A DNA stretch of 64,000 nucleotides. Origin: a virus (lineage: Duplodnaviria > Heunggongvirae > Uroviricota > Caudoviricetes). The notes beneath the pieces were generated by a model. It did not search any database. It was not told the DNA's origin and was given only the letters and a program-made list of their open reading frames with translations. Within the stretch, counting starts at the first letter, position 1. Every line of letters begins with the position of its first letter. A program made the position numbers and the translations under genes. Of the stretch, positions 1 to 64,000 are shown one piece after another. Where the stretch lies: the IMG/VR virus record IMGVR_UViG_3300018839_000001; one strand, written 5' to 3'.

Positions 1-290
1 TTATAATTTAATTTTTCTTCAATAACATAGTCTGTATAAATCCTCAATCCACCATCGATATCTTTAACTATATCCTTGATTTCAACATTTTTATTTATTT
101 CACTTAAGAATATCGTGACACCGACTATAAGTTCTTCTTTTGGTAAATTTAAAAATTCTCTAGTAACAATAACTTCATCTTTTTCTGATGATACTCTTTT
201 TTTAATGGAAGGTCGTTCAAACCTATAAGCGTCATTTTCAAAATAATATTCACACTTTTCGACTTTCCCTAGAAATGTATATTTAATCAT
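1..290 (-). CDS. hypothetical protein, 3' end cut by window edge
   Basis: Minus-strand ORF with ATG at ~288-290 (MIKYTFLGKVEKCEYYF...) runs to position 1 without a stop. Not in the ORF track because it runs off the edge. Confidence 0.4.
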   Translation of the reverse strand, partial: MIKYTFLGKVEKCEYYFENDAYRFERPSIKKRVSSEKDEVIVTREFLNLPKEELIVGVTIFLSEINKNVEIKDIVKDIDGGLRIYTDYVIEEKLNY

Positions 291-310
291 TTTTAATCTC
301 CTTAAATAAT

Positions 311-1183
311 TTAGATAGCAACTTCAAAATCTAATCTATCTCCATGTTTATAATCGATTAACCTAAAATCATCGATAGTGAAATCGTAAAAATTATCGAC
401 TTCTGGATTAATCCAAATTTGAGGAGCGGAGAAAGATTCTCTACTCATTTGTTCCTTGAGACCTTCGATATGTCGAGTGTAAATATGAGCATCACCAATG
501 TGGTAAATATAGCTTCCCAATTCTAATCCTGTAACCTGAGCAATCATTCGCTGTAACACATTGTATTGAAATACGTTAAATGGATTCCCTAATGCCATAT
601 CGTTTGATCTACATCGAACTTCGAGATGTAATTTTCCACCTTTCACATGCCATTGAGTTTCATACACACATGGCGTCAAAGCCATATCATCTAAATCATC
701 TGGATTCCAAAGCGTTGTGATATGTCTGCGTGAAGCAGGATTGATTTTAAGCTGATGGAGAAGGTGATCAACTTGGTCAATCTTTTGACATTTGATAATT
801 CCATTCTCCATGTATCTATGTAGATAAGTTGCTTTTCTATTTTTCTTGCCTAGCTGATAGCCATAAGCTTTACCAATTGTTCCATCTTCAAGTTCCCATT
901 CGTTCCAAATCTTAACTCCCATGTCACGAAGGTCTTGAACAACGTTAGATTTCTTTTGCCAAATCCAAAGCAACTCTTTGATTGCCGTTTTCCACGCAAC
1001 CTTCTTTGTAGTCAAAATAGGTACTTCTGAATTGTCAAATCGCATTGATTGTCCAATGTAAGAAATGGTGTGAGCAGGAGTTCCATCTGCCCACACAGTC
1101 CTTACCTGTTCTTCTTTATCGCTATATCCATGATTTAAAATTGTTTCAATAATCTTTCTGTATTGTGTATCTGCTTGATTCAT
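311..1183 (-). CDS. thyA: thymidylate synthase (ThyA family, thyP3-like)
   Basis: Conserved TS motifs: DGTPAHT, RFDNSEVPILTTKKVAWKTAIKELLWIWQ, catalytic PCV, ALGNPFNVFQYNVL. Track ORF extends to 1228, but the RBS GAAAGGAA + 7 nt precedes MNQADTQYRK (~1183), which fits known ThyA N-termini. Confidence 0.9.
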   Translation of the reverse strand: MNQADTQYRKIIETILNHGYSDKEEQVRTVWADGTPAHTISYIGQSMRFDNSEVPILTTKKVAWKTAIKELLWIWQKKSNVVQDLRDMGVKIWNEWELEDGTIGKAYGYQLGKKNRKATYLHRYMENGIIKCQKIDQVDHLLHQLKINPASRRHITTLWNPDDLDDMALTPCVYETQWHVKGGKLHLEVRCRSNDMALGNPFNVFQYNVLQRMIAQVTGLELGSYIYHIGDAHIYTRHIEGLKEQMSRESFSAPQIWINPEVDNFYDFTIDDFRLIDYKHGDRLDFEVAI

Positions 1184-1204
1184 TATGTATTTCCTTTCAA
1201 AATC

Positions 1205-1327
1205 ATTTGCCTCTATTAAGCTCTTCACTAACGATATTTGCCATCTTTCTCATTCCCATATACTTACCAAAGTAATAAACTGAGACGAAAAAAATGCCTG
1301 CTATCAAACCAATGGTTGGCGTCATAA
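1205..1327 (-). CDS. small hydrophobic membrane peptide (~40 aa)
   Basis: Strong SD AGGAGGAG then ATG. MTPTIGLIAGIFFVSVYYFGKYMGMRKMANIVSEELNRGK. Its stop overlaps the thyA RBS. Confidence 0.4.
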
Positions 1328-1357
1328 TATTATCTCCTCCTGTATAAAACTACACTT

Positions 1358-1732
1358 TTATTCATTATTAATTAGTTTTGTAGTATAAATAGCAACTTTC
1401 CGATCTGTGTATTGACATGTTTTCTTTCCAATAATTTCAACCAATCCTTTTGCTCTAAGTTCATTCAAGCGCGGATGGACACTATTACGATCTGATGAAG
1501 GGACTAGATTTTTCTTATGTAAAAAAACTGCTAGTTCTTTGGCTGTAGCTCCATTTTCAAATGAGTTATGTAAATTTTCAAAAACGACACGTTGACGTTC
1601 ACTCAGAGTTTCTGAAACATGTGCATATGCTTCATTGCGCGTCTCCTTGGTGATGTCACTTGTTTTGTTCTTTTTGAATAAAGACGACAATCCACTAAAA
1701 AGTGATTCAGTAAAAGGCAACTTTGTAATCAT
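1358..1732 (-). CDS. hypothetical protein, possible winged-helix DNA-binding
   Basis: Track ORF. The ATAKELAVFL...RNSVHPRLNELRAKGLVE segment resembles a winged HTH. An SPBRE-like element lies inside its 3' end. Confidence 0.4.
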   Translation of the reverse strand: MITKLPFTESLFSGLSSLFKKNKTSDITKETRNEAYAHVSETLSERQRVVFENLHNSFENGATAKELAVFLHKKNLVPSSDRNSVHPRLNELRAKGLVEIIGKKTCQYTDRKVAIYTTKLINNE

Positions 1733-1743
1733 ATATCATTCTC

Positions 1744-2208
1744 CTATTCTTCTAAGTATTCAAAATTCAATTTCAAGACATAACCTTTTTTAAATATGTG
1801 TTCGTTTCCACACGTCATACAATATGTAGTATTTTCTTCAACTAGATTTACTCTTTTACTTGAGCAAGATGGGCAACTATTGATATCAAAGTCTCCTTCA
1901 ATTTTTGTGAAAACTTTATCAGATGTAACTTTCTCTTTAAGTGATTGCCCAAACTGCATGCAAGATTTCTTTACAGTAGTTGGATTAATTCCTAGCTCTT
2001 TTGCAATAACCATCCTAGGAACTCCATTTATATCTCTTTCAGCAATAATTTTTTTAAACTCATCTGTAAATGTCTTTTTGTATCTGCTATTTTCTTTATA
2101 TGTATTCAAAACATTTAATACATCGCTACTCGATATTTGAAAACTGTCACTTATAAATTCAATAGGGCTTCCTTCTGCATAGGCAGTTAAAATCTTTTCT
2201 ATTAACAC
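1744..2208 (-). CDS. hypothetical HTH protein with C-terminal C4 zinc ribbon
   Basis: HTH-like IAKELGINPTTVKK segment. C-terminal CPSC...CMTC. Confidence 0.4.
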   Translation of the reverse strand: MLIEKILTAYAEGSPIEFISDSFQISSSDVLNVLNTYKENSRYKKTFTDEFKKIIAERDINGVPRMVIAKELGINPTTVKKSCMQFGQSLKEKVTSDKVFTKIEGDFDINSCPSCSSKRVNLVEENTTYCMTCGNEHIFKKGYVLKLNFEYLEE

Positions 2209-2223
2209 ATAATTGCTCTCCTT

Positions 2224-2676
2224 TTAAAGTAAATGTCGGTCATAAATCAATGTTGCTCGTTCATTGTTAAAAAACTCATCTAGAACCTTAATTACAGGAA
2301 CTTGGTTGCCATCTTCTGATACACTTCGGCTAAACAATAATAGAGCAGTGAAGATATCTATTTCTCTGACTCCTTCTGGATTGTCAGCAGTGGCGTGTTC
2401 GTACTCTTCAATAGCATCCTTCTCATCTTTGGCTTTAACTAATGAGTAATATGGATCGTCAAATTCATAAAACTTTAAACCATCTAATTTTTTAACCTGA
2501 TCTATAATTTGATCAATTTGTTTTCCTAAACTAAAAGAATGAATATCTGAAACATCGGGACACACACCAACTTCACCAGCTACAGATAATTCCAATAATT
2601 TTTCGCGTACTTCGTTAGGGTTAACAAGCTTATCTGCTCCCACGCTTTCAGAAACAACCAAAAATTTTTTTGTCAT
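2224..2676 (-). CDS. acidic hypothetical protein
   Basis: Track ORF, Asp/Glu-rich (many D/E runs). No recognisable motifs. Confidence 0.45.
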   Translation of the reverse strand: MTKKFLVVSESVGADKLVNPNEVREKLLELSVAGEVGVCPDVSDIHSFSLGKQIDQIIDQVKKLDGLKFYEFDDPYYSLVKAKDEKDAIEEYEHATADNPEGVREIDIFTALLLFSRSVSEDGNQVPVIKVLDEFFNNERATLIYDRHLL

Positions 2677-2687
2677 TTCATTACCTC

Positions 2688-3143
2688 CTATTGTTTGCTT
2701 AAAGATTGTTTTACAATTTGATTTACAAGCTTCATATCTGCTCTACCTTTAAGCTCTTGGCTTGCAAGTTTCATCGCCATCCCCATATTTCCTCCAGAGA
2801 CTTTTACATATTCGACAATAGAACTTACGACATTTTCAACTTCACTTTCAGTTAATTGTTTTGGCAAATATAACATGAGCAATTGTTTTTCTGTTTCTTG
2901 CTTTGAAACATCGCGATCAACAGCTTTATACGCTTCAATCTCTTTGTCTAATTCTTTAATATTTCTTTGAATTACGGTTTGCACCTGATCATCGTTTAAT
3001 TGAGTGATGTCAGATAGTTTGAGAGTGATCTTTTCTTTTTCCAACTTTGAAACCAATAGCCTCAGCGTAGAAAGTTTGTTTTTATCCTTCGACTTCAAGG
3101 CATTTTTGGTATCATCTTTAATCTGTTGTACCAGTTCAGTCAT
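2688..3143 (-). CDS. YqeY/GatB-domain protein
   Basis: The whole sequence looks like a GatB_YqeY family member (…LKSKDKNKLSTLRLL…AYKAVDRDVSK…MGMAMKLASQELKGRADMKLVNQIV). RBS AAGGAG + 8 nt. Confidence 0.65.
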   Translation of the reverse strand: MTELVQQIKDDTKNALKSKDKNKLSTLRLLVSKLEKEKITLKLSDITQLNDDQVQTVIQRNIKELDKEIEAYKAVDRDVSKQETEKQLLMLYLPKQLTESEVENVVSSIVEYVKVSGGNMGMAMKLASQELKGRADMKLVNQIVKQSLSKQ

Positions 3144-3173
3144 AGTAGCATCTCCTTTAATATCTCACACAAA

Positions 3174-3194
3174 ACATTATTAATTAGTTTTGTA
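3174..3194 (-). promoter_or_regulatory. SPBRE-like conserved element (operator-like copy with no clear -10), 30 bp upstream of the YqeY-like start
   Basis: ACATTATTAATTAGTTTTGTA. A second copy lies 57 bp downstream of the promoter copy at 3229-3253. Confidence 0.6.
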
Positions 3195-3228
3195 TGAATG
3201 TTTTAATTTGGGTTATGCATTTATTATA

Positions 3229-3260
3229 GCATTATTAATTAGTTTTGTAAAGGTTTATTG
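3229..3260 (-). promoter_or_regulatory. SPBRE-type sigma-A promoter
   Basis: Gene orientation: TTTACA-aaactaattaataatgc(17)-TATAAT. Confidence 0.65.
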
Positions 3261-3336
3261 AAAACTTTTGAATAAGGAATGATTAGTGTATATGAAATCA
3301 ATTCTGCTCTATAAAATCTTCTTAAGAGACGGATTC

Positions 3337-3428
3337 ACTTCACCCTAATAATAAATAAAGGTTGTAGACGCAATACGCCTTCAACCTCCCTCAAGTAGGC
3401 CTTTTAAAAAAACGTGACTTCACCCTAA
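3337..3428. repeat. 12-bp direct repeat ACTTCACCCTAA x2 flanking a terminator hairpin
   Basis: Copies at 3337-3348 and 3417-3428 (plus strand). Confidence 0.6.
3346..3387 (-). terminator. Rho-independent terminator for the 3446..3787 gene
   Basis: AGGTTG...CAACCT stem with an inner GGCG/GCGUC stem, followed by a U-rich tract on the minus strand. Confidence 0.5.
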
Positions 3429-3445
3429 ATATATTTTCATGCATT

Positions 3446-3787
3446 TTAACGTATAATTAATGATGAAGAGTAAATTGACTCCTCTCCATTCTTATAAATT
3501 ACCTTAACTTCTTCGCTTTCTGGATTCCCTATAATTTTGCTTATATTATTTTGAATAAAAGACCTGTCAATTTCGTCTTCAAAAATGTTAAAGTGACCGC
3601 TTATTAGCCATAGAACCTCATCCTCATTTATTTGGTTTCTTGAACAGTGATTGGCTCCATAATTATCATACGTTGAACATACATAGGTATGTTTCTTAGC
3701 TCTCTTTTTAAATTTATGCTTCTTGCCACATTTCGAACAATAAACTAAACCTTTTAGTAAAGACATGTATATATCCTCCCTGAACAA
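3446..3787 (-). CDS. orphan recombinase-type zinc-ribbon domain protein (large serine recombinase C-terminal remnant?)
   Basis: LLKGLVYCSKCGKKH…YVCSTY…HCSRNQINEDEVLWLI. The pattern matches the zinc-ribbon region of the 531-aa recombinase in this window (LRKMIRCAHCGAKYS…YRCVNKNG…CCSKILKANEIEKQIWEMI). No resolvase catalytic domain is present. Confidence 0.5.
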   Translation of the reverse strand: MFREDIYMSLLKGLVYCSKCGKKHKFKKRAKKHTYVCSTYDNYGANHCSRNQINEDEVLWLISGHFNIFEDEIDRSFIQNNISKIIGNPESEEVKVIYKNGEESIYSSSLIIR

Positions 3788-3828
3788 CGCTCGTCTCCAT
3801 TAATAACATCTGTGATTATCTGGAGATA

Positions 3829-3856
3829 ACAAAATAAAAGCACCCTTTGGATGCCT
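3829..3856 (-). terminator. Rho-independent terminator
   Basis: GCAUCC-aaa-GGGUGC stem (one G.U) + UUUUAUUUU on the minus strand. The same stem recurs at 4626-4660. Confidence 0.55.
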
Positions 3857-3861
3857 GAGTT

Positions 3862-4236
3862 TCAATTTTTATCTGATAATTCATTATCAATTATTTTCTT
3901 TGTTGCTTTCAGAATAGCTTTTCTTAATTTTTTATTTGATGCAAGCTCTTCTTTGCCGACTTTCTCTAGATATGAGATAGTTATGTTGAGTGAATCTTCA
4001 ACTTCTATTCCTTTAATTAAATAATCGAGAGACACTTCATAATAATCGGACAACTTTTTGAGCATTTTTAAATTTGGTTTACGCTTTCCATTCTCATAGT
4101 TTGCATAAGTATTCTTTGCAACACCGATTGCTTCACCAACTTCTTCCATAGTTGGCTTAAAAGGAATCTTTTTTCTTAATTCTCGTAGCCTGTTGCCAAA
4201 TTCACTCACTTTCTTCATCCCCCGAGACGTCATCAT
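3862..4236 (-). CDS. XRE-family HTH transcriptional regulator
   Basis: RLRELRKK…PTMEEVGEAIGVAKNTYANYENGKRKP…LKKLSDYYEVSLDYLI is a classic HTH_3. The true start is probably MKKVSEF. Confidence 0.75.
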   Translation of the reverse strand: MMTSRGMKKVSEFGNRLRELRKKIPFKPTMEEVGEAIGVAKNTYANYENGKRKPNLKMLKKLSDYYEVSLDYLIKGIEVEDSLNITISYLEKVGKEELASNKKLRKAILKATKKIIDNELSDKN

Positions 4237-4561
4237 TTTGAAGTATTTTTATAAGATTGATTACTGTCTTTCGTTTTTCTTCTGTTAACTTATATAAGCT
4301 ATTTATGGTTTGGTTTATTTCTGACTCATAAAGATGCTGTCTTTTCATTGTTGATTGGTTATATTCTGATCTTCCAAGTAAATAATCTGTAGTTGTATCC
4401 AACACATCTGCCAATTTGCAGAGTATATCATGAGATGGAGTGCTGTGACCTGTTTCATAATTTGAAATAGTTCCTTTTGTTGTGCCTATTTTATTTGCCA
4501 ACTCAGTTTGAGTTAACTTTTTCTCTTTTCGTTTCTGTCGCAACCTCTTAACATCCATGTG
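4202..4561 (-). CDS. XRE-family HTH transcriptional regulator
   Basis: KKLTQTELANKIGTTKGTISNYETGHSTPSHDILCKLADVLDTTTDYLLG. RBS GAGGTGG + 9 nt puts the start at MDVKRL (~4561). Track ORF 4202..4600. Confidence 0.75.
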   Translation of the reverse strand, partial: HMDVKRLRQKRKEKKLTQTELANKIGTTKGTISNYETGHSTPSHDILCKLADVLDTTTDYLLGRSEYNQSTMKRQHLYESEINQTINSLYKLTEEKRKTVINLIKILQNDDVSGDEESE

Positions 4562-4625
4562 TTTAATCCACCTCACAGTCTGTATAAGCATATCATACAT
4601 TGGTTAAGTTTCTCAAACAAGATCA

Positions 4626-4660
4626 AATAAAAAAAGCACCCCGAAGGATGCTTTTTATTT
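4626..4660 (-). terminator. Rho-independent terminator (likely bidirectional)
   Basis: GCAUCC-UUCG-GGGUGC + U-run. A-run on the other side. Confidence 0.65.
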
Positions 4661-4993
4661 GAAGATAAGTCTGTAAATCATTCGTTTTGGCTCATCTCTT
4701 CCGTTTTTCAAATCTGAGCGATCAACGGAGTGGATATACCATTTATGATGTTTGTCAGACCAATTCATCAATTCAGTATCAACGATATCTGGGAAGCTAT
4801 ATGTATACTCTTCATCTGTTTCTGGATTTTTTAAATCCACTAACAGTATTGCTCCCATTTTTGCTTCAATGATTTGATGTCCTTTGATGCGGTGCAGGAT
4901 TCTCTCATCAGCTCCGGGAATATCTGGACTCATACTCAATTCGACAGTCGAATAAGATTCAAGACACCCAATTAACATAGGATCAATAATCAC
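4655..4993 (-). CDS. hypothetical protein
   Basis: Track ORF, 112 aa, no motifs. Confidence 0.45.
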   Translation of the reverse strand: MIIDPMLIGCLESYSTVELSMSPDIPGADERILHRIKGHQIIEAKMGAILLVDLKNPETDEEYTYSFPDIVDTELMNWSDKHHKWYIHSVDRSDLKNGRDEPKRMIYRLIFK

Positions 4994-5063
4994 TTTTAAT
5001 CACCTCCCTCTTTTTATATCGGACGTGGAGATGTAAATTTAAGGGTTTTGAAAAAATTATAAT

Positions 5064-5093
5064 AAAAACACCCTTTGAGGGTGTTTTGTTTTT
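5064..5093 (-). terminator. Rho-independent terminator
   Basis: CACCCUCAAAGGGUG hairpin + U-run. Confidence 0.7.
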
Positions 5094-5538
5094 ATGCTGA
5101 TGGCGCATGGAGAGCCTTCCTGTACTCTTTAAAGAAGATTCGTGCACGTTCATTATCTTTAATGATATCTAGATTCTTGCTCTTTCTTACAACTTTATTT
5201 CTGTATTTTTTCTTTTTAGATTTGACGATTTGTTCATTTTCACTAAGTTTATAGGCAAATGTTTCAAGGAAAACTTCGATCATTAATCCAAGTACTAAAG
5301 GATATTCGAATATTGCAAGCTTTAGAATGTGCATCGAATACTTCGCATCTTTTGTCAAATTTATAACTGCCCAAACAAAATGTATGATGAATATAGCTAA
5401 TGGTGCAATCAAATATATTGATTTACTTTTCCCGATTAAGCGTATACCGTTTTGATCAATTTTTTTATGTGTTCCAACTATCAATCCTACATACATTACA
5501 ACAGCAATAAATGGGACTCCACTAAGCAACATTTTCAT
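5092..5538 (-). CDS. integral membrane protein
   Basis: Several hydrophobic helices (MKMLLSGVPFIAVVMYVGLIVG…). Confidence 0.5.
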   Translation of the reverse strand: MKMLLSGVPFIAVVMYVGLIVGTHKKIDQNGIRLIGKSKSIYLIAPLAIFIIHFVWAVINLTKDAKYSMHILKLAIFEYPLVLGLMIEVFLETFAYKLSENEQIVKSKKKKYRNKVVRKSKNLDIIKDNERARIFFKEYRKALHAPSA

Positions 5539-5567
5539 CCCTCCCTAATTATAAGTGGCAAGGTTCT

Positions 5568-6086
5568 TTAAGCATTTGTCTTTTTTGTTGCCCACTGCTG
5601 ATTATTCATTCTGTAAAAGTCTACTCTATCCTCCATTGATTCATGCTTCCTTCTTTGACGAGTAAGCTCTTTTATTCTTTCCCTATGCTGAATTTCCTTT
5701 TTAGAGCTAAAGGCAGACCAATCAACAAAAGCTAAGAAGACATATGAACCAAGTGAAAACCAGAGTATTGTTTTAACCCATACATTTAAAAAGGCAGGAT
5801 GAATGTTTAAGCCACTCCATGTAAAACCTTGAATGATTGCAACTAAGATCACTGTAGCCCAAAGACAGTAATTTCTTCTTTTAATATTTTTATTCTCAAT
5901 TGGTTCTTGCGTAAAGTAGTCTAATAAAAATGGTAGTAAGAAAAGAATAACTGTGGAGAGCAAAGCACTCTGAGTAGTGCTTTCTTTAATTGTATTACCG
6001 AGAGCAAACCATACCACTAAGGTATATGCGGCTCTTACCCCATAAAAATTATTGTAATCTTTTTCATTGCTATAATCTTTCCCCAA
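5568..6086 (-). CDS. integral membrane protein
   Basis: 4-5 predicted TM helices. Basic C-terminus. Confidence 0.5.
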   Translation of the reverse strand: MGKDYSNEKDYNNFYGVRAAYTLVVWFALGNTIKESTTQSALLSTVILFLLPFLLDYFTQEPIENKNIKRRNYCLWATVILVAIIQGFTWSGLNIHPAFLNVWVKTILWFSLGSYVFLAFVDWSAFSSKKEIQHRERIKELTRQRRKHESMEDRVDFYRMNNQQWATKKTNA

Positions 6087-6210
6087 TACACAACACCTCT
6101 ATATGTGATTATCTCTATCTTACCACATAATGTATAAAAATTGGGTAATTTTAAATGTTTTTCTTTAAAAATTTGTCGTATAAGCCGGAATAAATAAGTG
6201 AATTGAACTA

Positions 6211-6702
6211 TTATGGAAGAACACTATTTATTGCTTCTTCAAGCATTTCATTAAAGTTTTCAAATTCTTCAATTACTTCTCCGCTTGGCTTATCCAATTC
6301 GACAAAGACATTGTTATCAACATCAAGACAATACCAAGAAATGTTGGAGTCGCCAAAAAATAAATAGTTATAATCCCAATCATTTTCACGCCATATTTCA
6401 TTAGCTCCAATAATTCCATTGTTGTCGTCATTAGGACTTGCATTATAAATAACTAGCCCATTAAAATCTAACCCATTTGCTTTCTTTAAAAATGCCTCAT
6501 GGTCTTTTACCCAAAGATTTTCTTTCACATTTTTGGAAACCCATTCTTTTGTCAGTTGAATATCTTCATTATTTGCTGGTATCATAATTGATTTGTTATT
6601 TTTATTTTTAAATTCTTCTATTCGTAATAATAATTCAGAAATCACAAAAATCACTCCTAGTCTTTTGTGGTTGGATATATGAAACCATCTGGCATAGGCC
6701 AT
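6211..6702 (-). CDS. SMI1/KNR4 (SUKH)-type immunity protein for the upstream LXG toxin
   Basis: Position immediately 3' of the toxin. SUKH-like WVSKNV…LPEDYKEFL-type core (KEWVSKNVKENLWVKDHEAFLKKANG). Overlaps the toxin's 3' end. Confidence 0.65.
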   Translation of the reverse strand: MAYARWFHISNHKRLGVIFVISELLLRIEEFKNKNNKSIMIPANNEDIQLTKEWVSKNVKENLWVKDHEAFLKKANGLDFNGLVIYNASPNDDNNGIIGANEIWRENDWDYNYLFFGDSNISWYCLDVDNNVFVELDKPSGEVIEEFENFNEMLEEAINSVLP

Positions 6703-8528
6703 TTAATTTCTGCTGATTCTCCCACCTTTAATCCTTTTGTTAAAGTTCTTTGAGCATTTGTGAGAGCCTTATGATAAGGATCGTTTTTAATTAAAACCAA
6801 ATTCTCAAAATCATTTGTTCCACCATCATCTAGAGGGAGCTTGTGGTGAACTTGATAACCATCAGGAACAAGACCTTTTTTCATACTTTCAATATCTGCT
6901 TTAGTTAATCCTGCATTTATTAATTGATCAATCTTCTTTGGATCAACTGTCAAGTTCATAAGAAAATTTTTCCTAACAGAACTATTAAATTGATTTCTTA
7001 AAGTTTTAAATTCATCTCTATTACGTTTAGTGTAAGTTATCTCTCTTTCAGAGACACTTTTTAAAGTAACGTTCTTACCTTTTAATTTCCCAATATATTC
7101 AGTTCCAATCTTTTGCATCGTGTCGATTACATTTTTATTCAAATCAGAAGCTCTCTTTATATAGTGAATGAGCTTATTTTTTATATTTTCACCATTTAGG
7201 GCATGGTAAGGGATTTTTGCTCCACCTGCAAATTGAACTTGAGGAGAAAGAGGGTTGTGTATTTGAATGTTTTTAAGTTTATTTATTTTGTCATGAATAT
7301 ATTTTTTAGAAGCTTCTACAGCTTTTGTTGTAGTCTGACCAACTTTACCTGCTTTAGCGGCTTTCCCTACTTTATCAACGCCTTTTGTTCCAACAACTGA
7401 TGTGCCGACCATTCCAATAGCATATGTAAACCATCTCGCTCTACTTTCTGCATCGCCATTGATAACATCTCGCTCAAAAGAGTCTTCTATCCCTTGTTTT
7501 ATAATATTGAAGGTGTCAACAGGATGCATGATGGTATTAGCAATTCCTTTTAACGTTTCCATTGGATTAGTTAAGGTGTCCCAAATGCCAGTAGCAGTAT
7601 CAACAACTACATCTTTCACTCCAATACCGATGCCAGTAAGAATGTCATCGCCTGTTTTGTTGAATTTAGCCAGATTGTAAATTACCTTCTGATCAGCAGT
7701 TAGATTGTCATAACCAATCTCGTCAGCAATTTGAATATATTCTCCATTATCTATAGTGTTATCAAGCTTTTTCTTCAATGCCTCTATTCGCTGTATTTCT
7801 TTTTCTGCGGCTATTTTTTCAGCCTCTTCTTTTTTGATTGTAAGGTATTCCTGTGTTTTCTTATGGATTTCATCTTTGTACTTAAATGCTTTGGTGTCAT
7901 AGTAAGCTTTTGCATTAAAGTTGATCGGTTGAGCATCCCTTCCTTTGCCTGTAGCGTCCAACAGGGCTTTGTTTCGCTCTTTGATATAATCTTGATTTAA
8001 TTCCGATTTCTCGTATTCGTTTTTTAATTTCCAATCCATTTCATGAATTTTGTCAACTGTATTGTCTTTAATCACTTTTGCATTAGAGATATGTTCTTTA
8101 AAGTCTAATGTTGAAAAGACTTCTAACGGAACGATATCTTTTATATCTTCTAAGATAGTTTTAATCGCTTGCTTCTGTCCAGCCACAATTTCATTCGATT
8201 TTCCATAGGCAACCTCTAGTTCGTTTTCTAAATAGGAGGTGTCAACAAATGTATTGCCCGAGAGACCAGCTTCTTCTAGTTTTCCAGCGATGCTATCAAA
8301 AAAAGCGATTTGCATGTCAATCATACCAAGCCATTCATCTACATTCCTAGCATGCTCTTTGTAAAAAGCCTTAATGTTGTCAGCACCTTCGCCTTGGAAA
8401 TCATCTCCTAAGTTGGCTATTTCCTGAAAGGCGGTTTGAAGATTGACAAATTCTTCTCTAAGGTTCTTATATTCATTTGATCGACTTTCCATTGCGGATA
8501 TAAGGGTTTTGGATTCATAAACTTTCAT
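6657..8528 (-). CDS. LXG-domain polymorphic toxin with C-terminal HNH-like nuclease domain (YokI/YeeF-type)
   Basis: N-terminal LXG-like region (…FQGEGADNIKAFYKEHA…). C-terminal GYQVHHKLPLDDGGTNDFENLVLIKNDPYH is an HNH/EndoVII-type toxin motif. Confidence 0.8.
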   Translation of the reverse strand: MKVYESKTLISAMESRSNEYKNLREEFVNLQTAFQEIANLGDDFQGEGADNIKAFYKEHARNVDEWLGMIDMQIAFFDSIAGKLEEAGLSGNTFVDTSYLENELEVAYGKSNEIVAGQKQAIKTILEDIKDIVPLEVFSTLDFKEHISNAKVIKDNTVDKIHEMDWKLKNEYEKSELNQDYIKERNKALLDATGKGRDAQPINFNAKAYYDTKAFKYKDEIHKKTQEYLTIKKEEAEKIAAEKEIQRIEALKKKLDNTIDNGEYIQIADEIGYDNLTADQKVIYNLAKFNKTGDDILTGIGIGVKDVVVDTATGIWDTLTNPMETLKGIANTIMHPVDTFNIIKQGIEDSFERDVINGDAESRARWFTYAIGMVGTSVVGTKGVDKVGKAAKAGKVGQTTTKAVEASKKYIHDKINKLKNIQIHNPLSPQVQFAGGAKIPYHALNGENIKNKLIHYIKRASDLNKNVIDTMQKIGTEYIGKLKGKNVTLKSVSEREITYTKRNRDEFKTLRNQFNSSVRKNFLMNLTVDPKKIDQLINAGLTKADIESMKKGLVPDGYQVHHKLPLDDGGTNDFENLVLIKNDPYHKALTNAQRTLTKGLKVGESAEIKWPMPDGFIYPTTKD

Positions 8529-8684
8529 GGATTCAATCCTTTCCCAAGCGATAGTTAGATATATTTTACCACTTAAGAGAAAGATTGGTGAAGAGGATTT
8601 TACTTTAAATCAATATTGTAGGGGAATATAGAGGTCAACTTAAAAACACAATGAGAGTTGTGTACAGTTTTTAAGTTATATAGA

Positions 8685-8736
8685 CTATGTTAGTTGTGGT
8701 TACAACGCTTTGCCGTTATGTTGTCAACTAGCATAG
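8685..8736. other. candidate attP: 52-bp imperfect palindrome just 3' of the recombinase gene
   Basis: CTATGTTAGTTG…(28 bp)…CAACTAGCATAG arms (11/12 match) with internal GTTGT/ACAAC and GTTG-T-CAAC sub-palindromes. Confidence 0.35.
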
Positions 8737-8766
8737 TATGGGTGAGCTAACATTCTCAAAATACGA

Positions 8767-10362
8767 TTAGCTGGCGAGGTATGTTTCTGATTGCTCTTTA
8801 CGTCCTTTAATGAGACTGCCAATCACACCGACAATTGAAATATTATATTGCTCACTTTCCCACTCAATTATAATTTCATCGATGAGCGAGGATATGATTT
8901 TTTGCTTTGTTTCAAAAGAAATCTTATCTTGATTCTTAATTTCATTTTTAATCTGTCCAATAAATTTTATTAAATCCTTTTTATTCTGATTGTCGATTTC
9001 TTTATCTTGAATCTGATCCTCATATTTTGATATTTCAATTTTGATTAACTTTTCTTTTTCATTTAGTTTTTGTATATCTAAATCCATTTCGTTCTCTTCA
9101 ATATAACCTTTTTTAAATAATTGAAGTATTCTCTTTCGTTCTTTGGATATCTCCTCTAATTTAAACTTCAATAAATCGTATGCTTGTCTAACTGAATCAT
9201 TTGCTCTTTCTTCTTTTCCAGCGTGAACAATTTTCGAAGGATCAAAAATAAAATCATAAATCATTTCCCAAATTTGTTTTTCAATTTCGTTAGCTTTTAA
9301 AATTTTTGAACAACAACTTTTTGCACCTTCTCCGAAAACTCGACCATTCTTATTCACGCATCTATAATTTTTGTATGAATGTGTTGATGTAACCTCTCCT
9401 GTTACTTTTGATCTCGTTTTAGAAGTAGTTGTGTAGGACGAATATTTTGCACCGCAGTGAGCACATCTGATCATTTTTCTCAAAAGATACTGATGTTTCA
9501 CATTTCCTGAATGACTTGTATTTTTGACTCGTTGATTTTCTGCTAATGTAAATGTCGCGAAATCGACTATAGGAGGAACAGATACTTCGATCCATTCTTC
9601 TTTATCTCTATTTTCATAAGCTCTTTTTGGTTTACCTGATTTAGTTTTTTCGCCTTTAATCTTTTTCATTTTTTTCTTGTTATAATAAAATTTCCCAATG
9701 TATGTTTCATTTTTAAGAATTTTATTGATGGTGCTCTGATTCCACAAATGACTCTTTTTCATTTTTGTTTTGGCGCCCAATATGGAAAGTCGTTCACCAA
9801 TTTCTCTGATCTTCAACTTATCATAAACATACCATTGGTAAATTTTCCTAACAAATTTTGCTTCTTCTTTGTTGATAACTAATTGCCTATCTACATAGTC
9901 GTATCCATAAGGTGGTACACGCATAGGCATAACAAATCCATTTTTTACTGCCTTAATTGATCCTCTTCTTGTTCTTTTTTTGATTAATGCCAATTCATAC
10001 TCAGCGATTGACGACTGAATATTAAAAAAGAGCTTCCCTTCTTCTGTATTCTTATACTCAGTATCAACAAAAACAAGCTCTACGTTACTTTTTTCAAATT
10101 CAGTACAAACAAGAAGTCGGTCAATCATGTTCCGGCTTAGACGGTCAGGATGAACGATGATAATTCTTTCTATCTTGCCCAATTTCACATCTTCTCTTAA
10201 TTCATCCATCCGAGGTCTTTCAATATCTTCTCCAGAAAAACCTCTTTCTTCATATTCAAGAATAAGATCATCAGGAACATTTAACTCTTTCGCCTTCTTC
10301 AAACAAGCCTCTCTTTGATATTCAAGACTTGTTCCATGATCTACTTGCTTATCTGTGGACAC
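8767..10362 (-). CDS. large serine recombinase (integrase)
   Basis: Resolvase-type RVSTDKQ catalytic motif, IIVHPDRLSRN, recombinase domain, C4 zinc ribbon, coiled coil. The conserved N-terminal strand YTAIYTRVSTDKQ extends upstream of the track start (GTG at 10362) and has no canonical start codon. Confidence 0.9.
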   Translation of the reverse strand: MSTDKQVDHGTSLEYQREACLKKAKELNVPDDLILEYEERGFSGEDIERPRMDELREDVKLGKIERIIIVHPDRLSRNMIDRLLVCTEFEKSNVELVFVDTEYKNTEEGKLFFNIQSSIAEYELALIKKRTRRGSIKAVKNGFVMPMRVPPYGYDYVDRQLVINKEEAKFVRKIYQWYVYDKLKIREIGERLSILGAKTKMKKSHLWNQSTINKILKNETYIGKFYYNKKKMKKIKGEKTKSGKPKRAYENRDKEEWIEVSVPPIVDFATFTLAENQRVKNTSHSGNVKHQYLLRKMIRCAHCGAKYSSYTTTSKTRSKVTGEVTSTHSYKNYRCVNKNGRVFGEGAKSCCSKILKANEIEKQIWEMIYDFIFDPSKIVHAGKEERANDSVRQAYDLLKFKLEEISKERKRILQLFKKGYIEENEMDLDIQKLNEKEKLIKIEISKYEDQIQDKEIDNQNKKDLIKFIGQIKNEIKNQDKISFETKQKIISSLIDEIIIEWESEQYNISIVGVIGSLIKGRKEQSETYLAS

Positions 10363-10506
10363 ACGTGTATAAATTGCTGTATATCTAATGACAATTCATC
10401 TCCCGAAGTGTACACAACTCTCATATTAATTATATACACTATTATAGTATTTGAAAAGAAAGAGATGAAAATCTTGCATTCACCTCTTTCTTATTATGTA
10501 TTAGCA

Positions 10507-10692
10507 TCATTCTTCTACTCTATTAATTACTCCATTCAAAACTCCATTTAACCTTAAATCATTCCAGATTAGTTGATAACAATATGTTAAAGTCTTTTCA
10601 ACATCGTCTTCATCAAAATCCTTTTGAATGAAACTAACTTTATTTAATTGACTCAATTTATTTTCACCTTTTCTTACACTACAAAGTGACAC
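10507..10692 (-). CDS. hypothetical small protein
   Basis: Track ORF, 61 aa. Confidence 0.35.
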   Translation of the reverse strand: MSLCSVRKGENKLSQLNKVSFIQKDFDEDDVEKTLTYCYQLIWNDLRLNGVLNGVINRVEE

Positions 10693-11224
10693 TTAAAGAT
10701 TTAGGATCAAGACGTATTACACTTCTTTGTCTCTTATTAGCATATTTAACTGTATTCCAAGTTCCTCCGGCTTCAACTCCGTCCCAAATTGCAATTAGAA
10801 ATTTCGAGTTGTCTACCATCCATTCATTTCTTCTTTGCATACACCAAGGTGTGTAATTTTCTTTTGATATATAGCAGATATGATCTGCATCTTTTAAAAT
10901 ATTATGATATGTATCTTTGTCTTCTCTCTTCCACTTTTCGCTTTGATTCATACAGGGGACTGCACAAATCAATTTAATATGTGGGTATTTCTTTCTTAAA
11001 GAAAGGACTACTTGTGCTGACCACATGTCTGATCCAAGTGCCATACCTGAGACAAATGTATCTATTCCTCTTCTATTAATAAGTCGCTCAACAAGGGTTT
11101 TTAATTTCAGAAACAGTCGCATATTCCCCTCTTCCAGAGGGTCATAGCCAAACAATTTATCTGGTCTATGACCTGTAAAAGCAAGGGTTTTATCAAAATT
11201 TATTTCAAATTGAAAGCAACTCAT
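10679..11224 (-). CDS. DUF1273 / YpsA-YoqJ-like SLOG-family protein
   Basis: AFTGHRPDKL…GMALGSDMWSAQ…ICAVPC resembles YpsA/YoqJ (SLOG nucleotide-binding fold). Confidence 0.55.
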   Translation of the reverse strand: MSCFQFEINFDKTLAFTGHRPDKLFGYDPLEEGNMRLFLKLKTLVERLINRRGIDTFVSGMALGSDMWSAQVVLSLRKKYPHIKLICAVPCMNQSEKWKREDKDTYHNILKDADHICYISKENYTPWCMQRRNEWMVDNSKFLIAIWDGVEAGGTWNTVKYANKRQRSVIRLDPKSLSVTL

Positions 11225-11790
11225 TTCTTTTTAGATTTAATTTGCTTTTTGCTTTGTTTTTCTTTGTTTTCCGTTTTAACTTTCTCTTCTTTTTTATTAA
11301 TGATTTTCATTTGAAATGGTTTTTTGACCGTTTTAATTTCAAAATCACCTTTAACATTTAGAGCAATTTCTGTGATCTGATCAACTCCTTTATATTCGCC
11401 TTCATACAATAAAGGAGCAACATTCAACCCTAAATCTTGTCCAATTCGTTTTACTGCTGTATGAAGCAGGTATCGATCTGCTTCATTGTCAAGAATGTCT
11501 TCAAGCAGAAATTCACCTTTTTTTAACCACTTTCCTAAAAATGTATATCCATCACCAACATGAATTTTTAAATGGTCAACAAATTTATGAAATTCAAGAA
11601 CAGATTCTTTATCGCGAGATGCAGAAAATCCCACGAGGTTGTTGACGACTCGTTTAAACGAAACGTTAATTCCATTAACAAATTCTCTAACAATAATTTC
11701 GTCACCTTTTACAAGGTTATCTCCTTTAGCAATAGATTTTTCAGCATCATTTTCATTTAGATTGATTACAACTTTGATTTGTTCGCTCAT
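11221..11790 (-). CDS. hypothetical protein (Lys-rich C-terminus)
   Basis: Track ORF, 189 aa. Confidence 0.45.
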   Translation of the reverse strand: MSEQIKVVINLNENDAEKSIAKGDNLVKGDEIIVREFVNGINVSFKRVVNNLVGFSASRDKESVLEFHKFVDHLKIHVGDGYTFLGKWLKKGEFLLEDILDNEADRYLLHTAVKRIGQDLGLNVAPLLYEGEYKGVDQITEIALNVKGDFEIKTVKKPFQMKIINKKEEKVKTENKEKQSKKQIKSKKK

Positions 11791-11794
11791 TTTA

Positions 11795-12214
11795 TTACTC
11801 TCCTTCTGTTGTTACTTTTAATTTTCCATTCTCTAAAGAAAAGAAATTGATTTGTTTTTTCTCGGTGTTAAAATTGACTCTGGTAATTATTGATTTTTTA
11901 ACGAAATCTACACCATTTTTAGTAGACATTATTGATTTATCTACGAAGATGTGTGTGAATTTTTCATCTGCTTCTATTTGTGCAATTGGTGCAAAATAAA
12001 TCACACTTCCATCTGTAAAAAACTCTTTTCGCAATTGAGGTGAAGGCATTTGATAACCTGTTGTCTTTTTCCCTTCGGAAACCAAGTCTTTAACAACTTT
12101 CTGAAACATTGCCTCCCTTGCTCCTATAGAAGAGATATCTTGGCTATTAAAATATGTAATTAAAATTTTCTTTGGTTTATTCTCCATAATTAATATCATC
12201 AACTCCTTTGTCAT
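11795..12214 (-). CDS. hypothetical protein
   Basis: Track ORF, 139 aa. Confidence 0.45.
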   Translation of the reverse strand: MTKELMILIMENKPKKILITYFNSQDISSIGAREAMFQKVVKDLVSEGKKTTGYQMPSPQLRKEFFTDGSVIYFAPIAQIEADEKFTHIFVDKSIMSTKNGVDFVKKSIITRVNFNTEKKQINFFSLENGKLKVTTEGE

Positions 12215-13481
12215 ATCTAATACATTTAAAGCTAGGAAACCTCAAAGATGGTTGTCCTGTTTTTTCATCTTTAGACTCTTCGAAATATTGAACCTCGATA
12301 ATCTTTCCACAAATGAGGTCAGGATTATCACCAAATTCCCTTCTTTGATCAGGGGTGAATCCCGATCCAACACCAACGATATTGCCTTTGTATTCAACGT
12401 TTACTCTGGATAGCAATCCTTTGAACTGACCATCAATAGCTTTTTCAATTGATGTGACAATAAGGTCTGCTGTTTTGAATTTTTTCACTTTCAGTAAGCT
12501 ATCGGTTCGTTTTGTGGCATATAGTCCATCTGCCTTGTTAATCATAAGACCTTCATGATCTGCTTCTTCTGCCCATTTCATCAAGACAGAAATCATTTCT
12601 TTGTCTTCTCCTGCATAAAGAACTGGCAGGATTCTTATGTGATTTGAACTACTTCCAGCAAGGATTCCATCAAATAAATCAAGTTGATTTCTACGTTTTT
12701 CATATGTATTTTTTGATTTTCCATCTTTAAATTCTGCAAGAGGTAAAGCATCAAACATGTAAAACTCTAAATCTTTCTTCTCTCCATCTTTACGAACGAC
12801 TTTTTGTGTTGCTCTAAAAAGATCATCGGAAGAAAGGTTCTTTTCATTAGCAAGTAGAAGTTCTCCATCGAAAACCCATCCATCAGGTAAGCACCTGAAC
12901 TGTTCTTCTAACTCGGCCATTCCATTGATTTCTTTTCCTTGACGTGTAAAAAAGTTAACTCTACCCTCATCTTTGATTGCAACACATCGATTACCGTCAA
13001 GTTTTAATGTTACATAGAATTTGCCCTTTACTTTTGGTTCTTTCTTAGCATAGGATTCTGCTAACATTACTGAAAAACTTGGGATGAAACCTTTGCCGTA
13101 AACCTTGTTGATAGTTTTCTCGGTAATACCAACTTTTAAATCTTTTGTTGCAATTTGTTTTGCTAACTCTTTTTCATCATCAGTTTCAAGTCTATCCACA
13201 AAATATTGCACGCTTAAAATATCTGTATCTCTTCCACTATTGAGGCGTTTCAAATAATCCATCAAACCTTGAATGTCTCGAATAATCGTTACATATTCAT
13301 CAAGCTTTATGTTTTTATTTATTTTCTTAGTCGAGATTCCAGTCACTATGTATGGGTTGAACACAAACTTTAAAACTTCTTTAAACAATTCATTATCTTC
13401 ATACTTTTTCAGAATCGCCTCTTTACCGTTTCGAGATGATTCATTTTTTAATTCGTGAAAAATCTTTACTAACTCTTTCAT
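12177..13481 (-). CDS. ATP-dependent DNA ligase
   Basis: Adenylation motif I KLDGNR. Nucleotidyltransferase + OB organisation. RBS AAAGAGGTG. Confidence 0.8.
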   Translation of the reverse strand: MKELVKIFHELKNESSRNGKEAILKKYEDNELFKEVLKFVFNPYIVTGISTKKINKNIKLDEYVTIIRDIQGLMDYLKRLNSGRDTDILSVQYFVDRLETDDEKELAKQIATKDLKVGITEKTINKVYGKGFIPSFSVMLAESYAKKEPKVKGKFYVTLKLDGNRCVAIKDEGRVNFFTRQGKEINGMAELEEQFRCLPDGWVFDGELLLANEKNLSSDDLFRATQKVVRKDGEKKDLEFYMFDALPLAEFKDGKSKNTYEKRRNQLDLFDGILAGSSSNHIRILPVLYAGEDKEMISVLMKWAEEADHEGLMINKADGLYATKRTDSLLKVKKFKTADLIVTSIEKAIDGQFKGLLSRVNVEYKGNIVGVGSGFTPDQRREFGDNPDLICGKIIEVQYFEESKDEKTGQPSLRFPSFKCIRYDKGVDDINYGE

Positions 13482-13496
13482 TGATACACCTCTTTA

Positions 13497-13518
13497 TCCA
13501 TTATTAATTAGTTTTATA
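13497..13518 (-). promoter_or_regulatory. SPBRE-like element 28 bp upstream of the ligase start
   Basis: CCATTATTAATTAGTTTTATAT. Confidence 0.6.
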
Positions 13519-13522
13519 TTAG

Positions 13523-14092
13523 TTAAATAATTTCGTCTACAATTCCATATTCCAACGCTTCATCTGCAAATAGGTAAAGCTCTTCTTTGTGCCGCTTTGT
13601 TTTATCCATTAGCTCTTTAGGAAGCTTAGTTCGGCTAATGATATATTGATCATATCTGTCGCGAAGCTTTTCAACATGATCAATTTCACGTTTTAATCCT
13701 TCGACAGTGTCTTTTTGTCCAGTGGAAGCATCATGATACATAAAAGTAGCCAGTTTAGATGCGAAACGCTTATGCCCTGATACGTAAATATACAACCCAG
13801 CACTCATAGCTTTCCCACTACAGTATGTATGAATAGGAGTTTTACTGCTCTCGATAACACCAATTAGCATGTTGGCATCGTACAGCACACCACCATATGT
13901 ATTAACATAAATTTTGATTGGTTTTGGTGTATATGATCTATCTTTTTCTAATTTATCCTCATCATACCTATTGATTTCAATAATTTTGTCTACTAATTTA
14001 TGAATGCTTTCTTCATTGACTGTTCCTCCAAGAATTAGGTCTCGTTTTTTGCCGCTACTATTTTGAGTATTATTTTTTTCTTTTTCTGACAT
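13523..14092 (-). CDS. ClpP-family serine protease
   Basis: YVNTYGG…GKAMSAGLYIYVSGHKRFA…MYHDASTG gives a ClpP-like Ser/His arrangement. Confidence 0.65.
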   Translation of the reverse strand: MSEKEKNNTQNSSGKKRDLILGGTVNEESIHKLVDKIIEINRYDEDKLEKDRSYTPKPIKIYVNTYGGVLYDANMLIGVIESSKTPIHTYCSGKAMSAGLYIYVSGHKRFASKLATFMYHDASTGQKDTVEGLKREIDHVEKLRDRYDQYIISRTKLPKELMDKTKRHKEELYLFADEALEYGIVDEII

Positions 14093-14281
14093 ATTAGATT
14101 TCCCCTCTCAATGTTCTTCTTAATTCAGCCAATCGTGAGCAAATGGTTGGTTAAGAAATTCCCCTATAATTGGATGCAGATCATCTGTAACATCTCTTCT
14201 CTCCAGAACCCCATCCCAAATGTTGATTTCTATGATAAGGAAAATTCGTCCATCTTTCAATTCAAATCTATGATTCAATAG

Positions 14282-14533
14282 TTAAATCTCTCCATTAATT
14301 ACAATCTCTTTTATGTCTTTTGTTTTAAGAATGAAACTTTTATCGTTATTATCTACAACCCATAGTGTGTTGTAATATTCTAATGAATTAGCTAAAAAGT
14401 TTGCAAGCTTGCTCTCACTTTCTCTGCATTCTAAAGCATCAATAGAAGAACCGTCATTTTTATAAACTGTGTAAGAAAAAACTTTCAAATCAGGTTTCTT
14501 TTCTTCTTTTTTCTTAAAAAACTTTAAAAACAT
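14282..14533 (-). CDS. hypothetical protein
   Basis: Track ORF, 83 aa. Confidence 0.4.
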   Translation of the reverse strand: MFLKFFKKKEEKKPDLKVFSYTVYKNDGSSIDALECRESESKLANFLANSLEYYNTLWVVDNNDKSFILKTKDIKEIVINGEI

Positions 14534-14547
14534 AACTCCACCCCTCC

Positions 14548-15576
14548 TTAATGTGCTAATGTATCTGCTTCCCTTAGAAATTCCAGCTTTTTAAATAAAT
14601 CTTCTCCCACATATTTTTCAAGCTTTTCTTTATTAGCATTTTGATTTAAGAGATACATATGAAATTGAATCAATGTTACAACAGTATGTATAAAACCATC
14701 GTCAAACCCCATTTGTTTAAGAAGGTGCACAGCCAATTGTGAGCCAACGTATTCATGTCCAATAAAATTGGCATATCTCACCTCTTCTCCTTTTCTGTTA
14801 ACAAAGCTCTTACAGAATGGTTTCCCAATGTCATGGAGGAGAGCAGTCCAAAGCATCATTTCTTTCTCAGTTTCATCTTCTGTCTTATAGTTGTCTAAAA
14901 CATGCTTGTAAACGTAATATGTATGTCTACTTGTCGAAAAGCTATGATATTTCGAATCCTGAGGAAAGTCGTGAATAGCAAAGAACTCTCTAAAGTATGA
15001 GGCAAGAAAACCCATAAGATCATAACCTTCTCTGTTTAACAAGACTCCTGCTCTCACCGCGTCAGCAAATTGTTTAGGGAGTACATCTTCAATTAGTCCT
15101 TCTGGGTAGTTAAAGACAATATTGTCCCAGCCTTCTGAATAAATAGGGATTTGTAGACTCTTATACATATTGTCTATTGCGATTTTTGGCACAGTTCTCT
15201 CACGATGAGTGTTCATATCTATGCATGATCCATAGCCTGTCGCCATGTATACTGCCGTTTTAACCACTTCCTTTGGAAGTTGTTGAAGCAATCCTTTACG
15301 CTTTTTTCGGCTAATATTAGTAGCATCATAAATGACGTGTTTACCTTTTCTTAATGCATTTAACGTTCTTGTTCTCATTAGTTCAAAAACTTTTGAAGGG
15401 TCAGTCTGAACACTCTCATCCCCATATAATTCTTCTCGAATCTTATCTGATGAAAGATATTTAATGTCATCTCTTTTAACACCGTCTTCTCCTTCAATTA
15501 GTTCTTTTGCAAATGTAGACTTTCCACTTGCAGGCAAACCAATCAGCATTAGAAATCTCAATTGTCCCACTAGCAC
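14548..15576 (-). CDS. polynucleotide kinase (P-loop) fused to an HD-domain phosphoesterase: RNA end-healing enzyme
   Basis: N-terminal Walker A GLPASGKST. C-terminal HD motif LLHDIGKPF, of the kind found in CCA-enzyme-type cyclic phosphodiesterase/phosphatase domains. Confidence 0.7.
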   Translation of the reverse strand: MLVGQLRFLMLIGLPASGKSTFAKELIEGEDGVKRDDIKYLSSDKIREELYGDESVQTDPSKVFELMRTRTLNALRKGKHVIYDATNISRKKRKGLLQQLPKEVVKTAVYMATGYGSCIDMNTHRERTVPKIAIDNMYKSLQIPIYSEGWDNIVFNYPEGLIEDVLPKQFADAVRAGVLLNREGYDLMGFLASYFREFFAIHDFPQDSKYHSFSTSRHTYYVYKHVLDNYKTEDETEKEMMLWTALLHDIGKPFCKSFVNRKGEEVRYANFIGHEYVGSQLAVHLLKQMGFDDGFIHTVVTLIQFHMYLLNQNANKEKLEKYVGEDLFKKLEFLREADTLAH

Positions 15577-16745
15577 ATCTCCTCTTTTTCGTATTCGCCA
15601 TAGTTTTTATAAATATCTTCTTTAAGCATTTGTTCTGGGAATGTTCCTGTGCCATACATTGCGAACATATATTTTTGCAACTCTGGTGGAATATTTTCTG
15701 TTACAAATAGAGCAAACTCTTTTTTCTTGTCGGGTTTTGCAATTTGATTAAAGGTCATTCGAATTAGTTTTGATTGAGCTTCGAAAATTCTATCGATCTT
15801 ATTTTTAAAGCCCTCAATCTCTGGTCTGAACTCTTCTGGTAATGACACTATGTATTCATCAATTCTATTTTCTGCCCAAGCTTTATATTTAGCCTTAGTA
15901 GACAGACCATGCATTAATCTATGTACCTGTAAGTATTCACTGCCTTTAATTTTCAAACGTTTACCATTTGAAAACCTAATCACCCAACCTTCTTCATTAG
16001 CTGATAGCATATCTTTCATTTGAATCAATTCTTCAAATTTGTACTTATACTGCTTAGCAAGAGGCATATTTAATCTGCAAGCTTCCCAATCGACATCCCC
16101 ACAATTAGCATCATGAATAGAGTCGAAAAGATATATAACACCAAGCAACACTAAGTGTTCACTATCTTTATAATCAACAACCACTCTATTTTCTGGGTAG
16201 ATAATTTCTACAAGGTAGGTTACTGGTGTATAGCAGTAACTATAAATATTCTCATTTTGAGAATATTTATTTTTCCACATTTCAGTAGCTTTGATTGCCT
16301 GATCTGATGTGAAACTCCCTTTTGTAGCAAATCGAATTTCATTGTTAAAGAAATAGGAAATCCCTAATGAGCCATCGATTTTTTCCATGACAGATTCAAT
16401 TTTTGAAAAGTCAATGTCCTTTTCATACTCTGGATTCTCACCATAATTAAAAAACTTATCAAACGGTTTTGCTAATATGTATATAAATCCATTATTATTT
16501 AGCTCTGTTGTGTCAATAATTAAACCTCTGGCGGTCATAGTCTCATGATTCCATCGTTTCTCATATACAGCAAGTTTTGTATAACACAATATTTTTATGT
16601 TCTCATCTTCTGGATGACTTTTGATGTTGATATACCCATTCTCTGATTCTTCTATGTATTTTTTATATTCTTCCTTTTTCATTGTTGGCAACTTTGAATA
16701 TAAGATTTTTTTTAATGACTCCAATCTTATCAGCTCACTTATCAA
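15570..16745 (-). CDS. RNA ligase (Rnl family, KxDG nucleotidyltransferase)
   Basis: Motif I MEKIDGSLG. Translationally coupled to the PNK-HD gene. Confidence 0.7.
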   Translation of the reverse strand: MISELIRLESLKKILYSKLPTMKKEEYKKYIEESENGYINIKSHPEDENIKILCYTKLAVYEKRWNHETMTARGLIIDTTELNNNGFIYILAKPFDKFFNYGENPEYEKDIDFSKIESVMEKIDGSLGISYFFNNEIRFATKGSFTSDQAIKATEMWKNKYSQNENIYSYCYTPVTYLVEIIYPENRVVVDYKDSEHLVLLGVIYLFDSIHDANCGDVDWEACRLNMPLAKQYKYKFEELIQMKDMLSANEEGWVIRFSNGKRLKIKGSEYLQVHRLMHGLSTKAKYKAWAENRIDEYIVSLPEEFRPEIEGFKNKIDRIFEAQSKLIRMTFNQIAKPDKKKEFALFVTENIPPELQKYMFAMYGTGTFPEQMLKEDIYKNYGEYEKEEMC

Positions 16746-17581
16746 GTAATAAATTCATTTAAATCAAGAGTCTTATCATTCAGACTATCTATTTTTTTCT
16801 TAATCTCTCTAATATCTATTTGCTTTCCGTTATTTCTGTAGTAGGAGATTAATAATGCAATTGCTCCCGCAACTAATGGCGACGCCATTGAAGTACCAGT
16901 CATTTTTGCATATTTCCCATCTTTATAAGAACTTAGAATTTCAGTCGAGGGTGCAAGAACATCGAATCCACTATTGGTAAATGGAGAAATTTTTTTATCT
17001 TTATCAACACCACCAACAGCTATCACTTCGTCTAGACGTGCAGGATACAATGATTCGCTGTTTCCATCATTGCCAGTTGCACAAACCATGACAATCCCTT
17101 CATTATAAGCTCTTTCGATTCTCTCTTTAAAAATGTTGGGAAGTTCTCTATCCACCCCTAAAGACATACATAAGACATCAAAGCCATAGTTAATTGCATA
17201 AGTAATCCCATCCATTACGCTTGCCATATTTCCTTTGCCGTTATCGTCTAAAACTTTGATAACATGCAATTCAGCTTTCGGTGCGACTCCAGTATTTTTT
17301 CCTACTAAAAGTCCAGCAACATGACTTCCATGCCCTTTTTCATCTTCAACATTATGGCTTCTTTCAAAAAAGTTATAGCCAGATTTAAATGCATGGGATA
17401 GCTCAGGATGATCTGTGTCTACTCCTGTATCCATAAGAAGTATACGAACGCCTTCTCCTTTTGTTTTACTCCACACGTTAGGAGCATTGATCGCTTTTAG
17501 CCCCCAATCGATTTCGCTATCATCTCTTCTTAAAGAGTCAAATACTTCAATTTTGTCCAGATCGATTTCTCTTCCTTTCAA
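16742..17581 (-). CDS. subtilisin-like serine protease (S8), no signal peptide
   Basis: Catalytic triad motifs DTGVD, HGSHVAG, GTSMASP. No N-terminal hydrophobic leader. Confidence 0.85.
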   Translation of the reverse strand: MKGREIDLDKIEVFDSLRRDDSEIDWGLKAINAPNVWSKTKGEGVRILLMDTGVDTDHPELSHAFKSGYNFFERSHNVEDEKGHGSHVAGLLVGKNTGVAPKAELHVIKVLDDNGKGNMASVMDGITYAINYGFDVLCMSLGVDRELPNIFKERIERAYNEGIVMVCATGNDGNSESLYPARLDEVIAVGGVDKDKKISPFTNSGFDVLAPSTEILSSYKDGKYAKMTGTSMASPLVAGAIALLISYYRNNGKQIDIREIKKKIDSLNDKTLDLNEFIT

Positions 17582-17840
17582 GTCTTCTTTTCTCCTTTTG
17601 GGTTTTTCTTATCTCCTTTTTATTTCTATATTCCTCATCATATTTTTGTTTCTCGCAAATCCTGTCATAGTCATGTCTCAAAACTTCTTTTTCCTTTTTA
17701 CATTTAGGACAATAGATGATATAAATTTCTTTCAGTTCATAACCGACAGTCTTATCGATATCTCTTTTATATGTAGCCACAAGTTTGAAATCATGATTAC
17801 AAAACAATCTTTTAATTAAATTAATCACTTTACTTATCAC
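17547..17840 (-). CDS. small zinc-finger protein with a very basic C-terminal tail
   Basis: CNHD…CPKCKK. C-terminal KKEIRKTQKEKRRLERKRNR. Confidence 0.45.
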   Translation of the reverse strand: MISKVINLIKRLFCNHDFKLVATYKRDIDKTVGYELKEIYIIYCPKCKKEKEVLRHDYDRICEKQKYDEEYRNKKEIRKTQKEKRRLERKRNRSGQN

Positions 17841-18429
17841 TTCCTAGTGGTGCAACCTCTCTAAATTCAGTTTTTAAATTATTATAGATAGGCTTAAACA
17901 CTGCTTTAATTTCATCCCAAGAGTCCATCTTTAAAATTTCGTCCAAAAGATAATTGGCACATGAATAATCAACGATTTTGCTATGTTTTGCAATTTGAAT
18001 ACCAAACATCAAAATTCTTAATGAATGAAACATGCTCTTCTTCCCAATATAATCCTCTCCAATAGCCAGTTTCTTTTTGCATTTTACAAAGCTATTAGAT
18101 GATACAGCAGAGATTTCACACCTAAGCTTTTCTTTGTCAAGCATAAAATATTTAAGGTATGGATCATTTGGGGCTTGAAAGATGCACTCCATGACACTAA
18201 TATGATGATCTTTAATCCTCTCGATAAATTTACCTTCACTATAAACTGTATAATCTGCTCCTTCTTCTCGCAAATTGTAATACAGATTCCTGTCGTCAGA
18301 ATCTACTACGACAATATAGTCTGAGTCTGAGTTTTTGGTTTGAGAATTATAAACACTAGAACCATATGAATATACTTTTATGATTGGCTCATCAATTGTA
18401 TCTCGCGTTTCATATTGTTCATCTTCCAT
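17830..18429 (-). CDS. minimal nucleotidyltransferase (Pol-beta superfamily) with helical C-domain
   Basis: YGSSVYNSQTKNSDSDYIVVV matches hG[GS]x9-13Dh[DE]h. Confidence 0.55.
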   Translation of the reverse strand: MEDEQYETRDTIDEPIIKVYSYGSSVYNSQTKNSDSDYIVVVDSDDRNLYYNLREEGADYTVYSEGKFIERIKDHHISVMECIFQAPNDPYLKYFMLDKEKLRCEISAVSSNSFVKCKKKLAIGEDYIGKKSMFHSLRILMFGIQIAKHSKIVDYSCANYLLDEILKMDSWDEIKAVFKPIYNNLKTEFREVAPLGSDK

Positions 18430-18452
18430 AACGTTTCACCTCTACAAAATCC

Positions 18453-18629
18453 TAATCGTAAATTGCCTCTTCTTTTAAAAGCTTTTTAATGTGAGACAGT
18501 AGCTCAATTTCAATGTTCGCTTTTCTTACTCCGCGATCCACAAGCTGTGGCACATGAATATCAAGCTGTGTTTTTAGAGAATTTAAAATCTCCAAGTCCT
18601 CTTCATTTAATAGGTATCTGTTTTCCATG
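18453..18629 (-). CDS. small hypothetical protein (~58 aa), first gene of the RNA-repair operon
   Basis: RBS AGGAG + 8 nt + ATG. MENRYLLNEEDLEILNSLKTQLDIHVPQLVDRG…. Confidence 0.35.
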
Positions 18630-18659
18630 TGTTTTCTCCTGCATAAAATCCCTATTTTA

Positions 18660-18700
18660 TTAAATATAATCTTCTTAATATATTTCGCAATATAAGCGAA
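18660..18700 (-). promoter_or_regulatory. sigma-A promoter (TTGCGA-16-TATATT) overlapped by TTCGC-N7-GCGAA inverted repeat
   Basis: The only promoter-like site upstream of the 18629..13523 operon. No SPBRE here. Confidence 0.45.
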
Positions 18701-18710
18701 GTGCGAATGT

Positions 18711-19019
18711 CTATCTTAGATATTCTTTAATTGTTTTTAAACTAATCATTCCGTCTTCATTTGCCATTTCGGTCATATCTTCTAGTGCATGTTTTTTATA
18801 GATATAGTTATCATTTAACGATGCAATTACAGCACTTGCTTTTGTTAATGGTTGAGTTAAACCTGACACTTCTTCATATACTTTAGGCGCTTCATTCAAT
18901 AAAATTCTGTAATCTGCTAATTCACGTTGTACTTGGTCAAGAATTAACTCACCATTTTTATCTTCAACAATATCTTTCCAAAAATTCTGATATACTTCTT
19001 TATAATCCATTCTCATCAC
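18711..19019 (-). CDS. hypothetical protein
   Basis: Track ORF, 102 aa. Confidence 0.45.
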   Translation of the reverse strand: MMRMDYKEVYQNFWKDIVEDKNGELILDQVQRELADYRILLNEAPKVYEEVSGLTQPLTKASAVIASLNDNYIYKKHALEDMTEMANEDGMISLKTIKEYLR

Positions 19020-19061
19020 CTTTCTCTACTTCACAATTTTTCAACTGTATCAAAATGGCAC

Positions 19062-19244
19062 TTAAACAATCTTTGATTGAAGAATACTCTGTTTCATCAA
19101 TTCCATCATTTCGATTTTTTTCTTATGTATATCTTTACAAATTCTATTAATCTCAAGCTTTACGTCACTTGACTGACCCATTAATTTTTCTAAGTATGTT
19201 TTCTTTTTAAATAAAGCCCTTAATTCATCTTTAAGTTGATTCAT
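19062..19244 (-). CDS. hypothetical small protein
   Basis: Track ORF, 60 aa. Confidence 0.35.
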   Translation of the reverse strand: MNQLKDELRALFKKKTYLEKLMGQSSDVKLEINRICKDIHKKKIEMMELMKQSILQSKIV

Positions 19245-19254
19245 CTTAAGCCCC

Positions 19255-19806
19255 CTAAGAATATTGATTAATAATGTTTAAAATAATTTGCACTGTTTTC
19301 CTCAAGCCTTTACCTCGAACATTTTTGACCACATAATCAAAATTATCTCTATTCTTCATTTCATTTTCATAAGTTTCAATTCGTGATAAGGACTGTTCAA
19401 TGGTGTCACCTCTTAGAAGCATATTCGCTAGGCAATCCTCCTTGCTCATGTGTAGGAAGATCCCAACTGCATCTGGATATACTTCTTTTAATTGTTTATA
19501 TCCATGATAATCAGCGATTATATATGCATGGTTATATTTCTTCATAACAGTTTCAATTTGATGCTTGGTTATCCCATAGTAGTGACTTCCATAGACAACA
19601 TGTTCGACAAATTCACCATCATTCATTGCAGAAGTAAACTCTTTTTCTGTAAGAAAATAGTACGACTCGCCATCCACCTCACCTTTTCTTATAGGTCTAG
19701 TTGTTGTAGAGATACACTCTCCGATCATTTCAGTATGATTTTTAATTTCGTTCATAATCGTGGTCTTGCCAGCTCCACTTGGAGCTGTAATTATAAACAG
19801 TGCCAT
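19255..19806 (-). CDS. gmk: guanylate kinase
   Basis: P-loop APSGAGKTT. Gmk signature STTTRPIRKGEVDGESYYF. Confidence 0.8.
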   Translation of the reverse strand: MALFIITAPSGAGKTTIMNEIKNHTEMIGECISTTTRPIRKGEVDGESYYFLTEKEFTSAMNDGEFVEHVVYGSHYYGITKHQIETVMKKYNHAYIIADYHGYKQLKEVYPDAVGIFLHMSKEDCLANMLLRGDTIEQSLSRIETYENEMKNRDNFDYVVKNVRGKGLRKTVQIILNIINQYS

Positions 19807-19844
19807 TTAAAAACCTCCTTTAAATATTTTATTTACTTATACTA

Positions 19845-19876
19845 TTATTATAACATTATTAATTAGTTTAGTCAAT
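19845..19876 (-). promoter_or_regulatory. SPBRE-type promoter (TTGACT-17-TATAAT)
   Basis: TATTATAACATTATTAATTAGTTTAGTCAA. Confidence 0.65.
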
Positions 19877-20165
19877 TTCTATTTTTCTTTTTCGATTTTT
19901 TAGACATTCTCTTCCGAGCTTTCTCTTTCTTCTTATTGCGCTTCGGGTTTGTTTTACTAATAGAAGGTGTTTTAATTGACTTTACTTTTGCAAAAACCTC
20001 TTGGAGTGCTTGATTCACTTCCTCTGGTGTCATCCGTTCTTCATTTGCAACCTCGTAGACAATCTCATCTATGGATTTATTTGATACTTCATCAATAACT
20101 TCTTCATCTGACAATAACTTATTAATATCCTTATATAAATCGTTCATGTTATTTATCCTCTCCAA
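19872..20165 (-). CDS. hypothetical protein (Lys-rich C-terminus)
   Basis: Track ORF, 97 aa. Confidence 0.4.
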   Translation of the reverse strand: MERINNMNDLYKDINKLLSDEEVIDEVSNKSIDEIVYEVANEERMTPEEVNQALQEVFAKVKSIKTPSISKTNPKRNKKKEKARKRMSKKSKKKNRN

Positions 20166-20436
20166 TCCTTTTAATCATATTTTCAATTTCTTCATCACTA
20201 AAATGTTGTGTTAAAATACTGCGAAGAATATTATTCTGCTCTAAAATCAATTCGTGTTCTTTAATTATCTGTAGCGAAGCCCTTGCTAATTTATCAACCT
20301 TAACCTCTCTGTCCTCAGATGCTTTAAGGATGTTCATATACTTTTTTTCATAAAAATGAACTCTGATCTCTGAGAACGCTCCTATGAACACCACTAAAGC
20401 TGACGCACAAATTAAAATTGTTACAGGTGATGGCAT
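20149..20436 (-). CDS. small membrane protein
   Basis: N-terminal TM (MPSPVTILICASALVVFIGAF). Confidence 0.4.
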   Translation of the reverse strand: MPSPVTILICASALVVFIGAFSEIRVHFYEKKYMNILKASEDREVKVDKLARASLQIIKEHELILEQNNILRSILTQHFSDEEIENMIKRIGEDK

Positions 20437-20453
20437 ATTATTATCTCCTTTTT

Positions 20454-20490
20454 AAAAAATAGAGAGTGAAATTTCACTCTCTATTTTTTA
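20454..20490. terminator. bidirectional Rho-independent terminator
   Basis: Perfect hairpin AUAGAGAGUGAAAUUUCACUCUCUAU flanked by A- and U-runs. Confidence 0.8.
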
Positions 20491-20491
20491 T

Positions 20492-21250
20492 TTATTTTCC
20501 TGTAGAACCCCAACCACCAATTCCACGTGTGCTAGGTTTTTTAATTAACTCTTCATATGAAATATGTTCATCTTCTGCATCAGACTGTTTTAAGACAACA
20601 GCTTGAGCAATTGCTTTAGAGTACGGTACAAAATATGTATTTGTTTTTTTATCATGGAAAAGTTCGTCCACTTCACTTGAGATAACTACATCCCCGATCA
20701 ATGGGACTACTTGCAAAATAACTTCTCCTATATATGTCGCATCAATCAGTCCGCTTACATTAACCATTCCAATCGATCCGATTGATGAGCGTTCGTGTTT
20801 TAGGGATAACACATCTTCAAGATTTAGGTATGAGGCAAATCCCAAAGGGATTTTAGCTAATGTTAATTGTGGGATATGTAATTCGTAAATCTCTTTACCT
20901 TCACGAACAATTGGTTCTAATCTTGCATAGCAATCCCTACCACCATTTTCTTTATCTTTCGTAGGAATTACCCCTCCCTTAACTGATGCGAAGTATGTAA
21001 CCTTTTTATTTTTTTGCTTTCTTGATTTTAAGAATTTTTCTTTTGCTTTATATTTCAGCTTGTCGATCTCCCACATTTTTAACGTTTTTTCTTTTGTTGC
21101 ATTCTTATCAAGTTTAATTTCAACTTTTACCTCAAGAGAGTTTAGATCGATAGAGAGGACTTTCGCCTCTGTCTTTTCTTTAATAACCCAAACAATTTCT
21201 CCTACATTATAATAGCGTCTTTTCCCTTTTTCCATGTTCATTCTCCTCAT
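20492..21250 (-). CDS. dut: dUTPase with ~100-aa N-terminal extension
   Basis: dUTPase motifs GLIDATYIGEV and C-terminal TRGIGGWGSTG. The N-terminal 100 aa have no dUTPase homology. Confidence 0.75.
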   Translation of the reverse strand: MRRMNMEKGKRRYYNVGEIVWVIKEKTEAKVLSIDLNSLEVKVEIKLDKNATKEKTLKMWEIDKLKYKAKEKFLKSRKQKNKKVTYFASVKGGVIPTKDKENGGRDCYARLEPIVREGKEIYELHIPQLTLAKIPLGFASYLNLEDVLSLKHERSSIGSIGMVNVSGLIDATYIGEVILQVVPLIGDVVISSEVDELFHDKKTNTYFVPYSKAIAQAVVLKQSDAEDEHISYEELIKKPSTRGIGGWGSTGK

Positions 21251-21259
21251 TAATGTATT

Positions 21260-21286
21260 TTATCATTATTAATTAGTTTAATAATC
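21260..21286 (-). promoter_or_regulatory. SPBRE-like element upstream of dut
   Basis: TATCATTATTAATTAGTTTAATAATCG. Confidence 0.6.
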
Positions 21287-22246
21287 GTAATCGGAATCTC
21301 TCATATCTTCTACAACTGACATCAGGTATCCATTTCCGACTGCACTAAAGAAATCATGATTTGTTGTAGTAGTTGAAAGACCATTAATGACTATTGGATT
21401 TACATCATCCGCAGTATCAGGGAATAATGGAGACAATCCTAGATTCATCAAAGCTTTGTTCGCATTATATCTTAGAAATACTTTGACATCCTCAGTCCAT
21501 CCAATTTTGTCATATAGGTATTCTGTGTATTTACATTCATTTTCGTAAAGGGTATATAATAAATTATATGCCCAAGATTTTAATTCTTCTTTTTCTTGAT
21601 CAGACAATTTATTGAATCCTACTTTGAACTTATATCCAATGTAAGCTCCATGTGCTGATTCATCGCGAATGATTAGCTTGATTACCTCAGCCACATTAAT
21701 TAACTTCCCTCTTCCCATATAATAAAGAGGTGTGTAAAATCCTGAGTAAAATAGGAATGATTCTAGAAAAACACTTGCAACTTTCTTTTGCAAAGGACTT
21801 CCATTATGATATACCTCTCTGATAATAGAAGCTTTCTTTTGTAGGTATTCATTGTTTTCTGCCCATTCAAAAATCTCACGAATTTCTTTTGGAGTATTTA
21901 AAGTGCTGAAAATAGAAGAGTAACTTTTTGCATGCTCAGATTCCATAAACGCTATATTGTTATAAACCGCTCTTTCATGTTGAGTGATCGCATCTTTTTT
22001 GATTGCGTCAATTCCGTCTTCTGATTGCAAAGTGTCTAATCCTGTTAATCCTCCAAACACTTTACCGACTAGCTCTTGTTCAATTTCAGAGAGCAAACTC
22101 CAATCTTTCTTGTCTTTTCCGACAGGCATACGATTTGCCAGCCAGAATTGACTAGCAAGTTGTTCATAAGCTTTCTTATCTAACATATCCTCAACAGCGT
22201 TCCAGTTAATTGGTTTGAGGACATTGATCGCCTTTTCATTATTCAT
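21278..22246 (-). CDS. nrdF: ribonucleotide reductase class Ib beta subunit
   Basis: Ferritin-like di-iron ligand motifs (…ESFLFYSGFYTPLYY…DESAHGAYIGYKF…). Confidence 0.9.
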   Translation of the reverse strand: MNNEKAINVLKPINWNAVEDMLDKKAYEQLASQFWLANRMPVGKDKKDWSLLSEIEQELVGKVFGGLTGLDTLQSEDGIDAIKKDAITQHERAVYNNIAFMESEHAKSYSSIFSTLNTPKEIREIFEWAENNEYLQKKASIIREVYHNGSPLQKKVASVFLESFLFYSGFYTPLYYMGRGKLINVAEVIKLIIRDESAHGAYIGYKFKVGFNKLSDQEKEELKSWAYNLLYTLYENECKYTEYLYDKIGWTEDVKVFLRYNANKALMNLGLSPLFPDTADDVNPIVINGLSTTTTNHDFFSAVGNGYLMSVVEDMRDSDYDY

Positions 22247-22264
22247 CTTTAAAACACTTCCTCC

Positions 22265-24451
22265 TTAAATTGAGCAACTTTCACATTCATTAGCTCCGAT
22301 CATATCTCCATCATCAGTGAATGTTCTAATGTAATAAACTGATTTGATACCTTTTTTCCACGCATAGTTTCTAAGAATACTTAAATCACGAGTAGTTTTC
22401 TTAGTAGGGTAATCGCTATCAGCTTTCCATTCATACATGCCTTCTGGAAGCTCTTCTCTAAAGAACAGAGTCATGCTCATGCCCTGATCAACATGTTTTT
22501 GTGCTACTGCATATGTATCAATAATCTTGCGTTGATCAATGTCATAGGCTGTTTTATAATAAGGAATCGTGTCATCAGAAAGATATGGAACTGGATAATA
22601 TACTTTACCTCGTTTGCCTTCGGTTCTCTCCTCAATCCGCTGAGTAATTGGGTGAATTGAGGCTGTTGCTTCATTAATGTATGAAATAGAGCCTGTTGGT
22701 GCAGTTGCCAATCTATATGCATTATAAAGTCCATATCTCATAACATTTTCTTTAAGTCTTTTCCAGTCTTGATGTTTAGGAATAAAGATTCCCTCAAATA
22801 GTTTTTTAACTTTTTCATGCTTAAATTCGCAATCAGGAGCGCTTAAGTACATATCAAAATAAGTTCCATCTGCATATTTTGATTTTTCAAATTCAAAAAA
22901 TGTCTCTCCTCTTTCGCGAGCAATATCATTACTTTCAACAAGAGTCCAAAAGTTTAATAGCATAAAATAAATGTCTGTAAACTCTAGAGCTTCTGGAGAG
23001 CCATATTCAATATGATTTTTTGCTAGATAACCATGAAGGTTCATAGCTCCAAGGCCAACAGAATGATATCTGTCATTCCCATTTTTCACTGTCGGTACAG
23101 AATCGATATTTGAATTATCACTAACGTAAGTTAGTGCGCGTAACATTGTCCTAACCGATTTCCCAAAGTTCGGTGACTCCATGAGCTTTACAACATTGGT
23201 CGATCCTAAATTACAACTGATGTCACTTCCTAGAATCTCGTATGTTTGATCATCTCTGATGATCGAATCTTTCATAATTTGGAAAATTTCCGTGCATAGG
23301 TTAGACATAATAATCTTTCCATTAATAGGATTCGCATTATTGGCCGTATCAATATTGATTATGTATGGGTAGCCGCTCTCATTCTGCAAGTTGCTAATCT
23401 CTGTTTCAAGCTCACGTGCCTTAATTTTAGTTTTTCTAATTTCAGGGTTGTTGACCATGTTGTCATACTCTTTCGTGATATCAACATATGAGAATGGAAC
23501 ACCATAAGCTTTTTCTACATCATGTGGAGAAAAGAGATACATATATTCATTTTTTTTGATAAGTTCATAGTATTTGTCTGGAACAACCAAGCCGAGCGAT
23601 AGCGTTTTAATTCGAACTTTCTCATCAGCATTTTCTTTTCGAACTGCTAAGAAGTCTACAACATCTGGATGGAAGATATTGAGATAGACTACACCAGCTC
23701 CATCTCTTGCTCCACCTTGGTTTGCGTACGAAAAAGCATCTTCAAAGAGTTTCATGATAGGAACTACTCCGTCGGCCAATCCATAAATCCCTTTAATCGG
23801 GTCATTATTTGCTCTGATGTTGGATAGATTTATTCCAACTCCTCCACCTCGTTTAGACAGTTGCAAAGCTGAATTAATTGATCGACCAATGCTGTTCATA
23901 TCATCTGACAAAGTTAGCAAGAAGCAAGAAACCATTTCTCCTGCCCTCTCTTTACCAATGTTTAAAAATGTAGGTGTTGCAGGTTGATATCGCTGATTAA
24001 TCATTTCATCTGCCAAATCCATTGCAAAATGTTCATCACCGTTAGCTATTGCTAATGCAGTGAAAGCAATTCTGTCTTCAAATCTTTCTAAGAATCTTTC
24101 TTTATCATTGGTTTTCATTGCATATTGTTGATAGAATTTATAAGCTCCCATAAAGCTACGGAATCTAAATTTGTGATTATACAATTTCTTGAATAATCGC
24201 TTAATAAACTTTCTGCTATACTTGTTCAAAATATCGTCTTTTATGTATTTATTCTCAACTAAGTAATCAAGCTTTTCATCAAGTGTATGAAAAAACACTG
24301 TATTTGGGTTTACATGCTCTAGAAAGTATGCTCTTGCGGCTTCTCTATCTTTCTCAAGTTGAATCTTCCCATCTTTAGGGATGTTTAATAAGTTATTTAA
24401 AGTAAAATAACTATCGTCTTTAACTTTCTTTGTTAATTTCGGTGACTCCAA
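22265..24451 (-). CDS. nrdE: ribonucleotide reductase class Ib alpha subunit
   Basis: 728 aa. Catalytic NLCTEI, C-terminal CESCS redox tail. Length argues against an intein. Confidence 0.95.
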   Translation of the reverse strand: MESPKLTKKVKDDSYFTLNNLLNIPKDGKIQLEKDREAARAYFLEHVNPNTVFFHTLDEKLDYLVENKYIKDDILNKYSRKFIKRLFKKLYNHKFRFRSFMGAYKFYQQYAMKTNDKERFLERFEDRIAFTALAIANGDEHFAMDLADEMINQRYQPATPTFLNIGKERAGEMVSCFLLTLSDDMNSIGRSINSALQLSKRGGGVGINLSNIRANNDPIKGIYGLADGVVPIMKLFEDAFSYANQGGARDGAGVVYLNIFHPDVVDFLAVRKENADEKVRIKTLSLGLVVPDKYYELIKKNEYMYLFSPHDVEKAYGVPFSYVDITKEYDNMVNNPEIRKTKIKARELETEISNLQNESGYPYIINIDTANNANPINGKIIMSNLCTEIFQIMKDSIIRDDQTYEILGSDISCNLGSTNVVKLMESPNFGKSVRTMLRALTYVSDNSNIDSVPTVKNGNDRYHSVGLGAMNLHGYLAKNHIEYGSPEALEFTDIYFMLLNFWTLVESNDIARERGETFFEFEKSKYADGTYFDMYLSAPDCEFKHEKVKKLFEGIFIPKHQDWKRLKENVMRYGLYNAYRLATAPTGSISYINEATASIHPITQRIEERTEGKRGKVYYPVPYLSDDTIPYYKTAYDIDQRKIIDTYAVAQKHVDQGMSMTLFFREELPEGMYEWKADSDYPTKKTTRDLSILRNYAWKKGIKSVYYIRTFTDDGDMIGANECESCSI

Positions 24452-24809
24452 ATTCTTGCACTTCCTTTTTAAAATCAGTTATGTCTTTTTCTGTACCACT
24501 AAATTCAAACTTGAATATCAATGGTTTACTGTATTTGTTTGAAAGGTCTCTAGCATTAAAACAATACTCATCATCAAAATTCCTATTTCCACTGCCAACA
24601 AACCCAATCAAGTGTTTTAAGTTATCTTTATACTCGATAAACTCACTTATAACATCTGTCAAATCATCATCATATGAGGGAGTTACCACAATATAATCTT
24701 CGTCAACCTCTGTTAGAGGATTGGAGTAATCTAATTCAAGACTATCCATTCCAACCCTGCCAACAAAGTCTCTAACATTGCCTGTTAGTGAAACAAAAAC
24801 TAACAACAT
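24420..24809 (-). CDS. nrdI: NrdI flavodoxin-like protein
   Basis: VFVSLTGNVRDFV is NrdI-like. Operon position. Confidence 0.8.
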   Translation of the reverse strand: MLLVFVSLTGNVRDFVGRVGMDSLELDYSNPLTEVDEDYIVVTPSYDDDLTDVISEFIEYKDNLKHLIGFVGSGNRNFDDEYCFNARDLSNKYSKPLIFKFEFSGTEKDITDFKKEVQEFGVTEINKES

Positions 24810-25051
24810 TATTTTTTAAGTTCTTCTAATTTATCTGGTCTAAAACCTGTGAATGGCTCTTCTCCCTCTACAACCACAACAGGCATAGCTGTTAAGCCTA
24901 AAGTATGTTTAACATACTCCAATGCTTTTTCATCTTCTTCTACATTAATAGATGTAAATTCAATTTCCTCACCAGTTAAAAATCTTTTTGTCATTTCACA
25001 TTGCGGGCATCCGTTTTTCGTATAAACCATTACCTTTTTCAAATAAATCAA
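24809..25051 (-). CDS. nrdH: NrdH-type glutaredoxin-like protein
   Basis: CPQC redox motif. Operon position. Confidence 0.75.
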   Translation of the reverse strand: MIYLKKVMVYTKNGCPQCEMTKRFLTGEEIEFTSINVEEDEKALEYVKHTLGLTAMPVVVVEGEEPFTGFRPDKLEELKK

Positions 25052-25060
25052 ACTCCTTTA

Positions 25061-25084
25061 TCATTATTAATTAGTTTAGTTGTT
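25061..25084 (-). promoter_or_regulatory. SPBRE-like element (proximal copy) upstream of nrdH
   Basis: TCATTATTAATTAGTTTAGT. Confidence 0.6.
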
Positions 25085-25140
25085 TTAAAAATCATTTAAA
25101 CTTCATTGGCTTAGACGACCTCCTATTCAACATGTTACAA

Positions 25141-25177
25141 TTATTATAATATCATTATTAATTAGTTTTGTCAAGCG
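25141..25177 (-). promoter_or_regulatory. SPBRE-type promoter (distal copy; TTGACA-17-TATTAT/TATAAT)
   Basis: TTATTATAATATCATTATTAATTAGTTTTGTCAAGCG. Confidence 0.65.
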
Positions 25178-27329
25178 TTAATAAAATATCTGAAAAATCT
25201 TCCTTACGAAGATACTTTCCAACTCCGGCATTTGTAGTTCGGTAATATTCTGCCTCTTCACACTTGTCTTTTAGTAAATAATACGCCTCGGCAATACTAT
25301 CATTCTTTGATTTTAACACTTGAACACCTATTGTAGTCTTGCTGGTTTTTGAATTAATCATTGATGTATTAAATACTAAAGCCTTTCCAATTGAAGAAAC
25401 CGCCAAAATATCAATATCTTCTCTAATGTGCTCAAAGAAAATGGCTGTTTTATCTGCATAAGCTTTAGTAAGCATCTTTCTATTTTGTTTAGTTTGGTAT
25501 GCGGAAAGATCAATTTTTGCAACCTTCCCGTCCTCAAACCCAACAATTAGATACCCGTCATAATCATTAGTCACTGCTACAAAAAGAACGTTTTCTTCTT
25601 TTAATTCTAATAATGACGGTAAATACTCTCCTAAGCTAGATGGTTTGTGGTCTTCAATTTCATACATTTTGTGCTTGTACACTCGGTGCTGATCCGTAAA
25701 TACTAAAACTTCCGAGTTATTGGTGGTCTCCACTTCTTTAATAACTTCATCCCCGTCTTTAACTTTAAGCGAGTAATTTCCCCTTAGAGATGTAAGAGGA
25801 ACTTTTTTCAGATAACCATCTTTAGTTATAAAGACTTTTACATTGTAATCATCAACTTCAATTTTATCCGCTTCTATTTTTGGGATATCACTTAGTTGGA
25901 CAACGTTTGACTTTCTTTGCTTCCCGTATAGTTTTTTAACATTGGCCAATTCATCGATAATATACTGAGCCAACCTTTTGCGATTGTTTAAAAGATCGTC
26001 TAAGTTCTCAATTTCACACTTTAGGTTCTCAATATCTTTAATACGATTAATTAGATATTCTTTATTAAGATGTCTTAATTTAATCTCCGCAACAAATTCT
26101 GCCTGCTCTCTATCAATCGAAAACACAGACATAAGTCTTTTGACAACTTCATTATTTGTCTTGGTTTCTCTAATGATTTTGATCGCTTTATCAATATCTA
26201 AAAGAACCTGTTTTAATGCAGACAACAAATGCATTTTAGATTCCTTCTTCTGCTTTTCAAATCTAAATCCACGTTTGATTGTATTTGCTCTAAAAACTAA
26301 CCATTCGTGAATAATTTGCTTTACTCCCAAAACCTTTGGTCTACCATTTACAATGATATTGAAGTTGCATCCGAAAGAAGATTGTAGCGGAGTTAATTTG
26401 AATAACTTTTCTACGAGTAGCTTTTTGTCAATATTGTTTTTAACTGTAACTTCAATACCCTTTGAATTGATTCCGTAAATATCATCCACATCTACAACCT
26501 CTTTAAGTTTTCCTTCTTTAACAAGCTGGGAAATCTTCTCTATGACCGCTTCAAAGGTTGTTGTATAAGGAATGTCCTCAAAAATAATTGAGTTTTTCTC
26601 AAACCTGTATGAAGAACGAATAACCACCGATCCTTTACCAGTATCATAAATTCTCTCAAGTTCACTTTGGTTATACACAATATTTCCGCCCGTAGGAAAG
26701 TCTGGAGCTTTAATATAGTCAGAAACCTTTGTATGTTTTGGATTTTTGATGTATTGAATAGTGTAGTCAATTACCTCATTTAGATTGAATGGTGCAATAC
26801 TTGACGCCATGCCATTCGCAATCCCATTCTGCGGATTCGTTAATATTGATGGGAAAGTTACAGGAAGGTATCTTGGCTCTTTCAGTGTTCCATCATAGTT
26901 ATCGATCATCTCAACGGTATTTTTATCAATGTTTTTAAACAGTTCTTTAGCAATTTCAGTAAGTCTTACCTCAGTATATCGCGCTGATGCGTACTTCATA
27001 TCTCTGGAATACTGCTTCCCGAAGTTACCTTTCGAATCGATAAATGGAATCAAAAGTGCTTCTGCATCTTTAGACATCCTTACAAGTGTCTCATAGATAG
27101 CCGCATCACCATGAGGATGCAAAAACATAGTTTGTCCTACTACACCTTGAGATTTTTTACGGCCGCCCTTTTGTAAGCCCATCTTGTACATGGTGTATAA
27201 TATCCTTCTTTGAGATGGTTTTAACCCATCGATTTCAGGTAAAGCTCTCTCCATAATAACATGCGCGGTATAAGGCATATAATTTTTGGTAAGCGTTTCA
27301 ACAATGTTTTCTTCAATCATGTTAGTCAT
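25158..27329 (-). CDS. type IIA DNA topoisomerase, A (GyrA/ParC-like) subunit
   Basis: N-terminal RALPEIDGLKPSQRRILY…catalytic-Tyr region and the winged-helix/tower organisation of a type IIA A subunit. Confidence 0.85.
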   Translation of the reverse strand: MTNMIEENIVETLTKNYMPYTAHVIMERALPEIDGLKPSQRRILYTMYKMGLQKGGRKKSQGVVGQTMFLHPHGDAAIYETLVRMSKDAEALLIPFIDSKGNFGKQYSRDMKYASARYTEVRLTEIAKELFKNIDKNTVEMIDNYDGTLKEPRYLPVTFPSILTNPQNGIANGMASSIAPFNLNEVIDYTIQYIKNPKHTKVSDYIKAPDFPTGGNIVYNQSELERIYDTGKGSVVIRSSYRFEKNSIIFEDIPYTTTFEAVIEKISQLVKEGKLKEVVDVDDIYGINSKGIEVTVKNNIDKKLLVEKLFKLTPLQSSFGCNFNIIVNGRPKVLGVKQIIHEWLVFRANTIKRGFRFEKQKKESKMHLLSALKQVLLDIDKAIKIIRETKTNNEVVKRLMSVFSIDREQAEFVAEIKLRHLNKEYLINRIKDIENLKCEIENLDDLLNNRKRLAQYIIDELANVKKLYGKQRKSNVVQLSDIPKIEADKIEVDDYNVKVFITKDGYLKKVPLTSLRGNYSLKVKDGDEVIKEVETTNNSEVLVFTDQHRVYKHKMYEIEDHKPSSLGEYLPSLLELKEENVLFVAVTNDYDGYLIVGFEDGKVAKIDLSAYQTKQNRKMLTKAYADKTAIFFEHIREDIDILAVSSIGKALVFNTSMINSKTSKTTIGVQVLKSKNDSIAEAYYLLKDKCEEAEYYRTTNAGVGKYLRKEDFSDILLTLDKTN

Positions 27330-27341
27330 TTACTTCTCCTC

Positions 27342-29300
27342 CTAATCAAGCGCATCTTCTATATAAAGATGAAGGTTATCTTCAATATATTTTTTGCGTG
27401 CAGATAAATCGTCTCCTAGAAACATTTCAAAATAATGCAAAGTGTCCTCTGCGCCGCTTGGAGTTACTTTGATTAATTTACGCGTTTCAGGATTCATGGT
27501 AGTTTCCCACATCATTTCTGCGGTATTCTCTCCTAACCCTTTAGATCGTTGAACCGTATAGTCACCTTTCATATTTGATACAATTTCATCTTTTTCTTTG
27601 TCACTGTATGCAAATACTGATGCGTCATTTTGTTCAATTTCATATAATGGAGATTCTGCAATATATACATATCCCTTTTCAATAAGAGTAGGCATAAGCC
27701 TATAGATAGCCGTAAGAAGGAGTGTTCTAATGTGGAATCCATCTACGTCTGCATCTGTTGTAATGACTATTTTTGACCATCGTAATTTGTTGATATCAAA
27801 ACTATTCAAGTCTTTGGCATGTTTAGATTTAACTTCGATGCCACACCCAAGTAATTTAATCAGATCGATAATAATGTCATTTTTAAAAATTTTGTCATAA
27901 TCAGCCTTTAAGCAGTTGAGAATCTTGCCACGCAATGCATATATAGCCTGAAACTCAGCGTCTCTTCCTTGCTTTGTAGAGCCTAGAGCTGACTTTCCTT
28001 CTACAAGATATAGCTCAGTTTTCGTATTATCTTTTGACTTACAATTTACAAATCCCTCAATACGATTAGTTAAATTGTTTACTGTCCCAGAGAGCTTCTT
28101 TTTGACACTAAGTCTCGTTGCCTCAGCCTTCTCTCGACTGTTCTTGTTTACTAGCACCTGTTTTAAAATAAGATTTGCTTCATTTGGGTTTTCCACAAAA
28201 TAAATTTCTAATTGTTCTCTGAGCCATTTTGTAATCGATTGCTTCATGAAGTCTGAACCAATTTTCTTTTTTGTCTGGTCGGTAAATAAAGAAATTGTAG
28301 AGTATGTACTGGTGACAATAAGAAGACTATCTGAGATATCATCAAATGAAATCTTCTTCTCTCCTTTTTTATAAAGGTTTTGCTCTTTTAAAAATTTATC
28401 AATTACATATGTAAAAGAGTTTTTGATAAATTCTTCTGGTGTTCCACCGTTCTCCAACCATGACGTATTGTGATAGTATCTGCTAAAGGATGTTTCGCGA
28501 TTGAAACTAAAATAAATATTGGCCTTAATTCTATAATCTTTATCTGAGTCATTGTCTCTCCCTTTCTGTTCTGTAGAAAAGGAAATGACATCAGTCAAAG
28601 AATATTCCTCATTTGACAGAGATTTAATATAATCAGGAACTCCATTTTCATAAAAATATTCAGTTGTCTCTTCTGTCTTCTGATTGGTGAAAATAAATTT
28701 CACACCACCATTGACTATTGCTTGATCCCGAAGAGTTGTAATAATAAACTCATCATCAATTTCGCTTTTGCCTCTAAAACACTCGGCAGAAGGTAGCCAT
28801 GAAATTTTTGTTCCTCTCGGCTCACTTGACTCTTTCTCTATTAAAGACGTATATTCTGCGCCCTTTAAATATTCAATTGCAAGCAACCTTTTTCCGTTGT
28901 ATGAAATTGCTTGGAAGTAATCAGAAGTGTAATTTGTTCCCGTGGCTCCCACACCATTAGTCCCTAATGAATACTCATAATTGCTTCCGCCATCTTCATC
29001 ATTATTCTTATACTTTCCTCCTGCCCATAGCTCATCAAATACTTTTTTATATGCGTATTCGCCTTTTTCATTTTTTCCCATTGGAACTCCGCGGCCAAAG
29101 TCACGTACAGATATAGAGCCATCTTCATGCTTTGTTACAATAATTTCTTCTCCATATCCTGCGCGCGCTTCATCAATGGCATTTCCTAAAATTTCTAAGA
29201 AGGTGTGGTTGTGACTTTCAAGACCAATGGAAGCAGGCTTTGCCCGAACTCCGCCTAAAATTCCTAACGATTCAATTGCGTTTTCATTATACTTATTCAT
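27342..29300 (-). CDS. type IIA DNA topoisomerase, B (GyrB/ParE-like) ATPase subunit
   Basis: GHKL ATPase motifs (LEGLEAVR-like GILGGVRAKP, NGVGATGTN), TOPRIM EGKSALGS, DxD. The likely start is MNKYNEN (RBS AAGGAT). Track ORF runs to 29330. Confidence 0.9.
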   Translation of the reverse strand: MNKYNENAIESLGILGGVRAKPASIGLESHNHTFLEILGNAIDEARAGYGEEIIVTKHEDGSISVRDFGRGVPMGKNEKGEYAYKKVFDELWAGGKYKNNDEDGGSNYEYSLGTNGVGATGTNYTSDYFQAISYNGKRLLAIEYLKGAEYTSLIEKESSEPRGTKISWLPSAECFRGKSEIDDEFIITTLRDQAIVNGGVKFIFTNQKTEETTEYFYENGVPDYIKSLSNEEYSLTDVISFSTEQKGRDNDSDKDYRIKANIYFSFNRETSFSRYYHNTSWLENGGTPEEFIKNSFTYVIDKFLKEQNLYKKGEKKISFDDISDSLLIVTSTYSTISLFTDQTKKKIGSDFMKQSITKWLREQLEIYFVENPNEANLILKQVLVNKNSREKAEATRLSVKKKLSGTVNNLTNRIEGFVNCKSKDNTKTELYLVEGKSALGSTKQGRDAEFQAIYALRGKILNCLKADYDKIFKNDIIIDLIKLLGCGIEVKSKHAKDLNSFDINKLRWSKIVITTDADVDGFHIRTLLLTAIYRLMPTLIEKGYVYIAESPLYEIEQNDASVFAYSDKEKDEIVSNMKGDYTVQRSKGLGENTAEMMWETTMNPETRKLIKVTPSGAEDTLHYFEMFLGDDLSARKKYIEDNLHLYIEDALD

Positions 29301-29327
29301 ACCATCATCCTTATTTTTCTGTATTGT

Positions 29328-29347
29328 CATTATTAATTCGTTTGATG
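29328..29347 (-). promoter_or_regulatory. degenerate SPBRE-like element in the 5' leader of the topoisomerase B gene
   Basis: CATTATTAATTCGTTTGATG. Confidence 0.45.
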
Positions 29348-29364
29348 AAATAGTATTAAACCTC

Positions 29365-30087
29365 TTATTTTAACTTTCTTTTTACTAACTGCATGATTAA
29401 CTTATCAATTTTTGACTTTAATTCTAAGTTGGGTTCATGTGAGTGATACACCTCTTTGAGATGAGAAAACGTAGAATCATGATAATGTTTAATAAAGTTT
29501 TCAAAAACTTCTCTTTCAAAAACTCCATTCCTAATATCCATCATAAATTCTTTATCTTCTCCAGAGTATTTAATAACCGTTTCAAAGTCTTCAAATTTAT
29601 TCTCTGCGTAATCTACAATTACCTTTAAGCATCTATAAGCGTGCTGAGCTTGTTTGGTGTCATATCCAAACTTATCAACTAAATGTTGAGTTCCTTCTGT
29701 TCCTTTATGTAAAAGACTCATTTTGTTCTTGTGCATTCCGCCGCAAGCATTATATAAATACGGCAGATTCATTCGAAAAATATCCTCCCTCATTGAATAG
29801 ATTTCTTCAATTTCAGGGTTGTTCGCTACTTCGATTTCTGTCGAGGCCAATACCTCAAGGAAGTTGATATTTGATTTAAAAAGCAACTTTGACAGCTTTC
29901 TGATATCATGAATATCATTATCTTCCGAATCAGTAATTACTGATTTTGAATATTCTTTTCCCATATATAAGTCTTCAAAAGTTGGAGCGACAAATACTTT
30001 ATAATCCTTATCAGATTCTTCTGTTGCTAAATTATAATTATGACTCCCCACCAACGCTTTTAAGACAATTTCTCTATCTGTAGTCAT
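29365..30087 (-). CDS. minimal nucleotidyltransferase (Pol-beta superfamily) with helical C-domain
   Basis: GSHNYNLATEESDKDYKVFV matches hG[GS]…DhDh. Paralog-like to 17830..18429. Confidence 0.55.
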   Translation of the reverse strand: MTTDREIVLKALVGSHNYNLATEESDKDYKVFVAPTFEDLYMGKEYSKSVITDSEDNDIHDIRKLSKLLFKSNINFLEVLASTEIEVANNPEIEEIYSMREDIFRMNLPYLYNACGGMHKNKMSLLHKGTEGTQHLVDKFGYDTKQAQHAYRCLKVIVDYAENKFEDFETVIKYSGEDKEFMMDIRNGVFEREVFENFIKHYHDSTFSHLKEVYHSHEPNLELKSKIDKLIMQLVKRKLK

Positions 30088-30178
30088 ATATCTATCTCCT
30101 TTGTTGAATTTTATTCAGAACTATAGTACAATAAAAGGGCTATATTAATTCCCACAACACTATGTTTTCATCTTTTCT

Positions 30179-30207
30179 GCGGCACTTTAAATAAGTGCCG
30201 TCTTTTT
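30179..30207 (-). terminator. Rho-independent terminator
   Basis: GCGGCACUUUAAAUAAGUGCCGUC + U-run. Confidence 0.6.
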
Positions 30208-30217
30208 ATTGATAAGT

Positions 30218-30250
30218 CTATTATAACATTATTAATTAGTTTAGTAAACA
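30218..30250 (-). promoter_or_regulatory. SPBRE-type promoter upstream of the NTase gene
   Basis: CTATTATAACATTATTAATTAGTTTAGT. Confidence 0.65.
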
Positions 30251-30275
30251 AAAAAGAACGATTTTATCGCTCTTT

Positions 30276-30857
30276 TTAAGAAATTAAAGTCTTATAACAT
30301 TCCGTGACTAATCTGATTTGATATTTAACATCATCCAATGCATTATGCTCAACTAGATTTTCATCAGCCATAAAATGTTTTACTGTTTCTTTTATCTCTC
30401 TTTCGTTAACACCGATCTTTTTACTTGCCAATTCTAGGATTGTTCTAACGTCTCTATCATTTTTATAAAATATAGGGTATGGAAGATTGTGATCATTTTC
30501 AAGTTGATACTGGATCATCTTATTATCAAAAAGAATCCCATTTCCCCATAGATAAACACTTTTCTCTCCTCCTTGATCTACAATCCATTCATAAAAATTA
30601 TTAAATAACTCAGATGAAGACACTGTTCCATTGCTAATAAGTTCTGCAAAAAGCTTGGAATCTGTTTCAATCCACCATTTAATTGTGTCCGCATCTAAAT
30701 TTGGTGATTCAGAATTTCTTCCCAAATCAACAACCTGATTAAAACTTGATATGTATTTGCCTGTGTTAATATCAAAAGATATTGCGGCAATTTGAATGAT
30801 TGTTGAATCGATCTTTTTGCCAAGTGATTCAATGTCTACCATAATATCTACTCTCAT
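30276..30857 (-). CDS. DEDDh 3'-5' exonuclease (DnaQ/RNase T-like)
   Basis: Exo I DIESLG, Exo III HNALDD(V)K. Confidence 0.75.
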   Translation of the reverse strand: MRVDIMVDIESLGKKIDSTIIQIAAISFDINTGKYISSFNQVVDLGRNSESPNLDADTIKWWIETDSKLFAELISNGTVSSSELFNNFYEWIVDQGGEKSVYLWGNGILFDNKMIQYQLENDHNLPYPIFYKNDRDVRTILELASKKIGVNEREIKETVKHFMADENLVEHNALDDVKYQIRLVTECYKTLIS

Positions 30858-30890
30858 TTATTCCTCTCCTTTTTAAACCTAAATCATCTT

Positions 30891-31286
30891 TTATGAATTG
30901 GATATAATATCGTTTTCCTTGCCAAATTGGTCTTCTTCTTCACAGTTGCAAAATGCCTTAGAGTAATAGCACTCCTCACATCGAGAATACACATTTGTAA
31001 ATTCGTTTAAACTCTCCCATTCATGTGTTAATCCAATTTTATAAATATCCTTTTTATTTCGTATGTATAAACATTCTTTTTCTTTCTTAAAGTTTTTCAA
31101 AAAAGAATTTAGACCGCTCTTAGCAAAATATCTTACAACAAAAGGAATCCAATATCCTTCATTACTCATCATAAGAAGCATATCACCGCTTAATGAATGT
31201 CTTCCAAAATACTTCGTACCTTTCGTAAATGTTCCATGATTATGGTCTATATCTGTATTTGCTGTATATACCGAAACCTTTATCAT
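30891..31286 (-). CDS. hypothetical Cys-rich protein
   Basis: C-terminal CEECYYSKAFCNCEE. Confidence 0.4.
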   Translation of the reverse strand: MIKVSVYTANTDIDHNHGTFTKGTKYFGRHSLSGDMLLMMSNEGYWIPFVVRYFAKSGLNSFLKNFKKEKECLYIRNKKDIYKIGLTHEWESLNEFTNVYSRCEECYYSKAFCNCEEEDQFGKENDIISNS

Positions 31287-31318
31287 ACATATTTCACCTG
31301 CATTTTTAACTCTTCCTT

Positions 31319-31513
31319 TTATTTTTCTTCGAATACATTTAAAATTTCAAATTCAGTCTCTTCATAGTTCCAATCATCATGATTCATTAAATCTGCCTTT
31401 TCCTCAGCAAGTTTATCGATTCTTGGATCGAGACTATCTTTAAAGTCACCCTCAACAACTACTGTAGTAGTGAATTTTTGAACAATTTCTAATTCAACTT
31501 CATATCTTTTCAT
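31319..31513 (-). CDS. hypothetical small acidic protein
   Basis: Track ORF, 64 aa. Confidence 0.35.
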   Translation of the reverse strand: MKRYEVELEIVQKFTTTVVVEGDFKDSLDPRIDKLAEEKADLMNHDDWNYEETEFEILNVFEEK

Positions 31514-31544
31514 ATTTTATCTCTCCTCTATTATTGAATTTTTT

Positions 31545-31578
31545 AATAAAGCCAGGGAGTTGCTCCCTTGACTTTATT
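31545..31578 (-). terminator. Rho-independent terminator
   Basis: AGGGAG-caa-CUCCCU stem + U-rich. Confidence 0.5.
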
Positions 31579-32377
31579 ACTTATCCTCTAGCGGCAGTTG
31601 AATCATTGAATTTGAGCCAGTTGCTTTAGGTGTCTTTCCGTCCCATTTTTGAATCCATTGATATTTGATCATTTCATCTGACATCGATTTTCTAATGGTT
31701 TCGTTATAGTCTGCAATACCTTGCGCTTCAATCTTTTTCTTCTTAGCTTCTGCTTCTGCAATTTTAATTTCTGTTTGAGAACGCTCAAGCTCTTGAGATG
31801 ATTTCACACGCGCGTCAATTGCTTCTTGTGTAGCTTTATCTGGCTTTGGAACACCAAGAGTTAAATCATCAATAATGAATCCATATTTCTTCATGTCTTC
31901 TGCAAAAGCCTTTTGAACTTCTGCGGCCGCTTCGGAAGATTTTTGACCATATGTATCAATTACTGAATATTTAGAAATTGATTGTCTTGCCGCATCCCAT
32001 AGACGCGTTTTCAAGTATGTATTTTCAATTTGTTCAACATCAACTGCACCGAACTTATTGAATACATCAACTACTTTATCTGGCTGAACGACATAGTTAT
32101 AGGCAATGTCCATTGAGATATTTTTCCCGTCAGAAGTAGCTACCTTAATATCTTCGTTATTTACTGTTTGCATACGAACCGGATACTCTGTCACTTTATC
32201 GAACAGGCCAACCACATGCCATCCTTGATCTAATGTCGTATCTTTCACTCCACCATTTGGTGAGTAAACAACTCCTACATAACCATTTGGAATCTTCTCA
32301 ATAAACATTGATCCCAGAATCCCTCCTAATACCAATGCTCCACCAACAATAATTCCACCAATAATCTTTTTATTCAT
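31577..32377 (-). CDS. SPFH/band-7 (stomatin/prohibitin-like) membrane protein
   Basis: N-terminal TM then SPFH core (YVGVVYSPNGGVKDTTLDQGWHVV…). C-terminal coiled coil. Confidence 0.75.
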   Translation of the reverse strand: MNKKIIGGIIVGGALVLGGILGSMFIEKIPNGYVGVVYSPNGGVKDTTLDQGWHVVGLFDKVTEYPVRMQTVNNEDIKVATSDGKNISMDIAYNYVVQPDKVVDVFNKFGAVDVEQIENTYLKTRLWDAARQSISKYSVIDTYGQKSSEAAAEVQKAFAEDMKKYGFIIDDLTLGVPKPDKATQEAIDARVKSSQELERSQTEIKIAEAEAKKKKIEAQGIADYNETIRKSMSDEMIKYQWIQKWDGKTPKATGSNSMIQLPLEDK

Positions 32378-32399
32378 TCTTATCTTCCTCCATAATTTT

Positions 32400-32513
32400 T
32401 TTAATTTTAGTTGCTTGCTTACCTACTTTCCCGAAAGTTGGGCTTAGCATTAACCATACTCCAAAAGCAAAAATAAACAGGATAATCAGAGAACCAATTA
32501 CAACCTTCATGCT
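32400..32513 (-). CDS. small membrane protein partner of the SPFH gene
   Basis: MKVVIGSLIILFIFAFGVWLMLSP…; overlaps the SPFH start. Confidence 0.3.
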
Positions 32514-32834
32514 TTATCTCACCTCTTCATGAATAGCTAGAGCAATTCTCCTTGCAAGATTCACATGATCTTCTGGTTTAGCAAAATCTTTAACTACATC
32601 AAAAATACACATCGGAAGTGAGGTAAAGCTATGATAATTCGCATTTTCTAATTCTTCACCAATGATATCGAGAATTACATCTGTATCTTTGATTTCATTG
32701 AATTTTGTAATCTGGTTCACTGAACCGCAGTGTTCACATACCTCAAAATCACTTACATGAGAATAGTGATTGTCGATATACTCATTAAAACTATAGGTAC
32801 ATTTAGGGCATTTAATGTGCACATAACTTTCCAT
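32514..32834 (-). CDS. zinc-ribbon protein
   Basis: CPKC…CEHCGS. Confidence 0.4.
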   Translation of the reverse strand: MESYVHIKCPKCTYSFNEYIDNHYSHVSDFEVCEHCGSVNQITKFNEIKDTDVILDIIGEELENANYHSFTSLPMCIFDVVKDFAKPEDHVNLARRIALAIHEEVR

Positions 32835-32865
32835 ACTGGAGACCCTCCTTCATAAAAGTTGAATT

Positions 32866-33117
32866 TTATACAATCTTGAACTCAAACTTGTTAAGCATAT
32901 CCTCTATTTGATTAAAAGATTTATAGGCTCGCTCACCATTTTGCAAATTCTCGATAGTGATATAGCTTGCATAAGTTCCTCTATTACTCCCTGCTTTTTT
33001 CACAGGGATTGACAACATAATTTTGTCTCCAATTTTTAAATCTTTAAACATTTTTGCATTTGTTTTTGTAATGATCTTTTCAACTTCTAACACTTCACTT
33101 TTTAAAAAAATGTTCAT
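32866..33117 (-). CDS. hypothetical protein
   Basis: Track ORF, 83 aa. Confidence 0.4.
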   Translation of the reverse strand: MNIFLKSEVLEVEKIITKTNAKMFKDLKIGDKIMLSIPVKKAGSNRGTYASYITIENLQNGERAYKSFNQIEDMLNKFEFKIV

Positions 33118-33136
33118 TATAGCTGTCCTCCATTGG

Positions 33137-33355
33137 CTATAATTTCTTAACCAGACTTTTTATCTCTTTCGCCATATCTTTTTGTCCTTTATAGAAAAAC
33201 ATGTCATGATCATCTTCCCGATCAACTGCGTCTTCTTGCCATCTCTCTGACCTATTAATAAGTTTATCTAGCAAGTGAACAAGCTTATCCTTATAAATTG
33301 AAACTTTTGATTGATTCATAAAATAGTTTTCCACTCCTCTTATTCCTTTATACAT
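33137..33355 (-). CDS. hypothetical protein
   Basis: Track ORF, 72 aa. SPBRE promoter upstream. Confidence 0.4.
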   Translation of the reverse strand: MYKGIRGVENYFMNQSKVSIYKDKLVHLLDKLINRSERWQEDAVDREDDHDMFFYKGQKDMAKEIKSLVKKL

Positions 33356-33356
33356 T

Positions 33357-33389
33357 TATTATATCATTATTAATTAGTTTTGTAAAGGA
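33357..33389 (-). promoter_or_regulatory. SPBRE-type promoter
   Basis: TTATTATATCATTATTAATTAGTTTTGTAAAGG. Confidence 0.65.
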
Positions 33390-33399
33390 GATTTAAAAA

Positions 33400-33594
33400 C
33401 TATTTACCCCTCTTAAATTCATCTAAAGCCGACTCTTCTGGTGGATAATACACCATTTCTTTTATGCCATCTTTACTTTTCAAAGTAAATTTTTGTTTTC
33501 CATTATAATATTTAACTATTCCTTCAACTGAATACAATTCCCCATCAAATTCAATATTTCCTAAACATGCATAGAAAGGAGTATAAATTCCCAT
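33400..33594 (-). CDS. hypothetical protein
   Basis: Track ORF, 64 aa. Confidence 0.35.
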   Translation of the reverse strand: MGIYTPFYACLGNIEFDGELYSVEGIVKYYNGKQKFTLKSKDGIKEMVYYPPEESALDEFKRGK

Positions 33595-33902
33595 TATTCA
33601 TCCGCCGCCTCCTTAATGACATAACCCTTTAAAATGGCTTGATTCAAGTCAAACGCTGACAGACTGTTCAACGGTTCGAATAAACCCTCCCACGGTTTAG
33701 CATCACCTATCTTAATGATGAAGTGTTTACCAACGAATTGAAGGCGTGCAAATTCCTTTTTGTCTCCTTTGGTCAAATCGTTTACTCTTTCAGGTTCAGC
33801 ATCAGCCATTATTAAATAAAACTTCATTCCCTCATCAATCGCCCGAACCTGCGCTTGCGTGACTTCTACCTTGTCACTTGTTTTGATTGTAAATTTGTTC
33901 AT
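33594..33902 (-). CDS. hypothetical protein
   Basis: Track ORF, 102 aa. Confidence 0.4.
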   Translation of the reverse strand: MNKFTIKTSDKVEVTQAQVRAIDEGMKFYLIMADAEPERVNDLTKGDKKEFARLQFVGKHFIIKIGDAKPWEGLFEPLNSLSAFDLNQAILKGYVIKEAADE

Positions 33903-33930
33903 TTTCTCACCTCTCTATGCACTCAGTTGT

Positions 33931-34233
33931 TCACACTTTACCTTCAAGTAGTTTCAAAATGTTGTCGATGTCCTTTCCCTCGATGTAATGGCTTTTTGCC
34001 CTTTGACATATGAATTTAATTTCTTGCATGCGCGTTATGCATTCATGCAAAGATCGCATGATTGCGGCATTTTCTGTCATCCCTTTTTCAACCTGTTCGA
34101 TAAGCCATTCCATATCATCGCGCTCAATTTCGTCTTCGTTAAACCGTTCTTTGATTTCGCTTAATCTGTCCGATTTCTCGCCTTGAAGTCTACCTTTCAA
34201 TTCTATTTCAATTGTAAATTGCTCTTTATTCAT
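33931..34233 (-). CDS. hypothetical protein
   Basis: Track ORF, 100 aa. Confidence 0.4.
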   Translation of the reverse strand: MNKEQFTIEIELKGRLQGEKSDRLSEIKERFNEDEIERDDMEWLIEQVEKGMTENAAIMRSLHECITRMQEIKFICQRAKSHYIEGKDIDNILKLLEGKV

Positions 34234-34269
34234 CTGCTGTGCTTCTCCTTCTTAGCTCCACTCGTTATT

Positions 34270-34434
34270 TCACGCATTAACTCCCTTGACTTTATGCCCC
34301 TGTATGTCAAGTATCTCTAATATCACTTGAATAATTTCAGGATTGTATTCATCGTATGGCTTGTTTATTTCCCTGTTGCAATAATACTCATACATTCTTC
34401 TAATTTTTTCGTTTTGTTCATCAGTCATGCTCAT
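34270..34434 (-). CDS. small hypothetical protein (~54 aa)
   Basis: RBS GGAAGGAGA. MSMTDEQNEKIRRMYEYYCNREINKPYDEY…. Confidence 0.3.
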   Translation of the reverse strand: MSMTDEQNEKIRRMYEYYCNREINKPYDEYNPEIIQVILEILDIQGHKVKGVNA

Positions 34435-34456
34435 TCTCCTTCCCGGCTCTGACCGT

Positions 34457-34573
34457 TGTTCATGTACTGCTTATGTTTCTGCTGATGTTCACATGGCCAC
34501 ATTTAAGACAAAAATCGTGTTTGTGCTCATCTATGTACTCTTCCCAATCGCACTCATTACACCGATATAAATA
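34457..34573 (-). CDS. small zinc-ribbon protein (~38 aa)
   Basis: MYLYRCNECDWEEYIDEHKHDFCLKCGH…. Confidence 0.25.
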
Positions 34574-34611
34574 CATTTTCTCACCTTCCTTACACGCAAA
34601 AAATGGCCTAA

Positions 34612-34827
34612 TCAACTTTCATAATCACTTGGGTTTTCAAGATAATCATCCACTAATTTCTTTAAATCATTAACAAAATCTTCGATCACGTCTTCACATT
34701 CGTAAAAATTATCTTCTAAAAACCAACCATCATCTTCATGCATTACTGTGTAGTAGATGCTATCCCAACCACCTAACGCTTTTTCTCGTTTCGCTTCAAT
34801 TTCAAATCCTCTGTAATTAACCTTCAT
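34612..34827 (-). CDS. hypothetical protein
   Basis: Track ORF, 71 aa. Confidence 0.35.
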   Translation of the reverse strand: MKVNYRGFEIEAKREKALGGWDSIYYTVMHEDDGWFLEDNFYECEDVIEDFVNDLKKLVDDYLENPSDYES

Positions 34828-34839
34828 CTTTACACCTTG

Positions 34840-35031
34840 TTATGTTGCTATCCCTTTCTTTTCAATTAATTCAAAAAGATCATTTTCTTTATTGTATTTG
34901 ACCTTCAAACTCATTCCATTTTTGAACCAAATATGTAAACTCATATCACCAAAGGGTCTATAATCCTCATAAAATGATTTAAGCTCAGGGAATTTCGATA
35001 CAAATAATTTATAAAGCTCACCATAAGTCAT
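34840..35031 (-). CDS. hypothetical protein
   Basis: Track ORF, 63 aa. Confidence 0.35.
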   Translation of the reverse strand: MTYGELYKLFVSKFPELKSFYEDYRPFGDMSLHIWFKNGMSLKVKYNKENDLFELIEKKGIAT

Positions 35032-35251
35032 GTTGGTTTGTCAACTCCATTTCAAACCTCTTTTTAGATTCTTCTAATTTTTGTGGATCAACTGTTTTCA
35101 TTACAATAGAGACACCACTTAATTGAACCTTCCCACTATTTGAAATCAATGTTCCTCCGCACTTTACGCACTTTATACTTTTATCTGTCTGTTTGAAATT
35201 TTTAATGTCATATGTTTGCCTACAGTCATGACTCCAACAAACTAAGTACAC
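35018..35251 (-). CDS. zinc-ribbon protein
   Basis: CWSHDC…CVKCGG. Confidence 0.35.
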   Translation of the reverse strand: MYLVCWSHDCRQTYDIKNFKQTDKSIKCVKCGGTLISNSGKVQLSGVSIVMKTVDPQKLEESKKRFEMELTNQHDLW

Positions 35252-35312
35252 AAATCATCCTCCTTGTCTATGCATGTTTATTGCTCTACTATAAGTATAA
35301 TTTCTAAAAGCT

Positions 35313-35615
35313 TTATTCGCTCATAAATTCAATAGAAAACGCTATTGGTCTAAGACCTTTATCTAGCTCTATATATTCTCCTTGAAGTTCAGGTGTGATA
35401 TCCCATAGTTCAATTGTTAACTCAACTTCACTATCGTCAATCTCGTTTGCATTTGTGATTTTACCAATAACTTTAGGGATATGTTCTTCAATGTTCTTTT
35501 GCGATGCACTTCTATCAATAATCGGGAGATGTATAAAGTTTTTAATATCTACATTTGTATATCTTGCTATCTTTGTTTTAAATATTAACATGCTCACACC
35601 CCTCATAATCTTCAT
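35313..35615 (-). CDS. hypothetical protein, paralog of 36205..36498
   Basis: Shared blocks: RxTNVxIxxxIxxPxxDR…KVIGxITNAxxxDxxExELTIxLW…LQGEY. Confidence 0.5.
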   Translation of the reverse strand: MKIMRGVSMLIFKTKIARYTNVDIKNFIHLPIIDRSASQKNIEEHIPKVIGKITNANEIDDSEVELTIELWDITPELQGEYIELDKGLRPIAFSIEFMSE

Positions 35616-35640
35616 TCCTATAGAAAAGGATAATTATATC

Positions 35641-35892
35641 TCACTTTTCACAATCGACTCCATCAAAGCTTGAATACAATGGAGACATCGCAGTTGTTTT
35701 ATAGTTGCCTTGTCCATCTTCAACATAAATATATTTACATCCTGTTTTTGAGTCGGTAATTATAGTGATGCGATTTGCATTTATACCATTGAATCTGTTC
35801 TCTCCATTGGTAGGTGCTTCACTTACAACAGTTTGTCCACAGCCAACTAAAAATGTTAGCAGTACAGTTGGTAATAACTTTGTCAGTTTCAT
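35641..35892 (-). CDS. lipoprotein
   Basis: Signal peptide + lipobox LVGC. Confidence 0.55.
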   Translation of the reverse strand: MKLTKLLPTVLLTFLVGCGQTVVSEAPTNGENRFNGINANRITIITDSKTGCKYIYVEDGQGNYKTTAMSPLYSSFDGVDCEK

Positions 35893-35919
35893 CTTTTCTC
35901 TCCTAATATTTTTAACATT

Positions 35920-36144
35920 TTATATAATTTCGCTAATGTTATCATATTTTTTCAATTCGCCAATGACCTTTTCCATTTCAGCAATTTTCATTCCATTTAA
36001 TGCTGGCACATAACCCAAAATCCTATGTAGAAACCATCTTTTTTCTTTGATATTCCCAAATCCTACTCTTTTAAATTCTTTGTCCATCTCTCTTCTTAAT
36101 ACAGGAAAGTATCCCATAGCAGTGTAAAAATACATAATAATCAC
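35920..36144 (-). CDS. hypothetical protein
   Basis: Track ORF, 74 aa. Confidence 0.35.
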   Translation of the reverse strand: MIIMYFYTAMGYFPVLRREMDKEFKRVGFGNIKEKRWFLHRILGYVPALNGMKIAEMEKVIGELKKYDNISEII

Positions 36145-36204
36145 TCCAGAAAGCTTTATTTAATCTTAATAGAGGGGTTTTAATTTCTTAATAAAAGAAA
36201 AGTT

Positions 36205-36498
36205 TTATTCAGAATCAAAACCCATTGAGAATGTTACTGGCTTGACATTGCCGTTCGTTTCTCTTAAATATTCCCCTTGAAGTTTATTTTTCCATAATGT
36301 TATTGTTAATTCGATTTCGTTATTATCAACGACTTCTGCATTTGTTATTACGCCAATAACTTTAGAGTTGTCGTTTCCATAAATAACGCCTTCTTTAAAA
36401 TTCATCCGTGCTGTAACTCTATCAGTGACAGGAATATTTATGTAATCCTCAATATTTACATTAGTACGCCTTATTGTTCTTGTTTTAATGATCATCAT
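36205..36498 (-). CDS. hypothetical protein, paralog of 35313..35615
   Basis: See the paralog entry. Confidence 0.5.
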   Translation of the reverse strand: MMIIKTRTIRRTNVNIEDYINIPVTDRVTARMNFKEGVIYGNDNSKVIGVITNAEVVDNNEIELTITLWKNKLQGEYLRETNGNVKPVTFSMGFDSE

Positions 36499-36531
36499 GT
36501 TTATGCACCTCTTTATAAGATAGAAGTTTTA

Positions 36532-36894
36532 TCAATCTTTTTCTATGGTCATATTGCATAAAACAATATTTTCTGCCATCTTCTCTGCACATTTCTTACA
36601 GATTTTAGGAACTGCTGTATTACCCCACCATTCTTTTTGTCCACAGAATGCACATTCAAATTCTGTCATAGCACAACCACCTGCGCCACTTCTTGAATAC
36701 TGGATGGCTCTTGCAAGTTTTTGAATATCATATTTAGACTGTTGTTTTGTGATTCTATCTTCTAATTCGCACATAAGATGTATTTGCTTTTCACTGTCTA
36801 GTTCTTGCACCTCTTTCCAAGACAACACTCTTCCAAAAATATCTTGTAAAAGTTTATTATAAATGTCCATATTTCCTTTTTTTCTTATGTGCAA
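36532..36894 (-). CDS. Cys-rich (zinc-binding?) hypothetical protein
   Basis: CAMTEFECAFCGQ…CKKCAEKM…C. Confidence 0.4.
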   Translation of the reverse strand: MHIRKKGNMDIYNKLLQDIFGRVLSWKEVQELDSEKQIHLMCELEDRITKQQSKYDIQKLARAIQYSRSGAGGCAMTEFECAFCGQKEWWGNTAVPKICKKCAEKMAENIVLCNMTIEKD

Positions 36895-36954
36895 TGCTAT
36901 TAATATAGAAATTCTTCATTTACTCACCTCTTCATAAAACTCGCATTTTAATTA

Positions 36955-37434
36955 TTATAAAAACCAGTGTCTCTTTCCATTTAGTACGTTATATGGAATT
37001 TCCTCATCCATTTCTACATCATACCCCTCTGCCCAAGGGTTAGAATTTACAGAAGTTTGATTCCAACAAACTCCAATAAAATCTTCGTCAAGCAAAATCT
37101 CTTCTGAAATAATTCTTGCTTGTTCTGGCAAATTACTGTTCGGATAAGTCTTATCATATTCTTTAAATGCTTGTAATAGATTAGGGACATCTTCTTTCTT
37201 TACCACAACATTATCGAAGGTTGCCTTCATTGTGATATTTTCAAAATCTTTAAGAACACCTTTATCAGCCATTTTCCAAAGTTGATTGAACCCTCCAAGC
37301 ATTCCACCTTGAATACCATAGGCATCAGCTAGACTCTGCCATACATGAAAAGCACCTGCGAAAGCATTTCTTACTTCATCTACAAAAACAACTTCACCAT
37401 TTGTCTTAACTCCATAAATTTCTGTATAACTCAT
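36955..37434 (-). CDS. hypothetical protein
   Basis: Track ORF, 159 aa. Confidence 0.45.
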   Translation of the reverse strand: MSYTEIYGVKTNGEVVFVDEVRNAFAGAFHVWQSLADAYGIQGGMLGGFNQLWKMADKGVLKDFENITMKATFDNVVVKKEDVPNLLQAFKEYDKTYPNSNLPEQARIISEEILLDEDFIGVCWNQTSVNSNPWAEGYDVEMDEEIPYNVLNGKRHWFL

Positions 37435-37468
37435 TTTATATTCCTCCTTTATAAAGCAAGCATCTTAT

Positions 37469-37681
37469 CTATTTTAATAAGCCTCTTATCTCCCCTGCAT
37501 CGATACGTTCATCATCCCACATATCAGAAATTAAATCTTCAATGCCATCAACGTTCTCAATCATTTTCTTAACTTCTTCATATGCTTCTTCCACTTCTTC
37601 TCTGTGGTCATCTTCTAATTCACAATCTAAATAATGTTCGAAAACATAATCTATTACATATTTAAATTTATCTCTTTTCAT
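37469..37681 (-). CDS. small highly acidic protein
   Basis: 70 aa, rich in D/E. Confidence 0.35.
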   Translation of the reverse strand: MKRDKFKYVIDYVFEHYLDCELEDDHREEVEEAYEEVKKMIENVDGIEDLISDMWDDERIDAGEIRGLLK

Positions 37682-37736
37682 AATATCACCTCTGTATAAA
37701 ACTGAACTTTATTCATCTATTACTTCATTTTTTGTA

Positions 37737-38045
37737 TCAATCTATCTTCTTTAAATAATCAACCTTAATCACACATTCAAAATCATAGAATGGGATACCA
37801 TTATTCTGTATTACATAGTATGTCTCTTCTGACGGATGCGGATCATATAAATATTCATATACCTCACCGAAGGTTAAATCTGTTCCTTGTAAATCCTCAT
37901 CTATGATTTTGACATGTGTTGCTTCTTTTTTAGCACAAGAAATGAATTTCATAGTATAATCCTTTCCAACCCTATATCCAATCCAATAGCACGCAAATCC
38001 TTGCAGAATGAGCATAATAAGAAGTTCACCAAATCCAAAATACAT
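37737..38045 (-). CDS. small membrane protein
   Basis: N-terminal TM MYFGFGELLIMLILQGFACYWIG. Confidence 0.35.
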   Translation of the reverse strand: MYFGFGELLIMLILQGFACYWIGYRVGKDYTMKFISCAKKEATHVKIIDEDLQGTDLTFGEVYEYLYDPHPSEETYYVIQNNGIPFYDFECVIKVDYLKKID

Positions 38046-38059
38046 TTATAATTCTCCTT

Positions 38060-38395
38060 TTAACTATTTCCAATTAAGCTGAACAATCTATCAATATCTT
38101 CTGGTTTATGCCCATCCCATTTTGGAGCAAATTCTAATTCTTCAACATCAAACAATTCCCAATAGTCTTTGTGATAGTGGTAAGTATAGTGGCCGTGAGC
38201 AGTCTCAATCCCAACAATGAAGTAATCGTCAAACATTGTTCCATCATCATGTTTCCAAGACTTCCATGCTTTATCTTTATATGTATTACAAATGACAGAG
38301 AATAAAATCATTCGATGATAATATAATTCATCAAAAGTATGATATCCATCGCTAATTAAACCTTTTCTTTCTACGTTAAATTCAAATTTCGACAT
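38060..38395 (-). CDS. hypothetical protein
   Basis: Track ORF, 111 aa. Confidence 0.4.
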   Translation of the reverse strand: MSKFEFNVERKGLISDGYHTFDELYYHRMILFSVICNTYKDKAWKSWKHDDGTMFDDYFIVGIETAHGHYTYHYHKDYWELFDVEELEFAPKWDGHKPEDIDRLFSLIGNS

Positions 38396-38406
38396 CTATT
38401 TCTCTC

Positions 38407-38748
38407 CTAACCTTTGAATAGTTGTAATCTCTTCACATATTTTTGCGCCTCTGATTTTTTCATAGGTGGTAAGACAACAACAGTTTTTGATCCTTTTGGT
38501 ATCTCTGTTAATCCATTATCAGTAACCATGAAACTGTATGTTACATTTGACAGGATTTTATGTAAATCTTTTTCTTTTCCTTGAAGTATGATCTTTTTTT
38601 GATCTCTCTCGTACCATTTCTGAAATGTCTCTTGTTCACTCAGCATCACAGCGGAAATGGTTGCGCCATGTGCAACTTGTGCAGACATTTTTCCTTTTGA
38701 CATATTAAGTTCTTTGTTAACAACGTAATATTGAACAAGCTCATCCAT
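38407..38748 (-). CDS. PTH2-family peptidyl-tRNA hydrolase-like protein
   Basis: MSKGKMSAQVAHGA matches the PTH2 signature (GKGKxAAQxxHAA). Confidence 0.55.
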   Translation of the reverse strand: MDELVQYYVVNKELNMSKGKMSAQVAHGATISAVMLSEQETFQKWYERDQKKIILQGKEKDLHKILSNVTYSFMVTDNGLTEIPKGSKTVVVLPPMKKSEAQKYVKRLQLFKG

Positions 38749-38767
38749 ATAATTCTCCTAAACCAAT

Positions 38768-39031
38768 TTAACTTTTATAATATCTCTCTTCAATTTTTGC
38801 ATAGTCATATTCCTTGTCTTTTGGAGCATAATGACTGACTAGATTTAAACACGAACTCAATGTTTCAGGAGGGTGATCGAATTTTTTAGATTCATGTACA
38901 ATGCCTTGCCCTATGTATTGATTTTCCCATCCACCGTTTAAAAATACATTCATATAGGTATTACCGTAATAAGCAATTACATATTTTTTAATCATGTTTA
39001 TCTCCTTATTATCTATTGATGCTTTATCCAA
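38768..39031 (-). CDS. hypothetical protein
   Basis: Track ORF, 87 aa. Confidence 0.35.
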   Translation of the reverse strand: MDKASIDNKEINMIKKYVIAYYGNTYMNVFLNGGWENQYIGQGIVHESKKFDHPPETLSSCLNLVSHYAPKDKEYDYAKIEERYYKS

Positions 39032-39242
39032 ATAACCTATTCTTCATATTCTTCAAAGCCTCTACAACTGTTTCACCATCTGTCGACTCCATATCCATGA
39101 AGCTACGTCCTTTTGGAACGGCATGTACCGTTGGTTTGCGATTTATGTCTATTGTTATTTGTAATGCTACGCAATTTTCTTTAAAGAAATCCAGTAATTC
39201 TTCCATCTTGTCACTCCCTTTGTAAAGCTGTGCCCCATAATA

Positions 39243-39563
39243 TTAATTTCTTTCCAAATACAATTTCATAGAGCTTTCAGTACCCCAAATATAAACACCG
39301 TTATCTGAATACTCTTCACGTTGTGGCGGATTGCCTATAATCTTCGCCTCTTGTTCAAAATCGAAATTCTCTAATTCTTTTAAATTAGTGACAACAAGCT
39401 TTCTAACCTCTCCAAGATAACCAGCAGGACACATTATAATTTGAATTTTTCTCTCATCTTGCGGAATGTTTAAATCGTCACAGCCAATGTTCTCTCCGTA
39501 GTAAAGAGATACAGCATAGTTGCCTTGCTGTTTAAATTTTTCTAAAACATCTTGCAATTTCAT
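39243..39563 (-). CDS. hypothetical protein
   Basis: Track ORF, 106 aa. Confidence 0.4.
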   Translation of the reverse strand: MKLQDVLEKFKQQGNYAVSLYYGENIGCDDLNIPQDERKIQIIMCPAGYLGEVRKLVVTNLKELENFDFEQEAKIIGNPPQREEYSDNGVYIWGTESSMKLYLERN

Positions 39564-39597
39564 CTCAAAACTCCCTATAAAATATATTTTTTATTTA

Positions 39598-39729
39598 ACT
39601 CTAAAAATTCTTGATGATTTAATTAAATAGTAAGCATTGCAACATGGGCACTTCACCTTTAATTCTTGTAAGTCTATGCTCATGAAAAATGTATGACCAT
39701 TTTCGCATTCATATCTCGTCACATTCACG
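39598..39729 (-). CDS. small zinc-ribbon protein (~43 aa)
   Basis: MTRYECENGH…CPCCN. Confidence 0.25.
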
Positions 39730-39757
39730 TTATCATCTCCTAAATAAAAGTAAGATT

Positions 39758-40003
39758 TTATTCTGATTCAATCTCTTTAAAACTAACTCTCGCTACTTGA
39801 CTAAGAGAAATAAACATAAATTCTTCTGCATTGTTTAAGCGAATAATTGCACTAACACCTTCTTTAAAAGCTGAGTCAATAATCTTTGCAATATTTTCAA
39901 ATTCTTCTTCACGAAGTTCTTGCACTGCCTCCTCCTTGATTCCACTATTATATAAAATACTAATTTTTACTTTCATTCTTTTTTTCTCCTTCCTATGTAC
40001 CAA
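39758..40003 (-). CDS. hypothetical protein
   Basis: Track ORF, 81 aa. Confidence 0.35.
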   Translation of the reverse strand: MVHRKEKKRMKVKISILYNSGIKEEAVQELREEEFENIAKIIDSAFKEGVSAIIRLNNAEEFMFISLSQVARVSFKEIESE

Positions 40004-40011
40004 TTTAAATT

Positions 40012-40269
40012 TTAAAATTCTTGCTCTAAAGAATTTTCTAAAAACAATTTTAAATTTATTGTCTCTTCTCTATCTAATTTAATTTTTCCATGAATAGAAT
40101 GTGTTATTGTAATATTGGACAATCTTTTTTGAGGAACTTTATTTTCTCCAGTTATTCCGACTCCGTAAAAAGCACGATTGACCATACAATCTTCGCTGAG
40201 TAACTTGGTGTCTTTAAAATCTTTCATAATATTATTTCTCCTCTCATGATAAAAACAAGATTGATGCAT
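40012..40269 (-). CDS. hypothetical protein
   Basis: Track ORF, 85 aa. Confidence 0.35.
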   Translation of the reverse strand: MHQSCFYHERRNNIMKDFKDTKLLSEDCMVNRAFYGVGITGENKVPQKRLSNITITHSIHGKIKLDREETINLKLFLENSLEQEF

Positions 40270-40280
40270 AACTCTATGAA

Positions 40281-40481
40281 TTACTTGTATTCAAAAATGA
40301 ATCCTTCTTCTTCTTTAGGAATTTTAGAACACTCATTTGTATTTGGTTTAGAATTAACATATATAAATTCTTTATCTTCGCTCAAAATTTCATATTCTTT
40401 ACCCTTTTCAAAGACGATATCACTGCAATTATCAGTAAAGAAAACATCTCTTTTAAAGACAACTAAATCCATTCTTTTCAC
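40281..40481 (-). CDS. hypothetical protein
   Basis: Track ORF, 66 aa. Confidence 0.35.
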   Translation of the reverse strand: MKRMDLVVFKRDVFFTDNCSDIVFEKGKEYEILSEDKEFIYVNSKPNTNECSKIPKEEEGFIFEYK

Positions 40482-40518
40482 CCTTTCTGTTTGATATGCG
40501 ATTGATAAAAATGATATT

Positions 40519-40755
40519 TTATTTATTATCTTTCACAATCCAACCCCAATCACCCCAACTAAAGAGATTAAAGATATTTCCTTTGAATCCCCATTTAACT
40601 ACCACCTTATCCCATCCATCATATCCATCTGAAAATCCATATTTATCTTTGATAGGATTTTTTAATGTGCCGCAACCGCCACAACATTCATCTAGTTTCC
40701 ACCCGCTTATATGTCCACATTTATCGCATTGGTACATTGTTTTCCACTCATTCAT
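40519..40755 (-). CDS. zinc-ribbon protein
   Basis: CDKCGH…CCGGCG. Confidence 0.4.
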   Translation of the reverse strand: MNEWKTMYQCDKCGHISGWKLDECCGGCGTLKNPIKDKYGFSDGYDGWDKVVVKWGFKGNIFNLFSWGDWGWIVKDNK

Positions 40756-40773
40756 ATTATCACCGCTTAATCA

Positions 40774-40959
40774 TCAAAATTCTTCTTCTTCATCTAGTCC
40801 CATCAATTCAATTTCTTCTGCCCAATTTTTAATTTGATTTACAGGAATAGCAATTTGGATTTCTTCAAAGTCTTCATCTTTTACATCCACAACAATTGAT
40901 TTATCTGTAACTACTCTACCTTTACCTTTCAATAAATAGCCTTTTTGCATCTTAATCAT
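40774..40959 (-). CDS. hypothetical protein
   Basis: Track ORF, 61 aa. Confidence 0.35.
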   Translation of the reverse strand: MIKMQKGYLLKGKGRVVTDKSIVVDVKDEDFEEIQIAIPVNQIKNWAEEIELMGLDEEEEF

Positions 40960-41009
40960 TCAAAAACATCTCCCTTGTAAGTTGATTAGTTCTTCTTAAT
41001 TCATACGTA

Positions 41010-41351
41010 TCAAACGTTAGGTGAAACTAAAATTTGCAATCCGCTCTCACCATAGTCCCACATTTTAACGAAAGGATACGTGCCCTCTGGAAGATTAAAA
41101 ACTATCTTTTCATATGGTTTGATTACTTCCATGTCACATACAGTTCCATGAATTTTCGTTGCAGGGTGTATACTTATTTCTCTTTCTGTATCATTAAAAT
41201 ATACAAACTTCATTAAAGCACTCCTTTGCTCTTCTTTCATTTGTTTTTGTTTTTCATAACACACATTAAACAGCCAATCCTCAATCAATCCATACCGATC
41301 TTCAATTAATCCCTTCCATTCAAGAGGTATCTCGACAGTGATCTTCTGCAT
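41010..41351 (-). CDS. hypothetical protein
   Basis: Track ORF, 113 aa. Confidence 0.4.
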   Translation of the reverse strand: MQKITVEIPLEWKGLIEDRYGLIEDWLFNVCYEKQKQMKEEQRSALMKFVYFNDTEREISIHPATKIHGTVCDMEVIKPYEKIVFNLPEGTYPFVKMWDYGESGLQILVSPNV

Positions 41352-41354
41352 ATT

Positions 41355-41555
41355 TCACTCTCCACTAATTCTTTTGTTACTTCTCTTTTCTGCCAACCAC
41401 ATAAGTTGATTTTCCTTCAATCTTTCCTCAACTTTTTCAGGTGGTACTAATGGAAATTCGGTTGTTTCCCAAAGAATAAACTCGCACTCTTTATCGTCTG
41501 CATCAGGGAAATATTTTCTAACCAAATCGAACCAAGTCATTCCTTCATAAAACAT
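41355..41555 (-). CDS. hypothetical protein
   Basis: RBS GAGGGTG + 8 nt, 66 aa. Confidence 0.4.
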   Translation of the reverse strand: MFYEGMTWFDLVRKYFPDADDKECEFILWETTEFPLVPPEKVEERLKENQLMWLAEKRSNKRISGE

Positions 41556-41628
41556 TTGATTTCACCCTCATTCAATTAATCTTTCAGTCATTATAAATTC
41601 TGTCTAAAAGATTCCATTGCCATTTATA

Positions 41629-41712
41629 AAAATGCTTTTCAGGGTAGGATAATTGTTTAAAATTTATATAAACACTTTTTTGTCTAATAGTCATAAGAAT
41701 AAAAAGCATTTT
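41629..41712. promoter_or_regulatory. 11-bp inverted repeat pair (AAAATGCTTTT / AAAAGCATTTT) bracketing a putative promoter
   Basis: Arms at 41629-41639 and 41702-41712, ~62 bp apart, with TGACTA…TATATA between them. Lies in a 200-bp gap between minus-strand genes. Confidence 0.4.
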
Positions 41713-41754
41713 GAAAGGAGATTTAATGGCTTTCAAATTCATTCATTCCTTTAG

Positions 41755-41943
41755 TTAAACTTCAAATTTATATAATTCGTAATCATCATCAACTAATCGG
41801 TAGCATTTAAGGCTGTCCAAACCTGAAAATTTCTCATTTAAAAATTCAACAATTTTCTCCCCGTGGTATTTATTAATGTTTTCACAAACCAACACATCGT
41901 CTACAGTTTCTTTATTAAAATTGTCTACGCAAATTATTTTCAA
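41755..41943 (-). CDS. hypothetical protein
   Basis: Track ORF, 62 aa. Confidence 0.35.
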   Translation of the reverse strand: MKIICVDNFNKETVDDVLVCENINKYHGEKIVEFLNEKFSGLDSLKCYRLVDDDYELYKFEV

Positions 41944-41945
41944 TA

Positions 41946-42149
41946 TTACTCTCCTTCCACTACTTCATCTTTAAATACATCTTTAATTTTCTTTATCGCT
42001 GATTTAATCATTCTTATATCTGTTATAGCTCCATCTTCATATGGTTTTTCCCATTCCTTATTGAATAACGCATCAATTCTTTCCTCTTCTTCTTTTTCTA
42101 AAACTGCTAAAGCAAAGCTAATATCTTTATGTTTCATTACGACCCTCAC
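41946..42149 (-). CDS. hypothetical protein
   Basis: Track ORF, 67 aa. Confidence 0.35.
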   Translation of the reverse strand: MRVVMKHKDISFALAVLEKEEEERIDALFNKEWEKPYEDGAITDIRMIKSAIKKIKDVFKDEVVEGE

Positions 42150-42284
42150 CTAGATTAACCTTTTCTTTTGTAAGTTTATGTATCATATTAGCTATTTCAA
42201 TTAAAAGATAAAGTATGTTGCTTCCCAATAAATATAAGAGATGGACAGAATTTGTTGTTATATTTGTTTTCATTAACTATCTCC

Positions 42285-42467
42285 TTATTGTATTGCCATT
42301 GTTAATAGTATCGGAGTAAAAGCTGAGGCCGCGGAAGTAGAAATTATTGCTCCCCACATCATTGCCGCTCCTCTGTGTTTTTTAGAAAATAATTGACCAA
42401 TAAAAGTTCCTAGAAATGGGGATGCGAGTAGTATTGTTATGTAAATAATAATCATGTCATTTGTCAA
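42285..42467 (-). CDS. small membrane protein
   Basis: Two TM-like segments. Confidence 0.35.
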   Translation of the reverse strand: MTNDMIIIYITILLASPFLGTFIGQLFSKKHRGAAMMWGAIISTSAASAFTPILLTMAIQ

Positions 42468-42658
42468 GAGGTTTCCTCCTCACATATCAATGGTTTTCAA
42501 CCCTCATATTCTCCATGTGTATCAAATCCACACCGCCGACAATATCCAGCTTGTTCAATATCGTAACTCCAGTATCCTGTACTAACTGTATATGTAATCC
42601 AATCATGATCTTTGTATTTGCAAATCAAACGTTTTAAGTATTTCAACATATCTATCAC

Positions 42659-43021
42659 CTATAAAACTTCTGTTAGTATTCTAAAAGATTTAAGCCTATC
42701 GCCTTCTATTTCAACTTCAATTGGCTTTCCAATTAATTCAGAAACATAATTCACTTTTGCATCATCAAGAACTCTCTTTAAGTCTTTCAATGCTCTTTCA
42801 TACCTTTCATATTTTTGGATTTCGCTTTCCCAAAAGCAATTTTCACTAACATTTACAGTATGGTATCCATCATCGCTAACATTGAAACCTCCATTAAACT
42901 CAAATGCTAGTTGGAGACCAAGAAAATAATCTCTTTCTTTAACAGTTCCAAATTCAGCTTGTACGATTTTCCCTAAAAATGTTCCATCCATTGCTTTTCC
43001 TCCTTTATTCATCTTCTTCAC
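42659..43021 (-). CDS. hypothetical protein
   Basis: Track ORF, 120 aa. Confidence 0.4.
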   Translation of the reverse strand: MKKMNKGGKAMDGTFLGKIVQAEFGTVKERDYFLGLQLAFEFNGGFNVSDDGYHTVNVSENCFWESEIQKYERYERALKDLKRVLDDAKVNYVSELIGKPIEVEIEGDRLKSFRILTEVL

Positions 43022-43129
43022 TCAAAGTATTCAAGTAATCGCAGAATTGTTGACACTCATCTTCTGTCTTAAAAAAGGTGCTCCATCTATCTAAGCTCCC
43101 AAAATCCATTCCATTTTCATAAACTGTTT

Positions 43130-43410
43130 CTGAAAATTTTTAGGTGTACTTATAAGTGCGTTCTTATCAACAACGAAACGATCTCCGTCATATCCAGTAA
43201 TGATATAGTGTTTACCTACCTAAACCTCTCGCCAACCGTTTCGCGTTTTGACTGCTGGTTTGTGAACTGATTTAGGCATTACTCCATCTTTATAGAAGTA
43301 GCCGATAAGTTTGTCTGAAAAACACTGGATAACATGCGTAACCATCTTCCATTCCCATCTCAAATAGCTTGGCCTCTACTTCAAGCATTTTGTAATCTTT
43401 CACCATACTA
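43130..43410 (-). pseudogene. frameshifted/stop-interrupted paralog of 44442..44741
   Basis: Translation MVKDYKMLEVEAKLFEMGMEDGYACYPVF… parallels MAKYRKKPIVVEAELFEMGMEDGYACYPLF…, then breaks by frameshift. A later in-frame segment is …AVKTRNGWREV*VGKHYIITGYDGDRF… (with a stop). Confidence 0.55.
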
Positions 43411-43569
43411 CTCCCTCCTATCCGTCCCATTCAGGTTTAATATTCTGTTTCGCACACCATTCTTCATACTTTCTTGTTACTTCATCTGCAAACTTATAAA
43501 GATATGCGTAATCTTCGTGCCACTCTTCTTTGTATGTGTATTGATACCATTCAGTGAATGTCATTATTA

Positions 43570-43746
43570 CTTTCTCATGCTTTTCACTACACTACTGAAT
43601 AGCTTAAATCCAAAAACAAACCACAGAACATAGATCGCTACAGCAATAATTTCTGGTAGCAAGACTAGAAACCAACTCCATCCGATTACACCCATACATT
43701 TCAAAACAATAAATACAATTGTCAATACTTCCAAGAATCCCATTAA
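43570..43746 (-). CDS. small membrane protein (~58 aa)
   Basis: MGFLEVLTIVFIVLKCMGVIGWSWFLVLLPEIIAVAIYVLWFVFGF…. Confidence 0.3.
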
Positions 43747-43799
43747 ATTAACTCCCTTTCCTTATATGGTTATTTATATCACTTGATAAAAACTATCTT

Positions 43800-44150
43800 T
43801 TATTCAATCTCTATATTCAACCCTGTTGCTCCCACTTTAATTTCCTTCATCTCTCCAATTTGTGGTATATATAAATGTTTCTTTCCATTCACCGAAACAA
43901 TTTCACCCTTCCAACAACCGTTTTGCACAAAGAATTTTGTCCCAATTGGTAAAGTGTGAATATCTGCGTTCTCTATATATTCTCCTTCCTCTCTATACAC
44001 CTCTCCTTGTTCAGAAACCCTCCTTTTAGAAACTTTAATATCGATTTTGTATAGTGAATTTTCATCTTCAAGCATTAAATTATGTAACCAATCAGTTACT
44101 TTTGATTGCCCATCAATAACGTTAACTGTATCGAAAATCTTCCTATACAT
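43800..44150 (-). CDS. hypothetical protein
   Basis: Track ORF, 116 aa. Confidence 0.4.
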   Translation of the reverse strand: MYRKIFDTVNVIDGQSKVTDWLHNLMLEDENSLYKIDIKVSKRRVSEQGEVYREEGEYIENADIHTLPIGTKFFVQNGCWKGEIVSVNGKKHLYIPQIGEMKEIKVGATGLNIEIE

Positions 44151-44151
44151 G

Positions 44152-44367
44152 TCATTCCTCTTCTCTTGAAAAATACTTGTCTACCACTTGTTTTTCTAAG
44201 TAAACGACACCATCTATTAATATGCCTCTATGTGCATCTACATCTTTAACAGTAACCGTTCCGCCTTTCCAGAAGTTATTTAGGCAATCTTCTTTAACAG
44301 TTAATGTTTGACCCTTATAATAATCATATTGATTCCTTTTATTCATTGATCTCCTCTCCAGATCCAT
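44152..44367 (-). CDS. hypothetical protein
   Basis: Track ORF, 71 aa. Confidence 0.35.
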   Translation of the reverse strand: MDLERRSMNKRNQYDYYKGQTLTVKEDCLNNFWKGGTVTVKDVDAHRGILIDGVVYLEKQVVDKYFSREEE

Positions 44368-44441
44368 CAGCTTGTCCTCCGCTCTGAATAAAATAACCCC
44401 TTTATTGAGCCTTATAATTTCGACTCTTTTGCTTTTTATGT

Positions 44442-44741
44442 TTACTTATGAATGCCGCTCTCTTCAATTAATTCATATGTTTCTTCAAAAATCTCTTTTT
44501 CAACCGGATATCGCTCACCTTTAACACCTGTAACAATATAGTGCTTTCCAACTTCAACTTCATACCATCCTTCAAGTGTTTTAATTGCTGGTCTCCTATT
44601 TGTTTTAGGAATGTACCCATCTTTTGGGAAGAACCCTAATAATTTATCCGAGAACAATGGGTAGCATGCATATCCATCTTCCATTCCCATTTCGAATAAC
44701 TCCGCTTCAACAACAATAGGTTTTTTACGATATTTAGCCAA
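44442..44741 (-). CDS. hypothetical protein (intact member of a small paralog family)
   Basis: Track ORF, 99 aa. Degenerate paralog at 43130-43410. Confidence 0.45.
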   Translation of the reverse strand: MAKYRKKPIVVEAELFEMGMEDGYACYPLFSDKLLGFFPKDGYIPKTNRRPAIKTLEGWYEVEVGKHYIVTGVKGERYPVEKEIFEETYELIEESGIHK

Positions 44742-44754
44742 TCCTTGCTCCTCC

Positions 44755-45102
44755 TCAAATTGTTTTATATGTCAATAAAATGATAATCTGTAAAATATGT
44801 ATACCCTGATCGATCACCAATCCTGCACCTAACGGATTTAACTTTTTATAAAACCCTACGGGTTTTGCTTTCATATGATCTGCGATAGCATGAACTACAA
44901 ATAGCCATACAATATCTATTGGTGTGACAAGAATATTCATAAACCACAATGCGATACAGATGACACCTGTCCAAATTCCAGCATGTGTTGCTAAGATAAT
45001 TAGATTTTTACCTTTCATATTCGCAAGAAAGTCTCCTTGCAATGGGTAATCAGCCAATAAATGTGCAAATAATAAAATTAAAAACATCATATAAACGCTC
45101 AT
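44755..45102 (-). CDS. membrane protein
   Basis: 3 TM-like helices. Confidence 0.4.
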   Translation of the reverse strand: MSVYMMFLILLFAHLLADYPLQGDFLANMKGKNLIILATHAGIWTGVICIALWFMNILVTPIDIVWLFVVHAIADHMKAKPVGFYKKLNPLGAGLVIDQGIHILQIIILLTYKTI

Positions 45103-45536
45103 AATTCACTCCCTTTACAAAGCAAATCCTGTTACTTTTAGAAAATAAATTAAACATCCTAATCCCAAAAAGAATGGAATAACTTTAAACACTACCGAAC
45201 TACCAAAATCTCTCGTCTTTAAAATTAGACTAAGGAAAATATTGTAAATACCACATGCTAAAACAATCCAAATCATAATTAATCCTCCTTCTTTTCTACT
45301 TGTTTTATAATGTCTTTTAGGTCTACTACGGTCAGCAAGACTGTTCTTCCATCAATCGTTCCTATAACTGCATCGTTATTATCAAGCATTTCAGATGTAA
45401 GCTTTGAATCTAAAAAGCGAATTTTATTTACGTTAATCTTTAACTCCATATACTCATTCCTCTCTTAGCTTTTTGAGTTCTTCTACTTCGTCATATTTTG
45501 TACCGCGCTTAATTTTGAAGCATTGTACTTCCCTCA

Positions 45537-45773
45537 TCAAATCTTCCTCCGATCTGTTTCCCAAGCAATGATAAACCTAGTCTGATCCTTGATAGAGAAT
45601 TTTTTCACTTTAAAGCCATATAGCCCATACTCTTTAGGATGATAACCAACTTCAATGCTAGTATTGAAAACCAAATCATTTTCATCAACCACGCCAGAGG
45701 CTTCTATCAGTGCTTTGTGTTTTAAAAAGTATCCTGAATGACTTTTTTCATACTTTAAAATTTTAATCTCCAT
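45537..45773 (-). CDS. hypothetical protein
   Basis: Track ORF, 78 aa. SPBRE promoter upstream. Confidence 0.4.
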   Translation of the reverse strand: MEIKILKYEKSHSGYFLKHKALIEASGVVDENDLVFNTSIEVGYHPKEYGLYGFKVKKFSIKDQTRFIIAWETDRRKI

Positions 45774-45791
45774 TATGTATATATCCCTTCT

Positions 45792-45816
45792 AACATTATT
45801 AATTAGTTTTGTGGTG
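45792..45816 (-). promoter_or_regulatory. SPBRE-like element
   Basis: AACATTATTAATTAGTTTTGTGGTG. Confidence 0.6.
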
Positions 45817-45818
45817 TT

Positions 45819-46043
45819 TTAAAAAAGATGATTTGCGTAAATTGATCCATCTAGTCTTTCAATAGTTACTTTGTCTTCATTTTGCAAGGTTTGCATAACA
45901 GTTTTTGAGTTTAATCTGTGACCAGTAATTCCGAATTTATGCTTTGTTACTTCGTACAAATTGTTATAAACCTCTGTAAAGTAAAAATTAGCTCTTTCTT
46001 TTGCCTTTTTGTTGCACTTTGATTCATATATATAACGCATCAA
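45819..46043 (-). CDS. hypothetical protein
   Basis: Track ORF, 74 aa. Confidence 0.4.
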   Translation of the reverse strand: MMRYIYESKCNKKAKERANFYFTEVYNNLYEVTKHKFGITGHRLNSKTVMQTLQNEDKVTIERLDGSIYANHLF

Positions 46044-46098
46044 AATCTCTCCTTATTAAGCAAGATCGAACTAACAATTAATTATGTATTATTATTTT

Positions 46099-46124
46099 CT
46101 CATTATTAATTAGTTTTGTCAACT
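46099..46124 (-). promoter_or_regulatory. SPBRE-type promoter (TTGACA-…)
   Basis: CTCATTATTAATTAGTTTTGTCAACT. Confidence 0.6.
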
Positions 46125-46790
46125 GCCAAAATCGTTTCTTTCATCGTTTATATGTAAAATTTCTAACTCTCTTTCATTAAAGCCAACTTCATGTAATTTT
46201 AAAAGCATCTTCGCCACTTCATGATTAGTAATGGTAAATCCGCGCTCAACAAATTTCTTTATTCTAATAATTGTTCCACAAATATCTCTAGCTCTCTTTT
46301 CATTGTATTTAAGCTTATTGTCATTTAAATACTCCCAGCCAACTAACGTCTCAATCTCTCCATTTATGTAGTAATACATATTATGTTTAAAGTCAAATTC
46401 TCCAATTACATCCTCTGGTTTGCCCACCCATTTAGTAATTATCTGGTACATTCCAATTGATATTGCATTGTCAGTATATACAAGAGTCTCACCCTTATAC
46501 TTTCCGATTTTGACACCATTTTTATATTTAAGTGTTCCATTATCAAAGAATCTCCGTAATTCTTTTACGAGCGACTCATCTGTTAAAAAGAAATCATAAT
46601 CCTTTGGTATTTGATTATTATATAAACTGTAAATAGCTCCACCAGCCAAATATGATTTGTTTTTAAACTCCTCCTGATATTCTGGAGGAAGAAGGTTTGT
46701 AAAATCTTTCTTTGCTTTTTCAAGGTCTTTTTTAATATTTGCAAGTTGCAAAAAAGGCTTCATACCTCGATAAACAGTTTCTTTCCCCAT
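46119..46790 (-). CDS. putative nucleotidyltransferase-fold protein
   Basis: YLAGGAIYSLYNNQIPKDYDFFL fits hGG…DxD. Confidence 0.4.
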   Translation of the reverse strand: MGKETVYRGMKPFLQLANIKKDLEKAKKDFTNLLPPEYQEEFKNKSYLAGGAIYSLYNNQIPKDYDFFLTDESLVKELRRFFDNGTLKYKNGVKIGKYKGETLVYTDNAISIGMYQIITKWVGKPEDVIGEFDFKHNMYYYINGEIETLVGWEYLNDNKLKYNEKRARDICGTIIRIKKFVERGFTITNHEVAKMLLKLHEVGFNERELEILHINDERNDFGS

Positions 46791-47266
46791 TACTTCACCT
46801 CGTCCATAGCTAAGTTTGCCAACTCATCTGCTCTTTCGTTTAGATCAACACCTGCATGTCCTTTTACTTTTAACACTTGAATATCTTCCTGTTTTGAAAC
46901 AAGATTATCAAGGTGTTTCCAAAGTTCAAGGTTTTCAGGATTTTTTCCATCGCCTTTCTTCCAACCTTTTTTCTTCCATCCTTTAACCCATTGATTTATT
47001 CCATTTACCACATAAGCAGAATCCATGTGTAAACGAACAGGAATATTTGTTGTTTTAAGTGTCTCTAGCGCATTGATAGCTCCTTTTAATTCTTGAATAT
47101 TATTGGTGGTATTTCTTTCTCCTGCGTAAAGCTCTTTTACATGGCCGTTATATTGAAGCACCGCTCCCCAACCACCAATATTATTCTCTTTACCATTATT
47201 CCTACAACCTCCATCAGCATAGATAATAATTTCGCTCATACGCTCCCCTTTCAAATGAATTTCCAA
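46790..47266 (-). CDS. rnhA: ribonuclease H (RNase HI type)
   Basis: IYADGGC…GWGAV…ELKG…HMDS…GHAG…NERADELA carries the DEDD catalytic residues. The start is probably MSEIIIY. Confidence 0.8.
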   Translation of the reverse strand: MEIHLKGERMSEIIIYADGGCRNNGKENNIGGWGAVLQYNGHVKELYAGERNTTNNIQELKGAINALETLKTTNIPVRLHMDSAYVVNGINQWVKGWKKKGWKKGDGKNPENLELWKHLDNLVSKQEDIQVLKVKGHAGVDLNERADELANLAMDEVK

Positions 47267-47472
47267 TAAACGGTTTTTGATTCTTCATCTATTCCCAACT
47301 TGATTTCGTAAATATCTCCCCATCCACCTCTTATAGTCAGGCTTTTATTTAAATGTATAATTCTATTTTCTTTTAATTCAGCATATTTCTTTGCATATTT
47401 AATTCCAAAGAAAGTTTTATATGAGAGTAATATTTTTTCAATATTTGCAAGAGTGACCTCCACTAGATGCAT
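47251..47472 (-). CDS. hypothetical protein
   Basis: Track ORF, 73 aa. Confidence 0.35.
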   Translation of the reverse strand: MHLVEVTLANIEKILLSYKTFFGIKYAKKYAELKENRIIHLNKSLTIRGGWGDIYEIKLGIDEESKTVYWKFI

Positions 47473-47546
47473 TCCAATTTGCTCAATCTCGTATTTTGGG
47501 AATAATATTTCAAGACTATTTTCAATATATTCAGCAGTATAAGAAG

Positions 47547-48029
47547 TTACTGCCTCAACTCACTCCTGACTTCCATAAGAACTTTACCTAATAAATTCAG
47601 ACCTTTCCACTTTTCAGGGTTTTCGGCATCAGGATGACTTTCCGACAATCCAATACCCCAAATCTTATCATAAGGGCTGGCCTCAACTAACATCCTATTC
47701 CCTGTAGATAGGATTGCGATCTTTGCATGTGGATGTGAGAACTTATCCTTTAAGACTTCTTTATAAATTCTTTCTCTGTTTTTCAGCCAGACTTCTTCAT
47801 TAAATGGGATTTGTCTGCTTCTCCCCAAAGATTTACATTCTTTTGGTGAATTAGCTTCTAAGATTTTCGATGCAATTTTATGTGCTCCAAAAAGCTTTGC
47901 CTTTCTGTACATTACAGCTTGTTCTGACCATTTAAATGAAACACCTTGATGTTCAAACGGAAAGTAATGAAAGTTTGAAAAAACATCTTCCGCTCCCCAG
48001 AAGAAAACAAATTTATCAGTTAACTTCAT
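47547..48029 (-). CDS. NADAR-domain (YbiA-like) protein
   Basis: FFWG…FSNFH…F…SEQ…KA…F…E…W…G…Y…ENP…W…G…N…LG is a NADAR-type pattern. Confidence 0.55.
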   Translation of the reverse strand: MKLTDKFVFFWGAEDVFSNFHYFPFEHQGVSFKWSEQAVMYRKAKLFGAHKIASKILEANSPKECKSLGRSRQIPFNEEVWLKNRERIYKEVLKDKFSHPHAKIAILSTGNRMLVEASPYDKIWGIGLSESHPDAENPEKWKGLNLLGKVLMEVRSELRQ

Positions 48030-48046
48030 TCGCCCAATTCCTTTCG

Positions 48047-48343
48047 TTAGTTCTCGTTTGCCGGATGACGGTACAAAATTTTTATAGAGTCCACACGACC
48101 AATTCCCACGGACATTTCTGTTACGTAACCGTTTTCTGGATTATCTTTCATTAAGCTTCTTGCATACACTTCAATGTGTTGGTCTGAAACTCGTTTAACT
48201 ACTCCAACTGTTTTCTTCGGCAAATCGTAGTATCCGGGAGGCAGTTTTAGTAATCGGAACTCGTATTCACTAAATTCAATTATGTCTCCCTTTCCAATCT
48301 TACTGCGGTCGAATATAGTTCGTGTTTCTGTTTTTGTAATCAT
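48047..48343 (-). CDS. hypothetical protein
   Basis: Track ORF, 98 aa. Confidence 0.4.
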   Translation of the reverse strand: MITKTETRTIFDRSKIGKGDIIEFSEYEFRLLKLPPGYYDLPKKTVGVVKRVSDQHIEVYARSLMKDNPENGYVTEMSVGIGRVDSIKILYRHPANEN

Positions 48344-48699
48344 CCTTCGCCTGCCCCCTTTCGTTGGTTTTCACCTTTTAGATATTTCTCTTTCTCTTCT
48401 TCATTTAAAACTTCGTAGTCATCGTTCTCAAGAAAAAACATCACTTCGAAGCACTCTTTATGGATATCCACACCCAGAGGAACCCAAGTTGGGAAAGCCG
48501 TTACTTCATCTGCTTTAGTTCCTTCTGGGTAATTGATTTCTACATGCTCCTCATCGTACTCTCCGTTTTCAATCTTCTTTCTAATCGGAGACATATCGAT
48601 TGTCTCATGAACTCGAAGAACACTTCCTTCCTGATAATTTTTGCCTGCGTAAATGGTCAGTCGAATCAAATCACCTATGTTTGCTTTAGCTTTAGTCAT
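48340..48699 (-). CDS. hypothetical protein
   Basis: Track ORF, 119 aa. Confidence 0.4.
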   Translation of the reverse strand: MTKAKANIGDLIRLTIYAGKNYQEGSVLRVHETIDMSPIRKKIENGEYDEEHVEINYPEGTKADEVTAFPTWVPLGVDIHKECFEVMFFLENDDYEVLNEEEKEKYLKGENQRKGAGEG

Positions 48700-48956
48700 T
48701 CACTCAACTCCTCAGCAGTTTTTACAGCATCAATAACTAATTGTATTGGCAAGCTTCCTTGAGCATCCATAATGACTTCTCTTCTTTTACAATCAAATAA
48801 TTCAAAGTAATCGTGCATCAGAAATCTGGCAAGTTTAAGCCTAGGCAATTCTTTCATTGCTTCTTCATAGGTGTTAAAGTGACATACTACATCACTCATA
48901 CCCCCTATAGGTTTAGATGTGTTTAAGCTGAATAATATAAATCTACCATAACTCAT
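48696..48956 (-). CDS. hypothetical protein
   Basis: Track ORF, 86 aa. Confidence 0.4.
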   Translation of the reverse strand: MSYGRFILFSLNTSKPIGGMSDVVCHFNTYEEAMKELPRLKLARFLMHDYFELFDCKRREVIMDAQGSLPIQLVIDAVKTAEELSE

Positions 48957-49263
48957 AATAACTCCTCCTTAATTGCTTTAGTTCATCTTTTATAGAATTT
49001 CTTAGAGAAACAGTCTCTCTAAATTCTATATTTAAATTCTTATGTTCTTCTAGGTGTAAACTTAAAGTGACTCGATCTTCTATTTGATTTACTCTATGCT
49101 CTCTCAAAATCTTAAGATGGTTATCCATTTCTTCTAATAATGTGTTTAGTTTATTTTCTAGCTCTTCTATAAACCATTTTAATATTTCAATCCTTATTTT
49201 GTGGTTTGATCGTTGATTATGTATGTCTATTCTTTCTTTTATTTGGCTGATAATTCTTTTCAT
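48943..49263 (-). CDS. hypothetical coiled-coil protein
   Basis: Track ORF, 106 aa. Confidence 0.4.
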   Translation of the reverse strand: MKRIISQIKERIDIHNQRSNHKIRIEILKWFIEELENKLNTLLEEMDNHLKILREHRVNQIEDRVTLSLHLEEHKNLNIEFRETVSLRNSIKDELKQLRRSYYELW

Positions 49264-49326
49264 TTATGTTCACTCCTTAATAAAAGAATGGTTTTATACA
49301 TCCAGCTTTCAGACGATCTATCATCT

Positions 49327-49587
49327 TTAATAATGCTTTGCTTTTTTAATAATTTCTTCGATATCTGTATGGTTAAAATATGTAATGTTTGACTCCCAAT
49401 CCTTGCTATACTTACTATAGTCTAATCGATATCCCTCGCTAAAGGGTACGCAAACATAGTCCCAGCGATTCATGGTATTTGGGTTCACCTGTCTTACACC
49501 AATTATGATATACATTTCAATCTTTTCATCATCGTGCGGTGGATAAGCCTTTACAATACTGCCATGTGTAAGTAAAACATCTTTCAT
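49327..49587 (-). CDS. hypothetical protein
   Basis: Track ORF, 86 aa. Confidence 0.4.
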   Translation of the reverse strand: MKDVLLTHGSIVKAYPPHDDEKIEMYIIIGVRQVNPNTMNRWDYVCVPFSEGYRLDYSKYSKDWESNITYFNHTDIEEIIKKAKHY

Positions 49588-49731
49588 TGACTCTCTCCTA
49601 ATTCTTTATTTTCCTTATAATTTCTCCAACTACAATTCTCAAAAACTTTAATGTCTGCTCCTAAATGCCATTTATACCAAGCTAAGTTGAACCACGCTGT
49701 GTCTAAAATGTATTTAATATAGCCTAAAATC

Positions 49732-50442
49732 TCATCCACCTCGTTTAACTTTCTTTTCTAACGCCTTTCTTTTCATTCTCTCTTGATTTAATTTGTGTTC
49801 AAGCTCTTTAATTTTCTCTTTTAGTTTTGCCTCATCCTTATATGCTTTCTTAATTCTTAATAAATGTGGCATAATCGAAGTTTTCACAGAATGAAAATAA
49901 GCAGAATAATCGGGATATTTCTTTCGAGCCTGTTTAAAGAAAGGAATATAAAATTCCTCTGTTTCCTTTACCTGTTTCATTTCATGTTTCCTATTTGATT
50001 CATTCAATGTGCTAAAATTATGCTTTCTGTCCGCCGCTTTTATTAGGCAGGCTCCCAAGCATATTAAAATATTATTTAAATAGTCTTTTAAATTTTCTTC
50101 AATTTTATAATCAATATCATCTTGTTTTGTGACACTCAAAACTAAGTGAGCAACATCTTTCCCATATTGATCCTCAATTAAATAATAGTCCACCTCTGGA
50201 ATATCTTCTATTGAATCATGAAGTATACAAGCTGTAATAATTGATTCATTCCTGATCCCATGATTCAATAAATCCTGAGCTGTATCAACTAAATGATAAT
50301 AATAATGGCTTCCATCATGCCTCATATAATTGTTGTTTGCATTCATTGTCTCGATCATCCAATACAAAGCTCTTAAGGCATTGTTGTAGTTCAATTGTTT
50401 TAAATCGTTTTTTAACTGAGCAACCCTTGCTTCCTTTGCCAT
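49732..50442 (-). CDS. HD-domain hydrolase of the RelA/SpoT (small alarmone hydrolase) type
   Basis: YYYHLVDTA…ILHDSIEDIPE fits the SpoT-type HD signature HxxxV…LHDxxED. Confidence 0.6.
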   Translation of the reverse strand: MAKEARVAQLKNDLKQLNYNNALRALYWMIETMNANNNYMRHDGSHYYYHLVDTAQDLLNHGIRNESIITACILHDSIEDIPEVDYYLIEDQYGKDVAHLVLSVTKQDDIDYKIEENLKDYLNNILICLGACLIKAADRKHNFSTLNESNRKHEMKQVKETEEFYIPFFKQARKKYPDYSAYFHSVKTSIMPHLLRIKKAYKDEAKLKEKIKELEHKLNQERMKRKALEKKVKRGG

Positions 50443-50468
50443 GTCATCACCCTTTAACTTTTTGATAT

Positions 50469-50502
50469 TATTATTATAACATTATTAGTTAGTTTTGTAA
50501 AT
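50469..50502 (-). promoter_or_regulatory. SPBRE-type promoter (variant ATTAGTTAG)
   Basis: ATTATTATAACATTATTAGTTAGTTTTGTAAATG. Confidence 0.6.
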
Positions 50503-50538
50503 GTATATAAAAGAAAAAGGTGAGAATTATTTCTCACC

Positions 50539-52251
50539 TCAACTTTTCACATAATCGTGTAATATCACCTGTGGTATAGCTACTAATTTTCTCGTTGCAA
50601 AATTAAACCACTCGTTCATTGTTAGTTGACCTACTACATCAATCATGTCAAAATAACCTAGTTCTGACGCGTATTCTTCGTTAACTCTAAATTTAATTAA
50701 TTCCATATCATTTAAAGTTCCTATTTTTACTGTCTCTCTTGTCTCACCAATACAAGACGGCTCTTCTACCGATATACCATTAACTCGAACAATCACTTTA
50801 GGGAATCCATTCCCTGTAAGCAGATTAAATTTGTCCAACTCTTTTACATATTGATCAACCTCATCTACGCTGATATCCAGATCGTAATATACAGTAGGCT
50901 TCACATCTTCAAGAGAAGGCATATGTTTTTCAATATATTTCTCTAGATCAGGAAGTAAATCTTGAGATATCTCAATACCTCCTGCACCTTCATGTCCAAG
51001 AGCATCAAGCTCTCCATCAAATTGATTTAAAAACCTCTTAAACTTAAATCCGTTATAGCTTCGAAAACTTCCTGATAACTTACCGTTGTGTATACGCCCA
51101 ACAATCACAGGGCGCTTGTATTCTTCTGATAGCTGTTGAGCTACAATACCATTAAATCCTTTACTTGATTGTTCATCAGTAACAATAAGAACCTTCTTGG
51201 TGTCGTCAATGTTCTTTTTGTATTGCTCAGTAATCTCTTTTTGCTTTTCTTTTCGATGCTGATTTAATTTGTGCATTTGTAGGCGAATTTTTTTACAAAC
51301 CTTATCATCATCTTCTAACAATATATCGATTGCTAATTTGATGTTATCCATACGTGCCGCTCCATTTAGCATTGGAGCAATGGTGAACCCAATTGCATCG
51401 CCTTTCATTTTGTACGTGTTCACTTTTCCACCTTTTAAAATGCGAACAAGACCAGTATTCTTCATATTTCTTAATCCTTGCATGATTAAATATCTGTTTT
51501 CTAAGATATCTAATCTCATAACATCCGCATAGAGACCAACTGCCACCAAATCAATGTACTGCCAAACGTCTACCTGATTTAATGTATCCTCCATTACTTG
51601 AATAGTTTTAAATACTACTCCCGCACCACTCAAATACTTGTTAGGGTATTCGCATCCATCCTGCTGTGGATTAACTAATAGCACATAAGGATTCTTGCAT
51701 TCAATAGCATGGTGATCTAAGATTATAATATCTGTATTTAATTTTTCTTTTATAAATTTACAAGTCTCTACATCATTTGAAGATGAGTCAATTAAAATCA
51801 GCAAGTCCGCATTGCGAATCTTATCTGTATTTAACTTATTATGATCAATCCGCTCAGCATCTTTTGATGGATCAAGACTACTGACTTTAATCATCTCTGT
51901 AATGCCGTGTCCATCACTTCTTTCACCATATATGTAATCAACATTATCGGTGTAATTTTTCAAATATCTCAACATGATTGTTGTAGCTGTCAACCCATCC
52001 GCATCTGGATCATATGAAACAATTATTCTTTCATTCTTATCGATTGCCTTTATGATACGGTTGCTTGCATCTTGGATATTTTTCATGGAGTATGGATCGT
52101 GTAATTCCACCTCTGTAGGATTTAAAAATTTTTGATAATCTTCGATGCCTCTGATTTTTGCAATCCTTTCTAGGATCGAGTCATCATTATTTGGCTTTCT
52201 TATAGGCTTTCTTTGTATCCAATTCATAATAAATAACACCTTCTTCTGCAA
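50539..52251 (-). CDS. RecJ-like DHH-family ssDNA exonuclease
   Basis: DHH motifs (…YDPDADGLTA…, DHH, GGGH-like GHEGAGG) plus DHHA1. Confidence 0.8.
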   Translation of the reverse strand: MQKKVLFIMNWIQRKPIRKPNNDDSILERIAKIRGIEDYQKFLNPTEVELHDPYSMKNIQDASNRIIKAIDKNERIIVSYDPDADGLTATTIMLRYLKNYTDNVDYIYGERSDGHGITEMIKVSSLDPSKDAERIDHNKLNTDKIRNADLLILIDSSSNDVETCKFIKEKLNTDIIILDHHAIECKNPYVLLVNPQQDGCEYPNKYLSGAGVVFKTIQVMEDTLNQVDVWQYIDLVAVGLYADVMRLDILENRYLIMQGLRNMKNTGLVRILKGGKVNTYKMKGDAIGFTIAPMLNGAARMDNIKLAIDILLEDDDKVCKKIRLQMHKLNQHRKEKQKEITEQYKKNIDDTKKVLIVTDEQSSKGFNGIVAQQLSEEYKRPVIVGRIHNGKLSGSFRSYNGFKFKRFLNQFDGELDALGHEGAGGIEISQDLLPDLEKYIEKHMPSLEDVKPTVYYDLDISVDEVDQYVKELDKFNLLTGNGFPKVIVRVNGISVEEPSCIGETRETVKIGTLNDMELIKFRVNEEYASELGYFDMIDVVGQLTMNEWFNFATRKLVAIPQVILHDYVKS

Positions 52252-52384
52252 AGAAAAACTCCTCAGATATTTCTAAGTTGATTTTCCCCATTTCTTCATA
52301 TCCTTTAGCCATTTCTAATTTATCGATATTTTTCATATTTCATTTCCCCTTTCAGAATGATATCCAAAAGCAAATGCAACTATT

Positions 52385-52408
52385 ACATCATTATTAATTA
52401 GTTTTATG
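52385..52408 (-). promoter_or_regulatory. SPBRE-like element (proximal)
   Basis: ACATCATTATTAATTAGTTTTATG. Confidence 0.6.
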
Positions 52409-52508
52409 AAATATGAATCTTTCCCCTTTCGGGAGTTATATGTATTTCGGATATGTCGATCATTATATCACCTCTGATAAAATTGAACTATGACAAAACT
52501 CATAAAAC

Positions 52509-52540
52509 TAATATAACATTATTAATTAGTTTTGTAAATA
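52509..52540 (-). promoter_or_regulatory. SPBRE-type promoter (distal)
   Basis: TAATATAACATTATTAATTAGTTTTGTAAATA. Confidence 0.65.
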
Positions 52541-52545
52541 TGTTT

Positions 52546-53652
52546 TTAAGATTTATTTTTAGGTATTTTTACTTCAAATACACAATTGTCAAGTAACTTA
52601 TTCCATGTCTCAATACCTTGGTCAATAGGAGAATTTTTCTCTTCAAGAAGGCCTTTTGTATCGAACATCGCCAGCACTCTTCTTCCTTCAAACATCTTTG
52701 CATTTTTTCGTATTTCATCAACCGTTATGCCTTTGTCGTAGCATAGAACTATCTCTATATCTAACCCTATTTGCATTACGATCTGTGCCTGCTCTGGAGA
52801 TATTTCAGATGCACCAATACCTAATGTATTATATATCCCATTGTCAAAAGCTTTCATGTTAGACTTCTCCGCTTCAAAGATATACACTCTTTTGTTCATC
52901 TGTATATAGGGAAGTGCGTAATGAAAATTAAACCACTCATAACGATTTTGATACGGATAAAGATAGAGATATTTTCTATCATCATCCTCATCTTTCATTA
53001 TTCTGCCTTTGACACCAACCAATTGTCCAAATCTATTTCTCATTGGAATGATTACTCTTTTTGTATCAAGATCGAAACCAATCCCATACATTTCTTGAGT
53101 TTTATATGAAATCCCCTCATCAATCCATCCTTTATAAGGTAGGGGTTTATCATAAAAGTAATAATCGTTTAAGACTTCTTCTGGAAGAACAGGATTTGGT
53201 TTAATTTCTTTAACCCTTTTTTTATCTTTTAAAATAGCTTTAAGAGGTGCTACATAATCTTTTTTTGTTTTAAACGATCCACCTTTTAAAAACTCTGTCC
53301 ATCCTAAATGTTCGCAGATAAATGTCTTTGCATTATGTAAGTCCTTTAAGATATCTTCTCCACGTTTATCATTGACAATATAAGATACAAGAGAAAATAT
53401 ATCCGGTGAAGAGTCGATATTTCCGCTCTCAAAATCTGGTCTATTGCGGATAGCTGAGGTAAGCCATTTATTAAGCTTGGTCTGAACCGCTCTCTTATTG
53501 TTGCTATGATACCTTGATGGCAATTGAGCTTCTATTCTTCCTCCACTGTATGATATATACTCACAGCCCATTGCTCTGTAAATATCTTCGACCTTATCTT
53601 CTCTAAGTATCCTTTCTTTGATTTCCTGCAAGTCCGACATCCATCTTACCAC
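52546..53652 (-). CDS. DnaG-type DNA primase (RNA-polymerase + TOPRIM domains)
   Basis: RVIIPMRNRFGQLVGVKGR (primase RNAP motif). TOPRIM-like E (IFEAEKS) and DxD (YDKGITVD). Confidence 0.65.
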   Translation of the reverse strand: MVRWMSDLQEIKERILREDKVEDIYRAMGCEYISYSGGRIEAQLPSRYHSNNKRAVQTKLNKWLTSAIRNRPDFESGNIDSSPDIFSLVSYIVNDKRGEDILKDLHNAKTFICEHLGWTEFLKGGSFKTKKDYVAPLKAILKDKKRVKEIKPNPVLPEEVLNDYYFYDKPLPYKGWIDEGISYKTQEMYGIGFDLDTKRVIIPMRNRFGQLVGVKGRIMKDEDDDRKYLYLYPYQNRYEWFNFHYALPYIQMNKRVYIFEAEKSNMKAFDNGIYNTLGIGASEISPEQAQIVMQIGLDIEIVLCYDKGITVDEIRKNAKMFEGRRVLAMFDTKGLLEEKNSPIDQGIETWNKLLDNCVFEVKIPKNKS

Positions 53653-53687
53653 CTCTTTTACTAACTAAATAATCAACTTGAGAGAGA

Positions 53688-55220
53688 CTACCTTCCTGCT
53701 TTTTCGTTTGGTACAAACGTCCAGCCAATCTCTTTAAAGTGATTACTATTAAATATTGGTTCAATAACCAACACAGGCTGTCCATTATCATTATTAGCTC
53801 CGAATCTGTTTTTAGGCGTAAAGACTAGGTAATATGTTTTCCCTTTTTCTAATTGGAAAAACTCTTTAAGATACCCATCTCCTTTAGGGTTTTTCTTTAA
53901 TCTATAGCAGTTTAATTCCTTCTTTTCACCTTTGTATTCGTCTGCCCAAATAGGTCTAAACATCATAACAACAGATGCTTCGTTCTTCGCCGCTTTCCCT
54001 TCTCCAATTGCATCAAAGTCTAAATAGCGATTCTTAATTGCATAGTCAGCCAACTGAAATGTAACAAGAGTACGAAGGTTGCAACCGCCAGCATTCTTAC
54101 GAGTAATACGGTATATAGTCTTCATATCTTCAACAAAAGTTTCCCAACGTTTGTCATGATGTGAATCATCGGAGACTTTGTGCGTATCGATAAGAAGATT
54201 TATATAACCTCTATTTGCCCAGAATCTAATTATTTTTTCGAGGTCTCTAATTACATATTTTTCCATGAAGATTATTTTGATTGTTTCCTTATCAATCAGT
54301 TCCTTCATTTTTGCAAATGCATTGTGAATCTTATCTTTATCATTTTGTTGAAGCTTCCCATTAACCATACGCCGTCTATCTATTCCTGTTTTATACTCAT
54401 GAAAAAGAATTGATAAAACGATCTTTTGTCTATATGCCTGTGCATCTTCTTCATTTAAGACCACTAGAAGCTTCTCATTGTTATCAATACAACTCATTGT
54501 AAACTTTTCAGCGGTAATCGATGATTTACCTGTATTACCAAAGCCACCGAACATTAAGACATGCCCTCTAGCCACTCCCTGCGTTATACTGTTCATAAGA
54601 GTGCTATTATAAAAAGGCAACATCTCCGCGGTGTCTTGTTCTAATCGTCTAATAAACTCTTCTGCTTCTATGTATAAATTCTCTGTTTCATATCTGTTGT
54701 TAACATTATCCATGCTAATTTTGTTAATCTTATCATTCCAGTACATAGAAAGCTGTTCTCTATTCATGTCTTTCCATTTATACTTTCCCTTGTCGATTAG
54801 CACTTTGTCGCCAAACAACTCATAAAGTTTTCTGATTACATAATTTTTCTTAACAGTTTCAAAGTAATAAGAAATATTTGCAGGATTACCACGAACTATT
54901 GCAACTGCATCATCGATGGTAGTCATTTTCCCGAACTTTTCAAAATCATCCATGATGTTATACTCTTTTACTTTTGTATGGACAGTAATATCATCGAATT
55001 GTTTAATGCCTTCATCAAACATCTTTCGCCCTAGCTCAAAATAAAACCCCCAAACATCATGAATAAACTCTTTTTGATGGATTAATTCACTATATTCACT
55101 ATAGTTATTGAACGGATCAGACCATAACAACCCTACAAAATATGCTTCATTGATTGAAGCCTTTTCACGAATTTCTTTTACTTCTCTTTTGACTAACTCT
55201 TTTGTATTGTCCTTTGCCAT
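53688..55220 (-). CDS. DnaB-like replicative helicase
   Basis: Walker A GGFGNTGKSS, RecA-fold C-domain, N-terminal helical domain. Sits in the replication cluster. Confidence 0.7.
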   Translation of the reverse strand: MAKDNTKELVKREVKEIREKASINEAYFVGLLWSDPFNNYSEYSELIHQKEFIHDVWGFYFELGRKMFDEGIKQFDDITVHTKVKEYNIMDDFEKFGKMTTIDDAVAIVRGNPANISYYFETVKKNYVIRKLYELFGDKVLIDKGKYKWKDMNREQLSMYWNDKINKISMDNVNNRYETENLYIEAEEFIRRLEQDTAEMLPFYNSTLMNSITQGVARGHVLMFGGFGNTGKSSITAEKFTMSCIDNNEKLLVVLNEEDAQAYRQKIVLSILFHEYKTGIDRRRMVNGKLQQNDKDKIHNAFAKMKELIDKETIKIIFMEKYVIRDLEKIIRFWANRGYINLLIDTHKVSDDSHHDKRWETFVEDMKTIYRITRKNAGGCNLRTLVTFQLADYAIKNRYLDFDAIGEGKAAKNEASVVMMFRPIWADEYKGEKKELNCYRLKKNPKGDGYLKEFFQLEKGKTYYLVFTPKNRFGANNDNGQPVLVIEPIFNSNHFKEIGWTFVPNEKAGR

Positions 55221-55234
55221 CTAAAACATCTCTC

Positions 55235-55825
55235 CTAGTCATCTAAAAAATCAGTGATATCTGTATGTTTAGAAGGCTTTTTATAACTATTTTCAAAGAT
55301 ATACTCTTCTTCATTTATGTTTTCAAAATGTTTTCTAATCTGTCTTTCCTGCTCTTCTTTTTGTCTTCTTCGCTCTTCAACAATTGACAACTTATTGCAC
55401 ACAATAGTCAATCCATATCTAATTGCATTTGTTGCTCCACTAAAAGACTTCTTTCTATTTGCATTTTCAATTGTTTCGGAACAGTATTCGAAAGTTTCTG
55501 CAATTAAATCGTAAGAATAACCTTCTTTATATTTATAATCATGCTTTCCAAAAAACTCTGTTCCATTTCTTAAATCTTGTAGATATGGGTAAATGTTATT
55601 TGGAAACTTTTTTAAACCGTATATGTTTTTTATTGTTTCAACTAGCCTATCAAGTTCTTTCCTCTCTTTTTCTCGAAACTCTTTTTCTTTTAAATGTTTT
55701 TCCCAACAATGCTTGTGATAATATTTCTTCTGCGGCTTTTTCTTCCCTACATATTCAAACTCCATTTCATCTACATGTGTATCATCTAATCCACAATGCT
55801 GACACTTTCTTGTCATTTTAGCCAT
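55235..55825 (-). CDS. hypothetical protein with N-terminal zinc finger
   Basis: CQHCG…HKHCWEKH. Confidence 0.4.
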   Translation of the reverse strand: MAKMTRKCQHCGLDDTHVDEMEFEYVGKKKPQKKYYHKHCWEKHLKEKEFREKERKELDRLVETIKNIYGLKKFPNNIYPYLQDLRNGTEFFGKHDYKYKEGYSYDLIAETFEYCSETIENANRKKSFSGATNAIRYGLTIVCNKLSIVEERRRQKEEQERQIRKHFENINEEEYIFENSYKKPSKHTDITDFLDD

Positions 55826-55850
55826 AGCAATCCCCCTTTTATTTTTATAT

Positions 55851-55885
55851 GATTATTATATCATTATTAATTAGTTTGGTCAATC
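55851..55885 (-). promoter_or_regulatory. SPBRE-type promoter (TTGACC-17-TATAAT)
   Basis: GATTATTATATCATTATTAATTAGTTTGGTCAATC. Confidence 0.65.
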
Positions 55886-55901
55886 TAAAAATAAAGACCG
55901 A

Positions 55902-56486
55902 TTAACGGCCTTTATTTAGATTTTCAATAATTAAATTAAAAACTTCATCACTTTCTTTGCCGCTTGTATCAATTTCATGTAGTTGCAAATTTTCACTTCC
56001 GTATTTAAAATAAAATTGATCAAACAGTTTTTTATAAATTTCTTGTTGCTTTAATGACTCTTGAACACTGTCATCCACTTTGTTGAAAGGAACTTTATCT
56101 CTCATTAATCTAGATGAAAGTTCGGCCTTATCATTAATGGTCAATAGGATAATATGAATTTTCACTCCCATTTCCGATAGGTCTTCTAATAAGTCATTTA
56201 AATTTTCGTAATTATCCTTGAAGGAATATTCTTTATAGAGGTGAGAATACACCATTTCCGAAAAATAAAATCTGTCGAAAACAAATTTTGATTGATGACT
56301 ACTTAGAGAAAAAAGCGCGTTCATCCACGAATCATAGTAATGCTTAACTTTGTTTAAACCACTCTCTCCATCATCATGAAATCCTGTAAAGTTTATTAAA
56401 GTAGTTTCTGGGGTTCTTTGGCGCAACTTAATTGCCACAGATGTTTTACCAGTTCCTCTGCACCCTTCCAGAATGAAGATTTCCAT
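55902..56486 (-). CDS. P-loop (d)NMP kinase-like protein
   Basis: Walker A GCRGTGKTS. dNK/thymidylate kinase-like fold. Confidence 0.6.
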   Translation of the reverse strand: MEIFILEGCRGTGKTSVAIKLRQRTPETTLINFTGFHDDGESGLNKVKHYYDSWMNALFSLSSHQSKFVFDRFYFSEMVYSHLYKEYSFKDNYENLNDLLEDLSEMGVKIHIILLTINDKAELSSRLMRDKVPFNKVDDSVQESLKQQEIYKKLFDQFYFKYGSENLQLHEIDTSGKESDEVFNLIIENLNKGR

Positions 56487-56489
56487 TTC

Positions 56490-57170
56490 TCACTTTCCCT
56501 TCCTAATAATCTCTATATCCACCATCTGTCTACCATTTATTCTGGCTTCATTCTCGGATGATACTAAGAAATCAATTATTTTACCTTTGATGCCTCCACC
56601 TGTATCAAGGCTTATAGCAGTAAAGCTTCCTGACTTTGTGTGAATTTTAACAATAGACCATAGTGGTATTACATTTGGATCGGTTGCTATAATTCTGCGC
56701 CCTTCATAGGTAATACGATTTTTAATATCTATTCCTGTCCTTGTGATCCCCGTACATCCTTCTTGACACATTGCAATATAGGAAGTCATCTCAAATTTTC
56801 CAATGTGATAACCGCCCACATCACTTCCTTTCTTCTCGATATTAAAATTTTTCTGTTCTTTTTTATTTAGTTTGTTTTTTAATTGCTTAATCTCTTTATT
56901 CTTCTTCTTTAAAAGTTTTTCTTTATTTTTAATTTGTGATTCTTTTTTTGCGATAACCTTTTTATTCTCTTTTAGTTCTTTATCCTTGTTTTTAACAACA
57001 TCATCTAGGTTGGCTATCTTGGCTTCTTTATTGTCTAAATTCTTTTTTTGTTCTTCCGTTTCATTTTTAAGGCGATTTACATCATCATGTGCTAAAGTCC
57101 AACCGCCTACTGACACTACCAGCCCTACAGCAAGTACACCTGTTGTAATTTTATTTTTCATATTTATCAC
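56490..57170 (-). CDS. secreted/membrane-anchored coiled-coil protein with C-terminal 3D domain
   Basis: N-terminal signal/TM, Lys-rich coiled coil, C-terminal 3D-like domain with Asp residues (…ATDPNVIPLWS…ISLDTGG…). Confidence 0.55.
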   Translation of the reverse strand: MINMKNKITTGVLAVGLVVSVGGWTLAHDDVNRLKNETEEQKKNLDNKEAKIANLDDVVKNKDKELKENKKVIAKKESQIKNKEKLLKKKNKEIKQLKNKLNKKEQKNFNIEKKGSDVGGYHIGKFEMTSYIAMCQEGCTGITRTGIDIKNRITYEGRRIIATDPNVIPLWSIVKIHTKSGSFTAISLDTGGGIKGKIIDFLVSSENEARINGRQMVDIEIIRKGK

Positions 57171-57210
57171 TTCCTAGAATCGTTACTCTAGAATGATGTG
57201 TTAATAGGAT

Positions 57211-57250
57211 AAAAAAATAGTAGGAAGGCATAAGCTTCCTACTATTTTAT
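57211..57250 (-). terminator. Rho-independent terminator
   Basis: AGUAGGAAG-cauaa-GCUUCCUACU + U-run. Confidence 0.75.
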
Positions 57251-57257
57251 TGTTTAA

Positions 57258-58388
57258 TTACCGTTTGCTTTTTACAAATTTCAAAGCCTTTTCCAAAGCG
57301 TCTACATCTTCGGACTTTCTAAAGTTTGCATCACCTAGGATTTCTTTGAAATAAACAGCAATTTCTTTCTTAACATCGTTGTCTAAACTTCCAACTATTT
57401 TTTCAATGTCTTTAATTAAAAATTCAGCAGACCGTTTTTCCTTTTCAATTGATTTTTCTGCCTTTACTTCCGCTTCTTCTTTCTGTTCTTTTTGAGCTTC
57501 TGCAACGGCCTTTTCGTCACCATTATATAAACCCAAAATTGCTTCTTTAAAAGTTTTCACGAAAGTCTTCGCATCATTATCAATCACACTTGGGAAAGTG
57601 CGGAATCGTGTTCCACAAAGGATATTACCATCACTTCGGAAGCGAAGTTTTCTAGTCTCAAAAGCTTTACCTTCTTCACTTTTTTCAACTTGTAGATCAC
57701 CGTAAATGATCATATCCGCTTCGCGTTCGATAATATCAGACGTCTTTGTCAACACATTGAATGTTGTGTAATCATATTCAAAACCATCTTTATTTGTAAT
57801 CTTACGTGTTTTTTCATGTCCGATAATGAATACACCGAATCCAGCTTTCTTAAGTCTGTCAATCTGCTTGTAAATTTCCTCGGCCACCATATTGTAACCT
57901 TTCCCCCAAGGGATGTCAGAGATGTCTGTATATCGTTTACCATCTTCACGGCTTGCTTTTCTTAAAACATATGCAATCGCATATCTTTCTAAAGCTGTGA
58001 TAGTGTCAATGATAATAAATCGAAATGGAACATCAGATTTGTTTTCAATCAGCTCATCAATCGTCTCAATAAAACCACGTTGTTGACCATCATCTTCTTC
58101 CGCATAATCAAATCCTGTAACTGGAATGGCAAAGACTCCATCCATTGTTTTATATCCAATCTCAGTAGCTAAGAGCAGTGTACTATCTAAATTTCCATAG
58201 AACTCTTTTGCTAAATCTACTGAGAAAGTCGTTTTCCCAAACTTTGACTTTGCGAGCATTGAAATAAAATATCCTTCCAAGCTTGCTGTTGGTTTGTTTG
58301 GCTTAAGTTGTTTTAAAAATGACATTATATTTTTCCCCTTTTTCACATTTAATTGTGAATGGGGATGCTTCCATTCTTGATTTAACAT
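57258..58388 (-). CDS. RecA-fold ATPase (AAA_24/Sak4-like phage replication-recombination ATPase)
   Basis: Walker A AKSKFGKTT. Walker B IIIDTI. Confidence 0.55.
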   Translation of the reverse strand: MLNQEWKHPHSQLNVKKGKNIMSFLKQLKPNKPTASLEGYFISMLAKSKFGKTTFSVDLAKEFYGNLDSTLLLATEIGYKTMDGVFAIPVTGFDYAEEDDGQQRGFIETIDELIENKSDVPFRFIIIDTITALERYAIAYVLRKASREDGKRYTDISDIPWGKGYNMVAEEIYKQIDRLKKAGFGVFIIGHEKTRKITNKDGFEYDYTTFNVLTKTSDIIEREADMIIYGDLQVEKSEEGKAFETRKLRFRSDGNILCGTRFRTFPSVIDNDAKTFVKTFKEAILGLYNGDEKAVAEAQKEQKEEAEVKAEKSIEKEKRSAEFLIKDIEKIVGSLDNDVKKEIAVYFKEILGDANFRKSEDVDALEKALKFVKSKR

Positions 58389-58421
58389 CCTACGTTTATT
58401 ATGTTATCAATTTAATGCGTT

Positions 58422-58452
58422 TATTTTATCATTATTAATTAGTTTTATTAGA
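58422..58452 (-). promoter_or_regulatory. SPBRE-like element
   Basis: TTATTTTATCATTATTAATTAGTTTTATTAG. Confidence 0.6.
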
Positions 58453-59593
58453 AAGGTAAATCATCATCAGAGATGTCAATCGGCTTTCCATCGTTTGCGA
58501 ATGGATCGTCATCAGCATCAAAAGGATTGCTAGATTCTTTTTTCGATTTTCCACCTAATTCATTTTGAAGGTCTCCTTCTTTTTGGAGCACACCATTATC
58601 TACAAAATCCTCTTCTTTATACATTTTTCTTTCCCATGCATCAATACCTTCAATTCTCATTTCTTGAATGTAATTTCGAATGGTGTATTTCTGTGCATGT
58701 GCAGGTTTAGACCTTCCTCCAAGAGATTTCAATAATTCATCTGGATTCTCTTCCTCATCCTCAGATTCCTCTACAACCACTTGATTCAAAGCGTTTCCGA
58801 ATACCGTAACAAAGTCTCCAAACTTAATACGTTTTAAAAACGAATCTCCAAGCTTCTTCATACCTTCATCAATTCCGTCTTGACCATTGGAAAAATCGAT
58901 TACAAATTGAGAATCATGCCAATCTTTATTATAATCAATTGTTCGACCAGTTATATAGACCTTATTTTGTTCCTTGTCCAATTCTGCATCAACATAAACC
59001 ATGTCTTGCTCAAAATATGTAACTTCCTCAAATTTTTCACTTTCAAAATCAATATCTTTTAATCTATGTACTTTTTCTATTTGAAAGTCTTTTCTCTCAA
59101 CCGTCTTGCCTTGTTGATTCTCATATGTACTATATCGAATCTTGCCTTCCACTACTACACTGTCATTATTACTTAATTGATCATAAATTTCTTTCGAGGC
59201 AACATAAGAGGGTACACCCTTACTATTTAATTTACCATTTTCATCATATTCAAGGCCAATTCTCGATTGTAACACTGCATATCCTGACTCCCTAAGCTCA
59301 TCTTCTTTCTCTACCCACTCTGCAAAAGGAATCCTTTCTCCTTTATAAGACTTATTCTCTTCTTTTGCTTTTTTTGCTTTTTCGCTATTCCATAAGAAAA
59401 CCTCATCTGGTTTAAAATCAAACATAGAAACCATCATTTCATTATTCGGGCTTGTTTTCACTCCAAATCGTAAGCTTCTATATAACTTGCCTTGATTTTT
59501 GGAAACATCCTCTTTAAAAGCTCCGTCCTTATCGATTCGAGTCACTTTCCCTTTAAATCTAAAGCTATTCTTAGTTTGTTGCAGTTCTGCCAT
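58448..59593 (-). CDS. SSB-like ssDNA-binding protein with acidic C-terminal tip
   Basis: Ends …DISDDDLPF (canonical SSB tip DDDIPF). OB-fold-like N-terminal region. Confidence 0.6.
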   Translation of the reverse strand: MAELQQTKNSFRFKGKVTRIDKDGAFKEDVSKNQGKLYRSLRFGVKTSPNNEMMVSMFDFKPDEVFLWNSEKAKKAKEENKSYKGERIPFAEWVEKEDELRESGYAVLQSRIGLEYDENGKLNSKGVPSYVASKEIYDQLSNNDSVVVEGKIRYSTYENQQGKTVERKDFQIEKVHRLKDIDFESEKFEEVTYFEQDMVYVDAELDKEQNKVYITGRTIDYNKDWHDSQFVIDFSNGQDGIDEGMKKLGDSFLKRIKFGDFVTVFGNALNQVVVEESEDEEENPDELLKSLGGRSKPAHAQKYTIRNYIQEMRIEGIDAWERKMYKEEDFVDNGVLQKEGDLQNELGGKSKKESSNPFDADDDPFANDGKPIDISDDDLPF

Positions 59594-59607
59594 TCAAAAT
59601 CCTCCTG

Positions 59608-59634
59608 ATTCATTATTAATTAGTTTTGTACTGA
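59608..59634 (-). promoter_or_regulatory. SPBRE-like element (proximal)
   Basis: GATTCATTATTAATTAGTTTTGTACTG. Confidence 0.6.
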
Positions 59635-59666
59635 AAAGGGAGAAGTGATCTCCCTCACCACATACA

Positions 59667-59700
59667 ATTATTATAACATTATTAATCATTTTTGTCAAGG
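59667..59700 (-). promoter_or_regulatory. SPBRE-type promoter (distal; variant AATCATTTTTG; TTGACA-…-TATAAT)
   Basis: ATTATTATAACATTATTAATCATTTTTGTCAAGG. Confidence 0.6.
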
Positions 59701-59702
59701 CG

Positions 59703-60089
59703 TTATAAAACATTCTTCATAATGTTTTTGTGAGGGTTAGAAACAAAGTTTATGTAAATTTTCTCTAACGTCACTCTTCCACTATCTAATGCCTTGTTTA
59801 TAATTTCAATGTCTTCTGGTGAGAAAGATTGCATAAAAGTTTCTTCAAATATTTTATGAATCCCATGAGTACGGCAATTATCTAAAAATCTATCTAAAGT
59901 CATTTGCGAGTTTGAAATTTTATATTCTTTGAAATCGAGCAAATCATCCAATTTGCTTCTATTTCTCTTATAGAATTTTTTAAAGAACAGATTGCAATCA
60001 TCTTCTGACTTCAATATCCCTTTTGCAATTGAAGGCAGTGATAAAGATTGGATGAATTGTTCGGCCACTTCCACAAATACTTGTAACAT
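59703..60089 (-). CDS. hypothetical protein
   Basis: Track ORF, 128 aa. Confidence 0.45.
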   Translation of the reverse strand: MLQVFVEVAEQFIQSLSLPSIAKGILKSEDDCNLFFKKFYKRNRSKLDDLLDFKEYKISNSQMTLDRFLDNCRTHGIHKIFEETFMQSFSPEDIEIINKALDSGRVTLEKIYINFVSNPHKNIMKNVL

Positions 60090-60229
60090 AAATTAACCTC
60101 TCCCTTTTATTTAGTTGTACACTCTTGATCGCCAATCCAAAAACCGATCATGTGTTCGTATTTTTTCTGTATGGTTACTATATCATAAGACTTTAGTAAT
60201 GTCTACTCTTTTTTTGGTTATGTATGTAG

Positions 60230-60260
60230 AATAAGGGTAAAACTTTACTTACCCTTATTC
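60230..60260 (-). terminator. Rho-independent terminator
   Basis: AAGGGUAA-aacuuu-UUACCCUU + U-rich. Overlaps the stop of the HTH gene. Confidence 0.6.
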
Positions 60261-60535
60261 TGATACTCTTCTTTCCACTTCTCTTTTTCCTTCTTCTTTT
60301 TCTCTACATCAATTTGAACTTCATTGAAAATGTCTGGTATATTTACATTTAAAACCTGTGCAATTGCCCAGGCATAAAGCAATTTCCAAGTAGACTGATT
60401 CGACAATAGGCTCATAAACCCTTTATAGGAAAGGTCTAACCCATATTTTTCTTTTATCAGTTCATATAAATCCTTATATTCACCAATGCCTCTGCTTTCT
60501 AGAAGCATTTTCAATCTTTCTTTATTAATGTGCAT
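60245..60535 (-). CDS. small XRE/Cro-like HTH protein
   Basis: ERLKMLLESRGIGEYKDLYELI…FMSLLSN…AIAQVLNVNIPDIF. Track ORF starts at 60634 inside the upstream gene. The start is more likely MHINKERLK. Confidence 0.5.
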   Translation of the reverse strand: MHINKERLKMLLESRGIGEYKDLYELIKEKYGLDLSYKGFMSLLSNQSTWKLLYAWAIAQVLNVNIPDIFNEVQIDVEKKKKEKEKWKEEYQNKGK

Positions 60536-60575
60536 CTCGATCTTATGAATGGTGTAGGGTTTCTTGTTGCTTGCT

Positions 60576-61643
60576 CTACTCAACTTTATCATCTCCTTCA
60601 ACAACTTGCGGATACGTCTTAACAATATTTTCAATTGTTAGAAATCCTCTTAAATTGGTAGCAGATTTAACGTTAAAATGCTCTGCAACCATTTGCCTAT
60701 CTTGATAAGAAAGCACACCATCTTTTACAAGTTGGCTTGCATAATAAATCATCCCACTTCTCTGGAGAAACTTAGATGTTAAATAATCAATACCTAGGTT
60801 TTCTGCGAGTTGATTTATCCTCGTGAATAGGACATGCTTTTTAATAGGACTTCTCCAATTTTGCAAGTTTGAAATCGATGGCCTGAATACATACTTGTTA
60901 TCGACCAAATCCATATAAGGTTTAACATTATTTTTCAAATGTGATATATTACCATTCTTCTTCATGTAAACCTTTTGATTCATTGCTCCTTTAAGTAAAT
61001 AGAGCGTCCTATCGTCCACTGGCAAATACCTTTCAGTGAACTTAATCGGTTCAAAATCATTATCACTATTTCCTTCTTCGAATACATTTTTTAACCTTAA
61101 AATTTTATTATTGAAATCAATATCTGTCTTCTCAAAGTATCTAATTTCCGATAAATTCTTCCCACCTACTCCTAAAAAGTAAAGTCTCAACAATGCAGAG
61201 TCTTGATAATTTTCAGTTAAATCTTCGTATCTTCTCAATTGTTTCTCTGTAATGTATTCTTCTGCCTCTGTTACATATTTTTCGAAATCCGTTGGCTTTA
61301 AATCTTGGAGTACATTTTCATTAGTCAGTCCTTTTCGTATCGACCACTTCAAATAAGATGAAATTATTCTCGCATAGCCTTCAACAGTATTTTTGTGTTT
61401 TGAGTTAAAACCATATAATATTGTTTCAACTTCTTGGAAATTGAATTGATTCAAATCTTTTTTCAATGCGTTTTCATATTCTGCGGTAATGGTAAATATT
61501 CTCCTGTAACTGGTAACTGTAGCTTCTGAAATACTATGGTTTTCAACCATTTCAGATAGATAATCTTCTTTTACTTTTGCGTTAAATAAATCATTATTAA
61601 TTTCTTTTGTCATGTTCATCACCATACCAAAATCATCTCCCAA
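60576..61643 (-). CDS. putative lysogeny/master repressor candidate (YopR/MrpR-like, recombinase-like fold?)
   Basis: 355-aa protein after a ~320-nt leader that starts at an SPBRE promoter. Followed by a small HTH gene and a terminator. Assignment is by context only. Confidence 0.3.
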   Translation of the reverse strand: MGDDFGMVMNMTKEINNDLFNAKVKEDYLSEMVENHSISEATVTSYRRIFTITAEYENALKKDLNQFNFQEVETILYGFNSKHKNTVEGYARIISSYLKWSIRKGLTNENVLQDLKPTDFEKYVTEAEEYITEKQLRRYEDLTENYQDSALLRLYFLGVGGKNLSEIRYFEKTDIDFNNKILRLKNVFEEGNSDNDFEPIKFTERYLPVDDRTLYLLKGAMNQKVYMKKNGNISHLKNNVKPYMDLVDNKYVFRPSISNLQNWRSPIKKHVLFTRINQLAENLGIDYLTSKFLQRSGMIYYASQLVKDGVLSYQDRQMVAEHFNVKSATNLRGFLTIENIVKTYPQVVEGDDKVE

Positions 61644-61742
61644 TTCGTTTTATGTAGATTCTCATTTATTTGCTTATATCAATGGTTCTAGGGTGATTTT
61701 CTGTTTAAAATTTTATCATTTAATGTATATATAGTCAAAAAT

Positions 61743-61763
61743 ATGATTAATAATGTTAGCTTA
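61743..61763 (+). promoter_or_regulatory. degenerate SPBRE-like element in opposite (plus) orientation within the leader
   Basis: AGTCAAAAATATGATTAATAATGTTAGC. The core ATTAATAATGTTA matches the gene-orientation SPBRE. Confidence 0.3.
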
Positions 61764-61963
61764 GAACCTATATAAGACGGAGTGTATTCGAATTGTGAGT
61801 GATTAAAAAGCGTCTTATTGACAGCCTTTTATGCTCAGTCCTTTCTGTTTATTTATGTTTATTTTTACTTTGTCTTATGAATTGTATACACATTATTTTA
61901 CTTATTTTACCACAACCTTTTCAAAGAATTGTTCACACCCTCCTTCCCTTATCGTATATCACT

Positions 61964-61996
61964 ATTGTATCATTATTAATGAGTTTTAATCAAACA
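61964..61996 (-). promoter_or_regulatory. SPBRE-type promoter (TTGATT-18-TACAAT) for the 60576..61643 gene
   Basis: TATTGTATCATTATTAATGAGTTTTAATCAAAC. Confidence 0.55.
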
Positions 61997-62010
61997 TAAT
62001 AATTTGATGT

Positions 62011-62403
62011 TTATTTCTGGCAGTTTTTATTGGTTAATAATTGGCTAAATAATTTTTTGTTTTTTGTGTCAAGCGCTTGATCAATCTGCTGTTTCTTAAT
62101 CAAACGAAGCATATGTTCGTGAAATTCCTCTACCTCTTTAATTGGTGTATATAATGACTTCGCTTTTAAATCAATTACGCGCTTTAACATTTCGTCAACG
62201 AAATAGCACCTTGGAGAAATGTCTAAAGTATAACCCTTTTCAGAAACGGCCATAATTGTAGCCCTTTCTCCAAGGTGCTGACTCATTTCTTTTGTGAGTA
62301 TACTCGTTATGTCCGAATTTTGCATTGAATATGTTTCACCAATAATTAATTCCTTTTTAATTCTTATTTGATCACCAGCTTTGAATTTAAAGACATTTCT
62401 CAT
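62011..62403 (-). CDS. hypothetical protein
   Basis: Track ORF, 130 aa. Confidence 0.45.
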   Translation of the reverse strand: MRNVFKFKAGDQIRIKKELIIGETYSMQNSDITSILTKEMSQHLGERATIMAVSEKGYTLDISPRCYFVDEMLKRVIDLKAKSLYTPIKEVEEFHEHMLRLIKKQQIDQALDTKNKKLFSQLLTNKNCQK

Positions 62404-62577
62404 ATGTTCTCTTCCTTTACTCAGTTTTATTCTGTTTGTTTTAATGTTAATAGGTAGATTGTTGAACGCCAGTTCTTTATGTTATTACTGCTAATCATAT
62501 TGTATCTCTCCCATTTTCAATGATAACATTTTTCAATTAAAAAGTGTTTGTCAATTATATTTCATTATTTATTAAAA

Positions 62578-62607
62578 ATTATATCAAATTTATTATCTTT
62601 TGTCAAC
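62578..62607 (-). promoter_or_regulatory. consensus sigma-A promoter TTGACA-17-TATAAT (SPBRE-related spacer)
   Basis: Minus strand: TTGACAaaagataataaatttgaTATAAT. Confidence 0.6.
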
Positions 62608-62621
62608 GGATTATTTAAAAT

Positions 62622-62924
62622 TTACTTTTTATCAATAATGTCCGCGGTCATATTCAACTCTCTACGATCATAAAGCCCTAATCGTTCTGCAATTCTCATC
62701 ATCTGATTAGGATTATCTTCTCTCTCTAAAAAAATCAAAGCTCCTGCACAGTGTTGTTGTTCGCTTTTTGCAAGGTCTAATGTCTTATGGCATGTAAAAG
62801 TCATATCATTGTTACTAATGTCATTTACAATGTCATCTAGCCTCTCCTCAGATAACGTAAGATTAGTAGAACTCCCCTTAATAAAAGGACAATCTTTACA
62901 TGGTTTTTTCAGATCAAATTTCAA
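62622..62924 (-). CDS. hypothetical Cys-containing protein
   Basis: CKDCPF…CHK…HCAG. Confidence 0.4.
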   Translation of the reverse strand: MKFDLKKPCKDCPFIKGSSTNLTLSEERLDDIVNDISNNDMTFTCHKTLDLAKSEQQHCAGALIFLEREDNPNQMMRIAERLGLYDRRELNMTADIIDKK

Positions 62925-63007
62925 TTTAATTTCCCCCTAATTGTGTGTTGTATTTCTTTAAAATTATGTACCTTGTTTTAACAACTATATCTAATCAGTC
63001 AATTATT

Positions 63008-63253
63008 TTAAATTTTAAATTTTGAATCAAAATCACAGACAAATATAAATCCTTCCCAACTGTCTACTCCAATTTTGCAACCATCTTTTAAAATTATTTC
63101 TCCCTCACAAGGAAAGCCTTCTTTATCAATCCATGACACTCTGCTCCCGATCAAAAATGATTTTCCTGATCTGTCTTTATGGCCTGTATCAAACGCTCTC
63201 ATATAATAGCATCCCCTAAAATCAGTTTTATTAATATTTTTCCCATACATCAA
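63008..63253 (-). CDS. hypothetical protein
   Basis: Track ORF, 81 aa. Confidence 0.4.
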   Translation of the reverse strand: MMYGKNINKTDFRGCYYMRAFDTGHKDRSGKSFLIGSRVSWIDKEGFPCEGEIILKDGCKIGVDSWEGFIFVCDFDSKFKI

Positions 63254-63436
63254 TATCTCTAAATTCCCATCCCAACATGAATGAAATCAATAAAGCTGAC
63301 AACGCTAAAATGATTGATTGAGAAAGTGTGAAGATTAGATTAAACATTATAATACTAACTGACGACAAGACAAGGATGATGAGTAGATGCTTGATTAATT
63401 GCAACGCTTCCCCAAAATCTTCACTCCTTCATAAAG

Positions 63437-63670
63437 TCAGTTTTTCTTTAACCATCTATAAATTTTGTCTCCCACTTCTGTATCATTCCAACCCCATTGT
63501 TCTGCCAGTAAATAGATGTCTTTTGGTAGAAGTTTATGAATTTGTAGAATGATACTCTCACTAGGTATCTTGCCATAATGGTCATAATATCTATCATGAA
63601 TCTGATTAAATGCGTCCGAATCAATTTTACCCATAAAAATCCTTTCTCTATAAAATTCAGTGTTTATCAA
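63437..63670 (-). CDS. hypothetical protein
   Basis: Track ORF, 77 aa. Confidence 0.4.
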   Translation of the reverse strand: MINTEFYRERIFMGKIDSDAFNQIHDRYYDHYGKIPSESIILQIHKLLPKDIYLLAEQWGWNDTEVGDKIYRWLKKN

Positions 63671-63915
63671 TATTTGTTAATTGTTCCAGAGAAATTCTGA
63701 AACTTTACGCCAAATTTACCTATGATAATTACACGTTCAAAGGTCAAGATATAGTTTAACTCATCTTCCGTAATAGGTGTTCCAGAAATATATTTTTCAT
63801 ATAAAACTCTATCAGGATGATTTAGGTCATCACTATAGAATCTCCATTTCTTCAATTTTCCATCTTCGACATATGCACTAGCCATTGTCATTAAATCACG
63901 TTCTGATATTCTCAT
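63667..63915 (-). CDS. hypothetical protein
   Basis: Track ORF, 82 aa. Confidence 0.4.
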   Translation of the reverse strand: MRISERDLMTMASAYVEDGKLKKWRFYSDDLNHPDRVLYEKYISGTPITEDELNYILTFERVIIIGKFGVKFQNFSGTINKY

Positions 63916-64000
63916 AATATCACCCCTATATAAAATTGAGTTTATCTACTTGCCCTAGGCTTAAATCCTGAATTATTCAATTTTTGCTTTGATTCCTTCT

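Follow-up and report, generated by a model that had tools for sequence, protein, structure and literature searches.

The 64,000-nt stretch of viral DNA analysed here (the window) appears from its sequence to be a Tsamsa-like Bacillaceae prophage with a predicted MrpR/SroF-type operator regulon. A 19-nt core, ACAAAACTAATTAATAATG in gene orientation, is present in 22 copies, and with a probability of roughly 0.8 we consider it to be the operator, or DNA box, of an MrpR/SroF-type master repressor encoded at 60576..61625; binding of this predicted repressor to the box is what we infer from the evidence below. The MrpR/SroF repressor system is known from SPbeta; the phage lineage and the box sequence of the window are different ones.

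A discrete family of repeats upstream of genes

An earlier note on this DNA claimed a recurrent element of about 21 copies. Its pattern, allowing up to three mismatches, gave 22 matches in the window, all on the plus strand, so that every core reads in gene orientation, compared to a mean of 0.22 and a maximum of 2 in shuffled sequence. As the note had proposed, both strands were scanned with a position weight matrix (PWM). The 22 sites scored 20.9-29.8 and the next best 15.5, while the best score in the opposite orientation was just 10.7; the copies thus form a discrete family. Of the 19 core positions, 13 never vary, and free variation is confined to position 3. The core is asymmetric: laid over its own reverse complement it agrees at no more than 12 of 19 positions, which is weak for so AT-rich a sequence.

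The expected positional enrichment was clear: 19 of 22 copies lie between genes (binomial p = 7e-15), and 86% have a start codon no more than 150 nt downstream, versus 30% of random positions. A distance of "almost always" 25-45 bp was, however, an overstatement, since for 19 copies the core ends 17-139 nt before the start codon and only 7 fall in that range. The sites given earlier are real, but their coordinates were off by 1-11 nt (25141 becomes 25153, 52385/52509 becomes 52389/52517 and 59667 becomes 59677), and the right-hand limit of 62607 belongs to a sigma-A promoter without the element (PWM score -5). Likewise, five pairs of copies do exist, but with spacings of 55, 66, 91, 128 and 307 bp. 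One box-like copy (61592) is inside the regulator's own coding sequence, unlike the upstream copies described before.

The genes marked by the core are those for replication and nucleotide metabolism, and most of the targets named earlier were recovered (thyA, YqeY, ligase, gmk, dUTPase, NrdH-like glutaredoxin, topoisomerase B, nucleotidyltransferase, HD hydrolase, RecJ, AAA_24 ATPase and the YorF/SSB-like gene; Table 1). Calling them "early genes" is nevertheless imprecise, as there is a second class of sigma-A promoters without the core (62606 in the window and several in FADO, Tsamsa and pW2).

Among relatives that are 91-96% identical, we counted 4 changes in 304 core positions versus 98 in 1841 flank positions (Fisher p = 0.001), a rate ~4 times lower in the cores, and 3 of the 4 core changes were at the degenerate position 3. 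Four prophage variants retained all orthologous copies, down to the particular deviations of the degenerate ones. The close relatives sit in bacterial contigs of 0.6-4.4 Mb and are therefore prophages.

Table 1. Box copies and other features of the window (-35 / -10 hexamers given where present; a gene or ORF named without a distance under Context for a box is the one that the box precedes, unless stated otherwise).
Feature	Position	Strand	Type	Context
Box 1	1363..1381	-	box-only, no usable -35/-10	within 3' end of ORF 1358..1732; 37 nt upstream of a 40-codon ORF, which is followed by thyA (311..1228)
Box 2	3175..3193	-	box-only	31 nt upstream of YqeY-like gene 2688..3143
Box 3	3230..3248	-	promoter, TTTACA / TATAAT (11/12)	55 bp upstream of box 2
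Box 4	13499..13517	-	box-only	17 nt upstream of ATP-dependent DNA ligase gene 12177..13481
Box 5	19854..19872	-	promoter, TTGACT / TATAAT	guanylate kinase (gmk) 19255..19806
Box 6	21264..21282	-	weak promoter, no -35 / TAAAAT	dUTPase-like gene 20492..21235
Box 7	25062..25080	-	box-only	19 nt upstream of NrdH-like glutaredoxin gene 24809..25042, first gene of nrd operon
Box 8	25153..25171	-	promoter, TTGACA / TATTAT	91 bp upstream of box 7; overlaps end of topoisomerase A gene
Box 9	29328..29346	-	box-only, degenerate (3 mismatches)	27 nt upstream of topoisomerase B 27342..29300
Box 10	30227..30245	-	promoter, TTTACT / TATAAT	RlaP-type nucleotidyltransferase 29365..30087, after 139-nt leader with hairpin
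Box 11	33365..33383	-	promoter, TTTACA / TATAAT	small ORF 33137..33355
Box 12	45794..45812	-	box-only	20 nt upstream of ORF 45537..45773, heading a ~12-kb run of small ORFs that has no further box copies
Box 13	46101..46119	-	promoter, TTGACA / GAAAAT	307 bp upstream of box 12
Box 14	50480..50498	-	promoter, TTTACA / TATAAT	HD-domain hydrolase 49732..50442; preceded by terminator-like hairpin
Box 15	52389..52407	-	intermediate, -10 TGTAAT	49-codon ORF and recJ 50539..52251
Box 16	52517..52535	-	promoter, TTTACA / TATATT	128 bp upstream of box 15
Box 17	55862..55880	-	promoter, TTGACC / TATAAT	YorH-like gene 55235..55825 and helicase gene
Box 18	58430..58448	-	weak promoter, -10 TAAAAT	AAA_24 (YorG/Sak4-like) ATPase
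Box 19	59611..59629	-	box-only, perfect core	17 nt upstream of YorF/SSB-like gene 58448..59593; abuts its AGGAGG RBS
Box 20	59677..59695	-	promoter, TTGACA / TATAAT (12/12), variant core ACAAAAATGATTAATAATG	66 bp upstream of box 19, hairpin in between
Box-like site 21	61592..61610	-	2 mismatches	codons 3-9 of mrpR-like gene
Box 22	61971..61989	-	degenerate core TTAAAACTCATTAATAATG	distal promoter of mrpR-like gene
mrpR/sroF-like gene	60576..61625	-	349 aa, integrase fold	proposed binder of box
Proximal promoter of mrpR-like gene	61710..61738	-	TTGACT-17-TAAAAT with TG, no box
Box-less promoter	60177..60205	-	TAGACA-17-TATAGT	downstream of mrpR operon; conserved in relatives
LexA-like box CGAACACATGATCG	60145..60158	-		just downstream of promoter 60177..60205; conserved in L145 and L149
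128-aa ORF	59703..60089	-		behind LexA-like box
Sigma-A promoter without core	62578..62606	-	AATCCG-TTGACA-17-TATAAT	class common to FADO, Tsamsa and pW2
Large serine recombinase	8767..10362	-	Resolvase, Recombinase and Zn ribbon	likely integrase

Promoter-type and box-only copies

In about 13 copies the core occupies the spacer of a sigma-A promoter (TTGACA or TTTACA, core, TG-n-TATAAT), bearing out the conserved spacer described in the earlier note. The layout is TTGACA-AAACTAATTAATAATG-n-TATAAT: the 17-bp spacer is taken up by the box, which also covers the final three bases of the -35. All but one of the eight strongest sigma-A promoters in the window contain the core. Seven other copies (1, 2, 4, 7, 9, 12 and 19) have neither -35 nor -10 and substantiate the operator-only copies claimed before. 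These end 17-37 nt ahead of a start codon, adjoining the RBS. Four of the seven follow a promoter-type copy at a distance of 55-307 bp, and all but one of the five pairs have such a box, without -10 and next to an RBS, as their downstream member.

It is unlikely that the box merely represents a family of strong sigma-A promoters with no dedicated DNA-binding protein, in which the spacer was kept by common descent, by gene conversion, or because an AT-rich spacer with TG optimises polymerase binding. The near-consensus -35, TG and -10 around the core and a conserved TAT at the expected transcription start would fit such a family, but the box-only copies keep all 19 nt and, lacking hexamers and abutting the RBS, cannot serve as promoters for the next gene. 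This argues for selection on the core itself rather than on promoter function. Moreover, this phage and its relatives also have strong promoters whose spacers are wholly different (62606, 60205, 61738 and the AATCCG class).

The position of the box-only copies within 5' leaders, immediately before the Shine-Dalgarno sequence, could also suggest an RNA-level element (a leader, processing site or translational operator), and a conserved ~20-nt motif ahead of genes resembles the T7-type promoters of a phage-encoded RNA polymerase. We regard both as highly improbable. The core of promoter-type copies lies upstream of the predicted start and hence outside that transcript, and by inspection it has no apparent complementarity to GGAGG-type RBSs. 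A phage polymerase is at odds with sigma-A hexamers at exactly canonical spacing, and with a largest ORF in the window of 728 aa, all ORFs of at least 500 aa having been assigned other functions.

The mrpR-like gene and its surroundings

The repressor candidate of the earlier note turned out to be a full-length homologue of SPbeta MrpR/YopR (SroF), as indicated by tblastn (E = 1e-20), comparison with PDB 8a0a/8bj6 (E = 1e-18) and the Pfam domains MrpR_N_CB (76 bits) and MrpR_C_cat (49.5 bits; cut-offs 27). Xer recombinase models matched it only far under their cut-offs. A Phe aligns with the catalytic Tyr304 of SPbeta, and there is no aligned Tyr nucleophile. The large serine recombinase is likely the true integrase, which would make the MrpR-like protein dispensable for integration.

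The core of box 22 is identical across five relatives, four of which have a TATAAT -10 where the window has TACAAT, and this box is a candidate site for autoregulation of the mrpR-like gene. Box-like site 21 could be autoregulatory as well, or a chance match fixed by the coding sequence. An inverted partial box, ATGATTAATAATG (plus strand, 61743-61755), is found immediately upstream of the proximal promoter.

Downstream of the gene, a translationally coupled small ORF (60245..60634) overlaps the mrpR end in all relatives. The LexA-like box that follows matches what we take to be the B. subtilis consensus at 12 of 14 positions. The 128-aa ORF behind it occupies the place that the Sar antirepressor has in SPbeta and phi3T, but its low-confidence, all-helical fold model gave no support for Sar likeness. 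The companions of sroF in SPbeta, sroA-E/yopM-Q, are absent from the window, and in relatives the ~8 kb upstream showed no arbitrium genes.

HTH repressors are typically dimers that bind short dyad-symmetric sites. A regulator of this type would be hard to reconcile with an asymmetric 19-nt core of fixed orientation. We consider it quite improbable that the box is bound by some phage or host regulator other than the MrpR homologue. Candidates would be the conserved small ORF product, the Xre/RstR-like protein 3862..4209, which has HTH_3 and RstR-like matches, or a lytic-cycle activator, and in SPbeta other genes of the sro operon do contribute to repression (bioRxiv 10.1101/2025.11.27.690993, introduction). 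An activator, however, is unnecessary at promoters that already fit the sigma-A consensus, and MrpR/SroF is the one experimentally established binder of such elements.

With the MrpR-like protein as repressor, binding to promoter-type copies would exclude host RNA polymerase, because the box lies inside the spacer and overlaps the -35. The operons for replication, recombination and nucleotide metabolism would thereby be shut off and the prophage kept silent. Box-only copies may be extra repressor sites that form a roadblock to read-through, all genes pointing one way, and the degenerate box in the distal promoter would confer negative autoregulation. DNA damage is the probable trigger of de-repression, with a putative SOS link via the presumed LexA-controlled gene one ORF downstream of the repressor.

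Comparison with SPbeta, phi3T and other phages

In SPbeta, ChAP-seq and EMSA showed that MrpR binds the SPBRE repeat, and both PaimR and PyosX are repressed by MrpR (PMC10516654). The suggested identity of the window's element with SPBRE did not hold: our PWM scored at best 13.3 in the SPbeta genome, which is background, and there is no copy of ACAAAACTAATTAATAATG. From ten published MrpR-bound promoter regions we derived SPbeta's own repeat, TAGACAAAtAcAAAtAATATGTATAtAAT, and its AATATGTATA core is present in 10/10 of these targets within TAGACA-17-TATAAT promoters. RBS-adjacent copies without -10 occur in three of the ten (yonX, yopM and yopV), and most phi3T boxes are RBS-adjacent. SPBRE and the window's box therefore share their architecture, including RBS-adjacent copies, which in SPbeta are bound by MrpR, while differing in sequence and specificity. 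That the homologous SPbeta repeat is a repressor site by experiment also speaks against a mere promoter family.

SroF of phi3T reportedly binds an asymmetric 26-bp box as a monomer, reading 24 of the 26 bp, and SroF boxes are phage-specific (bioRxiv 10.1101/2025.11.27.690993). The window's box, being long, non-palindromic, of fixed orientation and conserved throughout, fits this monomeric reading. The cooperative or looping pairs envisaged earlier are thus unsupported.

Judging from FADO, Tsamsa, pW2 and metagenomic relatives, repressor and box seem to diverge in step. The box is the same where MrpR is 99% identical, and also in Tsamsa and pW2 (81%); L149 (62%) has the same 5' half, FADO, L150 and L151 (50-59%) have a different 5' half, and SPbeta and phi3T (27-29%) have unrelated boxes. 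The alpha-13 positions whose residues read DNA in phi3T differ between these lineages too. Shared ancestry by itself would also lead to such co-divergence. The -10-proximal half, AATAATG-n-TATAAT, is common to phages whose MrpR is only ~50% identical, as a strong-promoter family would predict, and part of the conservation may reflect an extended -10 (-16 region) instead of repressor contacts. The phage-specific 5' half of the spacer, on the other hand, argues against that family. The gene order of the window phage matches that of SPbeta, Tsamsa and FADO.

Repeated boxes and their placement

Searching the window with the plus-strand motif of the earlier note, which had counted about 21 copies, returned 22 matches at up to three mismatches, all on the plus strand, as against an average of 0.22 in shuffled sequences; the repeated element is therefore real. 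Since all genes of the window lie on the minus strand, every copy is in gene orientation. Aligned in that orientation, the copies (boxes, named by their left coordinate) share a 19-nt core, ACAAAACTAATTAATAATG, with 13 invariant positions and free variation at position 3 only. A position weight matrix (PWM) built from the instances and scanned on both strands scored the 22 sites at 20.9-29.8, with the next best site at 15.5 and a maximum of 10.7 in the opposite orientation, and this gap marks the boxes as a discrete family. The core matched its own reverse complement weakly, at 12 of 19 positions in the best overlap.

Cores were intergenic in 19 of 22 cases even though 88% of the window is coding (p = 7e-15), and for 86% of copies the end lies no more than 150 nt upstream of a start codon, compared to 30% of random positions. 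The bias towards start codons claimed earlier thus holds, while the claimed distance of 25-45 bp was too narrow, the coordinates were off by up to 11 nt, and the right-hand limit of 62607 proved to be a promoter without the element. What we observe is a long asymmetric box at many dispersed, mostly intergenic, gene-oriented sites, as in a regulon of the MrpR/SroF type (MrpR, YopR and SroF are one repressor in SPbeta-type phages). More copies are found elsewhere in the phage genome, and their orientation tracks that of the genes where these diverge. Iterons or a replication origin were rejected as the copies are dispersed and not clustered, and a mobile element as there are no flanking repeats.

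Nine copies are of promoter type: TTG or TTT precedes the core, so that TTGACA or TTTACA overlaps its first three bases, and one base after the core is followed by TATAAT or a one-off variant. The TG at the end of the core makes the -10 of these copies an extended one, and a TAT is conserved at the expected start site. Five further copies have weaker hexamers, and seven of the eight best sigma-A matches in the window (at least 11/12, gene orientation) carry the core. The reading that the repeat is purely a family of sigma-A promoters is nevertheless contradicted by seven box-only copies, which keep the whole core in the absence of a usable -35 or -10 and abut the Shine-Dalgarno sequence, their ends lying 17-37 nt ahead of a start codon. 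Retention of the core where promoter function is absent argues for selection on a role other than polymerase binding. Boxes thus occur both at lytic-gene promoters and, in some copies, next to ribosome-binding sites (RBSs), the same arrangement as in SPbeta and phi3T. In four of the five pairs of copies the promoter copy lies upstream and a box-only copy downstream. The pair spacings of 55, 66, 91, 128 and 307 bp correspond to 5.2, 6.3, 8.7, 12.2 and 29.2 helical turns, and five pairs allow no conclusion on the looping suggested in the earlier note.

A role of the element at the RNA level is unlikely because promoter-type cores lie upstream of the predicted start site, and so is a promoter for a phage RNA polymerase, because no polymerase-sized ORF is present. 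Promoters of the T7 type are about 20 bp long, start transcription at their 3' end and are accompanied by a phage RNA polymerase gene; the largest ORF of the window has 728 aa, all ORFs of at least 500 aa have other functions, and sigma-A hexamers flank the core. We also rejected activator-dependent middle promoters of the T4 MotA type, in which an activator box replaces the -35 and which are weak without the activator, since TTGACA/TTTACA is kept at the canonical 17-bp spacing with TG and TATAAT.

Conservation among relatives was compared for the core and its flanks. In a relative that is 91-96% identical (contigs of IMG/VR 2728369130), 4 of 304 core positions had changed, as opposed to 98 of 1841 flanking positions (Fisher p = 0.001), and three of the four core changes fall at the degenerate position 3. 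In four prophage variants of about 96% identity no orthologous copy has been lost, and even the degenerate copies show exactly the same deviations. When viral and genome collections were scanned for exact 16-mers and 19-mers, most matches were single chance occurrences in unrelated AT-rich contigs; true relatives were limited to contigs of IMG genome 2728369130, of metagenome 3300019132 and of a Metabacillus MAG.

Two further features were seen close to boxes. A GC-rich hairpin lies about 10-40 nt past the predicted start of many box promoters, both in the window and in three comparison sequences (L040, L060 and L088); one example, GGGAGATCACTTCTCCC-TTTT, sits between copies 59677 and 59611, and the hairpin around 1290-1340 in the relative L060 resembles a short terminated RNA. 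These hairpins could be 5' stabilising stem-loops or attenuators. Near box 1363, the structure of the thyA frame makes an interrupted gene possible.

Features of the window other than promoter-type boxes, in order of position
Feature	Position	Remarks
thyA ORF	311-1228	GTG start; Pfam match begins only at residue 22
40-codon ORF	1203-1325	follows box 1363 and a good RBS; overlaps 5' end of thyA frame
Box-only copies	1363, 3175, 13499, 25062, 29328, 45794, 59611	
Xre/RstR-like HTH protein	3862-4209	
LXG-domain polymorphic toxin	6657-8528	weak HNH-like C-terminal match; 40% identical to SPbeta YokI
Imperfect inverted repeat	8686-8740	about 50 bp, just 3' of serine recombinase gene; CTATGTTAGTTG...AACGCTTTGCCGTTATG...CAACTAGCATAG
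Large serine recombinase	8767..10362	likely integrase
Post-promoter hairpin	30150-30226	
Two small ORFs	43800-44367	83-85% protein identity to SPbeta YoqR and YoqS
Post-promoter hairpin	59630-59676	
128-aa ORF	59703..60089	phrog_32520; behind LexA-like box, one ORF downstream of repressor gene
LexA-like box	60145-60158	CGAACACATGATCG; after box-less promoter 60205..60177
Box-less promoter	60205..60177	downstream of mrpR-like gene and coupled small ORF
Coupled small ORF	60245..60634	
mrpR-like gene	60576..61625	minus strand; best start; 349 aa
Proximal mrpR promoter, box-less	61738..61710	about 85 nt upstream of start
Inverted partial box	61743-61755	plus strand; ATGATTAATAATG; directly upstream of -35 of proximal promoter
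Mini-ORF	61907-61936	strong Shine-Dalgarno, 9 codons; directly after distal mrpR promoter
Degenerate box, distal mrpR promoter	61971	345 nt upstream of mrpR-like gene
Box-less promoter 62606	62578-62606	only strong box-less promoter of the window

The MrpR-like protein and its SPbeta and phi3T counterparts

The gene that the earlier note had put forward as the repressor encodes a full-length homologue of SPbeta MrpR/YopR (tblastn E = 1e-20), with matches to PDB entries 8a0a, 8bj6 and 8bjv over residues 13-335 (E = 1e-18) and to both MrpR Pfam domains (CB and CAT; PF22822 and PF22823) at 76.4 and 49.5 bits against cut-offs of 27. Models of Xer recombinases gave 22-32 bits only, against cut-offs of 220-335. 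The tyrosine nucleophile of the fold, Y304 in SPbeta, aligns with Phe in the window and also in the phages FADO, Tsamsa and pW2, an alignment-dependent result that concerns the nucleophile position only. By sequence, the protein thus appears to have lost the tyrosine-recombinase catalytic set. Homologues were found at about 50% identity (48-50%) in Tsamsa-like phages, at about 30% in Alicyclobacillus, Geobacillus and Brevibacillus phages, at 27% in the SPbeta group and at 24% in staphylococcal SPbeta-like phages. In Tsamsa-like phages, records of the gene (Tsamsa gp94, pW2 gp107, Kirov, Thrax and others) routinely name it an integrase or a site-specific tyrosine recombinase, and the Phe in the FADO, Tsamsa and pW2 homologues indicates that these annotations are probably wrong.

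Among the larger ORFs of the window we found no sigma factor or other obvious regulator except the Xre/RstR-like HTH protein. This protein, or the small ORF coupled to the mrpR-like gene, might in principle bind the boxes instead, but a binder of either kind fits poorly to an asymmetric 19-nt site. The coupled ORF has no significant similarity to SPbeta YopS and no Pfam, PHROG or NCBIfam match.

Long repeats bound by a repressor of the MrpR type have been described before. The SPbeta repeated element (SPBRE; Lazarevic 1999, as cited in PMC10516654) is bound by MrpR in ChAP-seq and EMSA, which represses PaimR and PyosX (Kohm et al., NAR 2023, PMC10516654). According to a 2025 preprint (bioRxiv 10.1101/2025.11.27.690993; the structure is probably PDB 9rd5/9rgl), phi3T SroF recognises its asymmetric 26-bp box, Phi3TRE, as a monomer wrapped almost completely around the DNA, with 24 of the 26 bp being read, and both boxes and repressors are specific to each phage. 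A monomer that reads a long asymmetric site accounts for the length, non-palindromy, fixed orientation and near-full conservation of the window element.

We derived an SPBRE consensus from the ten published SPbeta target regions of MrpR. All ten contain AATATGTATA within TAGACAAAtAcAAAtAATATGTATAtAAT, which comprises a -35, a conserved 17-bp spacer and a -10; three of them (yonX, yopM and yopV) are RBS-adjacent and lack the -10, and most phi3T boxes abut the Shine-Dalgarno sequence. The window element therefore has the architecture of the SPbeta and phi3T systems, including the box-only class, and a different sequence. Its identity with SPBRE, which the earlier note had considered, was not borne out: SPbeta contains no copy of the window element (best window-PWM score 13.3), and no intergenic SPBRE core occurs in the window. 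Observation and interpretation of that note were essentially right. On sequence comparison, the element appears to be the SPBRE counterpart of another lineage and not SPBRE.

The likeness to SPbeta extends to the homologous full-length integrase-fold repressor, the dispersed asymmetric repeat in gene orientation inside a -35/17-bp/-10 sigma-A promoter, the additional RBS-adjacent copies without -10, a large serine recombinase as the real integrase, and the replication gene order yorF, yorG, yorM, yorH, yorI, yorJ, yorK. The systems differ in that the repressors are only 27% identical, the specific part of the box is unrelated, the boxes are denser (22 copies in 64 kb versus 10 published MrpR-bound sites in a 134-kb genome), and sroA-E (yopM-Q) do not adjoin the window repressor. 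No AimR-like or YopP/YopQ-like genes were found in the window or in about 8 kb upstream of mrpR in the relatives L145-L148, and the phage falls outside Spbetavirus, in the Tsamsa/FADO-like group with its genomes of about 160 kb. Phi3TRE is likewise a long, asymmetric, phage-specific box of the monomer type with many copies directly upstream of Shine-Dalgarno sequences, and in phi3T, too, the repressor gene is followed, one ORF further down, by a LexA-type box; however, the A-tract-rich Phi3TRE has no specific sequence in common with the window core, and few phi3T boxes lie within a canonical -35/-10 spacer. Operators of lambda CI are short, dyad-symmetric, dimer-bound and clustered at two loci. 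Like them, the putative repressor sites of the window overlap lytic promoters and the repressor gene appears autoregulated, whereas the box is 19 nt long, asymmetric and spread over more than 20 promoters.

We propose that in the lysogen the MrpR-like protein would occupy the boxes and, at promoter-type copies, cover the region from -35 to -10 and exclude the sigma-A holoenzyme, so that the replication, recombination and nucleotide-metabolism operons would be silent. Box-only copies ahead of RBSs would be additional sites that stop read-through where all genes are co-oriented, a role we infer because MrpR is reported to bind the equivalent SPbeta sites. A weaker box at the distal mrpR promoter would provide negative autoregulation, and DNA damage would relieve LexA repression of a downstream gene, resulting in inactivation of the repressor. 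RBS-abutting boxes without a promoter make up 7 of the 22 copies and recur in SPbeta, phi3T and FADO. That they form a dedicated second control layer and, jointly, that half-boxes are recognised in a modular way is a speculative and rather unlikely extension. If true, a DNA-encircling monomer at box-only copies would be an elongation roadblock that insulates co-oriented lytic operons from read-through, including that of the repressor's own transcript. The 5' half-box would then change between immunity groups while the 3' half is shared with the extended -10, and new immunity types could arise by half-box change with promoters left intact.

Box and candidate-repressor divergence in Tsamsa-like phages

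The literature that we searched contained no description of repeated promoter elements in the Bacillus phages FADO, Tsamsa and pW2. Their MrpR homologues are 48-50% identical to that of the window and occupy the same place in the gene order, and their sigma-A promoters also have a conserved spacer ending in AATAATG-n-TATAAT; FADO has RBS-adjacent copies as well. The 5' half of the spacer departs from that of the window: it reads AGTGATAC in FADO, and in Tsamsa and pW2 most of it varies and an A-rich part follows. The -10-proximal half AATAATG-n-TATAAT that window, FADO and Tsamsa have in common may partly reflect the extended -10.

Promoter-anchored alignments were used to compare boxes across phages in order of repressor identity. 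The same box was found in the window and a close relative (MrpR 99% identical) and in Tsamsa and pW2 (81%). At 62% identity, the window and L149 share the 5' half (ACWAAACTA) and TAATG, with a variable middle. At 50-59% (FADO versus the window or Tsamsa, and L150 and L151 versus the window) the 5' half is AGTG(A/C)(A/T)AC, and at 27-29% (SPbeta and phi3T) the boxes are unrelated. At the positions of the alpha-13 residues with which phi3T SroF reads its box (K233, F234, H237 and R238), the window has K,H,F,T, FADO has K,Q,Y,R, and Tsamsa and pW2 both have K,F,Y,R. This co-divergence is consistent with recognition of the box by the MrpR-like protein, but common descent by itself would produce a similar trend, so the pattern falls short of proof.

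FADO, Tsamsa and pW2 also have, like the window, a second class of sigma-A promoters, which lack the box, have variable spacers and carry an AATCCG or ATTCGC tag ahead of TTGACA. Promoter 62606 of the window belongs to this class and is conserved in relatives. These strong box-less promoters show that a conserved spacer is not needed for a strong promoter in these phages, a second point against the purely promoter-based reading of the repeat. In Tsamsa and pW2 the second class is found mainly in the small-gene region upstream of mrpR. Many sites of this class occur in the comparison sequences L112, L113 and L114. Another regulator may bind at the tag, or the tag may be a UP-like element.

SPBRE-type regulation being known, what appears new is its presence in another lineage with a different box sequence, and the result is incremental because the principle has been published. 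Repression by the MrpR/SroF integrase fold would, judging from these comparisons, reach beyond SPbeta and the arbitrium phages to large Tsamsa/FADO-like siphoviruses and Bacillaceae prophages. The window adds a sharply defined candidate pair of repressor and box, with a 19-nt core in 22 natural variants, conserved weak ones among them, that lend themselves to experiments on the reading of long asymmetric sites by a monomeric integrase fold. It also offers a simple rule by which silent and expressed genes of the prophage in a lysogen could be predicted.

The candidate repressor locus and the prophage

The core of the degenerate box at the distal mrpR promoter is unaltered in five relatives, four of which have a perfect TATAAT as the -10. 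The inverted partial box next to the proximal promoter is part of a wider 16-nt stretch, extending to 61758, that is identical to the 3' part of copy 59677 plus its first flanking bases; it might serve the repressor as an oppositely oriented site through which mrpR expression is modulated. The mini-ORF after the distal promoter is followed by a leader of about 300 nt. Since the frame is a different one in relatives, the peptide is not conserved, and any role of the mini-ORF would be regulatory and not coding.

The LexA-like box matches 12 of 14 positions of the B. subtilis LexA consensus; close relatives have kept it, as has the phage with the 62%-identical MrpR. The same scan found LexA-like boxes just upstream of the published sar genes in phi3T and SPbeta. 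An exact GAAC-N4-GTTC was discounted, its single occurrence at 62464 lying in a mini-ORF and being no more than expected by chance. By position only, the 128-aa ORF is the analogue of the Sar antirepressor. Its product has no PDB or BLASTP similarity, and none to phi3T Sar; unlike Sar, its AF2 model is all-helical, at low confidence (pLDDT 60, with only two homologues for the alignment). It could be a different kind of SOS-controlled antirepressor.

Megablast gave no close match among known phages, only patches of 72-77% to pW2, vB_BcoS-136 and Thrax phages, and the phage is, as far as sequence can tell, not a described one. Its genes are arranged as in the SPbeta replication module and in the ~160-kb siphoviruses Tsamsa, FADO and pW2: MrpR-like, two small ORFs, YorF/SSB-like, YorG/Sak4 ATPase, 3D-domain protein and YorH, followed by helicase, primase-like, RecJ, and then nrd, topoisomerase and nucleotide-metabolism genes. 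A Metabacillus MAG contig is 99.9% identical to part of the window, and a neighbouring protein recurs at 98% identity on bacterial contigs of 0.6-4.4 Mb in which mrpR, yorF, yorG and recJ keep their order and the boxes are the same. Such a near-identical region inside bacterial contigs indicates that the phage is a temperate prophage.

SPbeta uses SprA as its integrase. Two IMG/VR contigs of a relative both end at the position of 8704-8720 in the window, within the inverted repeat next to the serine recombinase gene, and overlap by 17 nt (AACGCTTTGCCGTTATA). This repeat may be the attP core, with assemblies breaking where integrated and excised forms differ. The LXG toxin and the Xre/RstR-like HTH protein adjoin the integrase, have no repressor box ahead of them and look like lysogenic-conversion cargo. 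The identity of the two small ORFs to YoqR and YoqS is far above the 25-50% of the other genes shared with SPbeta, which suggests recent exchange with SPbeta-like phages.

Follow-up and report, generated by a model that had tools for sequence, protein, structure and literature searches.

A probable heal, patch, and seal RNA-repair module among the nucleotide-metabolism genes of a Tsamsa-like Bacillaceae phage

The window, by which we mean the whole 64,000-nt stretch of phage DNA analysed here, contains nine closely packed genes for RNA end-healing and sealing enzymes, two proteases, a zinc protein, and several small proteins, and the question is whether these genes act as one cassette or whether a smaller functional unit lies among ordinary neighbors. 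We consider it probable, judging from sequence and predicted structure, that three of them, encoding a bifunctional end-healing enzyme (Pnk-HD), an Rnl1-family ligase, and a compact nucleotidyltransferase (NTase), form a module for healing, patching, and sealing RNA breaks in a Tsamsa-like temperate Bacillaceae phage. This module sits within an early nucleotide-metabolism gene array, and the reading of all nine genes as a composite is not supported. Mending of RNA is a known kind of phage counter-defence, and the three enzymes, taken together, appear capable of repairing cleaved RNA.

The initial annotation had placed nine genes between 18629 and 13523; all were recovered in the same places as minus-strand ORFs (18628 to 13523), and its domain calls were also borne out. 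Of the eight junctions, four are overlaps (of 11, 35, 4, and 7 nt), and gaps of 3–27 nt separate the genes at the rest. The edges of the cluster are arbitrary, with minus-strand genes running on both upstream, through two small ORFs of 60 and 102 aa (orf60 and orf102, 18711..19244) to guanylate kinase (gmk, 19255..19806; Pfam Guanylate_kin, E 1.8e-30), and downstream, where a gene for an ATP-dependent DNA ligase (12177..13481, minus strand; Pfam DNA_ligase_A_M and DNA_ligase_OB_2; PHROG 114, E 9e-102) follows after 41 nt. The gmk gene is outside the repair module; in the relative L004 a different 59-aa ORF takes the place of the 102-aa one. The first gene of the cluster encodes a 58-aa protein (18452..18628, minus strand), which has no match in Pfam, NCBIfam, PHROG, or PADLOC and in the phage family is kept directly before the NTase gene (tblastn, 43–93% identity in L001, L002, L004, L009, and L010, with a weak match elsewhere in the locus in L011). 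Two further small minus-strand ORFs, of 83 aa (14533-14282) and 52 aa (14278-14120), are found only in the closest relatives and weakly conserved in the family, respectively. No tRNA genes were found in the window, nor was a target nuclease identified there.

The Pnk-HD protein (14548..15576, minus strand, 342 aa; Pfam AAA_33 and HD) combines an N-terminal P-loop polynucleotide 5'-kinase and a C-terminal HD phosphoesterase in one polypeptide, and its NCBIfam matches are to the kinase region of bacter_Pnkp and the HD region of CCA enzymes. The closest solved kinase structure is that of Clostridium thermocellum Pnkp (CthPnkp; 4gp7, E 3e-7, 28% identity); in the predicted model (pLDDT 89) the kinase matches 4gp6 with a TM of 0.76 and an rmsd of 2.8 Å, and the fold matches continue with the fungal Trl1 kinase, mammalian PNKP, and Pnkp1. 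Across 15 homologues the kinase set GxxGxGKS, D44, R47, D84, R125, and R127 is invariant, as are H218, H248-D249, H274, H306, and D338, that is, all metal and catalytic residues of the HD domain. The PDB match and fold thus confirm the annotated polynucleotide kinase of the CthPnkp/T4 Pnk type, as opposed to a dNMP kinase, and profile matches (NCBIfam and PDB), the alignment, and the fold search agree on an HD domain of the CCA-enzyme type in place of a HAD domain. We propose this domain as the putative remover of 2',3'-cyclic or 3'-phosphates.

The predicted sealing enzyme (15570..16745, minus strand, 391 aa) belongs to the T4 Rnl1 (RnlA) family of ATP-dependent RNA ligases. It matches PHROG 562 with an E of 5e-69 over profile positions 4-373 of 377 and T4 Rnl1 in the PDB (2c5u) with an E of 1e-16; its KIDGS aligns with KEDGS of T4, the EGW/EGY and KIK motifs are conserved, and motifs I, IV, and V are all aligned. 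These PHROG and PDB matches bear out the call of an Rnl-type enzyme and speak for neither a DNA ligase nor a capping enzyme. The match to TIGR02308 (E 2e-25) scores 89.8 bits, far below the NCBIfam equivalog cut-off of 242. The position next to Pnk-HD is open to exchange: in L028, a 158-kb contig 95–99% identical to the window and with a Pnk-HD 97% identical in amino acids, precisely the Rnl1 gene is swapped for another, OB-fold ligase, and a different ligase type also occupies this slot in BcoS-136, L009, and L011.

The third enzyme is a compact NTase of the Pol-beta fold (17830..18429, minus strand, 199 aa; Pfam NTP_transf_2, E 9e-5). In the family alignment A2, residues G23, S24, D35, D37, and E81 are invariant, so that the GS/DxD/E catalytic set is intact. 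The window protein itself has no match to Pfam RlaP at E <= 0.1; 19 of 26 members of its family do, and hhalign pairs it with the PF10127 protein of L023 with a probability of 92.8% (E 4e-7, 173 columns). Its model (pLDDT 93) resembles phage and giant-virus NTases, HalB, and ANT(4'). We propose that it is a compact relative of the RNA-ligase-associated NTase RlaP and may add 1–2 nucleotides to a damaged RNA 3' end. The initial annotation had guessed at such 3'-nucleotide re-addition, and this agrees with the apparent RlaP kinship and with published RlaP biochemistry, in which 1–2 NMP are added to damaged RNA 3' ends and tRNA function is rescued after excess damage (PMC12776372). Phage RlaP, ligase, and Pnk have been described as a co-distributed set (PMC7824862).

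On these assignments, cleavage by a ribonuclease of the host or a competitor, for example an anticodon nuclease, would leave a 2',3'-cyclic phosphate and a 5'-OH. Pnk-HD would use its HD domain to take off the 2',3'-cyclic or 3'-phosphate and its N-terminal P-loop kinase to phosphorylate the 5'-OH. If a nucleotide had also been trimmed (RloC-type damage), the RlaP-like NTase might add one or two nucleotides to the 3'-OH, and the Rnl1-family ligase would then join the 3'-OH and 5'-PO4 ends using ATP.

A close functional parallel is T4 Pnkp with Rnl1, which counters the PrrC anticodon nuclease and shares the heal-then-seal logic, the ligase family, the bifunctional healing enzyme, and a 5'-kinase that belongs to the same clade of P-loop kinases; T4 also has an RlaP-family NTase, NrdC.11. 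The window differs in its HD domain for 3'-end healing, where T4 has a HAD (DxDxT) domain, in its Gram-positive host clade, and in a ligase well below the Rnl1 equivalog cut-off. The HD-Pnk of Runella slithyformis likewise carries an HD phosphoesterase and a polynucleotide kinase on one polypeptide, and according to Munir & Shuman 2017, as cited in PMC6097658, a ligase ORF directly upstream overlaps the start of the healing gene, as in the window. The window protein has the reverse domain order, however, its partner ligase is Rnl1-type, and the system is phage-borne, without Tpt1 or MTase-HIT partners. Bacterial Pnkp/Hen1 and Pnkp1-Rnl-Hen1 systems, represented by CthPnkp, rely on a metallophosphoesterase domain and a Hen1 methyltransferase, with the ligase supplied either as an Rnl-type domain in cis or by a separate Rnl; the window has none of these. 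With RlaP (PF10127) the window NTase shares the fold, the GS/DxD/acidic catalytic set, profile similarity, and the gene association with RNA ligase and Pnk, but it is about 50 residues shorter and does not reach the Pfam model.

The phage had been taken for SPbeta-like, but its relatives are Tsamsa-like phages, and this Pnk-HD occurs in no SPbeta record. The order NTase-ZnF-S8-ligase-PnkHD-ClpP-DNA ligase belongs to the family synteny shared by the Tsamsa-like ~160-kb Bacillus siphoviruses ("Tyrovirus"), which carry the orthologous genes in the same order at 54–80% protein identity; among them are Thrax (gp97 DNA ligase, gp100 Pnk, gp101 RNA ligase, and gp103 NTase), PK-3, PJN02, FADO, and BcoS-136. 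The gene set was not new either, since Pnk, RNA ligase, and NTase already appear next to one another in the Thrax paper, whose authors point to the T4/PrrC analogy (PMC9703825). The window phage represents a separate lineage and matches these phages in patches only, at no more than 79% nucleotide identity. Its SPBRE-like operator promoters, large serine recombinase, and LXG toxin likewise set it apart.

Outside the family, an RNA ligase or an end-adding NTase lies near Pnk-HD in five unrelated or distant phage lineages, and both do in three of the five. L023 has the order Rnl1-PnkHD-Mom-RlaP-CCA enzyme; an Rnl1-like ligase, PnkHD, and RlaP are linked in myovirus KLEB27-3; an OB-ligase, PnkHD, and a window-type NTase are linked in Lysinibacillus LC76P1; and in phage G, Rnl1 adjoins a PnkHD-like gene. 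Less in keeping with such linkage, L005 has a CCA enzyme only, ~8 kb off, and in L022, where the Pfam scan covered only some neighboring ORFs, tblastn found no ligase of either type within +/-10 kb of Pnk-HD. A DNA ligase gene also stays near Pnk-HD, even in the distant L023 lineage, and DNA ends could therefore be a substrate.

The remaining genes are best discussed as neighbors. The S8 subtilase (16742..17581, minus strand; Pfam Peptidase_S8, E 4e-48) has neither signal peptide nor prodomain, and among PDB entries it matches intracellular serine proteases best (7y6m, E 2e-47); its D, H, and S motifs align with theirs, as expected from its annotation as intracellular (ISP type). The ClpP-family serine protease subunit (13523..14092, minus strand; Pfam CLP_protease, E 2e-23) aligns with PDB ClpP at Ser and His, but the Asp position appears to be Glu. 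The 97-aa zinc protein (17547..17840, minus strand; PHROG 6476 of unknown function, E 1e-22) has conserved zinc-ribbon-like ligands (CxH...CPKC); the term "basic" fits only the window and its closest relatives, the tail being restricted to the window, L004, and the 97-aa homologue in L028/L029, whereas typical members (61–103 aa) have no tail. This protein is always just upstream of S8, and in L008 the two form a single ORF (1080-2186). Among 33 representatives of its family, 31 are small stand-alone proteins of 61–103 aa, two are weak matches of 550 and 1822 aa, and none has the size of an S8 fusion. Partnership with S8 is more likely for it than a role in repair.

In a wider scheme, in line with the composite of the initial annotation, all nine genes would make up one counter-defence machine: the repair enzymes would mend the RNA, and host nucleases, toxins, or stalled peptides would be broken down by the S8/zinc-protein pair and ClpP. 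We regard this scheme as quite improbable. We know of no repair system that includes S8- or ClpP-type proteases. The genes are tightly spaced or overlapping, and the order NTase-ZnF-S8-ligase-PnkHD-ClpP is kept across family members at 48–80% protein identity, but this is not specific evidence because essentially the whole surrounding region is syntenic within the family. S8, ClpP, and the zinc protein are absent near Pnk-HD in all five lineages outside it, and ClpP is located elsewhere in L015 and missing near Pnk-HD in L007; the "unusual composite cassette" is thus confined to the synteny of one phage family, even if a survey of jumbo phages names cleaved peptidyl-tRNAs as an additional problem for phages (PMC7824862). 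Along with the three small ORFs, the S8 subtilase, its zinc protein, and ClpP are neighbors conserved at the family level and not demonstrable parts of the pathway. A DNA or dual DNA/RNA kit, in which Pnk-HD readies 5'-OH/3'-phosphate DNA ends for the DNA ligase when the phage replicates, recombines, or repairs nuclease damage and the RNA ligase is secondary, is unlikely but has points in its favor: the DNA ligase gene is ~1 kb or less from Pnk-HD in most family members, ~6 kb or less in L007 and L015, and still ~3 kb in the L023/L024 lineage; the cluster lies among genes of nucleotide and DNA metabolism (RNR, gmk, thymidylate synthase, gyrase); the kinase fold matches include mammalian PNKP, which works in DNA repair; and a title cited in PMC6097658 calls Runella HD-Pnk a DNA/RNA end-healing enzyme. 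Nevertheless, the gene that directly adjoins and overlaps Pnk-HD always encodes an RNA-type ligase (Rnl1 or OB-Rnl) rather than a DNA ligase, tblastn of the flanks (+/-5-6 kb) in KLEB27-3, LC76P1, and phage G found RNA ligase and no DNA-ligase homologue, and RNA is the substrate of the RlaP and CCA enzymes that co-occur with it.

Two other readings concern single proteins. That the NTase is a signalling or anti-defence enzyme, such as a HalB-like oligodeoxyadenylate synthase silencing a Hailong-type channel, with its proximity to the ligase a coincidence, seems very unlikely to us; its best solved-structure matches are indeed to chains of the Hailong defence NTase HalB (E 1.7e-5, TM 0.49-0.55), with aminoglycoside NTases ranking behind them, but a TM of only ~0.5 at 10–13% identity is set against sequence profiles that indicate RlaP, structures of which are absent from the PDB fold-search matches. 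Moreover, PADLOC gave no meaningful match, and a window- or RlaP-type NTase recurs near the ligase or Pnk-HD in three independent lineages. A part for the Rnl1 homologue in virion assembly rather than RNA repair, like the tail-fibre attachment by T4 gp63/Rnl1, has in its favor the PHROG 562 label "RNA ligase and tail fiber protein attachment catalyst" but appears hardly credible, as the gene lies beside a healing enzyme in the early nucleotide-metabolism array, not among structural genes. That near-identical genomes carry an unrelated OB-fold RNA ligase in its place agrees with a catalytic rather than a structural function common to the two.

Finally, the cluster had been described as "self-promoted" and as escaping the SPBRE regulon. 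The strings TTGCGA-16-TATATT (18690..18663) and TTCGC-N7-GCGAA are both present. The former is a 9/12 consensus match, of which there are 28 per 9 kb compared with 39 +/- 7 in shuffles, and the latter is at chance level, every 82 nt of the window holding on average ~1.1 inverted repeats with 5-bp arms and 3-10 nt loops. Neither is kept in L004, whose cluster proteins are mostly 93–99% identical to those of the window (82–85% for two small ORFs), and the fold of the intergenic RNA does not surpass those of shuffles (z = 0.22). A strong SPBRE-type sigma-A promoter, TTGACT-17-TATAAT with TG, is found at 19847..19875 (minus strand), with gmk as its first gene; it is an 11/12 match, the best of the 9-kb scan. 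Between this promoter, 1.2 kb upstream, and the cluster no terminator was found, which leaves both descriptions unsupported. The promoter probably starts the unit of transcription to which the cluster belongs, and the simplest reading makes the cluster its distal part. The promoter spacer contains the repeated 16-mer AAACTAATTAATAATG (core 19854-19869), present 23 times in one orientation versus 0.39 expected and in the same position in L004. A second SPBRE-like copy lies at 13499..13514 (minus strand), within the 41 nt that separate ClpP from the DNA ligase, at the downstream edge of the interval, and the same position is occupied in L004 and L006.

All nine minus-strand ORFs described in the initial annotation were found, with the same boundaries, between 18628 and 13523. 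Four of the junctions within the cluster are overlapping (11, 35, 4 and 7 nt), and the others are spaced by 3–27 nt. Genes on the same strand flank it on both sides, with guanylate kinase (gmk) and two small ORFs upstream and an ATP-dependent DNA ligase, starting 41 nt past ClpP, downstream, so the cluster is not isolated; the GC skew is one-sided over the whole 64-kb window. We found no tRNA genes and no match to Rfam families in the window, and the PADLOC search of it yielded nothing beyond generic similarities to subtilases and Cas3-HD.

The 391-aa protein (15570–16745, minus strand) is an RNA ligase of the T4 Rnl1 family, with a PDB match to T4 Rnl1 at E 1e-16. In this alignment, KIDGS stands opposite KEDGS of T4 Rnl1 in motif I (KxDG), whose lysine is the nucleophile of the T4 enzyme, motif IV (EGxV) is EGWV versus EGYV in T4, and motif V (KxK) is KIK in both. 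The match to PHROG 562 brings ligase residues 24–387 onto profile positions 4–373 of 377 (E 4.6e-69) and thereby includes the C-terminal domain, and the TIGR02308 match spans positions 29–344 of 373. Because its score of 89.8 bits does not reach the NCBIfam equivalog cut-off of 242.25, we class the enzyme as a divergent member of the Rnl1 family and exclude it as a T4 RnlA equivalog. A DNA ligase or a capping enzyme, which the initial annotation had named as the identities incompatible with its proposal, is ruled out by the Rnl1-family matches. Its predicted activity, by analogy, is to seal, in an ATP-dependent reaction, tRNAs broken in the anticodon loop.

The 342-aa protein encoded next to it (14548–15576, minus strand), Pnk-HD, consists of an N-terminal polynucleotide kinase (residues 7–156) and a C-terminal HD domain (about 216–342), as indicated by the Pfam families AAA_33 and HD. 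The sequence of the kinase is similar to that of CthPnkp (E 3e-7), and in the structural model (pLDDT 89) its best fold match is again CthPnkp (4gp6, TM 0.76, rmsd 2.8 Å), followed by Trl1-type fungal kinases, PSTK, mammalian PNKP and Pnkp1, with adenylate and gluconate kinases ranked lower. A dNMP kinase, likewise named at the outset as an identity that would speak against end healing, is ruled out, the fold being nearer to polynucleotide kinases than to dNMP/NMP kinases. An alignment of 15 homologues shows no variation at the kinase residues G13, G18, K19, S20, D44, R47, D84, R125 and R127, which align with the CthPnkp kinase and represent the P-loop GxxGxGK(S/T), the Asp/Arg pair and the arginines of the lid. 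The same is true of H218, H248, D249, H274, H306 and D338 in the HD domain, so that the H...HD...H...H...D set is intact; this domain is similar to the HD of class II CCA-adding enzymes. No HAD-family match was found in Pfam or NCBIfam that would correspond to a HAD (DxDxT) acylphosphatase domain, the C-terminal half being HD. The predicted activities of the protein, by analogy with characterized enzymes, are those of a 2',3'-cyclic phosphodiesterase/phosphomonoesterase and a 5'-kinase. The family has more than 1000 homologues. The window enzyme does not have the Runella-type order, in which HD is N-terminal and the kinase C-terminal; the kinase of PHROG 6931, at profile positions 186–339 of 343, suggests that this HD-first order is also present in phages.

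The 199-aa protein (17830–18429, minus strand) is a nucleotidyltransferase (NTase) of the Pol-beta fold, in which the catalytic set (GS, DxD and a third carboxylate, Glu) corresponds to G23, S24, D35, D37 and E81, invariant among the 26 sequences of its family alignment. In the distant locus L023, genes for Rnl1, Pnk-HD and Mom are followed, in one row, by those for a Pfam RlaP protein (PF10127, E 7e-19) and a CCA-adding enzyme, and hhalign aligned our NTase family with this PF10127 protein over 173 columns (probability 92.8%, E 4e-7). The Pfam RlaP model was also matched weakly by 19 of the 26 family members, with a best E of 7.4e-6; the window NTase itself had no match to it at E ≤ 0.1. From these profile comparisons, the window NTase is probably a compact, RlaP-like enzyme. 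The name RlaP derives from linkage to RNA ligases, with which it is co-distributed in phages (PMC7824862), and NTase/RlaP genes are associated with RNA ligase genes in the genomic contexts we compared. RlaP extends the 3' ends of damaged RNA by one or two NMPs and is required for regaining the function of over-damaged tRNA (PMC12776372). The NTase model (pLDDT 93) has Hailong HalB and ANT(4') as its nearest solved structures, with modest TM values, and phage NTases and giant-virus proteins, some of them nuclease-fused, as its nearest viral models. The viral matches of this model (m69aa477f79a5) begin with a 43%-identical viral protein, followed by Klosneuvirinae proteins at TM 0.75–0.83, two of which carry a fusion to an exonuclease or Endonuclease V.

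Homology, conserved residues and fold together establish the enzyme classes of this probable repair module. As regards substrates, the order of steps and a role in counter-defence, we infer them from the biochemistry of T4 Pnkp/Rnl1, Runella HD-Pnk and RlaP: where an RNA end has been trimmed, the NTase would patch it, and Rnl1 would seal the break as the last step. The module would work like T4 Pnkp and Rnl1 (with NrdC.11), except that the window enzyme has an HD domain whereas that of T4 has a HAD domain; apart from its reversed domain order, Pnk-HD also resembles the HD-Pnk of Runella.

We found no close relative of the window among deposited phages. Its relatives are the Tsamsa-like Bacillus siphoviruses of about 140–170 kb, rather than the SPbeta-like phages proposed initially; no SPbeta record carries Pnk-HD, and an SPbeta-like origin of the cassette is rejected. 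SPbeta-like DNA is limited, in the 50 kb searched, to a patch of about 550 bp (window about 43787–44343) that is 91–97% identical to SPbeta-group phages in the yoqR/yoqS region. The window also encodes a polymorphic toxin of the LXG-domain type, whose C-terminus has an HNH motif (6657–8528), a large serine recombinase (8767–10362) and a YpsA/SLOG protein (10679–11224), which are SPbeta-like temperate-phage traits in a genome otherwise Tsamsa-like.

Among the relatives, the ligase slot has undergone non-orthologous displacement. In BcoS-136 and the loci L009 and L011, it is occupied by a ligase that is about 420 aa long and begins with an OB fold (Pfam PHA02142 and RNA_ligase); in the PDB, this ligase matches Naegleria RNA ligase alone, and weakly. 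The most instructive example is a 158-kb metagenomic contig (L028/L029), also present in a JGI sample, whose DNA is 99.3% identical to window positions 24000..16842 and 95.4% identical over 15587..10004. Between these two blocks, precisely at the position of Rnl1 in the window, it places the OB-fold ligase, and its Pnk-HD has 97% protein identity to that of the window. The swap is clean and comprises a single gene, with window segment 15588–16841 (Rnl1) facing L028 9589–11031 (OB-fold RNA ligase, 424 aa); the flanks compared around it amount to 12.7 kb and are 95–99% identical. In PJN02 (L002 8021–8743) and FADO, RNA ligase and Pnk-HD are separated by a free-standing homing endonuclease gene.

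The initial annotation had joined the repair enzymes, two proteases and a zinc-finger protein into one composite cassette of nine genes. Within the Tsamsa-like family, the order NTase–ZnF–S8–ligase–PnkHD–(small)–ClpP–DNA ligase is indeed kept at 48–80% protein identity; since most of the surrounding region is kept as well, this carries little information. Single-sequence scans of viral and genome contigs gave near-identical loci only, and an alignment query was needed for a wider set. The neighborhood of Pnk-HD outside the family (L023/L024, myovirus KLEB27-3, Lysinibacillus LC76P1, phage G and L005) repeatedly contains a gene for an RNA ligase or for an end-adding NTase and never S8 or ClpP, and the composite cassette is not supported by this comparison. 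The main rival to RNA repair, namely DNA end-healing in the service of the DNA ligase encoded beside ClpP, seems unlikely to us in view of the genes that accompany Pnk-HD elsewhere. Still more improbable is a system in which the proteases take part, with ZnF/S8 and a ClpP paralogue destroying the attacking ribonuclease or toxin or clearing peptidyl-tRNA fragments while Pnk-HD, the RlaP-like NTase and the ligase rebuild the RNA. The gene order conserved within the Tsamsa-like family is compatible with it, and nothing outside the family supports it; if true, the region would be an RNA repair island assisted by proteases, in which the ligase slot is swappable. We prefer to regard the protease and zinc-protein genes as separate from the NTase, Pnk-HD and the ligase.

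The 279-aa S8 subtilase (16742–17581, minus strand) aligns its DTG, HGSH and GTSMASP motifs with ISP 7y6m (E 2e-47), with the Asp-His-Ser triad intact; its N-terminus extends about 50 residues ahead of the catalytic Asp, with no signal peptide and no I9 prodomain, as expected for a subtilase of the intracellular (ISP) type. In the 189-aa ClpP homologue (13523–14092, minus strand), pairwise alignment with ClpP places Ser (GKAMSAG) and His (MYHDA) in register, and the position of the triad Asp appears to be Glu. Relatives have two ClpP paralogues (in BcoS-136, L003 1036–1638 and 10299–10889), clpP1 beside the DNA ligase and clpP2 near dfrA/thyA; because the window begins at thyA, another ClpP may be encoded immediately beyond its edge. 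The 97-aa zinc protein (17547–17840, minus strand) has conserved ligands C-x-H...C-P-K-C, and its basic tail is confined to the window and its closest relatives (L004, and a 97-aa homologue in L028/L029). A word-indexed search with its core returned 2 proteins only, and an exhaustive representative search 33, all but two weak matches being small stand-alone proteins of 61–103 aa. None of these 33 representatives is a ZnF–S8 fusion. The sole fusion seen, a zinc-ribbon protein and S8 in one 368-aa ORF (L008 1080–2186, a 6-kb viral contig), hints that the two proteins could work together; it is an isolated hint, and may reflect either a real gene fusion or an indel in the assembly.

In Thrax, Tsamsa, PBC2, Kirov, BcoS-136 and PJN02, existing annotations call the orthologues polynucleotide kinase, RNA ligase and nucleotidyltransferase. 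A published study of these related phages draws the T4/PrrC analogy (PMC9703825), and HD-type phosphatases have been mentioned in connection with phage RNA repair (PMC7824862). With both the gene set and the T4 analogy in the literature, our result is incremental and not surprising; modestly new are the kinase–HD order common to a large family, the compact RlaP-like NTase and the in-situ ligase swap between genomes 95–99% identical. Mechanistic work on phage RNA repair has mainly concerned T4, to which the family offers a Gram-positive counterpart with a kinase–HD healing enzyme, a compact RlaP-like NTase and a natural ligase-swap experiment, in which two near-identical phages join the same healing enzyme to two unrelated RNA ligases. 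This pair could be used to find what determines the choice of ligase (substrate type, host nuclease or host inhibitor), and in the search for Bacillaceae RNA-cleaving defences answered by repair genes.

As to expression, the cluster had been assigned its own non-SPBRE promoter overlapped by a palindrome. A scan of 9 kb gave 28 matches of at least 9/12, this promoter (at 18690) among them, versus 39 ± 7 in shuffled sequences. For 5-bp inverted repeats like the palindrome, about one per 82 nt is expected, and neither promoter nor palindrome is conserved in the related locus L004; we reject both as a regulatory site. An intrinsic terminator in the spacer between orf102 and g1, the 58-aa first ORF of the cluster (18452–18628), is likewise rejected, the RNA fold there being not significant (z-score 0.22).

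A co-oriented 16-mer, CATTATTAATTAGTTT (plus strand), occurs in 23 copies in the window versus 0.39 expected, for example at 1363, 3175, 3230, 13499, 19854, 21264, 25062, 25153, 30227, 33365, 45794, 46101, 52389, 52517, 55862, 58430 and 59611. Most copies fall within minus-strand promoters, between the TTGACA-like −35 and TATAAT −10 boxes. In SPbeta, the master repressor MrpR has SPBRE as its operator (PMC10516654), and the 16-mer system is SPBRE-like by arrangement. The element is common to L004 and L006 and absent from 25 of the 27 loci scanned, a set that leaves out L028–L030. The copy at 19854–19869 lies within the region's best promoter (19875..19847, 11/12 with TG), 1.2 kb upstream of the cluster and just downstream of two small ORFs, which themselves follow a hairpin at 20453–20490. 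The next copy, 13499–13514, is between ClpP and the DNA ligase; both positions are kept in L004, and the stretch between them yielded no minus-strand terminator. Read most simply, gmk to ClpP form one unit that would be governed by an SPBRE-type promoter, the opposite of the earlier view that the cluster escapes the SPBRE regulon.

The hairpin at 20453–20490 is a near-perfect palindrome with a 17-bp stem and A/T runs on both strands, like a strong bidirectional terminator; it sets the RNR genes apart from the units that follow and is kept in L004 and L028. Directly upstream of the g1 ribosome-binding site, an inverted repeat ATAAAAT-N4-ATTTTAT (18640–18662, minus strand) is kept in the window, L004, PK-3 and PJN02, with the sequence farther upstream unconserved, and may be a site of regulation at the protein or RNA level.
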